A stretch of 64,000 bases of DNA from Cyanophora paradoxa CCMP329 (GCA_004431415.1 QPMI01000441.1:35957-99956), one strand, 5' to 3'. Counted from the stretch's first letter, positions 1-64,000 are shown. Notes: generated from the sequence alone by a model not told the origin. Made by a program: numbers and translations.

Positions 1-3000
1 GGAATACTCATCGCTTAGCCAGACCTCGATGCGAACGTTCATGCCGCTCGGGGCAGTGATGCGCCTGAAGTTGTGCACGAGAGTTCAACGAATGTGAGCG
101 AGAATTACACGATATCGATAACAAATACGTTGCCCACCATTTCCGATCGAGGCTGTTGCTGTAGTCTCCAGGGGGTCCTTCTTCAAACACCGTCACGGTT
201 GTATTTACGCTAATTTCGCATGGGTTCCAGACCACGCAGGCTCCGTTTACCACTGGCGTTGCGCAAGCGAATTTCAATCAGGCTTGGGCACGAGACTCTG
301 CCTTTGCATGTATGGAGCACTCACGTCCAGAGACCAGCGGGGTAGGCGACGGACTCGGGGTTGGAGTGGGCGGCGGCGTGCTTACAACGACTGCGAAAGG
401 CAGGTTTGTGGCGTTCGCACCTGGGCGCCGACCTTCTAGCGTCCATGACCAAAACGTGAGACGCACCCGTACCCGTTTTAGAAAGCTGGAGTCGCACGAA
501 CGCAGCACTGTCTCTACCCCAACTATCAACGACACCGTCGTCGCCTGTAGCGGCAAATCTGCGAGCGCGGTTCACAAGATCAGATCAAATCAGATTGATA
601 TTGATTGGAATGCAGGCGCACATGGTGCAATTGTCCGGATCACTGCCGTACACAGAGAATTGCAGGTTCACTGCAGTCAGCGCCGGGCTGGCCGTGGTTA
701 CGGCCGTTCCCTCTGTGCTTGGATGTTCAAGGCTGCATCTCTAGCTATAAATGGTGTCGTAGGGACGCCGGCAGACGCACCGGAAATGCTGAATATACGT
801 GGTAGCGCTTCTTTGATTCCCAGCATGAGCACGTTGTGGACGAGACACCCGCCCAGAATGGGTCCTTGCGTCTGAGACCCGCCCTTGCTGAATCCGGGTA
901 CCCTTCCGAGGAAGTTGTAAACCCGACTGCCGGCCATGGAAGGCGACAAATCCACGGAGCTGAAAACGAAATTCAAGATCAGCTACAATCTTACAGAACT
1001 CATAACCCATCTCCAAAGTGATCTGCGCGCGTACGCACAAGACTTCGGCGGTGGTTGGGAAGTTATTAGGATTTATCCAGCCAACACGCCCAGCTGAGAT
1101 ATAGAGCTTCGAGCCTGCATCCAAGGGCTCCGTTGACAGATTCCGGGAGACGGGGAACGAAATTAGCACTCAAATAGGCACCCATGCGAGCGCAGGCTGG
1201 AGCTTCCCGTGGGTTCAGTGAGTATGGGTTGGAATTTTGTTGTGCAATCTCTGTTCTCCAAGTGTTGTTTGCGATCGAGTAGCGGATAAGGTCGTTGCGG
1301 TATTCTTTCTCCTGGGTGAAAGGGTACGAGCTGACGCCAGGACACAATTTCGAATTGGTGAACCCTCCAACGACCTATTTGGCGATTTAATTGGAAAGAA
1401 TGCTTTAGCAGGCGGTCGAGGGAGGTCGAGGGGAGACAGAGTGCACCCAGACAGAGTTGTCATACACGGTCAGGCAGTGGCTGTATCGGCCGCAAGGCAG
1501 TGGGGAGGGCATATCGTATCGCGAGTCCAGAGTAATTGGGAACCTCCAGAAATTCGCGTATATATTGTCCCAATTTGTCGCACCGCCCGCACAATAAATA
1601 AAGGATCCTCCATCCCAGTCACACGAGTGGGCTTGAAAGCGAGCATGCATCTTTGCCGTTTGGTATTCCCATACGCTTGAAGCAGAGGCCGTCGGAGATG
1701 CATCTGCACGCGAGATTTAAGAGGCGCATGGAGTCTTTGAGACTGTTCCGTGCGCGTGTACATGTTCGGAGGCGAGCGTTGTAAATGAAATATGCGAGCT
1801 ACATGTACACGCGCACCGACGTCAGCAGTCCAAATATCGTTGAAGCCATTGTTGTAAGCGTCTCTTCCTCCAGAAACCATCAGGTAGCGGCGGTTGTTCC
1901 TCATAAAAAGCGTTCCCGCAGCTGATATTCGAGGACTGAATCCAGTGGCCAAAGACGTAATGGCGATCGGCTCTGCAAAGCGGCTTTAGAGAGCTAGCGT
2001 TAGATATCGCGCTGAAGTAATTATAGCGCAACGCAATCCGGCATTGGTTGGTGGGGGCGTAGGTGATGGGGTCGGCGACGCCGGAGCTGCGTATACGTCG
2101 CCGCGAAGATGTAAGGGCCGGGTGAGCGACGAAATGGATTTCCTACTTTGCGATACTGACCTACAAAGTATGAGTAGTAGTTTGCGGTGAATCCAGGGAA
2201 GGTCGAGCTGGGGTTGCTTTGGAACTCTACAAGGATGTGGTTGGCCGTGGAAGTGAAAGGCGTGAGGGCGCTCGCTGGACTCTTTCCCGAGAGCGTTACG
2301 CCAAGCTGGGTTACATTTTGCCCTTGGGCGTTGGAGGCAAAGACCTACGCGAGCTGCATGTAAATTTGTCGAGATCTGGCTGATGCTCAGAAGCTGCGCA
2401 CTTTAACGGTATCCTGGATAGCCTCAGTGTCGAAGGTAGCGACTGGGAAAGTGATTTGGATGCGATGATTCAGTGGAGCGGCTATGAGCCTGCCAAACAA
2501 ACGGAATCAATATCATGATTAAATTACATCTGAGGCCTTCAATTTTCATCGCCCGCCTGCAGCTGACCTCTAAATTTTCATCGCTCTATCGTCTGCGCAC
2601 GCATTTGCATGCTCACCATCTCAAAGTGATGCTGTTGGAATATTCGGTACCAAGCCAATCGGCAGTGCCAAATACTTTTCTCGAAGCATCACTAGTACCG
2701 GTTGCATTCAACAGGCAGAACGATGAAATCTGCCACGGATCATACGAAGAGCACGGAAGCTCTGCGTGGAGCGGGTCAGATTCGGGCGGCACACGTACGC
2801 GTGTACAGTGCGATGGGCACCGACAGCCTTCACGGTAGCTGTGAACTTAGCGAATGGCCTAGGATCCGGAACAAGACTTGATCGCTTCTCGTAGGTAATA
2901 TATGCATGGCTGCCAGTCGTCCGGTAGACGATGGACGCAGCGTCCGTAAGATCAGCTGCCAAATTCATGTCCAGTTCGTCGGAGTATGCTCTGGAGGCTC

Positions 3001-5416
3001 CTGATCCAAAAAGCATCTGTTCAAACGTCTCGATTTCGCGACTGATCATGATGGATTAATTAAAATTTTTACCTTGAAGTTACCAATTCCCCGGACCCCA
3101 GACGTAGGAGCTATGGGTTGCAACGTCTCGAATTTGATCTCCAAGCCCATTCCTGGGGGTGCATTGAAATACCTAATCATGACATATTTTCAATATCAGT
3201 CAGATCGAGATCGAAAATCTGTTGAATGAAGCACCATCGAATGTCGGTGAAAGCTTGGTGGCTTTCATCAACTCCGAAAGAGAGCGCTGTTATTGTAACA
3301 TTACGCATGCACTCTCTCTCCGATACGCACTCCAAAACTGGACAGACCCTCGTTGGAAGGCGGTGGCACTCCCTACAGAGCGCACGCGCACCGTCAAGAA
3401 GCGGAATTGCCGCGTATTCCGCGATGAATCCGTCGTCGACGATAGCATGATTGCTGGTGAAGCGCACAAGCACAGCGTTTGCAGCCGCCGTCGTTCTCAC
3501 CGTACTTTGAATGATATCCGTGTTTAAAGATCCAGAAAAAATAGAAGGGACTTTGTAGCCTTCAAGATCCGACGACCTCGTTTCAACCGGTAACGTCGAT
3601 AAACGTTGATAAACGTCTGTGAAATTTGACCAAAGGCCATCCAGGGATGTGAAAAACGGTCGGGATGTATTCAATGCGTATATCTGCACACGCACGGACG
3701 TCGACATGTACCGAAACCGAAAACGATTTAACCATACATGTACAACGACAGTGCGCACCTCAACGAAGTCCCTACTCGGTTCAGTCGCCAAGTGGAGGAA
3801 ACGCAGCCTGATGCGCTGGTTAAGAGGAGCCCCGATTAACCTGCCCGTATGGTCGTAATGATCAGAAGAAGAACCAGACACAGAAGGGACAGCGATCCAA
3901 GTCAGACAAGACGCGCACCAGTAGCGTTGCAAATTATTCGCGTAGGAGGTACTGGAAGGCCCCTCTTCAAACGTATCGTCGACGTCCGTTGCGATTAGCC
4001 GGCACGGGTTGAACAAAGCGCATCTCACATCTGCGCGGATATATATGATCATGACACACATATGAAGGCTGCGCCGAGCGCTAGCGCCGCCTGGTAAAAT
4101 CAAATTGAATGCGCACTTTCAGCCCTGAACTGAGCTTTGAACCCGTGCCCTGAGCTGCGATTGTTGGACTGGAAGACCAGATAAGCCCGGCTGCTGCTCG
4201 ACTTCAGAATTCGAACAGGAGGTATGTTCGCGATTGAGATGTCTGGATGGTCTTCAGACGAAAAGATCATCACGCCGCTCTCGGCATCCCCATCGTAAAC
4301 CTGATAGCTCCAGATTTTGGTCCGATAATTTAAAAATTCGAATTCAGCATCGCAGGTTTGGACTCACGTGCAGTTTGTCTCCGGGCTGCATACTCCAGAA
4401 AATAAACTCAATGATGATGCCCTTCGGAAGAGCAGCCGTACTGTCTTCGGCGGTGATTGACCTGATTATGAGCGAGAGGGAGCGCGATGGGAGGCGTACG
4501 AGTCAGCTACGCAGCATGCGGGTTTGACATCTAGATCCTGTTGCGCACGCGAGCTTGTAATGCGCATGCTCACCATTGTCTTGTCACGTTTGTCGGGTAC
4601 AGCATCCCAGTCGGGCCCTCCTCGAGCTCCTGGACTTCACTCGTAGCCGATAGCGGACATGGCGGGTTGTAGAAGTTGCACCGAGATTCTGCGCATGCGA
4701 AAGAGAATGAGATTTGTGGGGACTTGAAACTCGGGATCGCAACACGAAGCGTGGGAAATCTCACCAACAGCCTTGAATACGGCTGCAAATCCGTCTGGTC
4801 TGCCATAGGCAGGCAGCACCGTCCGGTTTTCATAGACCAAAAAGGCATCCTTGCTCGTTCTATACCGCCCGCTTGGCAGATCCGGATTGAAAGGAGGCGG
4901 GAAGTCTCGACGACTCCAATCGGAAAATTGAAGGCTGGCTATCAAGGGTGCGGCGCTCGTGGTGCCGTCGTACAACTACGTTGCAAAATGCAAATCAGGT
5001 TTAATTATAAGCCAAACCTTGCATACGCATTCACAGCAGAAAGAAGGCCCACACGTACATGTACAGTATCGTTTGGTAGACCAATGTCAAAACGAGAGAA
5101 ACTTATTTCAATTCCATAGCCGCTATCCGCTCTTATTAACCTGGGAACATTAAGGTCATGGTCGGTATCAGGCGCGTTCGCTTCCCAAAAAACTGTTTTG
5201 TTTAATCCTTTAAAGTTTGTTGGAATCACCGTGCACGCACCAGCTGCGAGTGACAGAGGATGCCGAGCCTCCTTCCAGAGTGGCAAGGGTTGCAGTTGCT
5301 TGCAGGCTGCATTGCAATTGGAAAGCGCACTGTGAGCTTGATGTGTTTCGATCAGATGGATCTGCACAAAAAGTGTGCATTGTCAAGCAGAGGAGCCACA
5401 TATACAACACCACCAT
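1..5416 (-). CDS. Secreted/cell-surface multi-CUB + Kelch-repeat protein (attractin/MEGF8-like domain mix), multi-exon; 3' end lies outside the window
   Basis: Signal peptide MVVLYMWLLCLTMHTFCA (ATG 5416). Splicing gives at least 6 CUB-like units, e.g. TRSW|LIRADSGYGIEISFSRFDIGLPNDTVH|LYDG, YANNLQRYW|LIGAPLNQRIRLRFLHLATEPSRDFVE|IY..VLVRFTSNHAIVDDGFIAEY and ILVEFQSNPSSTFPGFTANY. Kelch motifs at ~900-1960 (LMVSGGRD..FNDIW, IYCAGGA, GRYSHCLTVYDNSVWV, LYISAG, VYNFLG). PT-rich linkers at ~340-380 and ~2050-2090. Confidence 0.85.
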
Positions 5417-5773
5417 AACCCGCAATCACTGTGCAAACCCGCGGCTCGGAAACGCGCAACGAAGCCCATCCACGATAATTCACCAGAGCCAACAGATGTT
5501 ATCTCAAACTGGCCGTCAGCTGCCATCTTTATATGGGCCCGGGGCCCAAGCGTTATTACGGATCGTGGCGTTAATGGGATGCCAGTGTCGTTGTTGGCCG
5601 ATAGCTGCAGCCTCGCCAGAGGCTCTGAACTTTGCTCGAATCCACCGCGGATCTATTAGCAAGGTCAGGACGGAATGTCGATGGCACTTGGCAAAACGCG
5701 CACCTCGACATAGAATTGACGGGGGAGATCGAAGCTCGATATTTCAATGTGAACGCTCTTTCCGGCAGGGGCC

Positions 5774-8700
5774 TCAAAGAACCTGGGCGCCAAATTGGAT
5801 CGGATTGCTGACAATGATGGACCCGGTCAATAGATGTTCGCCGTACCAGAACGTGGGTTGGAAATCTTCCAAAATTGCGTCTTGCAGCGACAGGCCATCC
5901 TCCACCCACCGCCAATTTGGCCGGGCAGAACAGGGCGGGTCGCGCGGGCATTCCGCTTCGAGAGGATAATCCATGAGCATCTTGCGTCCAGTGGGATGCG
6001 TGACCACTCGGTAACGCGCGTTAATCGTGACACCGGACATATCGCTGACGCTGTGCTGATGCCATTTGGTGCGGGAGACCGTCGCAGCGTCCACCACGAG
6101 GAAGTTGATAAACCTCGGCGACCGCCAAGCCGAAAAGTGGGTTTTAAAAGCGATGGGGAGCTTAGCCGCAGCATCTGCTGCACTCTCTATGACGACGCGA
6201 TCTCTGTGCTCGCCTCCGTCTCGCAGAGCTGGCAGGCCAGTTCCGTAAATCCCTTCAAACTGTACGCGTGCAACAATAAGAGGTCGGACCCAGTGGACGC
6301 TGGATCGTCTAACTGGAAACGAATCTCGTAGCGCACAGTTATAGTCAAAGGGTAGTTCACAGAGCCCGAGAACAATATGCCAATTATCTCGAACTCGACT
6401 CTCGAGGCGTTCCACCCGTTCTCGATTTTGCTATATATATGGCGAAGGAAATCTTAACGAGTCAGTACCAGAGCGAGCGCAACATTGGAGCACAAAGTAA
6501 ATGCGTCCGCACATTCTGGAGAGCTGTGAGTTCTCTCCCATCGTTATGTTCGTCCACTCCGTCGAACTCGGCAGCCAGCAAGTGTGAATTCGATCGACTT
6601 TGTGATGCGCAAGCTCGCAGTAGCGCCTCCGGATGGGACACGTCGGAAATTGAGCTGGAACCCTGTTGTCGAACGACGAGACGTTTAGCTCTCCGAAATA
6701 CCCGGGGAGCACATTGGTCCCCAAGAAGTCGCCGCTGTCGGCCGCGGGCTTTGCCAGTTCGTCCGCTGCGTCAGATTGCTGGGCCACGCCGTTTGACGAA
6801 ACGCGCCAGAAGAAATCACTGTAGAATCCAAACTCCAAGGCCGGCGTGGAAGGGCCAAGAGACATGAAGGACGGAGAGTCAGCCGCGAGCACAGTCGAGG
6901 CTGCGGGCGACTGCCGAGAGCCAGCTGCAACGAAAGCTCGGCACTCGTAGGCTGTGAATGGGCTCAGGTTCACAAGACTAAATCTTGCCAGTGCAAGTTT
7001 TGGAAGTACTCCCTCGAATCGTTTCCCGCAAATTTGTAGCGCCTTCCGGGTCGGGCTGGTGCTGTCGCGCAGGAAGGGCTCCCCCGAAAAGCCAATATAA
7101 TCAGTCATGTTGACGGCCAGCACGGAGCTGCCTTGCGGGTTGCACTCGATCACTGCTGTTTCCGGAGCTGCGTCCCAGATGCGGGTGCTGTAAACGAAGG
7201 CTGTGGCGGTGGTGGCCGACGTGCGAACGAGCTGAAGAAGAGGCGCGGCAGGGTCCCATTCCACGGCGTCGACACCTGAGACCGGGCGCGTTGCAAAGTT
7301 CGCCGCGCTCGCCGAGGTGTACTTTTCACACAGCGTCTGCACATTAGACGAGGCGTTGTTGTTTCCGTAAGTGCTTTCGAGCTCGCTGTTGCTGAACGTC
7401 CGACTGACGCGCGAACACGCCTCAGCAAGCAACGAGTCACGTGTAAGGTCGATCACGCGGATGGCGAAGTCTCCGTTTGGCTGCCTGTAGCGGATCGCCA
7501 TGTAGTCGCTGAAGAAACGCGAGTTATTAAAATAAAATGGAAAATAAGCGAGAATATTCTCACCCATTGTCGCTAGGAATCGGCACTGCTGGCAAGATAT
7601 TGGTGCCGGACTCGTCGACGAAAGTCTCATCGACAGGGACCGTGCGAACGTTCTCGCTGGACTGAACTTGCGCGCCCTTTTCCAGATCGTACATGTTGAG
7701 CTCCGTTTGCGATTGCCACACAGCGATAAACCGTCCTGCCAATCGCGCGGTTTAGTGCAATTGCAACTGATCAGCGCGCGCGAGCTCGAGGCGCAAGAAA
7801 ATGGCAAGGACGGATGGCGCTCGCACCGTTTTTGGAGGTTCTGGGAGCGTACAATCCGAACTTGAGCTTTAAACCCTTTGAATCCAAAGATGTTGTTTCA
7901 TCTGCAGCTGGTGTACTAGTGCTGCCAACGCTAGAGCTAACAACTCTGGCGGCATCCCATACGGCATCCTTTGAACTGTATCCGATGGCCGAGACGGAAT
8001 CCACAATCCACAGTGTCGAGCCGTTCGAGGACAAATAAACAGAGCAGTCCGCTGTGAGGTTAACGTTGCAGTCAGCTAGGGCTAGCTATATAGCTCTACA
8101 TATTCTTTTGGAGAACGGATGAAGATCAATGACAGACGAGCTCACCGTATGTAGATCTGAGAAGAATTATTACGATCGAATGTACGTAGAATTCGAATGA
8201 GCAATCGCATAATGTATTAAAGCAAACTCACCCCCCGCGAGCATTTTTGATGACACGATGCTTTGAGTCAACGTAATCGAAAAACCTGCGCACGATTCGA
8301 TATGAACGGCACAGTTTGAACAGCTTGAAAACAGCTTGAACGAACTTATTTCCTTCGATGGTCGACTGCCTGCTTGTTGTTGGGTTGTCAAGAACGTTGT
8401 CGGGCGATGGAATGCCTGCGAGAATAAAATAATCAGCGGCTTTTATAATTATGAGAGCAAACATTACGGCGGCGCGCCTGGCCGACAACCGTAATTTTAA
8501 AAGCGTTTCATTGCAATTGCGTGTGTGCGCGTCACTCACAGATCCACGACGAGAAGACTTTGGCTTTCCCAATAGAAGATGCGTCGGCAGGAGCGCATAG
8601 ATTTGGCGAGATTGGCCCAGTGCGGCTCAGGGACCTTCAGGGCACCTCGGATGCTCCACATATTTTGCTAGACGCGCGGACCCATGAGTAGCGCTTAGAA

Positions 8701-11700
8701 CAGACAAAACTGCACGTGCTCAGCGACGAACCATGCCCGAAGCAAGGGCCGAACGCTGGGCTGAGAGAAGCACAACCGTCTCGATGTCCTCTGCGTATCC
8801 CCCTTGCACGGAGCTGCAAGAGCGATGCAGGCAAATATAAGCTTCGATTGGCTGGTTGGATCACTTGACCAGCTGCAGGAATTCGGCACCTGATCGTGAA
8901 AGAATTCTGACTGTCCGAGCCTTCCGACGCGAAGAGGTCGTAGTCGAAGTCGTTCCAGTCAAACTTTCTGTCAGACACAACGCCATATGAGCTGAAGCAG
9001 AAGAAGCAGAGGGACGCGTCTCTGTTAAATCCGGCGGCGTGTTGAATGTCTGGGGCGAAAGCCCAATCAAGAACTCGCGATCGAAAGCACAACAATAAAT
9101 AAAAATGAACACCGTATGCATGAAAGTAAGCTTCCTTCTCGGAGCCGGTGGCAGAATTCTTTAGAACCTGCTGTAAATCAAAGACATTCCGTTTGTACGC
9201 TGTGCAGTCCTCCAATTCTCGACTTTCTCGATCTGGTATGTCTTTGACCGAAGTAGAAGTCCGAATGAAACAAGTTTCTTTCATCCTGAAAAAGTTGTCG
9301 CTAATGCTGGGCTTGAAAAGCTCCTTCCGCACTGCGTCCATATTTTCAAAGATCGACCAGGACTTATCACTGCTTGAGACTGGTAGCCCCTGAGGACACA
9401 TAGATTAATGCAGGAAGCGCGCCGAGCTGTCAAGCGCGCACATTTTCGTCGAGGGTGTAGACAATGCCAGCCAATGCCGCGTATCCCTGGGGGGCCGATG
9501 GTCCAAGGTTATCGTGCACGAAAGCGATTGGCTGCGCACGTAGCGTTCGCGATCGATTCGGCAATGGGATTGGGAGGAGAAATGTAGGGAGGGCGAGGTA
9601 AACCTGATAGTGCTCCGAAGGATGTGGGAAGAAGTTTGCCTCGGGTGGCCGAATAGGTAGGTTATTGGGCACGACGTGGCAGCTTGCAAGCAGACCGTTG
9701 CAATTTCTGTTGTTCTGGGTGAGAAAAGGCTGTCTGTTCGCGTCGGCAGTTGTGCAATTCGGACAGATTCCGGTAGTTGCAAACGGATAGAAGTTCAGGT
9801 TTGTGCGGACAGTTAGCGTGTATTCGCTGCCGTACTTCGACTGAATGAGAGGAACGCGAGTAGCAGTCGACACCTGATACGTGAACTCGGTATCCCACGG
9901 CAGCGTTTCCGGCCCCCTACGCCAGGTCCTGCAATCGACCGCGAAGTCAAAGCGCAGCGTAATTTAAAAAAGATATGAATGGCGCTTGCCATGTATTTCT
10001 CGTTTGTAGAAGAGCCGGATGCTCGCATTTGTCGTTCCCAGAGTTGCTGTTCGTCAGCAGGCTCCCTCCGGTGGCGGACAGAGCCAAGAGCCCGCCGCTC
10101 AGCGGGTGCTCGCCGAGCCCTGGGAATGAAGAAGCCCCGGCATCAGCGACCTGTCTCGAGACGTACGACGGAGCCGCTGGTTTCAAAACTGACGCACAGC
10201 GGAAGCCCAGGCTGGGGTTGTTGCAGTCGGGGCACAGGTCAGAGGCAAACTCCGTCGCCGGGCGACCTCCCGGCTGCCTGCCGAGCGTGTGCTGCATAGA
10301 GACCAGCTGTGATCCAGAAATAATTTGCGTGGGTTGCATGAGGTTACGCAGATCTTGCTTGTCAACGTCCCAAACGGCGGTCTTTGCTTGTCCGACAAGA
10401 ATAAAGTGGCACGACAAATTTTTTGTCAGGAAAATGCCACTGTTCGGTCCAAGCAAATCACCCTTTGACGCATCGGCATTCAAGTACTCCAGCGTTTCAT
10501 CGTTGAGCGTGGTGAGCGTGCTGCCAAGATCGCCGTCGTACAAAGTCATGCCCTGTCCGAGTTCGATTGCAATTGGATCTGGAGTCAGCTGCAGCGATCG
10601 GGAATGCACATCAAGCTCTAAGTGCTCAAACATGTACTCACTTTTAGTAGGACGCGTGCGGAGCCGTATTCCCTCGCGTTTGCTGCTGCTAGCTTCATGC
10701 GGGCAAAATTGCCGCTTTTGTCTGCAAACAAAATCTGACGGTCGTCCTTTTGAAGAACAACCGTCCGGATTGCACTGGTAAGTGCTTTGACCTGGATCTA
10801 CGCAAAATAAAAAACCATGAACGGCGACGTCGATCAAATACCGCGGTGAGGACCATCCATCGAGGAAAATGGTGAGGACATGTATGCACGCGCACCGCTT
10901 GCGTATCAAGAGGAATGTCCGCCAGGTTACGGATCTCATTGATTGCGGCATCCCCCTGATCGTTGCCAACCACTACAAGGCTTCCAGAACGCTCCCCGAG
11001 CAAAGCAATCTGAGAGCAACACTCGTTGCATCGCGCCAACCCCTGTTCTATCGGTAATGGACGGAGAACGAGCAGCGGCGCACCACACGGCGGCGACGGA
11101 GGAGGTCGAGTGGTGAGCCCGTGTAGGCGCTTCCGCATCCTGCGCGCAAGCTCATCAGAGAGCTCAAGAGAGCGTACACCACGAAGGGCTCAGCTTACCA
11201 AGCTCAGTGACAGGCCAGTATTCAAAGGGGTCCTCTGCACGAAGTGGGACGAACACAAGCTGCTGCCGCACGCAGGAGGCCGAATTCGATGGGCTGTTAC
11301 GGAGAACGAGGGCGCCCAGCCCCGTCATGAACCGGTTGTTTTCCTGCGCGTAGCATCTATCAGATGGCTATTTTTAGAGCAGAACGTGCACATTCAATTA
11401 ACGTCAGCCCTCCAAAAAATGTAGTGGAGAACGTTGCAATCAACGTCGGCCCTTAAAATAACCGATACGCACAGTGCCTTCCGTCTGCTTGTAGAACGTA
11501 ATGTCCACTAAGGCAAGGTCGGGGTCGCGAGCATTTTGAGGTGCGCTGTCGGAATCCGTGAACAGCGGATTTTTAAACTTCGAGAACTGCTTGGGTAAAG
11601 GCCGGCCACTCTGTCGCTCCCACACTGTAAGAGTCGCCAGGTTACCGTCTGTTCCGCCCGCATCTCCGATTGTGATTATGCGCATCCCCTCGTTGACAGT

Positions 11701-14700
11701 CGAGCCGTCTGAGGCGTTGCGTTGCACAATCGCGTTCGTGTACGTCCCTGGAAGAATCGCAGCAGGTAAATGCACTTTGAAGAGTAGATTCCACGCGTAT
11801 GGTGCGCTCGCCCTGCCGCCGATGTATTCCACCTCGCGTCCATCCTGCCGCAGAATGCCGACGAGCATTGAGCAGTCTTGCGCTGCGAGCAGATCCTGCG
11901 TCCCGAAGGCGAGGAACTGCGGCCCGCGGGGGTCGTAGAAGACCTCGAGCGCTGTGGTGTTTGCGAAGAAGGTTGTAATCAAGTCGATCTTCGCTTGCAT
12001 GGTAACGCTGCGGGAAGCAAACTCTTCGATGGGGGCGAGCCAGAAGGCGCCTTCGCCGCCTGCGACAAGATACTCTTTGCCCGAACTCTTGCACGTCTTG
12101 GGAGAGAACGCAAAGCCCGCAGGGTACGGGTAATCCGCGCTCAGGCGGGAAATCGCGAACAGATCGGGGCCGAGATCGAAAGTTTCGTAGTTTGTTGGGT
12201 AGAACTCGCACAGGTCGGGACTGCTAGGAAGGTATCCTGCGCGCGGTAGCATGAGCTTAAGCTTGAAGCATGCATAAATACGCATGTGATTTTGACATCC
12301 TCGAAACATACCGGGGTAAGGCGTGGAAGGATCTACGCTGCTGAGGGTGAGGGGCCCGATAAACATGCGGATCGCCACGCGAGGCAGAGCGCTGCGCGAG
12401 GCCCAGTCGGAGCAGTCGTAGCAACCAAAAATTTCGGCGATTTTAAGTCGCTGCTGCTCCGTGTACTGATCCGCATCTTCCCAGCCTGCAACAGAAGAGC
12501 AGAAGCTCAAGATGAGCTACAGGAAACGAGTTTCTAGGGAGCGCACCCTTCCATCCGGCGGTCGACTCGCCGACGAGTGCGGCGGTGAACCCTCTGCCGA
12601 CGAAGACGTCGTGGACGTCGAGGAGGTAGTTTGAAGGGCTGCTTTGTTTTTCAAGGCAGCCACGCTTCCGAGACGCCGCTTGCTCCTTTGTGTACAAAAC
12701 CAGAATGCCCGTCGTCGAAGGCAGGCATCCAATGGGAGCCCCGTAGTCGTACTCAACGCCTCGGTACTGGTGGTTCGGATTAGGTGTAGGCGTGGGCGAT
12801 GGTGACGGCGGAGTCGTTGGTGCCGCTGTAACTGGCTCGGGCCCGGCTTCGGTCTCGCAGAGGAGGGGCTCGTGCCCAAGCCGCCTAACATGCGCAGCGT
12901 CGTCAGCAGCCTAGCATGTGCACATGCTGCCTGACTGGCGCACCGGACATGAACTATGAGGTCGCCGAAGTCGTCGACGAACACGCGAGTCGCGCCGAGG
13001 TAGAAAGCCCAGAAGCTCGTCTTGTTGACGCCAGACAAAAGAGTGTCCTTGATCGAGTACTCGATTTGCTGGTCTCCGTTCATGATGTGCGCAAGGAGCT
13101 TGGCCTGCGCAAGGAGAGGGGAATGCGCCGGGTGATTTTCAGCGATCGAAACGTTTTAGGGGCTAGCGATATCGATTGTGCACCTGGTAAACTTCGGTTA
13201 GAGGGCTGTCGCCCTCTGTCGGAGCGACAATACCGATAGCTGCCATCACAGTGAAGTTGCCGTTCGGAGACGATGCGACAAATGTCTGCAGAGATATGCA
13301 TATGCGAGGCGTTAGCAGGTGCTGGTTTGGCTGATCCTGACTCATGGCTTAGAGCTGTTGAATAGGAATCTTAGCTTGCCTTCTATCATATGGGGGCTGC
13401 GCATGCTTCATGCTCGAATGGGCATGCAGGTGCGACCGCGGACCTGAAAGTCGGAGAAGGTTTCTTGCTCAGCAAAGTCGGATATCGATTGCGATGGCGG
13501 CGTGGCTTCGGAGGAGGCGAGTGCTCGGCCTCGAGCTCGGCGGCGACGCGCAGAAATGGAGGATCCGGTAGCGAGGAACTCGCTGTTCGAAGCCTCGAGG
13601 ACCTTTCGCAGCGTGCGCTCGGCGTCGGCGAGGACTGCTGGTGAACCGAAGGCGCCGTTCATCGCCTCGATCGCGTAGAGCATGGCCTGCTCCGGGCTCG
13701 AACTGATCGCGGAGAGCGACGCCGCAATGCTGCGCACACAATTGCAAGCCGGTGCACAATCGCGTTAACGCGCTGTTCCTTTACATTTAATTTGGCGCAC
13801 AGCGCTTGAAAAAGCGCAAGCACACCTTGTTCGAACCAGCGCGACGGCTAGGGCGGCTTCAGTTGCCGCCTTCGCCTGAACAGCTGCATCCTTGGATTTC
13901 AAGGCATCTTCTTTTGCGGCAAGCGCTTCCTCTGCAGATGCCAGTGCTAACGCTTGGGCCGACAGTGCTTGTCCTTGCGCCACCAAAGCTTCGTCTCTGC
14001 TCTGAGTAGCATTGATTCTTGCAGCTTCCGCTAGGAGCTTTTGCGCCTCAGCAGCCTGCGCATGATCGAATAAATTAAAAAGGCAGCGCCGCTTACTTTT
14101 AGATGCTATCCGGACATTACGCACGTTTTTCTGCATTTCTGCCTCGCGCTGTGCCGAAGTTGCAGCGTCAGAAGCGTTTCTGGCCTTGTCGCGCTCTATT
14201 TCCGCTTGAATTGCCGCGTTTTGAGCGAGCTTCTCTTGAGCTTTAGCATTTGCCTCTTGCGCTCTAGCATTCTGTGTGCACGTGGATCCTGGTCAGCAAA
14301 CGGGCCGGTCCACCTGGGTATAACATTAAAGCAGTAAGCAAGCTTGAAACAGACCTGTTCTTGCTTCAAAGCCTCGGCTTCTGATACCAATGCTTTGTCT
14401 CTCTGCACGAGTGCGTCTGCTTTTGCTGCGGCAGCGAGCGCCTCCTGCTGCCTCGCCTCTGTAGCAGACTTCTCCGCTGCAGCCTCAGCCTGTTTGGCTT
14501 GCTGCGGCCACGGCCATCGGCGGGCAATTGCAAAAGCAGCGCGGCCGGGGGTCATCATCGCGTACCGCTTCGGCTTCTCGTGCGTTGGTCGCCTCCTGTT
14601 CGGCACGCCGGCTTGATTCCTCTGCCTGAGCCTGTCGCTGGAGAGAGATAACTGCGGTTTCGCACTCGTTATTTCAGAGGCATCACACGCTGGCCATAGA

Positions 14701-17700
14701 CAGCCGGCCTCGACGAGACACGCACCGAGCATGATGAACGCGACGATGGTCAACGCGACCATAACTGCAGCGGCGAGCCGCGGCCCGCATTCAGCGCGTG
14801 AACGGTTCTGAACTTCACGCATTGATTATTCCGAGCGTACTCATTGCGATGACAGTTGCGATTGCTGCTACCTTCCTCTTCTGGCGCATGGCAGCGTTAA
14901 TGGAGTGCTTGACGAGCACCTGTCCGTGCAAGCCGAGTGAGCTTCAGCAGAGCACGCCCATGGCGGTCGCGGCATAAGTCATTCTCACGCACAATGTGCT
15001 CTGGAGTAGGCTCGAGCGAACGTTGTGCCGACGTCTTGACGGATGCTTGCCGCTTGAGCTGAGTGTTGTCCGGATCCTCCGTCTGCTGAGGCTCTGTGTC
15101 CAATTTCTTGTTCTTCTTCGAACCCTTGTCGGATTTGACGATCTTGACCGAAAGGAAATTCTCGACTAGCGAATCGGAGTGGTGGTCCGGATCCACGATT
15201 TTGTACTGTGGTGCAGATCACGCCAAAAGCACTCGTGCTTGACAGCGGTCGCGCATCTCACGCACGTTTTTGACGCCGAAAATGCTTTGGAACACACTGA
15301 AAGGGGTGCGGGCGGCCTTAACGATGTGACCTGTCTCCTCCAGCCACTTTGCCCGAGTTTAAAAAATTAAATACTCGAGGGGGAAAAAAGAGTCAGAGAA
15401 GATACCTTCCGGCCCTCCTGGAGCGCGAATCCATGCAGCAGGAATGCTTCTGCCTTTTTGCGCTTCTCCTTGTGGATCTGTTGTTCATGATCAGGCACGG
15501 GTGTGACAGATTGATATTAATATTAAATTTGCGCTGCAGCTGGGTCTCAGGTGACCTTGTCAATGTGTACCGCCCTCGGGTCCGGCCACCTTACAGAGAC
15601 GTCGAATCCAAGTGCTGGGGACATCCCCGTCAAACCGGAAGCTCGCGCCCAGCAGGCGCGATCGCGTTCTTGAACTGACCCTCTTTGTACTTGTCGGCGC
15701 GCAGCGAGAGCTGCGTGTGCAGACGCGCCTTTTCCGCGTCGAACTGGCGGCGCGCGATCTCATGCGCGAGATTTGTGGGAAACTCCGTTGAGATCTCGTG
15801 TGCGCACCCGGATGGCTTCTTCGAGCTCGCGAAGCGACTCCTTGAACAATGGGTCTTTTTCAGCTGCCTCCGCAATTTCGTCGGGCTTTACGCCAATCAG
15901 CTCCGGGAATGTCACTTTTTGCCTGAAGACAGATCATGATCATGACCAGCGTTAGCGGCATGAGGACGGAAATCGAAACAAGAAGTGAAAGGGCGGCGCA
16001 TACCAAGAATTGATTGCGTTGAGGCACATACGCTGCCGCCTGTAGTGTGCGCGCCACATTCGTGTCAGCACATACTCTAGTCAAAGGTCGCAATTGCAAG
16101 TAACGCAAGCGCCGGCGCCATATACATCACCTGTTGAAGCTGCGTTCCTTCTCGGTGCACGGGCCTCTGAGCGCGAGGTGGTGCTCCTCAACGGGAGTCA
16201 CCTCGACGACAACAATACGCTTCTGGTTCGCGAGTGCGTAATCGAACTCTGCGGCCGATTGCGAGCGGTGACGGCTCATGATCAGCTAGCGCTTCTTGCA
16301 ATTGAAAATTGAAGGGAGCTCGAGGGCCGGGGAGCGAATGCGCACCGTCGATACTGCGCACCCAATCCGATTCAAATTCCACGAGAGGTTGGTGACGCGA
16401 CGTGCATAAATGTAATCAGTGGGTAATAAACGGCTTATACATGGGCGATGTACAGTCTTCCAATACTGGTTCCGAAGACTATAGGCGCACCAGTATGTTG
16501 ACTGAATCCAGTCAGGGGTGAGAATGACGAGAATGACAGACGCGCCCTTGATGCCCGCGGCGATGGCCTTCCCCCTGTGCCGCAGCGTGTGATCATGAGC
16601 GATGAACTGCTCAAGCTTAAGAGGGGCGTCTACAGCAGCGCACCATTGAACACCCTTGAGGATTCCTGCGCATGTGTCTTACAGCGTCATGCAAAGGTGC
16701 AGATACGCAGAGATCTTATCGTATACGTAAGGCCCCGCACCGTTGTCGCCAGCAATGTCGAGCCAGTATGAGATCTTCCTGTCCTCCAGAATCTTGCAGA
16801 GCGTTTTCATCTCTAGGCGTGCTTGCGCGGTCAGAAGAGTCGAGCGCTGATAAGCGAATGCAGGTCGCACCGTCCGTGTTCTTCCTGCTCATCGATCAGG
16901 CCACCCCGATTAGAACGGAATCATTCAGCGGGGCGCCGGCCATATGCATATGTATTGCAAGCGAATTCGAAGGCTTCAAAACCAATAGCTTATTGGTTGG
17001 CGGACCTTCGATACGAAATCATTACCTGCACGCAAGCGAAAAGCGTATAAGTTCACGTCCCGATATATATGAGGAGAAACGAAGACAACGTTGACACACG
17101 TCCAGAGCCTTGATGGGAGTTTTCGCGTCTGGCTCAACAACTGCCCCATGCGCAGTGCAGAAAGGTGTTCAAGTGATTGCGAGAGATACGGATACATATA
17201 TACATATATATGTATCCAGGGAAGTGCCACGGTGCGCGAAGGAGCGTTTAACGTCTATGGCTAACGCACCGGAACTGCCTTCGGGGCGAATGATGGTTGA
17301 CAGCTCGGAGACGCCGGTCACCAGCCCGTCCCCTGCTGTGAGTCAGGACCAAAGCCGATCAAGGCCTAGGAAGAGCCGGCGCAGCGTACCCTGGAAGCTC
17401 GAGACGTGTATCTCACTGTGAGAGGCGAGGAGCCGAAGGGCCTCGTCTACCTGCGCGGCGTCCGCTCCCGCGGCCTTGGCCTCTCGGGCCAAAGCCGCAG
17501 CGGGCTTGGCGTTCGTGCTGATGCAGGCGATGCGCCGCTCGAGCCAGTGCGCGTGGGCCAGCTCCGTTGCGCACATCCTGCGCAGCCGGGGGCGGGGGCG
17601 CCGCGCGCGTCACCGAGTTGGCCGCAACCGAACTCGAAACGTGGCGATCAAGCCCTCAAAAACGAGCAAACGGGCTCACTTTGACTTGAACCACTCTGCG

Positions 17701-18777
17701 GAAGGAGACGAGAATCAATTTAATTTTTACTCCAAGCAAACGACAAAGCTAAAGAATATGCGGTGCCGCGTGCACTCGCGTATATATACATACCGACAGA
17801 GGCGAGGACGACAAAACACTCAGAGCCCTCGATCCCGGCCGACAGGCGGCGGCGATGCATGATGTTCTGGAAAGTGGCCTCCCCTTGAAGCTCGTAGAGG
17901 CACTGTGAACGACTTGCTAAGCGTGCGTGCATCGAGCCTGCTCCGATTGTAGTGGCGCACCTTGAGCCCCTGCTGCTCAATGGCGCTGACCAGGGTCTTC
18001 GCATTGAGGTTGTCTGCCCCCCGAGCAAAGCTGACATACCTGCGCGCGCGAAAATAAAAAATTCAATTACTAATCGCGGAGATGGAATGTTCGAGTTCGC
18101 ATTGCAATATTAATTGAGCACGAGCGCACGCGTCATAGTACAGGACGGAGCCTTGGGAAGGCTCCGGGAGCGGGGCGCTGCTGTAATCGCGCACGTCGTC
18201 GGAGACGAATATCGTTCCGGGTTCTGCGCATGTGGGCGGAAGTGGCCATGGGTCAGGATTGGATAGGTCCAGGGCCGGGACGACTGCCAAGGGCCCTCGA
18301 AGACTTGCAATTGTGCGCGCATGCGCGCACCTCCGGCCTCGACACCGCCGGGGACGAGAGTGATGTTGCGTGGGTGTGCGCCCGCAGCAGGGTTCGCGGT
18401 TGCGAGCTGAGACTGGCCCCCGTCGCGGTCGGGCATGACAACGTCAACGTGCACCTGCGCATGCGGAAGTGACGCAGATAGTTCAGTATCGCAGTGATAA
18501 GTAAGAATTTCGAAGGCGTTTTTTGGCGGCGCCGCGTTGACTGGTTGACTGGTGCGCGTGCGGCAAGAGACAATGAACGCACCTGGACGTCGTTCTGGTC
18601 GACCCGTATGGCATCTTTTGGCCATGGGGCCTTCGCTGGGATGAGGGCGGGCGCGCTTGGTGCTGGCAATGGCGGGCCGGCCGCGTTCGCCGAGAGAGAG
18701 ACTATGCGCGAGTCTCTCGCCGGGGACGCAGCTCTCGCGCGTGTGAATTTCTGGTACTCGCTGCGCGGGGAGGCCAT
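5774..18777 (-). CDS. Very large type II membrane protein: TIR-TIR, helical linker, TM, coiled coil, divergent WD40-like beta-propeller region, FN3, PA14-like C-terminus (many exons)
   Basis: ATG 18777 (MASPRSEY). TIR1: YDA|YVSFARGAD..SAGIEGSECFVVLAS..EWFKSKMCATELAHAHWLERRIACI. TIR2: LD|VMISYR|RKNTDARLEMKTLCKILEDRKISYWLD..AIAAGIKGASVILVILTPDWIQSTYCIDEFDYALANQKRIVVV. Linker: HTQLSLRADKY..AEAFL..PTPEHI|VLVKHS. TM: RQKRK-VAAIATVIAMIMVALTIVAFIML (~14726-14885). Ala/Glu/Lys coiled coil ~13830-14510; PEQAMLYAIEA..AERTLRKVL; cap IDLTRDSLLAEACSRVSRTFSNSEL..C; FN3 LVNLSPFTAYECRAF; stop 5774. That the whole span is one gene is inferred. Confidence 0.78.
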
Positions 18778-19341
18778 CTGGTCTGGGCCTGTAGCAGTGT
18801 TCTGCAAAATGCAGCTGTCTCCGCGCCGCTGACAGCGCTAGCCACCGCCTTGCGCGCAGTTGTTCAGACTTGCGACTCAGAAGTTGCGAGCAGTTGCAGG
18901 TCGACAGCCCACTATAGCTAGTACTGCCCCGACTCGGGGGAGGCTTCTCGCACGCGTACGGCTGCTGCTAGGCTGGTCCAAACGTTGAGCGCGCAATGCG
19001 ACGCGCCTGAGGATCGGAATAGCAAGCCTTGATCCGACTCTGATCATCCGAGTGATCGAAGCCTCAAGGCTTCAGCTGCAGCCTTCAGGCCGGCCTAGGG
19101 ATTCCGCAAGCTTGCCGTGCGGTCCGTGGGAGGCTGCGACGCAGCTGTGTATATATATATATATATACATGTAGCTATAGAGGCTCCATGCAGTGGGATT
19201 CTGGGAATCCGATGATCCTGCGGGGCCCCGGGAAAAAAAGATCCGGATGAGGAAGAAAAAGATCTAGGCACGCGTGGCTGCAGACTCTGAGATCTTCTAC
19301 CCAATGGGCGTGGCTCTTCGCGATCGAATGCATATGAATTA

Positions 19342-20199
19342 GAGAAAAAAGAACGTTGCAGCTAATGCCAGCTATCCAATCCACGAGCGTCCATCCTGTC
19401 GTCGACGACGTCGACCTGAGAATCAGTGAATGCACGAATCAAGCTTGCGCCGTACTGTAAACGTAGAAACTTTCGTCGAGCCGGCGCGGCGGAGACTTGA
19501 TTTCGACAAAACACGAAAATCGTGACGAAAATATGGTTCGATCGCGACAGCATCAAATTTTCGTCAGCCCCACGACTGCGCCATTGTCTGGCCCATAGAC
19601 GGGTCAGCCGTTAGTACCCCTCTCGATACAAAAATTCAGTTCAATGGTTCAACAGTATCAAATATTAATATTCGTCAAAGTGCAGGTCTGACGAATAAAG
19701 ACGCTGTCGAAGACTCCTACGTTTGCTGTAAGCCTGTAACGGTCGCGACTCGCGAAGCTCGCCGGCAGCGCTAGCGCTAGCTCAGGCTGTAGTGCGTATA
19801 TTACCGCGTTTAAACAAACTTTTGACGCGGTAATTTGGTACGTATACCGCGGTAATATTAATTAAGTGGGCGCGGTATTTATATAATTATGTGTTCTACG
19901 GTATGTATACCGGTATATACGTAGCCCGCCGGGCCGGGCCGCCCGGGCGGCGCGCCGGCGGCGGCCCGGGCCCGGCGGCGCCGGCCGCGGCGCCCGCCGC
20001 GGCGGCGGCGCCGGCGGCCGGCCGCGGAGAATCGGATCCGGAGCCTCGGAGTAAACTAGCTATAGTACTGGCTGTAAATTTCGCGATCCGAATTATCCGC
20101 GGCCGATCGCCGCGGCCGGCGATCGGATGCGTCACGAGAAAAAAGAATCTTGCGGCGATCCAATCCACGAGCGTACATCATGTCGTCGACGACGTCGAC
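19342..20199. repeat. Diverged ~65-75 bp direct repeat pair (19342-19415 and 20136-20199) upstream of the TIR gene
   Basis: Both copies read gagaaaaaagaa..ttgc..atccaatccacgagcgt(c/a)catc(c/a)tgtcgtcgacgacgtcgac. Confidence 0.7.
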
Positions 20200-20320
20200 G
20201 TCTACCCGTGTTCCGTGCACGTGGAAACACTGACCGTGTTCGATTCATGATCATGCGCATATGCAAGCGGACCGCAAGCGCCGGCTGGCAAAATCCTGCC
20301 AGGCAGCAACATCCTGTGAC

Positions 20321-20812
20321 TAGGGTTGCCACTTACGACTTACGGGACTTACGTGTAAGTCCGTAAGTGTAAGTCCGACTTACGACTTACGTGCCCCGAC
20401 TCCCGAGATGGGACTTACGGCCGTAAGTCGTAAGTCCCCCTGGGGATACCCCCTGCGAGCGGCAAAAAGAGCGTAGATTCAAGTTAAAATCGATCTAAAT
20501 CGAGTAGATTTGCACATCTTACCGATTCAGACGTGCTTTTAGGCCTCTGAACGGGGTGAGAAGACCCCGGAATGGGCCTCCGGTGGTCATGGTGTCTACC
20601 TGGGATGGCACTTTTACTGCTTAAACAAGCCCCCCTCACTCCCAAACACACAGAAAAAGACTGAAGACAATCTAACTCGCAGATTGAGAAGTGTTTTCTG
20701 TGGTTTCTGGCCGACTTACGGCGGACTTACGGCGGACTTACGACTTACACTTACACTTACACTTACACTTACGGCGGGTTTTGGGGGACTTACGCCATAA
20801 GTGGCAACCCTA
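20321..20812. mobile_element. hAT-family MITE (492 bp)
   Basis: Perfect 15-bp TIR TAGGGTTGCCACTTA / TAAGTGGCAACCCTA. 8-bp TSD cctgtgac at 20313-20320 and 20813-20820. Many subterminal (g)acttac / gtaagt motifs at both ends. Confidence 0.93.
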
Positions 20813-21117
20813 CCTGTGACTCCTGTCACGTCATCTTCTCCCGTACGTATTTTAGTACCCGCGGCGCCGGCCACGGGAAGAGACCCTGCAGCTGCAGCTG
20901 GCCTGGCCTGACCCTGCAGCAACCGACGAGGGAGGCACACGAGGGAGACATATGATGCATCGAGAATGTCACGCTTACGTTGCAAGTGGCCCCCGGAATT
21001 CGAAAGCCGTCGCCCCCAGAAACTCGAAATTAAACTCGAAACTCAGGCTTCGAATTCGATCAAAAAGAGGGGCGGGCCGCTCGGGGGCGCGTGGGGCGCG
21101 CAGGGCGCTGGCTGCGG

Positions 21118-23560
21118 CTACAGGCGGACGGTGGAGGAGGCGGAGGGGGCGGACTCGAGGCGGGGCGAGTCGCTGCGGGGCGAGCCGGCGTCGAGGTGCG
21201 CGCCCCGAGGGATCCCCCGCGCCGACCCCGCGCCGGCGGCGGCGCCGGGGCCCCGGAAGGAGCTCGCGCCGTTGGGCGCGTCAGCGCCCGTGGAGCGCGG
21301 GGAGGAGGGGGAGAGGTCCCCGCGGAGCGCAGCGCGGCCCGCCCCGCGTCGCTCTGCAGCAGCTGCACGATCGCCGCGTTCCCTTTGAGGCTCGCCAGCT
21401 GCCGCCCCGCCCCGCCCCGGCTCAGGCCGGGCCCGGGCGATGGGCGGGGTGGCGGGGCGGGCCTGGACGGGGGTGCGCTTGCGCTTGTCGGGGGCGAATC
21501 GGTCGGCTCCGGCGGAGAGCAGCGCGCGCACCGTCGCCTCGTCCCCCCGCTCGATCGCTAGGTGCAGCGCCGACTGCGCCGCCGGCCGTCAGCGGCGGCG
21601 GCGGCGCGCGCCGAGCGGGGGGCGGAATTTGCATGCGCGCCTGCTCGAGCTGGTTCTTGGCGTTGACGTCGATGCGGGGGCCGTACTGCACCAGCACCTG
21701 CACCGTCGTCGAGTGCCCGTTCTGCCCCCCGGCCCCGCCGCCGCCGCCCCCGTCAGGCCCTCTCCCGCCCCCTCCCGTCAGGCGGGGCGCACGGCGGCGG
21801 CGAGGTGGAGGGCGGTGGAGCCGTCGGTGGTGCGGAGGTCCTTGGCGCAGCTGGCGGCGATCAGCGTGCTGCAGACGTCCGCGTAGCCGCCGACGGCCGC
21901 CAGGTGCAGGCTCGACGCCCCCGCCCGCGTCTGCTTGTTCTTGTCCGCCCCGTACTGGATCTGTCACGCCGCGGCGGCCGTCACGGGAGCGCGCGGTAAG
22001 GCGACCCGAACGCGAGCCGGCCGGCCGGGCGCACGAGGAGCTTGACGACGGGGTTCTGGCCCTTGGCGGAGGCGGCGATGAGCGCCGTGGAGCCGTCCAC
22101 GGCGCGCGCCTCCTTCTCGGCCCGCTGGTCGAGGAGGTAGCGGACGACGGCCTCGTGGCCCTTGGCGCTCGCGATGTACAGCGGCGTCGCGTTCTCGTCG
22201 TTCCGCGCGTTCTTGTTCGCGTTCGCCTCGGCCAGCACCTGCACCACCGCCAGGTGGCCCTGCGCCCCCGCCCCGCCCCGCCCGTCAGCGCCCGCGCGGC
22301 CGCCGGCCGCCCCGCCGCCCCGCCGCCCGGCGCGCCTCCTGGCTGGCGGTGTGGAGGGGGGAGAAGCCGAGGGGCCCCCGCGCGTTCCGGTCGGCCACGC
22401 CGACGAGGTACCTGCACCCCCGTCAGGTGACCCGAGGGGCGACCGTTTCCCCCGCTGCCCCCGCACCGGACGACGTGCTCGTGGCCCTGGACGGCGGCGA
22501 AGTGGAGCGGGGTCGCCTTGCGCGCCGTCGTCGCGTTCGGGTCGGCCCCCGACGCCACCAGCAGCCGCACCACCTCCTCCGCCCCCGCCTTGCACGCTGC
22601 CGCCCCCGACGCCTCAGGCGCGCGGCGGGGCGGGGCGCGGGGGGCGGGGGGCGCGGGGCGGGGCGGACCGAGGTGGAGCGGGGTCTGCTCCAGCTGGTTC
22701 TTCACGTTGGGGTTCTCGCCCCTGCGCCCGCCGCCCCGCGCTCCGTCAGGCGGGCCCGGCGGCGACAAAGCGGGCGGGCTGGCGGGCGCGCATGGAGAGT
22801 AGGACGCGGGCGACGTCGACGAGGCCCTTGCGCGCCGCGAGGTGCAGCAGCGAGTTCTGCTCCTTGTCCACGAACCCCTTCACCGTGTGCCGCAGCCGGC
22901 TGCCCCCGCCCCGCAGCGCGGGCCCCGTCAGCCCGCGGCGGGCGGGCGGGCCGGCCGGCGGGCGGGGGAACGGGCGACGGCGCACATCTCTTCTATCGCC
23001 GCCCGCTCGTTCCCTGCGTCGACGAGAGCCTCGGCCGTCCCCGGGAGGAAGGTGGACGACGCCGGCGCGGGGTCGGCGGGGACCGGGGCGGGGCCCGGGT
23101 GGGGCTCGCTGGGGCCGGGCGCCCTTAGGGGCGAGAAGTCTGTCTGAGAGCCCGAGTCCGATCCCCGCGGGCCCCGCACGCCAGGGCTCGTGTTCAGCCC
23201 GACGCTCGTGCGGCTCGAGTCGCCCGCAAAGCCGTCCTGCCGCGCGGCGCTCAGAAGGAACCGAAAGGAAACGGGGCGATCCGCGCCAGAAGGTACGATG
23301 TAGCGCTCGCAGAACGACTAAACGCGCTGGCGGAAAAGAGGGGAAGGAGCACCTCGTTGGTGGGGGTCTGCTTCTTTGGAGGCGGCGAAGGGAACTGCCG
23401 CGCAGAGGTGTCCTCCCGCGGGCTGCGCGTGCGCGCGTGAGGCGGCGATGCGCCGGGACCGAGCCGAGCCCGGCGCTCACTTCTGGGCCGCGCCGAAGCA
23501 GCTGGAGAGCCCGCCCAGGCAGCTGAAGACGCTGGGCCTACACGTCGACGATGATGCCAT
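21118..23560 (-). CDS. Ankyrin-repeat protein (about 9-10 ANK repeats), multi-exon
   Basis: Spliced exons NSLLHLAARKGLVDVARVLL, QTPLHL|AACKAGAEEVVRLLVASGADPN, ATPLHFAAVQGH, ATPLYIASAKGHEAVVRYLL, STALIAASAKGQ, SSLHLAAVGGY, SALHLAIERGDEATVRALLSAGAD. Stop 21118. Start uncertain (ATG 23560 or further upstream). Confidence 0.88.
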
Positions 23561-24247
23561 CTCAAGCTCCGCGCACGTCGCACAACACGGCAGTGGCATA
23601 CAACTGCACACGGGAGAGCAGGGCGGGTCAGTGAGTGCGGGGCGCGGCACAAGGGCGGAGGTCCAGCGTACCGCCCGCAACCAGCAGCGGACGCAGACCG
23701 ATCCACTTGCGAGGTATTTGCGTCGATATCTGCACAGACTGCGCTCGGAGCTAGCCTGAGAACGCAACCGCGTGCGAGGAGGGGCGCGAGGGCTGGCACG
23801 AACTTCGAACGCCTCGCCGTTCGGAGGGCGTTACTGCGCGACCCGATTCCAGCGGTCACCACCGGCCAGCACCGCCGAAGAGATGCTGCGCCAGCTGCCG
23901 CTATGCCAAGCTACCCGGGCGGCGCGGCCGGTGGGCTCGCTGCGACGTCTCGAAGCGCTCTCCAGCAGATCGCAGCCCTGACCAGCGAGGCTAGAGTTTG
24001 GGCGCAGCTGCAGTTTGGCGCGCGACCTGCCTGCACGTATCCCCCATGGACGCTTCCCCCCCACCTAACAATCGTGGGTCGGTGGCAACTTTGGCCCGCG
24101 GCCGCGGCGCCCGGCAGTCTCGTCGACGTCAGGCTGGTCGCCTCCTTGAAGACTCCTAGGCCTTCCCGGCGAAGTTCCCGCCGAGCGCTGAGCTTGAACC
24201 CGCGCGCGAGCTCCCCAGCTGCAGCCAGTAGCTATAGCCGCGGAGGC

Positions 24248-25520
24248 ATGCAACCGCTAGCAGGAACCGCCAGCACCGGCGCCGGCGCTGCTCTCGAATC
24301 CCTTTCGATCAGCGACCACGCATGCGCAGATGCGACGAGTGAAGCTGCGGCGAAGCTCGATCGCTTCGTGCTTTGGATGCGGGAGAACGGCGTCGACTGC
24401 AGGCAGTTCGGCGTGGAACCGCACCTGTATCCGGGCATGGGCGTCGGGCTGCGCGCCACGCGCCCGTTTGCGGTGTGTGCGCCGCGCCGCCGCGCCCCGC
24501 ACGCGCAGCCCGGGGCGACATTGGAGCCTCAAATCCGCGTTCGCAGAAGGACGACCTGCTGGTCACCGTTCCACTCAAGTTTCTCCTGCTAGGGCGCTCC
24601 TTCATTCAGATGTCTGCTCGCGCGCGCATGCCTGGCCTACTAGGCTAGGCCTTGCGCGAGGGCCCCGGGCCGCTCTGCTCACGAGGGCCCGCAGCCCGCA
24701 GTTGCCAACGAAGACGACCTTCATGGAAGCCACGGCCGGAGCCGCGCTGCGATTGCTGCAGGAGGATGCTAACCCTCAGTCCTTCTGGCGGCCGTACCTG
24801 GGTGCGTATTGCGCGGGCGGGGCGCGGGCCAGCGAGTAGGGCGAGATTTAGATGCCCGCCCGCAGATCTGCTGCCGCGATCTTTCACAACCCTGGACTTC
24901 TTTGGCGACCAAGACATCGAGCTGCTCGCCTGCCCGCTCCGGAAAGGTGCCGCGCTCTGCGATAGGTGCCAGTCCCTCGCACTGAGTCGGCCTCCGGCGA
25001 CCCGCAGCCGCCGCCCGCAAAAGCCGCGACGCGAGCTTGCGGACCGCGGCGGAAATGTACGAGCGCGCGAGGCCCGAGCTCGAGGTGCGAACGCGTAACC
25101 CCCGCGGGTCCTCGCTGCACCTGGCACCCCGCGGCTGAACCACGGTCGGCCCTGCGCAGGCCCTCCCCCCCTCGCACCGCACCCTCGGCGCGTTCCAGTG
25201 GGCCATGCGCGTACCCCCCCTCCCGCCCCCACGGCTCTGACAGTACCCCCGAAACGCAGGCAAGCGGCGATGACGAGGGAGTTCGGAGTGGACCCCGCCG
25301 AGGGCTTCAACCCCGTCCAGCTGGCCCTCGTCCCCTTGGCTGACATGGCCAACCATGCGCCCCGCAACTCACACAAGCGCGCCCGCGCCGCCCCGCTCGC
25401 GATCGAGCCCGCGACCTGACCCCGCCACCCCCAGGTACGCTTTCGACCACGAGAAGGAGCACTTCTTCATCCGCGCGGGCTGCGAGGTCGCTGCGGGGGA
25501 CCAGATCTTCATCGAGTGCG

Positions 25521-25555
<35 letters not shown>

Positions 25556-26625
25556 CCGGCCGGCGCCCCGAGCCCCATCCGCGATCGATCCGCGCCTGCA
25601 GGTACAGTCCCCTCCTCTGCAACTGGAGGCTCCAGAAGCGCTACGGCTTCATCATTCCGAACAACCCCCTCGACCTCGTCAAGGCGGCGACCTCGGCCCT
25701 TTTCAGCGCGGACCGGGCCTGGCTAACGGGCGACGGCGCGCGCAGGTCAAAGCTTCCGACGTTCTCGCGGTCGTAGGGCCGGCGCTGCGCGCGAAGGAGA
25801 TCGGAGAGGAGGAGTGGAAGAGGAGGGAGGCTCTGCTGCGCGAGAAGGGCTTCTGGAGGCGCCCGCGCTTTCTATTACCTGCCTGCGAGCTCGTGGGTAA
25901 CAGCTAAGGTGCAGGGGCATGGCGATTGAAGCGGACGGAGCGCCGAACCCCATCCTGAAGCGGTGCATGCCCAGAATCGCAGCGCTCTCGCGAAGCTCTG
26001 GCTAAGTGAGGTTCGTGTTGTTGCGCAGGGCCGTCTGTGTGGCGAGCCTCCGGCGGAAGGTTCGTTGCAATTGGGGCCTTGGGACGACTAGGACTGGGGC
26101 GCACCGTACCGGACCGGTCTGCGCCGAGAGCCGCTGAGTCTCGAGTCGCAAAGGCGGAGGGAAGCGACGAGGAGTGGGCGGCCCGGCTGCAGGCGGTCTT
26201 GGACGGCAAGTTCTCGCAGGGCGTCACGCCCGACGATGCGAAGGTGAGGGGCCCCGGCCAAGGGTTGTCCGGCCGACCTCGCGTGACCCGTGGTGCAGCG
26301 CTCGGCCGCGCTCCTGACGCAGGTCTTCAAGCGGGCCCAGGCGCGGCTCGCTGGCTCCGAGGCGGTGCGCGCCGCGCTCAGACCCTGCCGACGCTCCTTT
26401 GCATAAACGACCGCCGCGCTTGTGAGCAGGAGGACGACCGGCTGCTGCGGGACGACTCGCTGCGGCCGACGGCGCGGGCGGCGGTCGAGTGGCGGCGCGA
26501 GCAGCGGCGGCTCGTGCAGGTGCGCGCGCGGGACCGGCCCGCGCGCTCCCGTCTCACCGCCGCAACCACAGCGCATCTTCGTCCAGCGTCAGCGGAAGGC
26601 TCCCCCGACGGCGGCGTCGAACTGA
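24248..26625 (+). CDS. SET-domain protein-lysine methyltransferase, SETD3/SETD4/Rubisco-LSMT family, multi-exon
   Basis: FVLWMRENGV..GMGVGLRATRPFA|KDDLLVTVP, SFWRPYL|DLLP, FQWAM, LVPLADMANH, AAGDQIFIE|YSP..N..L..RYGFIIPNNP, and LSMT substrate-binding-type C-terminus EDDRLL..AAVEWRREQRRLV. Confidence 0.88.
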
Positions 26626-26649
26626 TCATGAGGCCGTCGGCGGCCGTTC

Positions 26650-26930
26650 GTGCCGGTGTTCAACCCCCCGCCCCCCCCCTCCACCCCCCCCCTTCCCCCC
26701 CCTTCCCCCTCCACCCCCCCCTTCCCCCCCCCGCCCCCCCTTCCCCTGCTCCTCCATTTTCCTTTTCACATCGCCGTCTTCGGCCCCCCTTGAATTTAGA
26801 CACCCACTGGGCCCTCCCTAGGCCTCTCCCCACAGAGCCTGGCCGGGGGGGGGGGGGGGGGGAGGGGAGGGGGAGGGGGGAAGGGGGGAGGGGGGAGGGG
26901 GGAGGGGGGAGGGGGGTTCCGGTCCGGCAC
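26650..26930. repeat. Foldback-like segment with a C-rich left arm and a G-rich right arm
   Basis: gtgccgg..aacccccc plus C-tracts (26650-26750) mirrored by G-tracts plus ggggggtt..ccggcac (26845-26930). Confidence 0.45.
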
Positions 26931-27219
26931 CGCCCACGCCCTGTCTCTCTGTAGCCCCCCAGCTGCAGCAGCGCCCCCGGCTCGCACTCGGAGTCTCTGG
27001 CTTCATATTCCGATGCCAACGCACAATTTATTTCACTCGGTTCTGAGGAGATGATCATGAAACAGCACTGGCTGCATGCATCGACGCATGTGAAATTCTC
27101 TGAGGGCCATGGCCCGCGTCGCTCGCGAGCAGAGGGCTAATATTAATCCCAGATGACGGGCCCGCGGTGGACTCCAACCCCCAGGCGCGCCCTCTCCCCC
27201 TTTTGCTGTACCCCCTCGC

Positions 27220-27581
27220 CACGCCTCGGCGGAGTGGTTAGAGCGGGCTACGGGCTACGGGCCTCGCCGCGTCGACTCTCCACTTGCTGGCTACGGGTTC
27301 GATTCCAAGGGGAACGAATTTCCGATCCGTGTGGCGTGGCTGAACGTGAAAAGGTTCAAATCCCGGAAACCGACTTCGATGGCTTCCGTGACATGCCCGG
27401 CCTCGCCGAGTCGAATCCGGGCGGACCCCGTAGCGGCACTCACCTTCGAGGTGCGGGCCGTCCAGTGCGCCATAGCTATAGTAACGCGCAGAGGGAGCAG
27501 GCTGCGGTTAAGGGTCACCATGCGCATGCCCGTCGCGGCCCGGTCCGATAACCCCGACAGGGGAGCAAAATGGGTTTTTTT
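27220..27581 (+). ncRNA. tRNA-derived Pol III-like unit (SINE-like or tRNA pseudogene)
   Basis: A-box-like cggcggagtggttagagc (~27227-27244), B-box ggttcgattcc (27296-27306), second B-box ggttcaaatcc (27353-27363), and a T7 run at 27575-27581. No convincing cloverleaf. Confidence 0.35.
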
Positions 27582-28613
27582 GCTGTACCTCCTCTCACGC
27601 CCGCGCACTGCGGCAGGAGGCGAGTACTAGTGGGGAAAGCGGGCGGCCGCGGGCGGGTAGGGCGGGGGCGGAGGCCGCGGCTGCGGCGCGGGCCCGGGCC
27701 CGGGCTCCGATTGATAGTTTGCGAATTAGCGTTGCATTTGGGCACGACAAATGCAGTGCGTGTGCACATTTGTTGCAGCTGATTTAATTTCGAATTCTCT
27801 GAATTCTGATTTCGAAATTGTTGCATCTCAGGCTTCGAATTCAGCAGGGGACCGAGACGTTGAAGGCGGAGGGGTACCACCGCCGGCGAATCCTTCCCAG
27901 CCGGCCACGATGGACCCTGCGCATGCGCCCGGCCCCCTCTCACTTGGCACTACAGTAATTTCCCCATCCCCCCTTCCCGATCAACTATATAGCCATGCGG
28001 GGCCTCCATTAAAAACCAAAAAACGGCCACCCTCACGCCTTCGTGTTTGAATTACGAAAGGCCCGAGTCGGAGTGCGCGGGTTTATTTGTTGTCATGGAT
28101 CCGGGATCTCCCCTTGATCCCTCAACGAGATAATTCGAATAGGGGCGGTCCCTGGCTTGATCGATCCCTCGAGCCCCTGGCCGGCTCCGGGATCTGATGA
28201 ACCTTTTCATGGCAAGCGCTAGCGAAATCAAAGTAACCAATTTTAACACCGGACTACCGTAGTACCGTGCGCACTCCAGAGGGCGCGTGTTAGCGAACGC
28301 GTGCTGTGTATCACCAACGCCAATAATCTTAGGGCTGAACAGGCCTACGTCCCAGAGTAACTAGACAATCGAACTCCACCGGACACTTGTCGGTTTCCGG
28401 AGTAGACTTCCCGTCAATCAGCTCCCTGAGGCGCTGCGCCCCAGTTGCGAATTTTCGTCAGTCGCAACTCCATAAGCTTGCAATATATTAATTGAGCATT
28501 AAGGCTGCAAGGCAGCGAACCTTGCTAATGATGCGCTTGATCCGTTCGACAAATTCTGGCCCTCTCCTAAACCCCAACGTGTGTGCGATCTGCGGCGGCC
28601 GTGTTTGTGGAGT

Positions 28614-29861
28614 TTATGTCGAAGCAAACAAGGCAGAAAGCCCGAGCTTGGAGAACTCGAACCCCCGATTCTCTAGAGCTGCATAATTAGTGCGCGTATG
28701 ACGTGCCTCGTCGATTGCACCGACATCGCAATGAGCGAAGAGCCGCTCTTTAGGAAACTCGAACTTGCGCACGAAGCTAGACACCTGCAACTGGGGGTGT
28801 TTATCGACTCGAGGCAAGAACGAGCTATCATAGTATTTATTCACCTGCACGTCCGCCCACCCCGCTGCCGTGGCTTCCCGTTTGATCTCTTCGGGCTCGG
28901 AGAAGCCGCAGAAGGGGTCGTCACTGTTTGCAACGTTCTGCAGGACCTCAGGCCTGCTCGCCAGCTGGGGGCACGCTCTCTTGACAGCCTGCAGAGAGAG
29001 ACAGGGGGAGAGTCCGCAAGGATAAGGTTCTTGGAATCAAATCAAAACTGGCCTCCACGAGAAACGAGTCAACCTCGCGCGGCTTGCGCCAGGACAGGAC
29101 GCACAAGACGCCGCCAGGGCGTGCCGCGCGTAGAAGCTCGCGCAGCGCTCGGGAGCGCTCCGCCGCATCGAAGAAGAAGATAGCGAACGCCAGCGTGCAC
29201 ACGTCGAAGCTGCCATCGGCCAGCTCTCGCAGGTCCTGCCGCCAAACTCAAGTTTCGCGATGGAAATGCATATATATATGCGTGGTGCTGCAGCTGCAGC
29301 CGGCACCTTTGCGTCGGCCACCTCCGCGTGCAGCAGCTTGCCATACAAATTGTCATGACCATTGCTGTCCCCTTCGAGCTGCGGCAGGCGCGCCAGGAGA
29401 GCCTTCTTCACCAGCGCCTGGACCATCTCCGGCGAGAAGTCCGACGCCACCACGTCGTAGCCGGCCTGCCGACTCCAGTTGAATGCAAGGTAATTATAAC
29501 TAACGCACACACGTGCACGCCGGGGAGCGCGAACCTTCATAAGAGAGAAAGCCATCGCGCCCGTGCCCGCGGCGACATCAAGGGCACGCCGGCGTCTACA
29601 GCTGCGTGTGCGCTCCGTATCCTCGCGTCCGAATTCAAGCTCCTCGTAATCATGATCATTTGCGAGCTCGGGCTCGCTAGCGCTGGCCCGGCAGAAAGCA
29701 TTGAGGGCGGCTGCTGCCTCGTCGGTGAACAGCTCCGACACGCTGCCCGTGGTGGCATCATACGAGCTGGCGCGCCAATCCCACCACGTCGGCGACGCGT
29801 GCCAATCCTGGATTCTTGGTTCGGTCGCCTGCATGCGCATCTCGTCATGATCACTGATCAT
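28614..29861 (-). CDS. Class I SAM-dependent methyltransferase (Methyltransf_11/25, UbiE-like), multi-exon
   Basis: W..RASSYD, motif I ALDVAAGTG, VVASDFSPEMV, VADAK|DLRELADGSFDVCTLAFAIFFF, RALRELLR..PGGVLCVLSW. Confidence 0.87.
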
Positions 29862-30378
29862 GAGTCGTCAGCTGCAGTCCGAGCCTCGGCCCTCGCCGAG
29901 TTGGTTCGACGCCGGGCCGACGACGGATCCGAGGGATCCGAGGGACCGATCGACTTGGCGAGATCTACTAGAGACGAGAGTCCGAGACTAGCTCGAGGCT
30001 AGTCCGATGACTCCGATCGCGATTCGCCGGCGCCGAGTCGCGAGTCGCGACGTGTCGGTCACCGTGGCACCGGGATCGTATCCGATCACTGAAAGTCAGT
30101 GAGTGACACTGTGTCACTGACTCATCGATTCCGATGATCGCACCGTATATTATACGTACCGGTCCGTATACGTACGCGTATACGTATATACGTACGTATA
30201 ACGACTCGGATTCGTACCGTCCGACGGTCTCGTACGTATATGTATACAGTAGTCGTCGTATACCGACCCGGCGACTTGGCGAGTCTACTACGTAGACGCG
30301 TACGGGCCCTACTACGGGGCCTACCACCGTAGTACGTATATATATATACGTTGGCGAGTCTTTGGTTAGCCTACTGTA

Positions 30379-30584
30379 GGACGGCTTGAATTGCCGTGGA
30401 GTAAAATTGCCGAATTCGCCCAAAACCGGAATTGCCGTGGCGATAAATTGCCGAATCCGGGCTTTCGCTCTTTGGCAGCCTAAGAAAATCTCTACCCCCA
30501 ACAACATTGCCGATGTTTAGAATTGCCGAATTCGGCATCTCGGCAATTTACGGCAATTTAAAACTACGACTAAAAAAGCCGTCC
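30379..30584. mobile_element. Small TA-flanked MITE (206 bp)
   Basis: TIR GGACGGCTT/AAGCCGTCC flanked by tgTA and TAca. About 8 internal aattgccg / cggcaatt motifs in inverted orientation. Confidence 0.65.
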
Positions 30585-30729
30585 TACATCATGGGCAGGC
30601 TACAAAATAGCCTACAATGCCGCTACATATCCGGCCGCGGAGAGACTCCGGACTCCCGGACTCCGGAGTCCGGACCGTCTCCGGGACTCCGGATCCGGAC
30701 TCCGGAGTCCGACGGTCCGGAGTAGCCTA

Positions 30730-30970
30730 AGTACTGTAAAACTAGTTAATTTAGTGCAGGAAAATATTTAGTACTTCGCCAAAATTGCCACTTTAGCAGC
30801 TGGTAATAATTTAGTAGGGCAGTCGACGTCTTTGCGGGGCTTCTGTATGGCGGAAATGGGACTACCCCTACAAATTCTCGACTATAGCAGGCGGGAAATA
30901 TTTAGTAGATCGCCCAAAAACGTTTAGTACTATAAATATGCAGCCCACTAAATATTTCCAGCTCTCCAGT
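30730..30970. mobile_element. Degenerate MITE-like insertion
   Basis: Imperfect inverted ends (actg..atttagtg / cactaaat..cagt), repeated aaatatttagta motif, flanked by 9-bp direct repeat agtagccta (30721-30729, 30971-30979). Confidence 0.45.
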
Positions 30971-31006
30971 AGTAGCCTAGTAGGGTTACAACTTACAAGT
31001 CACAAC

Positions 31007-31694
31007 CAGTGCTGTCATCATGATGCACACATCATGATCACGCCATCATGATGGGACGTCATTAACGCATCATGATGACCTGTGATTATGATGATCGTCA
31101 TCATGATGAGAGGGGGGGTACCTGTACAGTGCGCAAATCGCGTGTTTCTGGTCGCCTGCGCTGTTTGAACGACCTTTTATGCTGTCTAAACAGCTTATAG
31201 ACATGTTATATGCTAGTTAGAGGAGGTTTGGAGCGATTCTGACGATGTTGAAAGGCTGCTGCGGTGCCATTGGGGGTACAGGGGGCACCACCCTTGGCCG
31301 CTGGCGATGCAAGATTGCACCGATTCGCACTTTGAGAATGGGTGCGGAGACGCTTAAGACAGCTTCTAAAACACATAACACACCATCTCGACATCGAAGG
31401 AGGTTGATCAACCGCTCCTCGGCCTCAAAAATCTTGCCAAGTTGGGAAGAGAGGGGTGTGGACCTCTTTCAGGCCAACCCTGAGCCCGATATCTATCCAA
31501 ACTGGTCAGGAATGAGTCATAAACACGTTGCTATGCATTAGAAACGCAGCACAGAGCCCGCGCAGCGAAATAGGCGTGGGAAATGCCCTGTTGAACGATG
31601 ATGATCGCTGGAAGACGTCATGATCGATCATGATGGATCATAATTAACGCATCATGATGACTCGACGGCCGTGTGCATCATGATGACAGCACTG
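31007..31694. mobile_element. hAT-family MITE (688 bp), nested in an older TAGGGTT-type element (~30981-31870)
   Basis: Perfect 24-bp TIR CAGTGCTGTCATCATGATGCACAC. 8-bp TSD gtcacaac at 30999-31006 and 31695-31702. Subterminal atcatgat motifs. Outer ends tagggttacaactta / taagttggtaacccta resemble the 20321 MITE TIR but have no matching TSD. Confidence 0.92.
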
Positions 31695-32082
31695 GTCACA
31701 ACCCTACTACCTGCCGCCAGGCTGCCGGCGCCAGGGCCGGCCAGGCTGGCGCAGCCTAGGCGGCGGCTAGGCCTGGCCCATGCATATGGCGGCCGGCGGC
31801 CGCTGGCCCACTGGGATACGTAAGTCATGATCAGTGGTAACTTTTCAAGTTTAGTAAGTTGGTAACCCTACTCCACTCACTGAGTGAGGATTTTGGCTCA
31901 CTCGTGAGCTCGATCGCGAGCTAGCGCTCGAGTACGTACTGGACTACTACTACTAGTCCATGTCCGACGGTCCGAGTCGGACGGACTCCGCGAGTCGGGA
32001 CCGCGACTCTGGACCGTCGGACCGCGAGTGCTACAGTGCTACTACTAGTAGTACTACCGTAGTATCGAGGACTACCGTAGTA

Positions 32083-32257
32083 CCGTAAATTCGGCGTAAA
32101 ACACAATATTAATGCGCTCAATATTAATGCGTTTTTGGACCCGGACCCCAAGTGTGGCTAATAATGCGCCCCCAAATTAATGCGTTTCCACGGCAAAAAA
32201 ACGCATTAAATTGGGGACGCATTAATATTATGCGCGCATTAATATTCTGTTTTACGG
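32083..32257. mobile_element. TA-flanked Tc1/pogo-like MITE (175 bp)
   Basis: TA|CCGTAAA...TTTTACGG|TA. ~38-bp imperfect TIR cgtaaaacacaatattaatgcgc.. / ..gcgcattaatattctgttttacg. Confidence 0.75.
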
Positions 32258-32279
32258 TAGTACCCGCCGGGGCCGGTGA

Positions 32280-32467
32280 CCGTAAACTTAAGTTTGCGGC
32301 GTAAAGCACAATAATATGACGGTCAAATTTATGTCGTTACAAAACCAGACCCTTGTCTATGCGAAATATGACATCCCCAAATTATGTCGTCACGGAATTT
32401 TCAGGCTTGTCTGTGGCGGTAAATTGGGAGGGGAATGATCAGACTCAGCACGCTGCACGCCCTGTTA
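32280..32467. mobile_element. Left part of a related MITE, apparently interrupted by the giant CACTA insertion
   Basis: ccgtaaac..gcgtaaagcacaataatatg.. and ccccaaattatg are colinear with the left half of the 32083 MITE. No right TIR before the CACTG at 32468. Confidence 0.45.
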
Positions 32468-32484
32468 CACTGGGAGCCAGAAAT

Positions 32485-32685
32485 TAAGTTTACCATATGG
32501 TAAACTTAGGGTGTGGTAAAGTTGTGCTGTTTGCGTTACACCACTGTAAAGTCACCAGGGTAAAGTCGCCGGGGTAAAGTCAGGGTGGTAAAGTTGTGAA
32601 AAGCGGGGTAAAGACGTCGGTGTAAACTCGCCGAGGTAAAGTTGGCGAGGTAAAGACGTCGGGGTAAACTCGCCGAGGTAATGTT
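32485..32685. repeat. CACTA-type subterminal repeat array
   Basis: 24-bp perfect palindrome taagtttaccatatggtaaactta (32485-32508), and about 12 (g/t)gtaaa(g/c) motifs across the array, mostly at ~14-bp spacing. Confidence 0.85.
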
Positions 32686-32918
32686 GGTTTCGGTGCAGCG
32701 GTTCACTTTTTTACGTTTTTTTTGCTTTTTTTTATTTTTTCTGTAAAAGCTATCTATAGCAGCCCATCTTCAAGCGATACTGCGCGCGAGCTCTATCCTA
32801 GAGCTAGCTAATCGGTTTGATGAATGCTTCGTATTCCTGAAATCTGCAGCTGGGACGGAATTCTTCTTATTTGCGTGCGCATGCGGACTGGCGGGATGCG
32901 CACCAGCCTGGCAGGTCA

Positions 32919-35900
32919 TTAATCAAGCTCATCTCCACCAACCTGGCTGCGGTGCGTAGTCATCTCCTCCTCGTCCGACGACAAGCCGGACTCATCCCCA
33001 TCAGGAATATTTGATGCCACTGCTGCAGCTGATTTCCCTGTGGCAAGTGTGACCAGCAGGTCCAGTGGCTCTGAACGTGATGAAGATCCTTGCTGAAGTG
33101 TCACGTCCATTGCAGTCTCCTCCTGCATCATGATGTTGCAGCAGCGACACAAGGAGAGGAGAGTTAAAGAATGAACGAACCAGGAGACGGACATTAGCGT
33201 CCTTGAAGAAGCGACCGTAATCGGCAGTCGCTCTTTCGAACTCGGGATTCTGAACGCGATGGAGCGAAGAATCGGCTTCAAATCGGCGCGCGATCTCTGC
33301 CTCATCAGCCTCGTTCTGTCGATGCCGAGATTGCTGCTCGGCCTGCTCAGCCTGAAGCTTCTTCATGTCCTCATCATTCGAATTCTGACTGTCTTGGCTG
33401 GCTGCGTTCGACTTTGCTCTCATCTCTTCCTCCTCCAGCTGCCTCTTGTCCTTCCGCTCTTCCTTTTCGGCTTCAAAGGCGTCGCGGTACACCCATTGCT
33501 CAATGACCCAGTCACCAGGCACATGAATCTACGGAATCATGAGTCAAAGTGCTAGCCGTCCAGTATTTTCATATACTTCTTACCACGTCACTGCGACTCT
33601 TTGCCAGCAAATCGTGCAGCTTGTTGCTTGAGCCGAATCCGAGCTTATCAGCGACCAAAGTCGGTGGCGTCGGCGAAACTCCAAGCCAGTATGCCCTGAA
33701 CAAAAGACGTCAAACATGTCGCGGATTTTTGCATTATTGATGCGCAATCACATCATATCCTGATCCGCGACTGTGTCTTTCAGAGGAGTATACACTTCCG
33801 TAGGATGGATACTCTTGAAGATCGTATTCTTGCAAGCATGGCGCGTACCTGCATTGGAAAATCATAAACATAATGCTTGATTGCGAGAAAGACAACAATT
33901 GAATGGCGCACGACCCCCAAACATGAAATGGCCTGGCTTCGTGCGGAATCCGAGGAAAGCGGGAACAAGGAAGCCTTTCTCGGTCTTCTCCCAGTGCGTA
34001 ACGAGAACGCCGCCAGGGGTCCGTTCCTCGAGTTTGTACTCCAGCCGGAGTTCAGTACGAATAGCGTCTTCTGACCAGAAGGGGGCTCGGCCTCGTGCAC
34101 TTTTCCAGATCCAGATCCCGGAGATCCCGGCTGGCGGCGGGCGGCTGAAACGGGGAGTTTGACGAGGACCCGCTGATTCCGCTCCCCATTCGCCTCGTTG
34201 TGCACTTTCTGAGAGTCGAATTCCAACTCGTCTTTGAGCTTGAGAGCAGCTAGCACATCGCGACGGATTCGCTGGTCTTCCGTCTTGCTTCGCTTGGCTT
34301 TCGGAGCCTCCATCTGCGGCATATGCAAGTCAATAAGCGGCATATGCAAGTCAATAAGCAGACATATGCAGCCGGCAAGTTTCACCCACACCGCCAATGT
34401 CGAACTGGAATTCAGCGAATCGTGATCAGCCCCCCCCCCCCCCCCCCCCCCCCCCGAAAGAGAAAATCCCGAAAGAGAACCCTCGAAAACCGCATGACAA
34501 AATAAGAAGTGCAAAACGCTCGCAAAGCAAAAGCGCAAAGCGGCAATTGAGACGCAAGTGAATTCGCAAATGTGACTTGAGCGACTGCGTCCATCTCGAA
34601 CACCTAGCTGCACCGGTCAGGTTGCCGGGTTCCGGACCTGCCCGTGCACGTGTCGACTTCCTCTCTTTGCAGAGGCCCGGGCGTACGCCGTCCATCTCGA
34701 ACACCTAGCTGCACCGGTCAGGTTGCCGGGTTCCGGACCTGCCCGTGCACGTGTCGACTTCCTCTCTTTGCAGAGGCCCGGGCGTACGCCGTCCATCTCG
34801 AACACCTAGCTGCACCGGTCAGGTTGCCGGGTTCCGGACCTGCCTGTGCACGTGTCGACTTCCTCTCTTTGCAGAGGCCCGGGCGTACGCCGTCCATCTC
34901 GAACACCTAGCTGCACCGGTCAGGTTGCCGGGTTCCGGACCTGCCCGTGCACGTGTCGACTTCCTCTTCTCTTTGCAGAGGCCCGGGCGTACGCCGTCCA
35001 TCTCGAACACCTAGCTGCACCGGTCAGGTTGCCGGGTTCCGGACCTGCCTGTGCACGTGTCGACTTCCTCTCTTTGCAGAGGCCCGGGCGTACGCCCTCC
35101 ATCTCGAACACCTAGCTGCACCGGTCAGGTTGCCGGGTTCCGGACCTGCCCGTGCACGTGTCGACTTCCTCTTCTCTTTGCAGAGGCCCGGGCGTACGCC
35201 GTCCATCTCGAACACCTAGCTGCACCGGTCAGGTTGCCGGGTTCCGGACCTGCCTGTGCACGTGTCGACTTCCTCTCTTTGCAGAGGCCCGGGCGTACGC
35301 CCTCCATCTCGAACACCTAGCTGCACCGGTCAGGTTGCCGGGTTCCGGACCTGCCCGTGCACGTGTCGACTTCCTCTCTTTGCAGTCGACTTCCTCTCTC
35401 TGCAGAGGCCCGGGCGTACGCCGTCCATCTCGAACACCTAGCTGCACCGGTCAGGTTGCCGGGTTCCGGACCTGGCTCTGTCAAAATGGCTCTGATGGTG
35501 TTGTTATCTGCAAAAACGCAAGCGCGAGAGCAATGTGCAGGCACGCTTTTGCATGAACATCTAGATAGATGGAAAGAAGGGATGAAGAGCAAAGACAGCG
35601 TGTGAAGAGAAATTGACAGAGGGCACACGTTTTTCACAGAGGCTTCGTCACCATCATCGTCCTGATCCCTATTCATTGGTTCATTAATGACACGCAAATT
35701 ATGAGCAGCATTTATGTAAATATGTCGATTGACACGACCGAAGAAAAATTGCTCACTGATCTCTTCGAGCCCTCCTTCCTCCTCCCCCTCCTTGTTTCCC
35801 CTTGCTGGCCGCGCCAGCATGCTTGTTCCCGGCACCAGCATGCTTGTTCCCGGCACCAGCTGCAGATGCCTTGATCCTCGGCTTTTTGGAGGCGACGGCA

Positions 35901-38900
35901 CTATTTGCTTCGGACTCGAGCTCCTCCTGCATCGGTGGATCGATTCGATTAATGGGATCGATACAATTAAGATATAACGGACGTGATGCATCAGAAGCAG
36001 GCCAGATGTTGGCTCGGATGCACTCGTGTTAGCAGTGCTCTTTTGAAGAAGATTTCCTGCCCAGAAAATCGCTCGTTTCGCTCCGTTCGCCACTTGCATG
36101 TTCGGCTGCACCGGGACCGCAGTCATCAAAGTAGCAACGAAAACCATCTTGGAAAGACTACGTGACTTACAACCTGCGCGGCGTCAATCAGTCCGGTTCC
36201 ACGTGCTGCACACAATCCAAGAATTCTGACTGACCATCTGCACCGCGATCTCTTTTGCGACGCCTTTCTTCATGTAGAAGTATGGAATCTGTTTCTGAAC
36301 CCAAGTTGGACAAACAGATGTCACGACAACCAGATCGTGGGCGCTCTGTACGGCATCGCAAAGGGCCTCGTCACGAGAACACGATTACTGGCGCTCATAA
36401 GGTAGTATTCAACGCATGCACCTCCTCCAATTCAAACAGGTTGGCCCGTACAAGCTGCGGATTGACGAATGATAAATCCACACGGCCGACGTACAACCCT
36501 GTCCCGACTATCTCGGCTGTCGCATTCGGAGCCCCAACGTGCATCAAGTCCACCAGCTCGAACTTGTTGAAGCGCATCAGACTGTTAGGAATCGCTTCCG
36601 GTGCAGCAAGGAACGGATTCACTGCGAAACGAAATCAGGTACGTCAAGATATCGAAAAATGAACAACAAGTACTGAAGTCTCCGGGGCTGATGATTTGCT
36701 TAGAGAACTTATCAACCTCTTTTGCCCGCTCGACTTCTCGTTTCTGCATGCGTTTCATCTTTTTCGGGCCATTATACAAGGTTGCGCCGTTCTGTCGCAA
36801 GAATGAGAAAACCGTGGACAGCACATTTAAGATAATGGCTGGCACACAGCCACAGTAGTCCTCCATTCCGTGGTGCGACTTTGAACAAGATATCTAACGT
36901 GACCCTTTAGCCATTCCGTCACAACCTTTTCCGTGAACGGCTCCTGACGTGGTATGTCGGTGAATGATGATGATGAGGAAAACAAAGATATGAACCGGTG
37001 CTGGATTTCCGTCTGGAACTCCTTCAGGATAAACGCCGTTTGCTGTCATTGTGCAACAGGTGTACTTGAGGGCGAGAAGGATGCGTTGAATCAGCTCTGT
37101 AGCGGACCATCGGAATTTAAAAAAGATATCATATTCCGAAAAAGCGATTCGCACTGCTGTACGATGTTTTCATCTCAAGCCAAATGGGTTGCCCAAGTGC
37201 GTCCCAAATGGCCTGAAGATATACCATAAAATTGATACGAATAAAAGGAGACCGAGCATTGTGAATGAAGACTCGTGGATTCTTTTCGTCGCGCCTTCCG
37301 AGGAAAGAGAAACCTGAGCGTGGTTGGGCGTTTTGCAATGGAAACTGAATGGAAATCTGAACTGAATGGTGAATGCAAATCCGAACCATGCGTGATGGCC
37401 ACGCAATCAACGCCCACAGGAAGCGCAGTGTCGTAGCTGTTTTCTCGGAGCTTCGCGAAGAGTGCAAGAAGAGCTTCACGCTGCCGACACGGATTTCATC
37501 AAAAAAAATGAATCCGGTCATAAGGACATGAAGAAAGCGAACAGCCATCGCGGATGACTGGTGTCTGCGGCTCTGATATTCAACGGTCCCAATCAGAAGC
37601 CGCACTGAAGCCTCCAGCGTTGCCTTGAAGTCTACAGGGACTTGTGGACGGCCGCCGAAGATCGTGTTCGAGACGTCTGATTGTTTTTTGTCATGCGCAC
37701 GTATGTTGGTCATGTTTTGATCATGTGCGTGTGTAATTCGAAAAACGCACCAAAGACTCTCATGATATCGTCGACAAGAGTCTGTACTTGAAGAGGCCAA
37801 AGCTCCTCTGGATCGTTCGCAGGCTGCCTGAGAACCGATGCTGTTTGTGAGAGCGTAAGTTCTTCAACGTGCGATTGCAAACAGCAATCGAGTTCACCCC
37901 ACGCATTGGCGTTACTGCGACCGCCCGAAAGGCGGTGCGCAGCGAGACCCGCGTATGAGTTCTCCTTCTCCGACCCCTCGCGGTCGGATCCATCGTTTTT
38001 GTTCTCATCGTTCTTCTGAAGGATTGCTGTCGTCGATCTGCCGACTGTATTCACGCTCTGATTCTTCAGAATCTGCGCTTCCCATCAGTTTGCGATAGCA
38101 ATACACAACAGCAGGACCACATTTCGAGCAAGGGAAGCAGCGTTCGCCAAAAGCGTCATCGGCTTCCACAAAATCAGAGGCGTAACCGGTGAAGAAGAAA
38201 TTGCAGACACAAAGAAAGACAGCACCTTCAGAGGACCTCCTTTATCAGCAGTCTGAGGGCAAAGCACCGACCAGATTTTCAGGACCGGGCAGCATCGATA
38301 TTCGAATGGTGAAACAACGGGAAATCACCTTCAACGAAGGAACTGCCGCTGGAATATTTTCGCCAGAGACGGTTGCTGCCTGAAAGCAACAGCAACGGCA
38401 AAGGTTTCAGCACTCGGGCATCAGCATTCGAACGCTCGAATTGCTGAAGAACACCGTTTTGAAGCGGCCGCCAGAGAAGTTTCCGGCCTGAACATGTGAG
38501 GAGAGCTCTTAGCATCGGCTGTCAAGTCCATAAAGCGCTGGGATGCATGCACACCGCTGGAACTGGAACGGGTTCTCCGCCTTTGCTTCGGTTTCCACAG
38601 TTCGGGACCTTTCCAATAGCTGCACATGTAGTGTAAGCTGTTATACTAGCGGGGACGAGTAAGACTGCGTACATTCAACGCAAGTATTTCTGGCCAGAGT
38701 GCATCTCCTCGCCGCTTCTTGATTTTCTGCCAGAAGAGCATCAAAATTTGAAGGATCAATATCAACATCGTCTGCCAGCAAGTCACAGGAGCTGTACAGG
38801 GAATCAACCTTTCGCAACACAGCTTCGTATTTGCAAAATGAATGCGCACGTGATTGAGGCCAAGCGTAGATCGATGTCGCGAACCTCCTGAGCAGCAGCA

Positions 38901-39409
38901 TGAAGCTCTCTTACGCTCTTCATCGCGTCTCCGAGAACAGGCGGAATGACAATTTTGCTCGATATCGGTAACACTTCGTTGGCTTCTTCGACTGCAGCTA
39001 GAAAAGCTCGTTCGACGTTAAAAAACCTGATTGGAACCACGCCCGTTGGTCTAATTGCGACGATTGCATAGAAGGGAACCTAACGTGGGCGCACGTTGTC
39101 GTATCATAGTTCATGTGCACGGCCGGAGGTTCTGCACGTCCACAATCTCTGTGGAGCTAATGAAACGATTGCAACAGCGGCATATCCACAGCGTACGCGT
39201 ACACATAGACCTTGTGGAGCTCATTGAACAACGCAGTCCTCCACTTGAAGACATTTGCTTTTCGTGCTACGATTACTGCGCAGGCTTGGTACCGCGGAAA
39301 AGCGCACCATAGTACAAGCATGCGCACCATTTGCACCGCTAGCTTCCGCTGGGGTCGCCGGTAACGCATGCACGCCACTAGTGCTCACTGGCGGCCGCGG
39401 GCTGGCCAT
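32919..39409 (-). CDS. Multi-exon transposon accessory protein(s), TnpA/Tnp1-En/Spm-like domain; possibly two genes
   Basis: ATG 39409 (MASPRPP), head-to-head with the transposase. N-terminal helical region. At ~36050-36580, VDLMHVG..EIVGTGLYVGRV..|HDLVVVTSV..IPY..|TLMTAV..AIFWAGNLL fits the Tnp1/En/Spm pattern. Acidic/coiled C-terminus, stop 32919. Interrupted by a 101-bp tandem array. Confidence 0.45.
34589..35474. repeat. Minisatellite, ~8.5 copies of a 101-bp unit (101/104/121-bp variants)
   Basis: Units start at 34589, 34690, 34791, 34892, 34996, 35097, 35201, 35302 and 35423 (partial). Unit gtccatctcgaacacctagctgcaccggtcagg...gggcgtacgcc; copies near-identical. Confidence 0.97.
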
Positions 39410-39677
39410 TGGGGCAGTCAACTCTGCGAACAGCGCTAAGTGACATTCTGTTGCTGTCTCATTGCTGCCTAGGAGCGCATCTCATCGCCTAGGTGCGCAT
39501 CTCATCGCGTCGCTGTACCGGGCTTCGGAAAACTCCGATCGCACTACAGCAAGACTAAGCACACTCAGAAGAGCTCAAGATGCTTACGGATGGTCGAGAT
39601 GCTCCACGCCGATGTTTTCAAACTGCGCCGTGTACCCCCGGGGGGGAAGAACCTGGAGCAGCGGTGCGAACCACGCC

Positions 39678-42600
39678 ATGCAGCGGTCAGAGCGACTGCG
39701 GTGCGAATGTCAGAAGTGTCAAGGCAAGTTAGTGCGTCCTGAGGTTTTCAATGCACATCAACTGCTAGCGCACACCGGATTCAGTAGCAGCGATCGGCAA
39801 GTCGAGTGCCCTTGCTCGCGCTGCAATGGAAAGCGCGTCTCGTCTTGGGTGCAAAGGATACATTTGCACCTAGACAAATATGGATCCAGTCTAGTAGAGC
39901 AAGCTGCCCGGAGAGCTCCTGTAAGCGATTTCGTTCCTTTCGTAGCCGAAGTTCTTGACGTACCGATCCCGACAATTTCGGTTCGAGCGGCACTAAGAAG
40001 ACGACGATTAGCAGCCCCGGCAGCACTTCAAGGCAACGAGCGACAAACAGATTCCAATTCGAAGCGCAAACGTGTCAACAATAAAGCCGCTCGTATGCTG
40101 CGAAGGCTGGGTAGATATACTGATCGTATTGGTCCTCAAGAAAACGGCAATGAACCTGGACATGAATCCAATATCGTCGATGGCATCGATGGCGATGATC
40201 ATGCTCATGAGGCTTTCGACGACCCAGCCGCAGAGGAAGGCCAAGCGGACGACATACGTGCAGACCCAGCTAGGGCGGATCAAGTGGATTATGGCCTAGA
40301 GTCGGATCAGGACGCAGCGCTCGACGGCTCAGATGATGAATGCACTACCAACAGGCAGAATTTTTATTCTGAGCCTCTTTTTGAGGGCTGTAAAGTGTCG
40401 GTGCGTGCTGGAGCATTCAATACATTGCTTGATATTGGCTGTATTGGCTTTTTAACTGTTCTCTAGCGCATGGATTACATCACTTTTTGCCTCGCATTGA
40501 AGAAACGCTTTACACAAGCACCTGTTGAGATGTTTGCATCAATCAACGCGGCTGTGTCTCTCATCATTGAGGGCCAACAAACTGCAACGAGGCAGCTCGG
40601 GTCTTGGAAGAGAATGATTAGAGAAATCCAAGAATTCGTAGCGGTAAATAATCAACCACTTTCAATTTTCGTGTTCGAAACGTTAACATTTCCCTGCTCA
40701 GCCTTCCATCACTTTCAGGACATGTGGGTATAAAGAGACAAAGCACAAGGTGGCGATTTGCAAGACAGTCTGGATCGAAGACGGAACTGTTCCTCCAAAT
40801 ACAGTCTGCGAGTGTGGCCATTCAACCTATGCCGATGGTGTGGTGGGCTTCTTTTTTGATCCGACCCGGAGTTTTCAGCAGCTACTGAACAGTCCTTCGT
40901 ATTATCCCCGGTTCCAGTGCGTTGATTTCGATTCTGTCGGTGCGGCCACGGCTGATCAAATTTACACAACGGCGTCCAGTTACGGCGTTCGAGCAATACA
41001 GATTGGGGGCGATCGTGTTCCAGATTACTATTTGCGGTCGCAAGAATCCGAAACCCAACATCTCACTGGCGACTTTGTTCAATCAAGACTTTTCTCTTCT
41101 CTTCACGAGGAGGGCTGTGTGCGAATTTCGGACGGTCTTGGAGTTGTGTGCGCATACTCTACAGATTCCGCAGTGACGCACAGCTGGTCATTTCCACACC
41201 TACAGCTTATTCTGAAAACTGGACTCTAATGTCGTGTTTCTAGGTCCCACGGCGGCTCTTTCACCCCTGTGTTTGTGATACCTATGTCTGCGCATCCTAA
41301 TTGGCGGTGCGTGATCATTATCTCGCTTTCCGCTTTTTCGCCACTTGTCTCACCCCGTTTCGCTCAGAACAGCAATGCAACGCCTTGTTTTTCTCATGGA
41401 TGGGAAGCCGAGAAACTTCGATGGAATGTTCCGCGTATTCCTTACACCGTGGCTTGTTGCCAACCAGCCGCCGCCCCCAGGAGTCCCCGCTCCCGAAAGC
41501 CAAGGGTTTGCATGCCTTATAATCTGTCTCTTTCTTTCAATCATTCAATACCGTTGAGCAGAGTGGGGTTTTGCAATCCTCTCACCGGCAAAACTGACAA
41601 AGCATATTTCACAATGGCTCTCAATATCGATGACCTCCCCGGATGCGCAACGGCATTTATGATAAGTTCGCGTAACGCATCCTTGCGCGGCTTTGTATTC
41701 CGGGACAGAAACCTAAACTTTCTGCAGCGTCGCACAGTGGCGAGCACGGCCATCCGCTTCGGAAGGTGGATTTCTGGAAAGCGCAGAGCAAAACCGCCGG
41801 GAAAAACATGTTTCAAGCACACGATCTCCCGCTCAAACACTGGATGCGGGAGTTGTGCGTACTGACCAAGGATCATGATAGACCCCCATCTGCCCGAACG
41901 GACTACTGCATGGTGCATCGAGCCGACGGACTGAAACGTTCCCACTGCAGCTGTTCTGACACCCTTCGGTACAGCGAGCCGACGGACATGCTGTAGAGAT
42001 CCAACGCCAAAGATGGTTTCGGAAAGAGATTACGCAAACAGCTTTTGTTCAATTTGTGAAAACGAAAACCTTCGGTAAACCTTTTAGAATGGATATAAGT
42101 GAACATCCTTCGAACGCGCCGTCCATTGAATTGTCTCTGACCAGGCGTTCAAGGCTTGCCGACTTTAGCGGAATGGCCACACTTTCGGCTCGGCCCCCTA
42201 TGCGACTTCAGCGAGAGCGACTGGGAGTTCCTGCGGCATGGCGAGCTGAATTTCGACATGGGTGTTGACCGTTCAGGGGCGCGGCATACTGACGAATTCC
42301 ACCTCGTCAAAAACCGTCTGGCGGATGTCTTCAACTATCTTCGCGGCAACGCGAATAATGGTGATAAGCTCAGTCCTACCTCGATTCAGTGTGTCGTTGC
42401 ATCTTCCAACTTCCATTCGTGGTTGATTTGCAACGTACAACCACTAACTTAATTACTTTCGTCAATGCGAAGGTTAAGCATCAACATGGATGTTCTTGTC
42501 CTTTACAGGGCGCCAAGCGAAGCGGAAATACGCTGCGCAGAGCAAAAGATGGAAAAGGATCGGCGACTTTACGAAGCAGCTCTCCGAAATGGCAAGCCTC

Positions 42601-44662
42601 CTCCACGCCAGCCAGTCGACCTTGTCGCGGAACTCGAAGATAACGCGCCGTTTGCCTGGGAAGCCACTGAACGGCTGTACGATGCTATCGAGCGTGTTGC
42701 AAGGCGCGCACGATATCCGCACTTTTCAGGAACAACGGTAAGAATTAAATTCGCCAGACCCAATTTAAGTGAAGTTCGCAATTACAAATCGAGAAGAGCG
42801 AACTTTGATGTTTATAATTAGGACTAGCAGGAGTAACCATGTGTGCAGATGGACGAACCGTCGTTTTTACGGACTGGACGAAACTTTCAAAAGTTCGCTA
42901 TTGCAGACGTGGCAGGCGACATTCTTCGCATGTGTCTTGATGCGGATATGGATAAACAGAATTGCCTCTATCGGATCCTCGTAATCAATCAACTGGACGT
43001 CCTGCACGGCATTGGATCGAAGGTAACGTTGAGAAAGCAAAGGCTCCGACACGTCCGTGACGTTGTAACAGATTGTTTATCCGGACTTCTTGCTTGAACT
43101 CCGCAAACTAGCAGTTCTTACAAGGGGTGCCGAACGTCACTACGTACCCGTGCCGTTCTGGACAATGTATGCAGCTCTCGTTGTTGATGCGTGCGCGAAC
43201 CATTGGCTGTAGCTTGCCTGCAATCGGCTTAAATGTGCGAAGAGTGGACGGATGCATCGAGCTGGGGCCGGCGCCAGCAGTTTCTTCCCGTGGAACGGAG
43301 CGGGGCGGTCACAATGTGAAAGTTACTGCAGGAATCGGGGCACAATCATCTCTGATAACGAGTGCGGCCCGACGAACGCAGGCAAGTTGTGAAAATATCT
43401 ATTGCAATGCATATTGAATTTCGGTATTGGAGACGTTTGAACGGATTTTGTTTGCAGGAAATGGGAGCCCTTGCCGTCCTGCAGCATGCAACAAGCGAGT
43501 TCTTGAACAAAATTCCACACCTTCTTGACACGGAAAAAGCCGGTGCCATTCGGAAGGGCAAACGTGGCTACAGCTACGATATTCACACAGCTGGCGTCGA
43601 ATACAGTAAGAAAACCAAACCAGAGCTGGGGTTCATTCTTGAAGGAAGGTTCGAAATTCGAATTCGCAATTGCCGCCGCCAGCTGCAGATCTAGAGTCTA
43701 GATCTGCCCCACATTGATGACAAACTCGCATTAATTCTGCACAGTGATGACAATCACGATGAAGAGTACGGTGGCTTAATCTCTTCGTTTTGCGAGCGGG
43801 AGGAGCTGTTCGGAAATCCCCCGTATCTGGCCGTTTTCTTCGACCTCTACGTTGACGAGCGAGAGCGATTCATAGAGACTAAAGGCACCTGGTTCGAACC
43901 ATCCGGATATCGATCCGCCCCTTGTTTGTTTCTTCGTGATCATGATCAGCATGCGCACCCAGGCCGAGCTGGGAATACACGATAGAACCTGTATTGCCGG
44001 AGGCTGGGCCCTGGCGTCCGATGGATCCGCACTTCTCCAGCATGCCTCGAGAATGGATTGGCGTCCCACCTCGAAAGGGAACTATGTATCCTTGCTTTTA
44101 CGCCAACCACCACCTGTTCATTTCCAGCGAACTCTCAACCGACAAGCACGACAGCTCATTCATGTCCTTTATCGCGATGGTTCCCCGACGGCAGCTCTGC
44201 GACGAGGGGGGCCATCCCTACCCTATCATTCCCCTCGGGCGAATGGGTTACCTCAGCGCCGAGGAGATCCAAGCGCATCCTGACCGGCGAGAGCCGGTCC
44301 GGCGCTATGCTCGTGCCAGAGGCCTTTTCGAGTTCGCCCACGCAAAGGCACCCGGGGGTGCGTTTCGCATCATTCGAGCTGCGGTCTACCCCTTCTCAGC
44401 TTGCTCGTTTATGCCCAACTTGAACTGCGACCGAATCGACATCACCAAAGAGGACCCTCTCTGTCGTTGGGTGTGGCCTGACACCATCGAGCCTTGGCGC
44501 CTGATGCCTCTCCCCGACCACACATCGTCGCAATTCGAGCGTGTGCTCCCTAACCCAACAATCGATCACCTTATCAGAGCTCAGCAGTGCTTCCCAGATA
44601 AGGGAGAGGTTAGGAACTTTCTTGGCGAGCGGCTGCCGTTCACGTCCCTGCGTAAAACGTAG
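39678..44662 (+). CDS. CACTA/EnSpm TnpD-type DDE transposase (Transposase_21/Tnp2-like), intron-containing
   Basis: Two CxCxxC..H zinc modules (CECQKC..H; CPCSRC..HL), EPLFEGCKVS, CECG..FFFDP..FQQLL, GDFVQS..YSTDS (D1), SFTPVFVIPMSAHPNWR, NIDDLPG (D2), TDEFHLVKN (DxMHxxKN-like), ELGPAPAVSSRGTERGGHNVK (E). C-terminal ORF 43994-44662. Confidence 0.85.
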
Positions 44663-44741
44663 CCTACAGCTGCATGCGCAAGACGTCATTTATGCAAATA
44701 ATTAGCTTGTAACAAATTTATTATTTCTTGTGGCCTGCGGC

Positions 44742-45422
44742 ATGCAGCCGCAGAGCCTCGGAGGCCCGGGCCTTTCGGATCCGGTCCTGGTGATAAAGCA
44801 CACAATCATGATTCTTCTGATCATGAGCCCTTCGAGCTCGTGATCATGAAGCCTCAGGCCTCGGTACCAGGGCGACTCGGCGAGCTCGACGCATGGCCAG
44901 TCATGATCAAAAAGCTCGTGTCTCGTAGCAAGCAACCCTCCGGGCCCAGCCTAGAAGACACACGGCGCTGATGATGGGAGCTCGAGCCTCGAGAAAGCCT
45001 CAGGCCTCCTTTGAGGCCCAGGGGACATGCGCTGGTCATAGACTCTAGATCTGAGAGCCTCGGAGCTCGAGCTTGTGATCATGTGCATCGGATCATGACG
45101 CCGCTGAGCCTCACTGGGCTCAGGCCTCGGCAGCTCCCTTTGAGGCTCCGGATCCCTGATCATGACTTAATGCAGCCGCAGAGCCTCGGAGGCCCGGGCC
45201 TTTCGGATCCGGTCCTGGTGATAAAGCACACAATCATGATTCTTCTGATCATGAGCCCATCGAGCTCGTGATCATGAAGCCTCAGGCCTCGGTACCAGGG
45301 CGACTCGGCGAGCTCGACGCATGGCCAGTCATGATCAAAAAGCTCGTGTCTCGTAGCAAGCAACCCTCCGGGCCCAGCCTAGAAGACACACGGCGCTGAT
45401 GATGGGAGCTCGAGCCTCGAGA
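44742..45422. repeat. 253-bp direct repeat pair (44742-44994, 45170-45422), 428-bp period
   Basis: Copies identical except one t/a mismatch seen by eye. Lies between the convergent stops at 44662 and 45649. Rich in tcatga/gagctc/aggcct palindromes. Confidence 0.95.
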
Positions 45423-45648
45423 TCCGCATGATGGGCCGGAGCCACTAGGACGATTAATATTTAATTATGCCTCTGTCCCCTCATGATCAGCGAGGACGGC
45501 TTATGCACATGATGATCATGACGTGCGTGCATGCGCGTGCACGTGTGAATGCCTGCAGGCGCAGTTGCTTCCTCATCAATTCAAATCTATTACTTCCTAA
45601 TTCCTCAAAAAGCTACTCTCCTAATTCCTAATAAAGCTACATTCTCCC

Positions 45649-48600
45649 CTACACATAGATGCGATTCGGCCTTTTGCAATTGGGTCGGCGGCACTCGGGG
45701 CATTTGCATATTTGCTCTTGGCTGCTGTCGTCGAGGGGTTCCGACTGGAGGCCCGGAGGTCGTGAATTCGAAGAATGTGGGAATGTGACTACGTCAAGCA
45801 CGTACCGAATACTTCCACGTGAGGGGATCACCTGGCTCAATGTCTAACAAAGCATAAAACCCAAAACGATATCTGTCACCAACCATCACTGGTCGAAGCT
45901 CGACGTTCGGTTTGCAGCTGTGATTCTGCAGCACTGGCCAGCCCCCGGCTGCCATATCCAGCAACCTGCACGCGCAGGCCTGTTCAAGCAAGTAGGAAGG
46001 GTACTTGTAATTGGAAGAAAGAACGGAATAACCAGTTGAGAAGATGTTTCAGTCGAACATGCGTTGTGAGCCGCGTAGCTTTCGACCGGGAACTTGCTCT
46101 GGACCTGTTGCATTTGTTCCCCAGAAGCTCTCCCAAAAACATGCCTGCTCGTATTCTGGGGGCCCACTTCGGGTTCCGGATGCCAACACCACAGTCATTC
46201 TGCTCGTCGAAAACTTCCACGGAAATACTTGAAGACTGACCCACGATCTTGAAGTTCCGATTTCCGCAATCGGTAGTGCCATAAGAGCAGTTGAAAGGAG
46301 TGCACTGGTATTCGGAAACAATGTTGTGGCAAGCAGGAGAATCGCGGCAAAGAAGCAGACGTGACCCCGTGGCCCCGAAGCAGACGCAGCAATCATGGCT
46401 CAGTTGTTCTCTCACTGCCGCGCGGAACAGCGCGGTCAAAAATCGAACAGCGCTAGAACAACGCTCACGAACCGGCTTTTGGAATATGTGGAAACTGGAA
46501 GTTAGAATTGTAAGCCTTGATAACCTCATTCATCCGCTTTTTTGCCAGCTCCGATCCATCATGTGAAATTCGGGCCTGGTTTGGAGGGCGAGTATGATAA
46601 AGTTTCTGAACGTGTTCCAGGATGTGCGGAGAGGACTCAATTCTGGAGTTCTGAGCTCGGACTTCCGAGATGTACCTGCAAACGAGCACATGAAAAGGAA
46701 GAATACGAAGCTGAACCCTCCCGAACCTGAGTTCAAGTTCTTTGATGTGCTCTTCAGGGGAAGCCGTGATATCGTGATTGATGAAACGCGCCATAAGGTG
46801 CAGAGTAAGTTTCTCCTTGAATTCTTCGAGAGAAATCGGATACGTGTACGAAGCCTGCTTCTCGTATTCTTCCTCATGCAGCTGCCCTGTTGGGTACCAC
46901 ATCTGCAACGTCGGAGGCCTAACGGCGCCAGACGCGTCGAGAATGTCGTTCAGACATTCAGACAACTGGAGTAAGAAGTCGCCTGCATGGACTCCGCACT
47001 GCCGTTAAGCCTTCAGTACCGGTAAATTTCAGCAATGCGAGCAATTGAAATGCCGACCGACAATGTGAACGCGTCCTGAGCAGTTGACGTGGAGCAGGGA
47101 AATAAATCGATTCGACAGACACGGTCCTCAAGTCGTGTTTCCGGCAACCAGCGGTCACATCCTCGCATGCTCGAAAGCATCTCACCAGCGATGACAGCCG
47201 AGTTTTGAAAGTAGGTCCCAAGAGAATCGTAAAAAACCATTCCCGGCCCATCCGAGAAACTCAAAAGCACGTGAGCAGTCCTTTGCGATGAAAAAAATAA
47301 GCGAAACGATATTGTTATACGTTAAAAGAAATAGATTACCAGTGGAATGCCTCTTCCAATACGAAGGCGACCCCGGGCGCTGGTTTGCGGTGCCGTTCCA
47401 GAGATGCAATCTTGGAGACAATGCTCTCAACGACATTTCCATGGAATTCTAGGGGTCGGATTCCAAGTTGACGCATCAACTGTTTCGCACCAACAATCTC
47501 CAAAACTGTTTATAATTATGCTCGAAATTAGGCAATGGAAGACTTTGAGATGATCATTACGCACAATTCTGCATGTGGATGTCATTGAAAGGGTCACCCA
47601 GCGTGTGCTCTGGAAGAAAAGCGAAGCCTCCCGTGAATTCCGGCAACTCCGGCACGTCAGCAAGCGGACGCTCAAGTCGTTCTGGTTCGAGGCGAAACAC
47701 GTGAAATGCGTCCACGTTGTACGTTGAGTACAATCCTTGAGGGACAGTTCGTGGCCGAAGCCTTGCCTGCCTTGAAACTGAATCTGAATTCCCGTCGATC
47801 ACCTTGTTGGCGCAGCTGAGAATTCCCAGGTAATTGAAACGACCAAGAAGTCTGCAGTGATGCACATCGCGTTCCGACCATGGATGATGGGAAAGTATCT
47901 TTTGGAAAAACAGGATGTCAAAACAGCTTTGCTTAGAGTAAAAAAGACAGCAACTTGGACCCACCAGGAAGCCCGAGGCGCACTGAACCGCAAGACGGAC
48001 GAAGATTGATTCGCGAATATCGTGTTCCATCACTTGATCACTAATAACAGCGTGCGTAATTCTGCATTCATCACATTAAACAGAGAAGTAGGTGGAATCC
48101 ATATGTAAGAAAAAAGGGAGCTCACCCCAGACTTCCGAAGTCGGCAAGCCCGGCTTCGCCGATAACCAGCTCTGTGCGTTGTGTATACGCCTCGAGCAAC
48201 GCAATCACTTCTGGGAATTCGCTGAACATAACGGATCGGCACTGCTGAAGAAAGGATATCTGAAGTTTTTTGAAGCTTGCGAGAAACATCTGCAAGATTT
48301 CGAATCCGACGAGTTTCTTCAGACGAAATGGAAGCTGCCTCTCCATGAGAGCAAATATGAGGCTGAGCTGCCTCAGAACGCCACCTGAACCTGCTCCTAT
48401 GTCCGCAATCACAACCTCTGGCGAGTCCAGCTCCAAAGTCGAGTTCCCTTCCGGCAAGACCCCCCCGGAAATGAACTCTGCTATCGTTTTGATGTCAACG
48501 AGGCCGAGCTCGCCATAATTCAAAGATCGAGAGAGCGATCCAATGGATGAGGCTTTCATGTTGTCTTGTTTCTTCAGAATGCTGGGCAGACTCTCCTTCC

Positions 48601-51327
48601 GGATATGAAAACGCATATCGTACACCGCTCCAGCTTCATCCGCATAGCGACCATTTGTGACAACCTCAGCCGCGAGTTGCCAGCGCCGTGGAAAGTTGTC
48701 ACATCGACTGAATTCAATCATGCCACGGGAGCAAGAAACGACAAGCGGGGCGACTTCGTTTTCTCGCTTCTTGCGCTTCACTGGCTTGTCGCCTTCGAAT
48801 CACTCAGAATTAAAAAAACCAGAAACATTTAAGACGCTCGAACCGACATACGGAGCTGAAGCTAAAGATTGGAGGACTCTCGCTGCAGCCTGACGCCTGC
48901 CACCGCTGCTGGCCGTGGTGCGCGATGCACTGGAGTCAACAGATGCGTCTGAGGAATTGGGATCGTCGTTCGCGCCGTATGGCTTCTGGCTGAAGTCTAT
49001 TGCTGAGTCGTTTCCGGCTGAACGCGTTCTTTTAATTCCCTGGCCAGGCTCTGGTCCGAAATCAACGCCTGACACGCGGGGTATCAGTTCAGAGATGGAA
49101 ACATGAGCCATGATTCATGCATATGCTCACCGGGTATATTCTGAGTAAGGTAAGCCCAAATTTGATGCGTGTTCGGAAGTCGACCAGACGGTGTGCGAGC
49201 GGAAGGGTCCTTCGAATTCTTGATAGCGTACCGGTACCACGACACCCTCCAGTTGCTCAACTGTGGATGCGTTTTAGGCCGATCCGTACTGGGCTGCTGC
49301 GGTAGGTCGCTGCGCATGCTCTTCCGGCGCCGTTTGACGGTGACGGGCCGATGTGCAGCTAAAGGGCGTGGGAACTCATGATCATGATCACGATTCTCAT
49401 GGCAGGTTGGCGAATTCCGTGCCGGAGAGCTGTTGGAAGAACTGCTTCCGCCTGGAAGCTGCAGCTGCTCTTCCGCCTGGAATAAGCGCTCGCTTTCGGA
49501 CTCATCGCTCGCTGACTGTTCACCGTACGAAAAATCGGTCTTGGTACGATCAAGAGACCGCAAGTGAAGTTTACGAAGTTCCTCGGAATCGCCAGGGAGT
49601 CTGATCTTCAGAGCTAGAAGCCAGTCGCTGGCGACCGTCTCGGCATACTTCAATAGGGCACGCGAGCTCGATGTCGAAAGCTTCTTTACCCAATCCAGAA
49701 GTTCGGCGGGGTTTGCCGGATGGCCGACATTCACAGAAGGAAAATTCGCGTTTTCCAGCATATCGAGAACGACATTGGCGGCTTCAGCAGTGATGTCTGA
49801 TATGACCTGCAAAGATGATGGGATGACAACAGGTGTGCAGAGAAGGTTGAAGATTACCTTCCTGTGGAGGGCGTCGTCTGTTTTCACACCGAAGGATGCG
49901 AAGAAATCTGTTGGCAGCTGAGGAGCATCGTCGTCGCCGTCACTCGATGAGCTCGAGCTCGAGGAAGCGTACGGTGCTGCATTCGATTAAAAAGCGCGGA
50001 TGAAGCCCGAGCACACGGGCAGATGCAGCTTTTCTTTCGCACATGAGAGCGGTGGAGAGAATGCCCTGTTTCCTCGAGCTGCTGCCCGAACCAAGACTGG
50101 CGGCGTCCTCGGAGAACGCGGTGCGACGGAGGGCTGCGAGGATAAGAAGAAGCCCGCACAGTCAAGTTTTAGAATGGCCGCTCACTCTCAGATGGTCAGA
50201 TTCACGTGAAGGACTTGGGGGGTCCCAATGCTGCGCGAAGCTCAGATCTAGATTGCTGGAGGACGCTCAAATCGCTGGTTTCTAAGAACGGACGGAGCTC
50301 GTGGCACCAACTGGGCCCGGAGGGCAGAAAGGTGTGCGCGGATCCTGGAGCCGGAGGCGGGGGGAGCCGGATAGCGGGGGGAGCCGGATATAAGAAGCAA
50401 TAAGAAGTAAGAAGTAAGAGTAAGAAGCTGTAAGCTAAGAAGCTGCGTAGAAAGAAGCTCATTGAAGGGGAAGAAGCTTTTGAAGTAAAGAAGCTCTAGA
50501 CACAGCAATTGCAAGCAGGCAGCCAACCACGTGCACGGACCGAGCTCGTACGGCACTGCGATGGAAGCTCAGATTTCAAAGCGAAGGTATGGCGTGAGGT
50601 TGCCTTGAGTAAGAAAGGCTTCCCGCTCTGGTTCTGGTCCTGTACATGTGGCCACGCGTGTGTGAAGGGCGTGCATAGCGTATCCACATGTACATGCACG
50701 TACCGCGGCCGGTACGCCGCGGCCTGACTGGATTCTTGCAGCCTCCCATTGTTTGAGGACTTCTCGAAACCGCTCGGGAGCACCTGGGATCATGCGGAGC
50801 CGGCCGAGCAGTGCCGCTTGGCGCTTCTTGTAGGTTTCGAGCGGAGCGTCCGGTGGGGGCAGTTCATGTTCCTTTTGGAAAGCCGCAAGACCAGAGCGAT
50901 CGGCTTCAGGAGCTCGCACATGCGCTTCTGGAACAAAACCTCCTCATTCGAACTCTGGAAGGCGCCCAAGCGCGTTGGAGAGGTCAGAGATGTGGGCATG
51001 CGCACACGCCGCAATCGCGCTACGCATGCTAGTTGCGATAGAAGCACGGCCGGGAGAGCTGGCCGGCGCCGAGAGAGCACGGCCGGCGCCGAGAGAGCTG
51101 CGGGTGGTTGTGTAGGCAAGCTCTGTTCTTGTGTACGGACCTGTTTTGCTCTTAGCATTCTGTTCTACCGTCTTGACGACGTCGACCGGCAGACGAACTC
51201 TGTACCCCCCTTGCGCGCCGTGCCTCGGCCGTGGCCACCGTAGCGCGCAGCGGCTGCCTTTGGCGGCGCGATGAACAGCTTCAGAGAGCCTTTCTTTGAC
51301 TCTGACTGCTTGAGTCGTCACTGGCAT
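45649..51327 (-). CDS. Multidomain chromatin modifier: DOT1-like class I methyltransferase + Ulp1/C48 SUMO protease + AWS-SET-postSET (SET2/ASH1-like)
   Basis: DOT1-like: LNYGELG..IADIGAGSGGVLRQL..LVGFEI..|ITHAVISDQVM..GFL|ILSHHP. Ulp1: FNDIHMQN|FL..FHW|TAHV..FYDSLG..QDAFTLS|CGV. AWS: CVC..C..C.N..QCTPFNC..CGNRNF. SET: VEVF..GVGIR..GMFLGELLG..NHSCKPN..FYALLDIEPGDPLTWKY. Post-SET: CKCPEC. Stop 45649. The 5' extent (50.0-51.3 kb) is uncertain. Confidence 0.82.
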
Positions 51328-51387
51328 GGTACTTCTTTAGCTTTTCCCCGGGAACCGCGATACCGCGAACTGCAAAGAAGTGCGGGG

Positions 51388-54238
51388 ATGATTGCTGACG
51401 TTTTCGCGGTGCCGCAGAGCCCCTGCCCCCAGATATGCGGCGACTGGATACGACGGTATGTAAACGCCACAGAAACGACGTGCCAAACAGATCTAGACTG
51501 CCATACGCAGAACCCACATGCTGCCCTTCTTGAATTACAGGCATCGAAGTCGACTATGGCAGCCTTGTCGGCAGCGTCAGCCGCCATCAATGCTACGCTT
51601 AGGTAACAGGCGCAGCAGAGCTCGAGCAAGTGCAGTTTGGCGTTCTTACTCGTTCTTACTCGCAGAGCAATCATCGCAACGGACCCCGTGAACTTCGCTG
51701 ACCCAAACAAGCAAGTGTGCCTTCTTCTGATAGGCCTAGTTCAGCTTCACGGTCGTCCTCTAGCCTTGCGTGCTTTCCGGTGCGAATGCGCGGCGTTGCC
51801 TTCATCGCTGCCTGCCGGCTCTGTGTCTGAAGCTGTCGATCTTTCTGATCTGGCAGGGCGTGTGCCGACCTGCCAGACGGAGAAGTCGAGAGGCTCGAAT
51901 CTGATTTACGTGTACATGCATATGATTGCAATTCGCACATGCACGTCCCAGATGGCGCTGGATCATTCAGTGTGGATCAAATCGAAAGAGCGCACGTATT
52001 CAACTGGTCTCTTCTTTTCAGTCAGATCTTCGCGTTTCTTCGCCAAGGCCGGATGGCTCTGGATTCACAATGGAGTCGGTTCATCGAAGCACGAGATAGC
52101 GATTGTGCTGGGGCTTGGGGATCTTCGTCATTGTCAGTGCTCTCGCAAGTTGAAGATGTGTCTCCGTCCGAAATGTAAGTAGTAGTGTTATGCTTGGAGT
52201 GAAATGATTGATTCTTTTTCAGGTTTATCTTCCGTGCTCTTTCGGATCCTATGGGGATAGGGTCGTCTTCTATGGTGCATGATAACTGGCCATCTTCAGA
52301 ATTGCAAGAATCTCGCGATGTACCTTTCTCTATCGGTCTGTCACATTACAATGTAGTTCAATCTGTAGCATACAATCATGTTTGGCGCACAGTGGACATC
52401 AATTCTCACCGGAAGGACATCGATGATAAACTGAGTCAGCTCTGCGACGGTTTCAAGTTTGTGACGCTCTCGCATGCGGGGAGCGCGTCTGATCTGGAGT
52501 CAGTCGTCAATGAGATAGCGTGCCTGGTACGCAGTCAATTCTCTTGTGCAATTGTGGATCCGTTTCTTCTGATTTCGTCACCAGCTTGCACGCACTGCAA
52601 AGCTAAAATGCCCTTTGGGGGCGTATGTGTGGACTAAAGGCTGCTGGGGAACGTCAAGGGCGCTCTCGGGCCGAATGTTCGAAATCGAAGGCGGTCGCCA
52701 GCACCAGCAAATGCCATCAATGGACGGTAGACTGTGTTAACCTTTATTTTGTCCGTCGACTTCAACTCTTGACCGATCAGGGAAACCCACCTTGTTATCC
52801 CGTGTGTGTACGATAAACTTCCTCCCGACCAGCAAATGCCCGGAAACAATCAAGCACACTTCGCCATTTCTCAAATTCGGAAGGTATTCATTAACATGTG
52901 CGCCTGATTCCGCTGAAGTGGTCCCGACCTTCGACTTAGATAATAGAAGAACGCCGAACGAGCGCGAAATCCATCACTGTACAGGAGCTTGAGAGCTCGC
53001 ATCCCTTTGCAAAGCTTCCTATCAAGGTCAGTTGGAATCACGGTCCGAGCAGCATTCTGGTTCTGTTTGGAACCGAATCTTTTAGGTTATCATCATGGAG
53101 GCAGTTCAAATGGATTCTTTTGACGGAATCCGGTTCATTTCGAAGGAATTTCTTATCGAGTTATCGAAGCTTAGCAAGGAATTCGGAATCGCACTGTTGG
53201 TCGACGAATCAATAACAGGTGAGCAGCTGTACATGTGTGCGCGCATAACAGGGAGAGTGACAATGTCCGCACTTCACGCGCAGCCATGTGTCGTACAGCG
53301 AAGTCTTTCTTCGCATTTGAACAGTTTGTGAGCACTGTGCAGAACTCGAATACGAAGGACGAGATTCTTGTGCACGGCGTGCTTACGGGGAAAACGATGC
53401 TTCCGTCGTGTATTCTCGTGCGCGCTCAGCATTGTTCGCTCTCGCCGAGGGCATTGAGAGCATCAGGCGTGATGCAGGTAAAAGAAATGCCTGGTGGAGT
53501 AGATCCATGGAAGCGGACGTTCAACATTCCAGCGGAAGAATTTGCAAATGATGTTTTTGCCGGTACGATTTCACACTTGTAGTTTTCTGAGAAACACTTT
53601 CATTGCCTCTCTGCAGAGTATATAACTGTGCAGCCGTATCGTGACGCTTTGATCAGGACATCTTGTGTTTTGGATAAAAGTTCGTGTTTGTGTCCTAATC
53701 GTTACCACCTCTCATGCATATCCTCTAGTTTGCAAAATGCGCACTCGATGTCCAGACTTCTTCCAAAGCCTTGCAGCTCTGTCGACCAAAATTTTCCATC
53801 TCTTTGAGGACTTCGAATTTGGCCTGCGAGCTTCGCTTTGGAGGCGACGGAAATCTTCTATCCGTCCGGCCGCTTGGCTAGCAGCTCGGGAAGTCTCCCG
53901 CTACTCGGATTGCGATCTATCCTACAGTACATCCGTAAATGACATCAAATACGAGGCGGGGCAAGCAGTTTCGCATGCCGGTACGATTATAGTGTATTGC
54001 TTTTCATAATTTTCTGCGAAAGCGCATTTGTTTGCTTTTCATTAATTTTTGCGCCTGTGCAGGATTCCTGTTCGCAGTGCCGACTGTTGTCGCAGACAAT
54101 TTGCCCCAGTTCATTTACACGCGCATTGCCCAATGCGAAGTAGCATCTTATCATCGGTACATTTTTCCAATCGATTGCAATTTCCAGAGGCTGGTGCAGC
54201 GATTTGCACGTGCCAAGCGTACAAAACTATCGCTTTAG
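51388..54238 (+). CDS. Divergent class III PLP-dependent aminotransferase-like protein with an N-terminal extension, multi-exon
   Basis: IGLSHYNVVQSV (LGHxHPxVV-like), HAGSASDLESVVNEIACL|LAR (SGSEAxE..LAR-like), GCWGTSRALS, VIIMEAVQ..EFLIELSKLSKEFGIALLVDESIT|AMCRTAKSFFAFE..VLTGKTM (PLP Asp and Lys), RYIFPI. One junction near 52730-52950 is unresolved and the start is uncertain. Confidence 0.68.
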
Positions 54239-54369
54239 ATGGTAAAGTCTATTTTTTAAGAAGAACGAGCGCGCTTGGGCTTGACCGCACTTGGGCTTGC
54301 AACAGGGTCCTCGAATGCCCTACGGCGAAACCAGCGCGCGCTGTCAATGCATCGTCTGTCAAGAGTAAG

Positions 54370-57300
54370 CTAATCTTCGAACCGTACGCGTGGAGTGTGT
54401 CGTGATTCCGAACATACACAGCCAACAAGATCCGATCTCATCAATGACTCCAGGCCCCAGCGAGCGGCTCTCTCGCAAGGCTTAGCGATGCTGCTCTCGA
54501 AATCGTCCCAAGTAATGCGAAAATCGTACATGGCCTGCGAATGGGTGTGTGGGATGTTAGTTAAAAGATGGGGATCGAACAAAGATCGGGCAACATTACC
54601 CGAACAAGCATATTGTGATTGTTCATATACGCCTCGGCGGCGGGCATCCATTGTGTATCCTCGATTATTTGCATAGTTTTCTCCCACTGAAGATAGCGAA
54701 GCACTGTGAGTATAATGGCGCGCGCGGGTGCCCATGGCCAGCAAAATTGCGCACATCGTGCACAATGCCTGCCACGTTGAGGCAGCTTCCTAGAGAGCCC
54801 TCCCTTGTCTTCCGCATCAGGTAATCCATGGCATCGACACCGGGCGCCACCTCGGGATACGAGGAGTAATACGGCGCTAGTGTGTGTGCAGCTTGCTTCA
54901 GAAGTACCTCGGCCATTAGACGGTTTCGGTACAAATGCTGAACGAGATTCTGAGTAAATTAACAGGCCAGGCTCTGATATTGATCATCTTTGTCTTACCT
55001 TCAACATGCATTGGTCCTGCTTCGGAAGGCGGTTGCAAGAGCGAGCTTCAGTGTACGGATGACGTACATATTCCTGAATCGTGTGCACAGAAGGCACAGG
55101 ATCAAGCATCCAACTCTTGAGAATTCCGGTGTCATGATGAGGAAATAGTGTTCTGAAAGTGTCACCGAGGCGTTTGTGGTGACGATTGAATATGTGTCGA
55201 TACGGATGCCCTGGGGCAACAATTGGCTCGAGGCGCATGTTTCCACGGAAACCGCCAACTTGGTAAGGAACCCAGCCATCACGCGCATGCGACGCGTACG
55301 AGCCTTTCCAGGTCTTTGCGTCGAGGAAGCAGTCAAGACTATTTTTGAGTTTGTGTGCACGGACGCCGACAGCAGGAGCTGGGACGGGCAAGGTCGCCGG
55401 ATAGTCTTGTGAAAAGAACGAAACTTGATGCCGGGCGTGTTCTTCCAAGTTGCCTTCGTCCGGCCAAACGCCAGAACCGACAGCAAGAGTGCGCTGATAA
55501 GGACTCTTGAAAGGGGGGAAAACCTTGCACGCCTTGCAAGGGAGTCTGATTTCGTTATATTCCATAAAGATTGTTCGACAGTCCTGTCCGCGAGAAATCC
55601 AGCTGGCGCAATCCGCAGGGGTCATCGTTGGGAACAACTTCCCGAACATGCTTCGTGTTGACCGGTCTTGAATACGTGTTTGGAATCGGGAATTCGCAAC
55701 TATGTCTTTCGAGTGCGCAGAAGAAGGTGAAAACGTTGAGCCGTCACCAAATGCAGGGGAATCCGGATTGAGAAGAATTACGTCATCATCAGCTTGTTTC
55801 TTTGGAGGAGTCGAGCACCTGGAATTCGGGTCCAAATTACCGGCAGTGATCGACAATTCACGATGCTCAAGCTCACCCTTTGCCCGCGTTCTCGGACAGT
55901 AACGGCACTTCGCCAGTTGCCTCAGTCGAAAGATTTGCAACGACGTCGAAATCGGGGTTTGAGTATACATCGTCATCGCTCAAAAGAGCAGCAGAAGCTC
56001 TTGCCCTGGGCAAATCATTTCCAATTCTGCACACACGATAGCCTGAGCGAGCGTTGATAGCAACAGAAACAAAAATCCACACCCGGTGCCATCGCTGTCG
56101 ACTGTCAGCGTGACAGCGGCGGGCAAGGCCGGTCTGGTGACTTCAGACATCGTATCGGCCAGCGACATTACCTCGCTATCAACGTCATTGCCAGTTGATG
56201 CCTGTTGCGGACGAAACGGGAATAGCTGCAAAGCTTTGGCGACACTCTCCTTGAGCATTCTGAAGGCCATTGCTGACGAAAGGCCTACGTATACCGGGCT
56301 GAAGAGGTGTTGGGCTGACTTCAATGTGGCGGGAAGAGTGGCGCATACTGATCGATACCCCCCGCAAGCAGTTGGACCCCCCCCCCCCCCCGCCCTCCCC
56401 CCCTCTTTGCGAGTTTTTCGACGCGTACAAGAACAACCCGAAGATGAAGCAGGCCTAAGCCGACGTCTTCATGTGGTGCGTGCAGCAGGCCAAGAAAGTT
56501 ACAGTTATTTCGCATCAGATGCACTCGCATGCACATATTCCAAAGCTATTTCGTCCATATCGCGGTCGTTGTAGTCATACAAACTTCTTCTCCTTCGTTG
56601 ATGTCGCGCAATGCGAAGAATGCGATGCCAAGTTCGCCGTTTGCTGGACTCGAGACGTTCGTGGATACCACTCTGCGTTGTCATGATTAGTCAGCACCCG
56701 AACACAACAGGCTTAGTGAAGCAAACGAACAAAGGAATAAGATTTGCCGATCCCTTCGGACCGTGATTAATTATTCTAGCAAGACCATTCCCTGTTGTCG
56801 CATCGAGGCTGCGTACGGTTCGAAACTGCGCCTCTCAAGAGACCAAAAGCATAAGAAACGCACGCAAAGTGGCGAGAACCGATTGTAAATTCGTAAAGAT
56901 AATAGTGGCCGCCACGTTGCTGCAGTTTCTTTCGTAATGTGTTTATGCTTGCAAGACCACGAACGAGGTGGCCTCGATAGACAGAAATGAGCTTCACGCA
57001 GCAGTGAGTAGAGCGTTTTTTTTGTATAAATCTCTGAGCAAGAAGAATGCGCAACTGTTCCAATTACGATACGCTTGGCTGCAATTGCACCCATTCCCTT
57101 TGGAGGTCCGAAATTGCAAGGGCGCAACAAATCTGATTCGTATCGGGAGAGTGCCTCCTCTCCAGCTGCGATGAGGTTTCGGGCAGCTTGGAGCATCTCT
57201 CTACTGATGGTGAGGACGACCGAGTTGACGAGTGTTGGAATCGAACGAGAATTGCGTGTTCGGGAAGCCTCCTCTTCGAGGAGTTTGCGGTATTTGCTTG

Positions 57301-60300
57301 CGAGTCGAGGTGGAAGATCCGGTGGCCGCCAGAATGTCAAATCTGCCTGAGCGTTCCGTGCGATAAAAAGCTTAACTTGTACCGATGCATTAAGGTGCCG
57401 ATGATACAAAATGACATGAAGACGTGCAAGAGCGTCTTTAGCGGTCTTCGTATTCCCCAGCTGTGCTCGGCTGTTGTGCATGTAGAAGGAGACGAAGCGA
57501 TCGGGATTCTTTTCCAAAAACGCAGTAAAATACTCAACACACGATACGTTCAGCGTCTGCAAAATATGAACGGTCAGCCATTATATGTATAGGTAAATGA
57601 CTTCATTTCGGAAAGAACCTCGTCATTCTCTCCGGCATTGAATCCAATGCAACTAGGCATTGATTCAATGAGATCGACGAGTTTCTTGAAAGCTGAAATG
57701 GAGATTTTCCAGCCATGTGCTAGAATAACTTTTGTCACATCGTTGCCCTTGAATGCTTCGTATAAATCGACGACCTTCACGAGCGCAAGTTTCAGAAGAA
57801 CGCGGCATCTTCATCTGCATGCCTACCTCTGTGTCTTGTACGGGATGAGATTTATTGACGAGTTTCAGGATTTCAGGGAACTTTCTTGACTCTCGTGCAT
57901 CGGTTATCATTTGTGAAAGCTCTTTGTTCAGTCGAGTGTTTCGCACGGGACGACATCGGGTGTCTGCTTGTTGTAATTAGAATACGCAAGTAACATGCAC
58001 TAGAAGCTTCTAGGTCTAACTATAATCAGCGGGCTTCGGCGGGATCACTGATCTACTTTGCTGCTAGCCTTTGCCCCTTTTGTTTTGCCGCTAGCGCTGC
58101 GGCGTCGGCCGCGGCCTCTGCCGCGGCCTCTGCCGCGGCCTCTGCCGCGGCCTCTGCCGCGGCCTCTGCCGGTTGATTCTTCGCTGGACAATTCGGTCGC
58201 AGCATCACGAGCCAGCTCACGCTTCTCTGAGACCGAAGCATGCTCGCCGCCCTCCTCGCCTTGCTCGCCGCCCTCCTCGCCTTGCTCGCCGCCCTCCTCG
58301 CCTTGCTCGCCGCCCTCCTCGCCTTGCTCGCCGCCCTCCTCGCCTTGCTCGCCGCCCTCCACGCCCTCCAGCATTGGACCTTTAAAAAAAGGTAATGTTT
58401 TCAAGCCCGATAAAGATGCGAATGCGAATATGAACGCCCACCTTTCTTATCGGCTTTTTCCGTTCTCCTCCTCTTGAGCTCCCTATCATCTTCATCTGCG
58501 GGAATAGCATCGTTCAGTTGTAGCGCCGCGATTAGCGGAGCTAAATAAGAAGATGAACCGGCAGAATCCGGAGCTGCCGTGATAGTGAGCATTTGACTAT
58601 CAGGTCCGTTCAAATTTTGGCAGGGCAAGGACCTGATTTGGAAATCGAGCTCGGGCCGGCCACGGGGGCAGGAACCTGCGAAGACTTCTTGACCCATTCG
58701 TCCAGTTCCTTCCGGTCGAAAAAACGTCTTTTGAATGTGTCTGGTCCTGATGAGCGAAAAATCTGGTTAAAGCCTCCGAATTGGAGTTCAGCGAAGAGCT
58801 CACCAAGAGCTTGAAGTTGATCCTCGAAGTATTTGGGTTCGAGGAAATAAGCAGGGCGGTCTTCCGAGCTGAACTTCGCATCTTGCTTCGGAAGGAGATC
58901 ATCAGCTTCTTTGAGCTCGTCGAGAGTCCAGAAGCCCACTGCAATAAAAGAATCATATAATTGTTAGCAAAAGTTTGGAAACCTCTAGAGAATTGCATGT
59001 TATCAAGCAAACGAACCGTGAAACGAAGGCTTGATTGCGTTCAACGAGTCCACAACCTCGCGTTCTGCACGAGAGAGCTTTCCGCCAAGCATGCTCTTGC
59101 GGACGAGTGGATGGTATCCGACCGCGCCGAATATCACATCAATGTTTGGCTGGTCTGGAACACCGAATTGGGTTTCTGGTTCGTCGTCTTCTTCCGCATC
59201 CTCGCGACCGATGGCAAGCTGCGGCACGAGCACTCGTGTGATGCGGCCGAACAAGGCGCTTGATATTGCCCATCTGCGCGTGCGTTATTTTAGATTGTCG
59301 AAGTGATTGAAGGCATGCGTAATGGCGCACTTGCCGAAGGCATGAAGAATCTCTGTAGCGAGAGGCCCATCAAAGAATCGATTTTCTTTGAACATGTTCA
59401 TCTGCACGATTTCACCGGATTGCATGAACTTTGTAGAGCTGTAGGTCCATGGCCAGTCAAGAAAAACAAAGCCTGGCAAGGACGCAAATGTGCGTACACC
59501 ATCCTTATGCACAGGCGATACATAAGCCGAGCCTTCGACATCTTCTCGCCACGCTTCGCGTGGCGGGTGTGGATAACCGTAATCTGCGTCTCGGCATTTT
59601 CATCCCTGTAGCGGTGTCACCGGACGCAACAGGACATGTTAAGTAGAGAAGGCGCACAGCGCGTTGTGGACAACAAGGGCCTGCGGACACGTCTGGAAAA
59701 TTTCTTTGGCAAGGCCCATGCAATGCTCACACTCCTCGAACGAAACCATGTGTTCTTTGTGCTTGTGTTTGGAAATCTGCTTGATCTTCGTGTTCGCCTC
59801 TCGCATATCATAAGCGGCGAAGCCATAGTACATGGCGTTGTAGTCCTCTTCCGTTACCTGGTCGTCCACCCCGAGGCCCTCTGCTTTCTCTGTAGCCGGG
59901 CGCGAATCGTAGGACATAAAGAAAGCAGGCTGGAGATTCATTAAGAATAAATAAAGAAGTCTTCAAGCCTACCAAGAATGCAAAACGCACCAAGCCTTTC
60001 AAAGACGAAATAATTTCATTCTTCTCTTTCATGTTGTAAAACTTGAGCATCTGCTTCTTGTGGATGTCCTTCACCTCGTCGCTCGACAACTCCGGTCCAG
60101 AAACTGAAGCGATGGAGGTTACAAGGAATCCCAAACACAAAACAGGACTCACAACAAAAAAGTGTTGTTCCTGGCACAGAAGCCTTCAGCGCCTTCATCA
60201 CAGGCCGAACCTTCGTGTTGGTCTGGGTGAACCACAAGTCAGATCACAGGCCGTAAAGCATGAAGGATATAAAGATTGAGACCTCGTACACAGGTGCCAA

Positions 60301-61807
60301 AGAAACGCCGATTACTGATGAAGCGGTGAACCCGTGTTTCTCAGTGGACACGGCGCACATCGCGTCGACAATATGATCAGGTTCAGCAGCGTTCTGACGG
60401 AGCACACCGAGTGGCTCCGAAGTGAACCCCTTCAAAATATGCTCTCCATTGGAACGCGTTGCAAGATGTCCTCTAGAAGAGCATGGAAAACCTGTTGGCA
60501 CATACGAGATCTCAAGGGACGGATTCTGAGAAAGACAAACATGAAGAAACGCACAGAGCCATTCCTCGCCTGGAGAAAATCCACTGTAGGACCCGCGGAT
60601 CGAGGCAATTTGTAAAGCTTGCGAAATTCCGAGTCAGACTTCGCCGGTGGTCCACAGTTCTGGTTCGGCTGTTTCCTGTGTCAAGACAGGGTGAGCAGTA
60701 CGTCGACTTGCACCTGCCACGATGAATAAGTAGCGAATACGATCGCTTAAACTGCAGAAGCGCTTAACTTCTGCTTACCACTTATTGCCACAGCTGACAA
60801 CTCGCTGACCTTCGGGCACCAAGAGCCCACACGCCGAACAAACGGCGTTCTCCGCAATGTTTTCAATGAAACTCGAAATCGGTTGTGCAGCCGAGACAGC
60901 AACAGCATCCGGGGCTGTGAATCGAGGTTTGAAACGGAATTCTTTTAACTATCTCTGACAAACGTGCACCTGCAATTTCACGACGTCCGTACTTCTCAAA
61001 ATGTGTTTCATACTCTTGCAGTTCCTCTTCATCCCATGGTTCTGGCTTCTTGGCTGAGAAACAGTCAGAAATGCAAATCCCACATTGCCACTGCAAAACT
61101 GTCACGGAAAACGCACGTTCGAAGGGAGCTTTCCCGGCTCTTGAGGGTGTGGGCGAGGAAGATGGCGAGCGATGGGGCGTAGAAGAGCCGCCGGGCACGG
61201 GCGAGGTGGAGCCGGCCCCCGCCGCCAGTGGCGCCTTCTCCTTCTCCTTCTTTGCCCTTTTCTCCCTCGCCATCGCAACCAAACGCTTCGAACACGTCAA
61301 AAGCTCGTGCGTCGATTTACGAAGCTGAGCCAGCGCCTCCCTGCATTTGCTGATTTCCGCATCGGTGGTAGCGACTTCGAGACGCTGTTTCAAGTCTACG
61401 ATGCTCGAAAAAGAGTGTGAGAAACGAGCCATTAAAAAATCGCCTTGCAACTCCCGAAAGAGTTGGTCTGCTTCTTGATTCATCCGATTTGCCTCGGGTT
61501 GGGCTGGTCCTGCCGCTGGTGCTTGGCTGGTGGTTGGTCTCCGCCAGGTTTGTCGAAATCCGCTTGCGGCGCAGATGGGATACGGAGGCACTCGCATCAG
61601 CGCTAGCTGCACCCCGGATGCTCCGGCCGCGGGTCCCTCCAACGGTAATATTCCAGCAGAAAGGTTTTCGGCTCCACCTGAAGACAAATCAGCCAAGACC
61701 AGCGCGATCCAAGACGATCCACTAGTGTGGCCGGGTACTGTCTGAAAGTTGGGCTGTTTCTGCGAGAGAATTGACATCCTGTTGTATTTCGGGATCATGA
61801 TCAGCAT
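54370..61807 (-). CDS. Large multi-exon protein (possibly two genes): coiled coil, PHD-like Zn finger, possible GNAT, acidic/RG repeats, RNI-like region, PR-Set7/SET8-like SET with a 1-nt frameshift, unknown C-terminus
   Basis: CSAC..CGNK|WC..YC..C ... EEWLC|FPC. YYGFAAY..QITVIHTRHAKRG. (EEGGEQG)n and (RG)n repeats. LYEAFKGN..IGFNAGEN. SET: KGMGAIAAK..LISVYRGHLV..YYLYEF..FA|LDATTGNGLARIINHG..IAFFALRDINEGEEV / LYDYNDR. Confidence 0.62.
58108..58360 (-). repeat. Coding tandem repeats: 12-bp unit x5 (RGRG) and 21-bp unit x~5.5 (EEGGEQG)
   Basis: gccgcggcctct repeats at 58108-58170 and ttgctcgccgccctcctcgcc repeats at ~58240-58360, in frame in ORF 58045-58404. Confidence 0.9.
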
Positions 61808-64000
61808 AGTAGTCGGGCAGAAAATGGAATGAATCTCCTAATTCGGTTATCTACTTGAAGTTCGTTAGGAACAGAGGTGCCAAGGCCTGACGGCGAAAGA
61901 GCCGCGTCCGCAGTTGGTTCGCACCCGCGATTGCAATTGCTTGGGATCCTCGCCCGCGGCCGGATCCGGATCCATAGCAGCCGCGCGCGCCAACCGGGCT
62001 GCCGTGCCGCAACAAGTTCAGATTCTGTAGCTTGTCGTACTCGAAATGGAACGCGCCGTCAAAGTTCCAACCGGCGCGACCGTGCACGTTGAGAAGCGAG
62101 TTCAAAGCCACCCGAAGATGAACTGCGCCAGAAGACAAAGCGTTTCATGCTCAGGTTATCCGAAAACATCACGCATAGGCGGAATACTCCGGGATCCGCA
62201 CCAATCAAGAAGATTAGCTATTCGATTGACCACACTGATTGAACAAGTAGATGTAAAGCCGCCCGAATGACACACTGAGCAAGTTGCGGCCCGGTTGCAA
62301 GTTGCGGCCGGTTGCCTTTTGGGGGTACCCGCACGCAGCCCGGGGCGACGGCCGGCGGCGTGCCGGTACGGTGCGGACTCTACGCTGTGCGGACTCTATA
62401 CTAGTTGGACCTTGCAGGCAACAGGAGAGCTAGTTGCAGTGCGGCAAACATGCATATGCAGGCCGCCTCCCAAGCTAGTTACATCGCAGCTATAGCTAGC
62501 AGAGAAGTTTTTCGGCTACCGTCCATGTGACTAAGCGGTACACGAGGAGCAGCATCCGGATTCCTCAGCCACCTTCAACGACCATTTGCAGTTCGCGGCG
62601 TAGAGCGGCCAGAAGCACCCGGGCGCTTCGAAGAAGGAAGAGGGCCGCTAGCTACCTTGCAGTGCTCCCCGCCGCGACGATGCTCTCGCCAGCCGTACGT
62701 CGGCGACAAAAACCAATATGCATGCAAAAACGAGGTGCGCTGAGAAACCTACACTAGCTGCGGCTCAGAACGAACTCAACGATCTCTTTAAATCACATGC
62801 GCTAACGTTGCGCTTGTCTGCGGCACCCCTCGAGCAGGTTTGGGTCACATCGCCAGAACCGTGCACTCGCAGCCACCGACAGCGATCTGCCTACGTATAC
62901 GTATACGTGCGCACCGATCAGCAAAGCCAGAAACAAGCGGTCGTCGAGCGCACCAGGATAACAAGGCGCCGACGTGCCATAGCGGTCATTCTGTCCATTC
63001 CGGCGACGCTGTTTAGTCAGCTTATGTCGACACTGAAGTGGTTTTATACCGTAAAAGCGCACCGAGACCTGCCGCGGGCGCCGTGGTGGTGAGCTGGCTG
63101 CAGGTCTTTCTCTTACCTGATCTGGTGGTGCAAAGTTAGGGGCGCGAAGCGCAGTGCCTGGGCCGGGAGGCAGCACGAATAGTTTATATCTAACATTGAG
63201 AAAGCGAAGTACGCACGTCTGGGCGGCGGGGCTCAGTTTCCCGGGCGGCGGTCCGGCCCGCTGCGCGGCGGCGAGGCCGGGCGCGCCACCCGCTGCGCGG
63301 CGGCGGGTCAGGTCTTGCACGGGATAGTGCACATGCATACCAAAGTGGTGGCGTACCGTTAGAGGCACCTGGCGTCCGAGAAGAGCGAGGTGCGACGGAA
63401 ACGCGATGGGGGAAAACTGATCTGGGAACGCGCGACCGCTTCCTGTGAGCGGAACAATCTATCATTCAACATTCATTCAGCTCGGACCCGCGGCCGGATC
63501 CCTCGAGGACTCAGTCAGGGCCAGCTCGTTGCAAGAGGCGAAAACGAGGACGAAACGCCAGAGGCAGCTTGCAAGTTGCAAGGCGGTCTTGCAAGGCGGT
63601 CTTGCGCATGCAAGGCGGTCTTGTAAGCCGGCCTAGCGCTTTGGCTATAGCTAGGTTTTGACCCCGCTTGCACTGTACCCCAGCTGTTTTTTGGGGGCCA
63701 AATGGCCGGGCCGCTTGTTGACCATGCCGGCGCCAGCGCTAGCTGTAGCGGGCCTGCGCCACGATCCGCATTGGCTGATGGCCGCGTGCGATCTTTATCA
63801 GACTTCCCTGAAGACCTCTTGATCAAGCTCACAACAGAAGTCGGCATCGTCGACGCCTTAGGAAATGGCTCGATGAAGCTAAGCCGGTTCATGAAGCAAA
63901 TCGTTGAAAAGCAAGCTTGGCCGGAGCTCCAGCTTACGTCGTGCTCTGCGTTCGGGCATGGACGATATGTGCAAGATGCCGTCTGGGCTCAAGTCTTGGA

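Follow-up and report, generated by a model that had tools for sequence, protein, structure and literature searches.

CACTA/En-Spm transposons of plants encode the proteins TnpD and TnpA, have CACTA or CACTG ends with subterminal repeats and make 3-bp duplications, and they are frequently found with gene fragments that they have captured, Ulp1-like protease genes among them. Fungal KDZ/Plavaka transposons carry TET/JBP dioxygenases. SET histone methyltransferases are encoded by HarbingerS and Phytophthora MuDR families, according to the passages of PMC12730594 that cite Kojima and Jurka 2014, and in VANDAL elements anti-silencing is exerted by VANC (PMC5735166), which alone of these examples is experimentally proven. 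The closest described elements are the giant Plavaka transposons (EnSpm/CACTA superfamily) of the red algae Bostrychia moritziana and Chondrus crispus, which carry an accessory cassette, PAG1-3 (bioRxiv 10.1101/2025.02.11.637652).

We analyzed a stretch of 64,000 nucleotides from Cyanophora paradoxa (the window), in which positions 32468-64000 can be read, with a probability of roughly 0.65, as the left part, at least 31.5 kb long, of one copy of a giant autonomous CACTA/EnSpm (CMC) DNA transposon. That the locus is a transposon with SET cargo is a reading in which we have good confidence. Like the red-algal Plavaka, the Cyanophora element would be a very large CACTA-superfamily DNA transposon of an archaeplastid alga, with a transposase (of DDE type in Plavaka, with DDE motifs recognized by eye only in Cyanophora), accessory genes, internal tandem repeat arrays and one accessory gene that fuses a methyltransferase-like module to SET; for each, an action on its own chromatin has been proposed. 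The Cyanophora element is, however, larger (at least 31.5 kb versus 17-19 kb), its SET has ASH1/NSD/SET2-type AWS and post-SET flanks, unlike that of the red-algal elements, and it has additional SET-like and aminotransferase-like genes, the comparison being one of cargo and not of transposase kinship. The SET partner also differs. In the red-algal cassette, PAG2 joins an N6-adenine methylase to SET and PAG3 joins ParB to a 2OG oxygenase, whereas PF01555, ParB and 2OG-oxygenase had no match in the Pfam sweeps of 32.4-64 kb; the methyltransferase-like module of the Cyanophora element is thus not an N6/N4 DNA methylase of the PF01555 type, a family not reported from the C. paradoxa proteome (PMC12344493).

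With plant CACTA/En-Spm elements the Cyanophora element shares a CACTG end, direct and inverted subterminal repeats and an N-terminal Transpos_assoc domain on a large gene, but it gave no Transposase_21/DUF4218 or Transposase_24 profile match, is far larger, and has cargo that looks like whole intron-bearing genes rather than fragments. HarbingerS, MuDR, KDZ/Plavaka and VANDAL are likewise DNA transposons that encode a factor acting on epigenetic marks, as is proposed for the Cyanophora element, but their superfamilies are others, each carries only one accessory gene, and none is unusually large. The novelty that an earlier note on this DNA had claimed for the cargo was overstated, since SET cargo is already published for giant EnSpm/Plavaka elements of red algae, for oomycete transposons and for other DNA transposons, and is a recurring theme. 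The size and gene number of the Cyanophora element well exceed those of the red-algal Plavaka and oomycete examples, and it adds a third archaeplastid lineage, one whose published genome paper gave little repeat expansion.

Table 1. Features of the putative element, by position in the window.
Feature	Position	Strand	Basis
Left terminus CACTGGGAGCCAG, TTA immediately 5'	32468..32480	+	direct reading
Perfect 22-nt palindrome AAGTTTACCATATGGTAAACTT (two inverted subterminal motifs)	32486..32507		direct reading
Subterminal array, nine G[GT]TAAA[GC] motifs, spacing mostly 14 bp	32499..32690	+	repeat and motif searches
Orphan ORF pieces by the terminus, one of 175 aa (acidic, coiled-coil-like) and one of 278 aa	32922..34616	-	no Pfam family
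Tandem array, 101-bp unit, 7.8-8.8 copies, 96-97% matches	34588..35474		repeat search
Further orphan ORF pieces	35320..38084	-	no Pfam family
Transposase-like (TnpD-like) multi-exon gene	39444..44659	+	Transpos_assoc match, frames read
Two perfect 253-bp direct repeats (44742-44994 and 45170-45422)	44742..45422		repeat search
Long multi-exon accessory gene	45650..49986	-	frames read, intron paths
AWS-like cysteines, SET N, SET C (NHSC, LTWKY), post-SET CKCPECRRPNC	45652..46529	-	Pfam, PDB, DNA reading
Ulp1/C48-like motifs AHVLLSF...VFYDSLG..., then AQDAFTLS and CGVHAGDF	46468..47321	-	by eye
Class-I SAM-methyltransferase-like exon, motif I VIADIGAGSGG, then GFEI	48125..48799	-	ESM atlas
Class-III (PLP) aminotransferase-like multi-exon gene	52212..54402	+	frames, path with 6 short introns
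Orphan 331-aa ORF, second in length to the 340-aa transposase-like ORF	54987..55979	-	
Second SET-like gene: KGMGAIA..., GNGLARIINHG, GELGIAFFALRDINEGEEV, then LYDYNDRD	56508..57580	-	frames, Pfam
Further ORF pieces (candidate members)	58048..63988	-	ORF reading

The left end and the transposase-like gene

The terminus and subterminal repeats described in the earlier note were read at 32468, where the DNA begins with CACTG, in keeping with the 5'-CACT(A/G) ends of CACTA/EnSpm (CMC) transposons; the preceding TTA is a possible 3-bp target-site duplication. All nine subterminal motifs lie within 32499-32669, mostly at a spacing of 14 bp, and form the kind of short subterminal repeat array that is found in these transposons. 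The sequence GGTAAAGT occurs five times in this interval, compared with 0.99 occurrences expected across the whole window, and the motifs are presumed to be binding sites for a transposon protein. The terminal CACTGGGAGCCAG has one exact occurrence in the window, no inverted copy of it with up to 3 mismatches was found there, and the array at 32499 is the sole cluster of the motif on either strand. Since the window contains neither a matching right end nor an inverted subterminal cluster before 64000, the element continues beyond it; a right terminal inverted repeat before ~45 kb, which would have pointed to a much shorter element, was found nowhere up to 64 kb.

Of the two transposon proteins named in the earlier note, the TnpA-like one probably corresponds to the orphan ORF pieces next to the terminus, and it found no profile support, Transposase_24 (TnpA) being without a match in the Pfam sweep of 32.4-64 kb. 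The last of the orphan ORF pieces beyond the tandem array stand head-to-head with the transposase-like gene, for which the evidence is better. Its 340-aa ORF (39444-40463, + strand) matches Transpos_assoc with an E value of 3e-5 and 24.5 bits, whereas Pfam requires 27.7; with ~400 pieces tested overall, ~0.01 false matches are expected at this E value, and the matching part (~39783-39884) consists of two tandem C-x-C-x2-C...H zinc motifs. Such an N-terminal zinc domain is typical of CACTA TnpD transposases. No DDE transposase profile matched the gene or any piece in the sweep, including Transposase_21, the TnpD-type domain with C(2)C and H(3-4)H motifs. DDE-like motifs (RISDGLG, NIDDLPG, CGSC and HTDEFHLVKN) were recognized by eye only, and in our own alignment V stands where the catalytic E of HIEKN would align. 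An ESM atlas query with a transposase piece was uninformative, and a homologous-protein search with the 340-aa ORF was blank within a length window that leaves out long spliced proteins. The whole gene can be read if 12 GT-AG introns, each 45-90 nt long, are removed, compared with 26 required on the antisense strand. It converges with the SET gene, and the two 253-bp direct repeats lie between them.

The accessory genes

The long accessory gene encodes, from 5' to 3', an orphan N-terminal region, a class-I methyltransferase-like part, C48-like motifs and an AWS-SET-postSET region, with a stop codon directly after ...CKCPECRRPNCKRPNRIYV. Because the possible GT-AG pairs between the exons did not single out one gene model, a minimum-intron path was used as the statistic: on the sense strand 9 short GT-AG introns suffice, many of them 58-64 nt long, and on the antisense 24 are needed. 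The short GT-AG introns of this gene and of the transposase-like gene fit those reported for C. paradoxa, which are short, with a mean of 86 bp (PMC6704402).

The SET domain (45797-46048, - strand) is the sole domain of the element to pass Pfam's own threshold (E 4.3e-9). Its PDB matches are led by ASH1L (2e-6), followed by NSD3, NSD1, NSD2 and SETD2, and the post-SET part is reached through a 61-nt GTACGT...CAG intron (45805-45745). Neither the catalytic NHSC and Y motifs nor the post-SET cysteines are disrupted, and AWS-like and post-SET (CxCx2Cx4C) cysteine patterns are visible by eye; the AWS profile had no match in the gene, and the AWS/SET-N exon gave nothing relevant in PDB and a blank homologous-protein search within the length window mentioned above. 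The combination of NHSC, catalytic Tyr and AWS/post-SET flanks is that of the ASH1/NSD/SET2-type (H3K36-class) SET, so that the SET2/ASH1-like AWS-SET of the earlier note is upheld: judged by its sequence, the domain is an ASH1/NSD/SET2-type SET lysine methyltransferase with putative H3K36 specificity.

Homology and structure searches were done exon by exon and not with spliced proteins, which is the main reason why the other two domain calls in this gene, DOT1-like and Ulp1-like, are tentative. DOT1 is the histone H3K79 methyltransferase. The class-I methyltransferase-like exon has a generic class-I motif I (DIGAGSGG), and its neighbors in the ESM atlas are DOT1 and other class-I methyltransferase clusters (0.88-0.90). 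The proposed DOT1 identity finds support in these two features only: the exon had no Pfam match even at a threshold of E 10 (DOT1, PF08123, included), no PDB match and no phmmer match among 1.84 billion representatives, and its single-sequence AF2 model (pLDDT 35) was unusable. The proposed Ulp1 domain depends on H, D, Q and C motifs read by eye at 47.3-46.99 kb, candidates for the His-Asp-Cys triad and oxyanion Gln of peptidase C48, whose order and spacing fit Ulp1 after removal of a predicted 59-nt intron; Peptidase_C48 had no Pfam match in this region, even at a threshold of E 10.

Similar partial evidence was obtained for the second SET-like gene and the aminotransferase-like gene. For the former, proposed earlier to be PR-Set7/SET8-like, motifs resembling the signatures of that type (NHS...GN and ELLYDYGDR) are visible and a 44-aa piece (56549-56680, - strand) matches Pfam SET under the cut-off (E 1.3e-3), whereas LYDY is out of frame owing to a 1-nt frameshift just before it, in a T run at ~56581-56584, and four pieces of the gene had no PDB match. 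The frameshift could be an assembly error, since the Logan contig described below is reckoned to end before this gene. The PLP aminotransferase call is carried by one exon (53086-53328, + strand) that resembles Aminotran_3 over profile positions 194-235, again below the cut-off (E 1.5e-3; 17.7 bits versus 30.5); it contains ...LLVDESITG, and the PLP-lysine region was identified by eye only. The claim of three distinct lysine-methyltransferase types accordingly reduces to one solid domain, a second SET that is sub-threshold and frameshifted, and a DOT1 unsupported by profile.

The PHD-like and possible GNAT domains also proposed for the cargo were not recovered: the Pfam sweep of ~370 stop-to-stop pieces from 32.4-64 kb contained no PHD, GNAT, Peptidase_C48, DOT1, Transposase_21 or Transposase_24 match, and no PHD-type cysteine pattern occurs beyond 48.8 kb. 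A homologue search with the 331-aa ORF was blank within the same length window as that with the 340-aa ORF. The ORF pieces at the end of the window, which judging by position are candidate members of the element only, include a low-complexity piece with GEQGEEG/RGRG repeats and a 324-aa orphan ORF (60866-61837). Rfam had no match in the window, and metagenome and viral scans with proteins and the 24-nt terminus as queries had none. An endogenous virus was considered and rejected, as the Pfam sweeps contained no virus structural family and the single line for a viral polymerase domain (E 0.048) is noise.

Copy number and alternative explanations

To assess copy number and linkage, short-read Logan contigs from two independent DNA runs, of 2024 (X1) and 2019 (X5), were compared with positions 43500-49499. 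There were zero differences over these 6 kb in both runs, the accessory-gene stretch 45393-49499 being identical throughout, and no contigs of 88-99% identity. Depth was 1385 (X1) and 341 (X5) for a 2181-nt contig at ~42591-44771 and 1480 and 341 for an ~11-kb contig at 45393-~56368 (both spans reckoned from record offsets), and the spacer contig that bridges the 253-bp repeats was near its flanks (1303 and 248), with approximately doubled depth for the repeat contigs themselves (2952 and 646). Unrelated contigs touching the stretch by 18-22 nt had depths of 63-92 and 10-20. The 3' part of the transposase-like gene and the cargo are thus equally deep, at ~15-30 times the few other contigs listed, which contradicts a cargo of single-copy host DNA. 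Because of this equal depth and the zero differences in two runs, transposase and cargo appear to be linked in one recently multiplied unit. The element has apparently been multiplied recently to ~15-25 near-identical copies, contig depth being not the same as copy number and a single-copy baseline being assumed; ~20 such copies would imply very recent activity.

These data also make it very improbable that the cargo consists of clustered host genes, or of host chromatin genes amplified segmentally or in tandem, beside a transposon end. Its short introns are host-like and its SET domain resembles those common in eukaryotes, but its depth equals that of the transposase-like gene, its GC content (52%) is below the 66.5% of the window's GC-rich part and the 67.6% reported for C. 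paradoxa (PMC6704402), and the searched exons are without database homologues, unlike conserved host chromatin enzymes. A somewhat stronger, though still unlikely, alternative is that the CACTG end is part of a different CACTA element, shorter or degenerate, and that the block of transposase and cargo forms a repeat of its own, for example a transposon of another family or a nested insertion. The depth data cover 43.5-49.5 kb and the contigs none of 32.4-42.6 kb, so that we infer the joining of the terminus at 32468 to the multi-copy block; the neighborhood is rich in transposon-like sequence, such as the MITE-like element at 31005-31696 and the other repeat clusters found between 30.3 and 32.3 kb, and low-depth contigs diverge at the 253-bp repeats. 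Against a separate repeat, neither an inverted terminus (up to 3 mismatches) nor an inverted motif cluster occurs in the window, no other long terminal inverted repeat pair flanks the block, and the sole transposase-like gene, 7 kb inward from the terminus, has a domain typical of CACTA transposases.

The alternative to which we give most weight, while doubting it, accepts the transposon and regards the accessory genes as decaying, functionless passengers, the "toolkit" of the earlier note being partly an over-reading of short motifs. One domain only exceeds its Pfam threshold, the second SET is frameshifted, both long genes have single in-frame stops unless the predicted introns are real, and RNA is almost absent. 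Nevertheless, it is only on the sense strand that long stretches can be read with a small number of short introns, and the SET residues essential to the assignment are intact, while near-identical copies had little time for decay either way. On balance, a giant CACTA/EnSpm transposon with SET cargo is the reading we prefer.

Expression and proposed chromatin function

If the cargo is active, this would be a cut-and-paste transposon equipped with enzymes that write chromatin marks and perhaps with one that removes them. In the proposed mechanism, transposase and partner protein would bind the GGTAAAG repeats, and cutting at the CACTG ends would move the whole unit. A SET protein expressed from the element might mark the chromatin of the element itself with H3K36-type methylation. 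Such marks antagonize Polycomb H3K27 methylation, and silencing could thereby be put off until a burst of transposition had taken place. The chromatin step, in which the SET mark counters silencing, is a tentative conjecture. Still more speculative is a trithorax-like system directed against Polycomb and 5mC silencing of the element's copies, in which one ~1,200-residue protein (DOT1-like, SUMO-protease-like and H3K36-type SET) together with the second SET and the aminotransferase-like protein would explain the burst to ~20 identical copies; we consider it doubtful.

The anti-silencing role suggested in the earlier note is unsupported by the present data, since two putative RNA runs yielded one unspliced 242-nt contig of low depth and the RNA nature of its run is a guess. 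Repeats of C. paradoxa, DNA transposons included, are reported to be heavily CpG-methylated (PMC12344493), which favors silencing over escape. The CpG depletion that long-term methylation would leave behind was absent (observed/expected 1.08). The published methylome makes this family practical for testing a transposon-borne H3K36-type methyltransferase against Polycomb and DNA-methylation silencing. Finally, the element flags genes that standard annotation would mistake for host chromatin enzymes.

Left end, extent and setting of the element

At position 32468 of the window the sequence CACTGGGAGCCAG, directly preceded by TTA, opens a putative giant CACTA-type transposon (the element), and it is followed by a perfect palindrome and an array of subterminal motifs (see the table). 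The word GGTAAAGT occurs five times inside 130 bp of this left-end array, compared with an expectation of 0.99 for the whole window, and its six copies in the whole window are a count reached by no shuffle. Terminus, palindrome and motif array together are the anatomy of a CACTA/En-Spm end; the earlier note had described the CACTG terminus with subterminal repeats. No inverted copy of the 13-nt terminus was found within the window with up to three mismatches allowed, including the part before about 45 kb, where a right terminal inverted repeat would speak against a giant element, and a search of the window on either side found no cluster of the inverted subterminal motif. A transposon end at 32468 would thus imply an element that continues rightward past 64000, with a length of 31.5 kb or more.

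Features of the element and its left flank (window coordinates; Pfam E values for single translated pieces)
Feature	Position	Strand	Description
Repeat cluster	30375-30588		just left of the CACTG end
MITE-like unit	31005-31696		692 bp
Repeat cluster	32200-32250		just left of the CACTG end
CACTG terminus	32468		left end
Palindrome	32486-32507		22 nt, two inverted GGTAAAC copies
Motif array	32499-32669		nine G[GT]TAAA[GC] motifs, mostly 14 bp apart
Tandem array	34588-35474		101-bp unit, about 8-9 copies, 96-97% matches
Transposase-like gene	39444..44659	+	TnpD-like
Transpos_assoc	39444-40463	+	340-aa ORF; E 3e-5, 24.5 bits, under cut-off (27.7)
Direct repeats	44742-44994, 45170-45422		253 bp, perfect
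SET fusion gene	45650..49986	-	MTase-like, C48-like, AWS-SET-postSET
SET	45797-46048	-	E 4.3e-9, over cut-off
LMARFINHD	46700-46760	-	between C48-like and AWS regions
MTase-like exon	48125-48799	-	class-I motif VIADIGAGSGG
Aminotransferase-like gene	52212..54402	+	
Aminotran_3	53086-53328	+	E 1.5e-3, under cut-off
331-aa ORF	54987..55979	-	
Second SET-like gene	56508..57580	-	
Second SET-like piece	56549-56680	-	E 1.3e-3, under cut-off
Repeat-encoding ORF	58099-58365	-	coding-like 12-nt and 21-nt tandem repeats

The composition of the element (52% GC, CpG observed/expected 1.08) looks foreign against the host sequence between 19 and 28.5 kb (66.5% GC); for the genome of Cyanophora paradoxa, 67.6% GC is reported (PMC6704402). 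CpG is not depleted over 32468-64000, although repeats of this GC-rich host, DNA transposons included, are reported to be heavily CpG-methylated (PMC12344493). The PF01555 methylase is absent from the C. paradoxa proteome (PMC12344493). Locally, GC reaches 66-74% over 19000-28500, far above the remainder of the window, and within this segment a poly-C stretch of about 33 nt and a G-rich tract opposing it are separated by 1.3 kb (25511-25555 and 26845-26916); shorter poly-C tracts occur within the element (34430-34455 and 56378-56402).

The giant element seems to lie in a transposon-rich patch. The MITE-like unit to its left ends in perfect 26-nt inverted repeats (ACCAGTGCTGTCATCATGATGCACAC) and contains internal direct repeats (ATCATGATG...TTAACGCATCATGATGAC), and the two small repeat clusters are made up of inverted repeats of 38 nt, accompanied by direct repeats of GAATTGCCG, and of ACGCATTAA(T) motifs in four copies.

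Coding content

Because the region is intron-rich, all stop-to-stop pieces (about 370 between 32.4 and 64 kb) were translated and profile-searched one by one, so that searches and folding refer to exon pieces rather than to spliced (joined) protein models. Apart from the four Pfam matches in the table, the sweep returned only DUF4919, which is probably spurious. The PHD, GNAT and TnpA-like domains proposed earlier found no profile match among these pieces, nor did a cysteine-pattern scan beyond 48.8 kb reveal a PHD-type signature.

The first SET domain is the best-supported part of the cargo. Among solved structures its exon matches ASH1L best (E 2e-6), followed by NSD3, NSD1, NSD2 and SETD2, an AWS-like cysteine pattern lies upstream, and a post-SET CKCPECRRPNC follows across a 61-nt GTACGT...CAG intron; the description as a SET2/ASH1-like AWS-SET is therefore right. 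The other parts of the same gene are less clear-cut. The exon described as DOT1-like carries a generic class-I methyltransferase motif, and its ESM-atlas neighbours, which score only 0.88-0.90, are DOT1 and further class-I methyltransferases, but no relative was found in Pfam, the PDB or 1.84 billion sequence representatives, and a single-sequence AlphaFold model (pLDDT 35) was useless. Likewise, the H, D, Q and C motifs of the putative Ulp1 part fit C48 proteases in order and spacing when a predicted intron of 59 nt is taken out, but no profile supports this reading. The nearby LMARFINHD resembles the SET signature RFINHSC and lies outside both SET domains.

In a shortest-path search restricted to GT-AG introns of 45-90 nt, nine introns sufficed to keep the minus-strand gene open between 49986 and its post-SET frame, compared with 24 on the antisense strand; a single predicted protein of about 1,200 residues could therefore hold the MTase-like, C48-like and SET parts. 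Many of these introns are 58-64 nt long with GTGAGC, GTACGT or GTGCGT donors. The transposase-like gene needed 12 introns (26 on its antisense strand), and each of two isolated in-frame stop codons, at 41227 and at 48800, lies in a predicted intron. The short predicted introns of both genes fit those of C. paradoxa, which have a mean length of 86 bp (PMC6704402).

For the transposase-like gene, the sub-threshold Transpos_assoc match may indicate a TnpD-like protein; the DDE core was recognised by no profile, the candidate DDE motifs being seen by eye alone. At 42141-42449 (+), DEFHLVKN stands where a by-eye alignment places the CACTA signature D-x-M-H-I-E-K-N, with V at the expected catalytic E. 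Farther right, the claim of a PLP aminotransferase has a sub-threshold Aminotran_3 match in its favor. The second SET-like gene, which had been called PR-Set7-like, shows the motif series KGMGAIA, GNGLARIINHG and FFALRDINEGEEV, but a one-base frameshift in a T run at about 56581-56584 puts the final LYDYNDRD into another frame, and the SET match of this gene, too, stays below the cut-off.

Copy number, linkage and RNA

Logan short-read contigs were compared with 43500-49499 for four runs, two of DNA that stem from separate studies (2024 and 2019) and two putatively of RNA. Both DNA runs contained a 2181-nt contig covering the transposase 3' part (about 42591-44771 by record offsets) and a contig of about 10,976 nt that, by record offsets, would extend from 45393 to about 56368 and take in the SET fusion gene, the aminotransferase-like gene and the 331-aa ORF; over the stretch directly compared there were zero differences. 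Word depths of the transposase and cargo contigs were 1385 and 1480 in the 2024 run and 341 and 341 in the 2019 run, with similar values for the spacer between the 253-bp repeats (1303 and 248) and about double for the repeats themselves (2952 and 646). The transposase-like gene and cargo are thus linked at equal copy number. Unrelated contigs touching the region by 18-22 nt had depths of 63-92 (2024) and 10-20 (2019). Contig depth is not itself copy number, and a single-copy baseline is assumed; if the low-depth contigs represent single-copy DNA, the unit, as sampled within about 42.6-56.4 kb, is present in about 15-30 copies. No contigs of 88-99% identity were found for 43500-49499; the copies are hence almost identical and stem from a recent burst. 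Contigs break at repeats and, we infer, also at a poly-C tract. Of the two putative RNA runs, one matched 43500-49499 with just one contig, an unspliced 242-nt piece lying within the transposase gene at depth 2.3, and the other with none.

The 253-bp repeats, which separate the convergent transposase-like and SET genes, are also joined to other sequence by low-depth contigs, so the unit exists elsewhere too. The 101-bp array near the left end has open frames through it on both strands, and the tandem repeats of the minus-strand ORF at 58 kb translate into an RG-rich stretch and six copies of the heptad GEQGEEG.

Relation to known transposons

We put the probability that the element is a transposon with SET cargo at about 0.7. 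What the earlier note observed is thus confirmed in part, and its interpretation is supported in part: a giant transposon with SET cargo is likely, whereas the full toolkit of three lysine-methyltransferase kinds with Ulp1, PHD and GNAT was over-read. Only the first SET passes its Pfam cut-off. Anti-silencing, for which VANDAL/VANC is the proven example (PMC5735166), is for this element a hypothesis that we consider rather unlikely. Own-chromatin modification has been proposed for red-algal giant EnSpm/Plavaka transposons of 17-19 kb, which carry three accessory genes, one an N6-adenine methylase fused to SET (bioRxiv 10.1101/2025.02.11.637652). Fungal Plavaka/KDZ elements carry TET/JBP genes, and HarbingerS and Phytophthora MuDR families carry SET genes (PMC12730594). 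No paper connecting Cyanophora with CACTA elements was found in the literature, and the 2019 genome paper described repeat expansion as small (PMC6704402). SET cargo in DNA transposons is therefore already known; the present element departs from those examples in being larger (probably at least 31.5 kb), in its glaucophyte host, in combining an ASH1/NSD/SET2-type SET with another partner module, and in its further cargo.

Follow-up and report, generated by a model that had tools for sequence, protein, structure and literature searches.

Few transposons carry chromatin enzymes of their own, and in those that do, the manipulation of host silencing by mobile DNA is at its clearest. In the red algae Bostrychia and Chondrus, giant Plavaka/EnSpm elements harbor PAG2, an accessory gene combining a PF01555 methylase with a SET domain, and SET is also carried by HarbingerS elements and Helitrons (10.1101/2025.02.11.637652). 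Ulp1 domains occur in Mutator, CACTA, and Ginger elements (PMC2836005, PMC13317346); their carriers include Kaonashi/VANC-type Mutator-like elements, plant CACTA elements, and Ginger1 transposases (PMC13317346, PMC2836005, PMC2528002). Here, we describe an intron-containing gene on the minus strand of a 64,000-nt window (the whole stretch of DNA analyzed) from the glaucophyte Cyanophora paradoxa CCMP329. Its predicted product ends in a SET domain preceded by methyltransferase-like and Ulp1-like modules, hence the term SET-fusion gene used below. The gene and its surroundings comprise the following features.

32468..32690, plus strand: CACTG terminus with seven 14-nt subterminal repeats, the probable left end of the element
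39444..44659, plus strand: transposase-like multi-exon gene (Pfam Transpos_assoc, E 3e-5)
44742..45422: 253-nt unit in two copies, 100% identical and 428 nt apart, between the two convergent 3' ends
45649..45744, minus strand: exon I, post-SET CxCxxC cluster (CKCPEC) and stop codon (translation, splice model)
45806..45965, minus strand: exon H, SET C-lobe with NHSCKPN (45925-45905) and the Tyr of PLTWKY (Pfam SET, PDB relatives)
46033..46410, minus strand: exon G, Cys-rich AWS-like stretch and SET N-lobe (GVG) (translation)
46469..46998, minus strand: exon F, CG at its start (candidate nucleophile), then about 170 codons of open linker (translation, splice model)
47058..47280, minus strand: exon E, YDSL (candidate Asp, 47231-47220) and a Gln near its end (translation, splice model)
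47340..47505, minus strand: exon D, HW dipeptide at its end (candidate catalytic His) (translation, splice model)
47565..48061, minus strand: exon C, probable remainder of the methyltransferase-like fold, linker, and first Ulp1-like motif (FND..M) near its end (translation)
48126..48780, minus strand: exon B, N-terminal part of the class I SAM-methyltransferase-like module (translation, motifs)
49068-48844, minus strand: possible exon A2, open frame followed by a 63-nt frame-keeping intron, no family match
49986-49131, minus strand: possible exon A, open frame followed by a 62-nt frame-keeping intron, no family match

Like PAG2, the SET-fusion gene comes from an archaeplastid alga, where it appears to travel as cargo on a giant element of the CACTA superfamily; its predicted product joins an N-terminal SAM-methyltransferase-like domain to a C-terminal SET domain and, as is thought of PAG2, may act on the element's own chromatin (10.1101/2025.02.11.637652). 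Compared by description, the first domain of PAG2 is an N6-adenine DNA methylase (PF01555), whereas the motif order here (YGE, motif I, GxE) is DOT1-like or that of a canonical class I enzyme. Moreover, a Ulp1-like module sits here between the methyltransferase-like and SET parts, and no ParB or 2OG-oxygenase partner gene, nor a PWWP or PHD one, was detected in the 27- to 64-kb region at an E value of ≤0.01. A PAG2-type N6-adenine methylase was considered for the first module and rejected, as no exon matches PF01555 or contains a (D/N/S)PP(Y/F/W) motif. The earlier note on this DNA had seen an architecture that it did not recognize. The interposed Ulp1-like module does distinguish the gene from PAG2, but both the methyltransferase-SET combination (PAG2) and transposon-borne Ulp1 have already been described, and the architecture is therefore less isolated than first thought. 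The transposase-like neighbor and the apparent giant CACTA-type transposon form a context absent from that first reading.

The single reading frame through GT-AG junctions that had been proposed is borne out by the predicted splicing, in which a frame-keeping intron exists at every junction. One frame runs from position 48780 to the stop codon at 45651-45649 on the minus strand, encompassing about 901 codons, or more if the two upstream exons are included. The open exons are linked by eight or nine GT-AG introns of 58 to 67 nt (62, 63, 64, 59, 59, 59, 58, 67, and 61 nt), those of 64 and 59 nt bounding exon C, and the largest noncoding gap in the gene is 67 nt. The exons show a coding-type composition (GC1/GC2/GC3 = 0.57/0.44/0.56), and the introns have a GC content of 27 to 59%. 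Exon C contains the last part of the methyltransferase-like module together with the first Ulp1-like motif, while exon F holds the Cys box plus 170 more codons reaching the AWS exon. Since each of these exons spans two modules and no gap exceeds 67 nt, the most economical reading of the splice model is that the gene is predicted to encode one continuous chain. All of the motifs that the earlier note quoted (YGE, DIGAGSG, GFEI, HW, YDS, Q..CG, NHSCxPN, PLTWKY, and the post-SET cysteines) are present on the minus strand where it had read them, in the forms YDSL, NHSCKPN, and CKCPEC for three of these.

No run containing the SET-fusion stretch is recorded as RNA. Spliced RNA was not found: in the four runs checked, the sole fragments from possible RNA runs, two in number, are of read size and pass from exon into intron unspliced. 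The gene is virtually silent in the available runs. One contig of 10,972 nt from a DNA run is identical to the window without breaks, and no second copy of the gene is present in the 64-kb window.

All of the profile, PDB, and database searches of the SET-fusion gene were run exon by exon, which handicapped those of the upstream modules. Across every exon or open stretch of the gene, Pfam and NCBIfam returned nothing but SET. This match (PF00856) is confined to exon H, with 37.2 bits against a cutoff of 22.4 and an E value of 4e-9. The closest solved relatives of this exon in the PDB are ASH1L (2e-6), NSD3 (1e-5), NSD1 and NSD2 (3e-5 to 8e-5), and SETD2 (4e-3). Exon H also carries the catalytic Tyr in PLTWKY, and its NHSCKPN motif (minus strand) occurs once in the whole window. 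In exon G, an AWS-like Cys pattern and GVG are visible in the translation; this exon has no AWS or SET profile match at an E value of ≤10 and no relevant PDB match, the usual SET motif E-Y-x-G-E reads E-L-L-G-N, and AlphaFold on the exon alone (single sequence) gave a pLDDT of 39.6. The Pfam comparison that the earlier note had suggested thus matched SET, while DOT1, Peptidase_C48, and AWS went unmatched in any exon at an E value of ≤10.

The SET domain shares with ASH1L, NSD1-3, and SETD2/Set2 its best alignment, over the C-lobe (E values of 2e-6 to 4e-3), as well as the NHSCxPN motif, the catalytic Tyr, the AWS-like Cys pattern, and the post-SET CxCxxC. It departs from these proteins in an N-lobe/AWS exon too divergent for any profile, in the absence of their PWWP, PHD, and SRI partner domains, and in upstream modules unrelated to theirs. 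Judged from its sequence, the C terminus is predicted to form a genuine lysine methyltransferase with the AWS-SET-postSET arrangement of the ASH1/NSD/SET2 (H3K36) type, in agreement with the first assignment. Of the three predicted modules, the SET domain alone is established at this level.

The putative methyltransferase module begins in exon B, where YGE (48517-48509), motif I (48409-48383), and GFE (ending at 48299) all fall within the open stretch 48799-48125 of the minus strand. The SAM motif I pattern has 1 match in the six frames of the window versus 0.02 expected from shuffles; this match has the full nine-residue consensus, with an acidic residue at the expected β2 position, YGE upstream, and GFE downstream. 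The nearest clusters of the exon's language-model (Atlas) features are DOT1 or class I methyltransferases, and its score of 0.90 to DOT1 clusters, with 144 to 155 shared features, lies below the usual same-family level. As in DOT1/DOT1L (PF08123), YGE stands ahead of a D-x-G-x-G-x-G motif I, which is followed by a G-x-E post-I motif, a long helical insert, and a G..DF-like motif. Unlike in DOT1, the NN of the "VNNF" motif reads DQ here, and there is neither a PF08123 match nor a sequence relative. The motif spacings of DOT1L are 9 to 13 residues shorter than those of this module.

Searched separately, exons B and C match no Pfam family at an E value of ≤10, PF08123 included. Exon B has no PDB match by sequence, no relatives in metagenome and viral contigs, and no match among 1.84 billion protein representatives in an exhaustive HMMER search. 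The latter failed to return even the exon itself, which indicates that this genome's proteins are absent from that library. AlphaFold on exon B alone (single sequence) gave a pLDDT of 35.6. Accordingly, of the DOT1-like methyltransferase claimed in the earlier note, the SAM motif I stands beyond chance, whereas the DOT1 label, with no Pfam, PDB, or database match, is a motif-level resemblance that fails every exon-by-exon profile and sequence test, the single-exon structure prediction being of low confidence.

The Ulp1-like motifs lie in exons C to F. HW closes the stretch 47509-47339, YDSL lies in 47321-47016, and Q...CG spans 47058/46998, all on the minus strand. Under the D/E and E/F splices, and only then, HW is followed 19 residues later by YDS and then by Q-x7-CG, 58 residues past the Asp, so that four Ulp1-type motifs stand in canonical order with near-canonical spacing. 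The Gln-to-Cys and Asp-to-Cys spacings here are 8 and 58 residues, those of Ulp1/SENP proteases being shorter, at 6 and about 50. No Peptidase_C48 (PF02902) match was obtained at an E value of ≤10 when each of exons C to F was searched on its own. In the PDB, phmmer found no Ulp1/SENP-related match for exon C, E, or F, the matches of exons E and F being weak and unrelated (E values of 0.5 to 1.7). Exon E has no usable Atlas feature match, and exon F has neither a match in a word-indexed homologue search nor relatives in metagenome and viral contig scans. The candidate His-Asp-Gln-Cys motifs are therefore present in order under the splice model, as claimed, but without a profile or PDB match; the "Ulp1" label of these exons is a motif-level resemblance that fails every exon-by-exon profile and sequence test. 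The module resembles transposon-borne Ulp1/C48 domains in being a SUMO-protease-like module on a DNA transposon, these domains being sometimes part of an anti-silencing gene (PMC13317346, PMC2836005, PMC2528002). It differs in that pfam02902 recognizes those domains and not this one, searched exon by exon, and in being fused to methyltransferase modules, where the known domains are joined to a transposase or VANC.

The SET-fusion gene lies tail to tail with the transposase-like gene, 1 kb apart, and 13 kb inside the CACTG terminus, whose inverted partner was not found within the window. The Transpos_assoc match of the neighboring gene has 24.5 bits, under the gathering cutoff of 27.7; its other exons do not match Transposase_21 or _24, and two exons gave no match in a word-indexed homologue search. 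The GC content is about 50% across the repeat-rich 30- to 64-kb region, against 66 to 74% at 20 to 28 kb. The SET-fusion gene is apparently transposon cargo inside an apparent giant CACTA-type element.

The element's right end is not in the window, and a 10,972-nt contig identical to the window without breaks would be unusual for a family of many slightly different copies. Both points would suit a host chromatin gene merely lying beside, or interrupted by, a transposon and outside the mobile unit. We find this quite unlikely given the convergent arrangement with the transposase-like gene, the position inside the CACTG end, the GC content of about 50% common to the gene and the repeat-rich region, the near silence of the gene in the available runs, and the lack of detected homologues, unlike what is seen for conserved host chromatin enzymes. 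Still less probable, in our opinion, is a misjoining of two or three separate genes, such as an independent upstream protein and a protein with SET alone whose start is the ATG at 46529. The stretch 46529-45987 does open with this ATG, the upstream stretch A2 ends at a stop at 48800, with the first in-frame ATG of exon B lying 80 nt further downstream, and the joins lack transcript support. However, the ATG at 46529 falls inside the open frame of exon F and the peptide added from it is not protein-like, GT-AG introns of equal size are found at all junctions, and no intergenic space is left for promoters or terminators.

In a further alternative, the SET domain alone would be functional, the DOT1-like and Ulp1-like stretches being degenerate remnants or chance motif matches in a long, fast-evolving N-terminal region with no enzymatic role. 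The empty statistical profile, PDB, and database tests on those exons are consistent with this, as are Atlas recognition scores under the level typical of known families and the long Gln-to-Cys and Asp-to-Cys spacings. We nevertheless consider it doubtful, since the complete and unique motif I with its acidic β2 residue, the order and spacing of the four Ulp1-type motifs, and the length, openness, and coding-type composition of the exons argue against decay or chance, and the exon-by-exon queries were a handicap to the searches.

On balance, we lean toward a cargo role: the gene would be an intact accessory gene carried by a giant CACTA/EnSpm-type DNA transposon, in a eukaryote whose introns measure about 60 nt. 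The predicted polypeptide, of roughly 900 to 1,260 residues, would carry divergent class I SAM-methyltransferase-like and divergent Ulp1/C48-like cysteine-protease modules upstream of the AWS-SET-postSET part. Such a protein may act on chromatin at or near the element, where it would deposit H3K36me, a mark linked to transcription, and perhaps strip SUMO from silencing factors, with the outcome that host silencing is resisted or transposition helped. The same role has been proposed for PAG2 of red-algal Plavaka (10.1101/2025.02.11.637652) and for those anti-silencing genes of plant Mutator-like elements that contain Ulp1. With a SET gene on a glaucophyte CACTA element, the red-algal Plavaka/PAG2 pattern would reach another archaeplastid lineage, and, if both upstream modules are active, two active-mark writers and a SUMO protease in one protein would make a compact anti-silencing device.

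In its strongest form, this proposal becomes a three-enzyme chromatin editor, in which one polypeptide unites a SUMO protease with two methyltransferases, an active enzyme of the DOT1 type (H3K79 class) and a SET enzyme of the H3K36 type; we regard this form as unlikely. If it is true, a giant CACTA element would place two histone marks linked to transcription on its own chromatin and remove SUMO from the machinery of host silencing. It would then be the first reported case of a DOT1-type enzyme in a mobile element, and of a natural protein in which both lysine-methyltransferase folds are combined.

The transposase-like gene also shows two CxCxxC...HL..G units, and internal tandem arrays are observed in the element region.

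The motifs from which an earlier note had read a fusion of a DOT1-like methyltransferase, a Ulp1 protease and an AWS-SET-postSET module are real: stop-to-stop translation recovers them on the minus strand where they were reported, in a succession of open stretches that extends from 48799 to 45652. For the splice model, all frame-keeping GT/GC-AG pairs between adjacent open stretches were enumerated. A frame-keeping GT-AG intron of near-uniform length (58-67 nt) was available at every junction, which bears out, for predicted splicing, the claim that a single frame runs through the gene.

Predicted exons of the SET gene (splice model)
end at 49131, minus strand: exon A (possible, further upstream)
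49068-48844, minus strand: exon A2
48780-48126, minus strand: exon B
48061-47565, minus strand: exon C
47505-47340, minus strand: exon D
47280-47058, minus strand: exon E
46998-46469, minus strand: exon F
46410-46033, minus strand: exon G
45965-45806, minus strand: exon H
45744-45652, minus strand: exon I, then stop 45651-45649

The predicted introns measure 62, 63, 64, 59, 59, 59, 58, 67 and 61 nt (GC 27-59%), and the exons show a coding-type composition (GC1/GC2/GC3 = 0.57/0.44/0.56). Exons B to I total 901 codons plus the stop; a 4-nt shift is possible at the F/G junction, leaving the frame unaffected. The 5' end of the gene may include exons A and A2, or the start may be the first in-frame ATG of exon B.

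The C-terminal assignment is the firmest. Searched exon by exon, Pfam matched the SET family in exon H alone (37.2 bits, cut-off 22.4; E 4e-9), leaving DOT1, Peptidase_C48 and AWS unmatched. Among solved structures, exon H is closest to ASH1L (2e-6), followed by NSD3, NSD1, NSD2 and SETD2/Set2; since these best relatives are all AWS-SET-postSET H3K36 methyltransferases, the AWS-SET-postSET label holds and, judged by sequence comparison, the SET assignment is correct. The surrounding motifs comprise a Cys-rich stretch followed by GVG (open stretch 46529-45987, minus), NHSCKPN and PLTWKY (46048-45797, minus), and CKCPEC immediately ahead of the stop. Exon G, corresponding to the AWS and N-lobe, gave no profile match and no PDB sequence match as a single-exon query. 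Its Cys pattern is discernible by eye, the E-Y-x-G-E position reads E-L-L-G-N, and AlphaFold, run on this exon alone as a single sequence, returned a pLDDT of 39.6.

Toward the N terminus, YGE, DIGAGSG and GFEI all lie within one open stretch (48799-48125, minus). The SAM-binding motif I of exon B displays the full nine-residue consensus; a scan of the 64-kb window in all six frames yields this one match, where shuffled sequence predicts 0.02. Since this unique motif is preceded by YGE and followed by G-x-E, both at a plausible spacing, exon B likely encodes a class I methyltransferase-like module. Its DOT1 identity is a different matter: single-exon queries found no family in Pfam or NCBIfam even at E<=10, and no relative among PDB sequences or 1.84 billion representative proteins, nor was one found in metagenome and viral contigs. 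A language-model search did place DOT1 clusters on top (score 0.90, 144-155 shared features), a result that the tool rates as weak, with a recognition value below the level typical of known families; AlphaFold on exon B alone, as a single sequence, gave a pLDDT of 35.6, a value too low, like that of exon G, to warrant comparing folds.

The Ulp1-like region presents four short motifs in canonical order, namely, FND..M late in exon C, HW, YDS and Q-x7-CG. HW forms the final two codons of open stretch 47509-47339 (minus), YDSL lies within 47321-47016 (minus), and the Gln near the end of the latter is followed by the CG that opens the next exon at 46998. Under the splice model, YDS falls 19 residues past HW and Q-x7-CG 58 residues past the Asp, an arrangement that hinges on two predicted splices. 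Exon-by-exon queries yielded no profile, PDB sequence or Atlas (protein-language-model feature search) match for this reading. Because these negatives are weakened by the use of single exons without an alignment, we regard both the DOT1 and the Ulp1 labels as motif-level hypotheses, neither proven nor refuted.

Exon C probably completes the methyltransferase-like module and also holds the first Ulp1-type motif, and exon F continues from the Cys box through about 170 further open codons up to the AWS exon. Given these bridging exons, and with no non-coding gap within the model longer than 67 nt, a single transcription unit is plausible and the most economical reading of the predicted exons. Three runs presumed to be, although not recorded as, RNA contained no spliced reads and only two read-sized contigs (48116-48251 and 45792-45942); since both cross from exon into intron unspliced, they may represent DNA carry-over or pre-mRNA. 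A 10,972-nt contig from a DNA run is identical to the window across the whole stretch and may be the source of its sequence. Across 45500-50100, one second-sample DNA run contained 42% of the sampled words, versus 95-100% in four first-sample runs. Polymorphism of this copy, in presence or in sequence, could explain the difference, as could lower coverage alone.

The SET gene is probably the cargo of a transposon, as suggested by the following features.

Features of the putative element
32468-32690: CACTGGGAGCCAG (CACTG) terminus and seven GGTAAAG-type 14-nt subterminal repeats
34588-35474: tandem array inside the putative element, 101-nt unit, ~8 copies, 96-97% identity
39444-44659, plus strand: transposase-like multi-exon gene (Pfam Transpos_assoc)
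44742-45422: two 100% identical copies of a 253-nt unit, 428 nt apart, in the interval between the 3' ends of the two convergent genes (transposase-like and SET)

The transposase-like gene lies 1 kb from the 3' end of the SET gene. Its largest exon carries two CxCxxC...HL..G units and matches Transpos_assoc at E 3e-5, under the gathering score; the remaining exons matched no family, and database searches for homologues were empty. The repeat-bearing terminus is probably the left end of a CACTA-like element whose right end would lie beyond the window, no opposite terminus being found within the 64 kb; if this is one element, it would exceed 31 kb.

Red algae harbour giant Plavaka elements (EnSpm/CACTA superfamily) with an accessory gene, PAG2, in which an N6-adenine DNA methylase (PF01555) is joined to SET; SET genes are also carried by HarbingerS elements and Helitrons (10.1101/2025.02.11.637652). 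Ulp1 domains have long been described from Mutator-like, CACTA and Ginger elements; in plants they occur inside anti-silencing VANC-type genes (PMC2836005, PMC13317346). Like these genes, the SET gene is putative transposon cargo with chromatin-enzyme domains, here partly at motif level. It is not PAG2 by domain content, because it has neither a PF01555 match nor a DPPY-type motif; a limited literature search turned up no transposon described as carrying a DOT1-type domain. The most likely mechanism would be for the transposon to encode its own modifier of chromatin and thereby resist silencing by the host.

GC content is ~50% across the repeat-rich 30-64 kb versus 66-74% at 20-28 kb, and the GC-rich block (20000-28000) contains long poly-C/poly-G inverted runs at 25521-25564 and 26837-26880. 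One open piece of 60-94 residues within 50000-64000 weakly matches Aminotran_3 (E 0.0015). At 56500-57600, the open pieces scanned returned no SET match at E<=0.01, giving no support there to a PR-Set7-like SET domain. Outside the putative element, the exon at 28951-29247 (minus) belongs to a methyltransferase of the ordinary Methyltransf_11/25/UbiE type, bearing no relation to the methyltransferase-like module of the SET gene.
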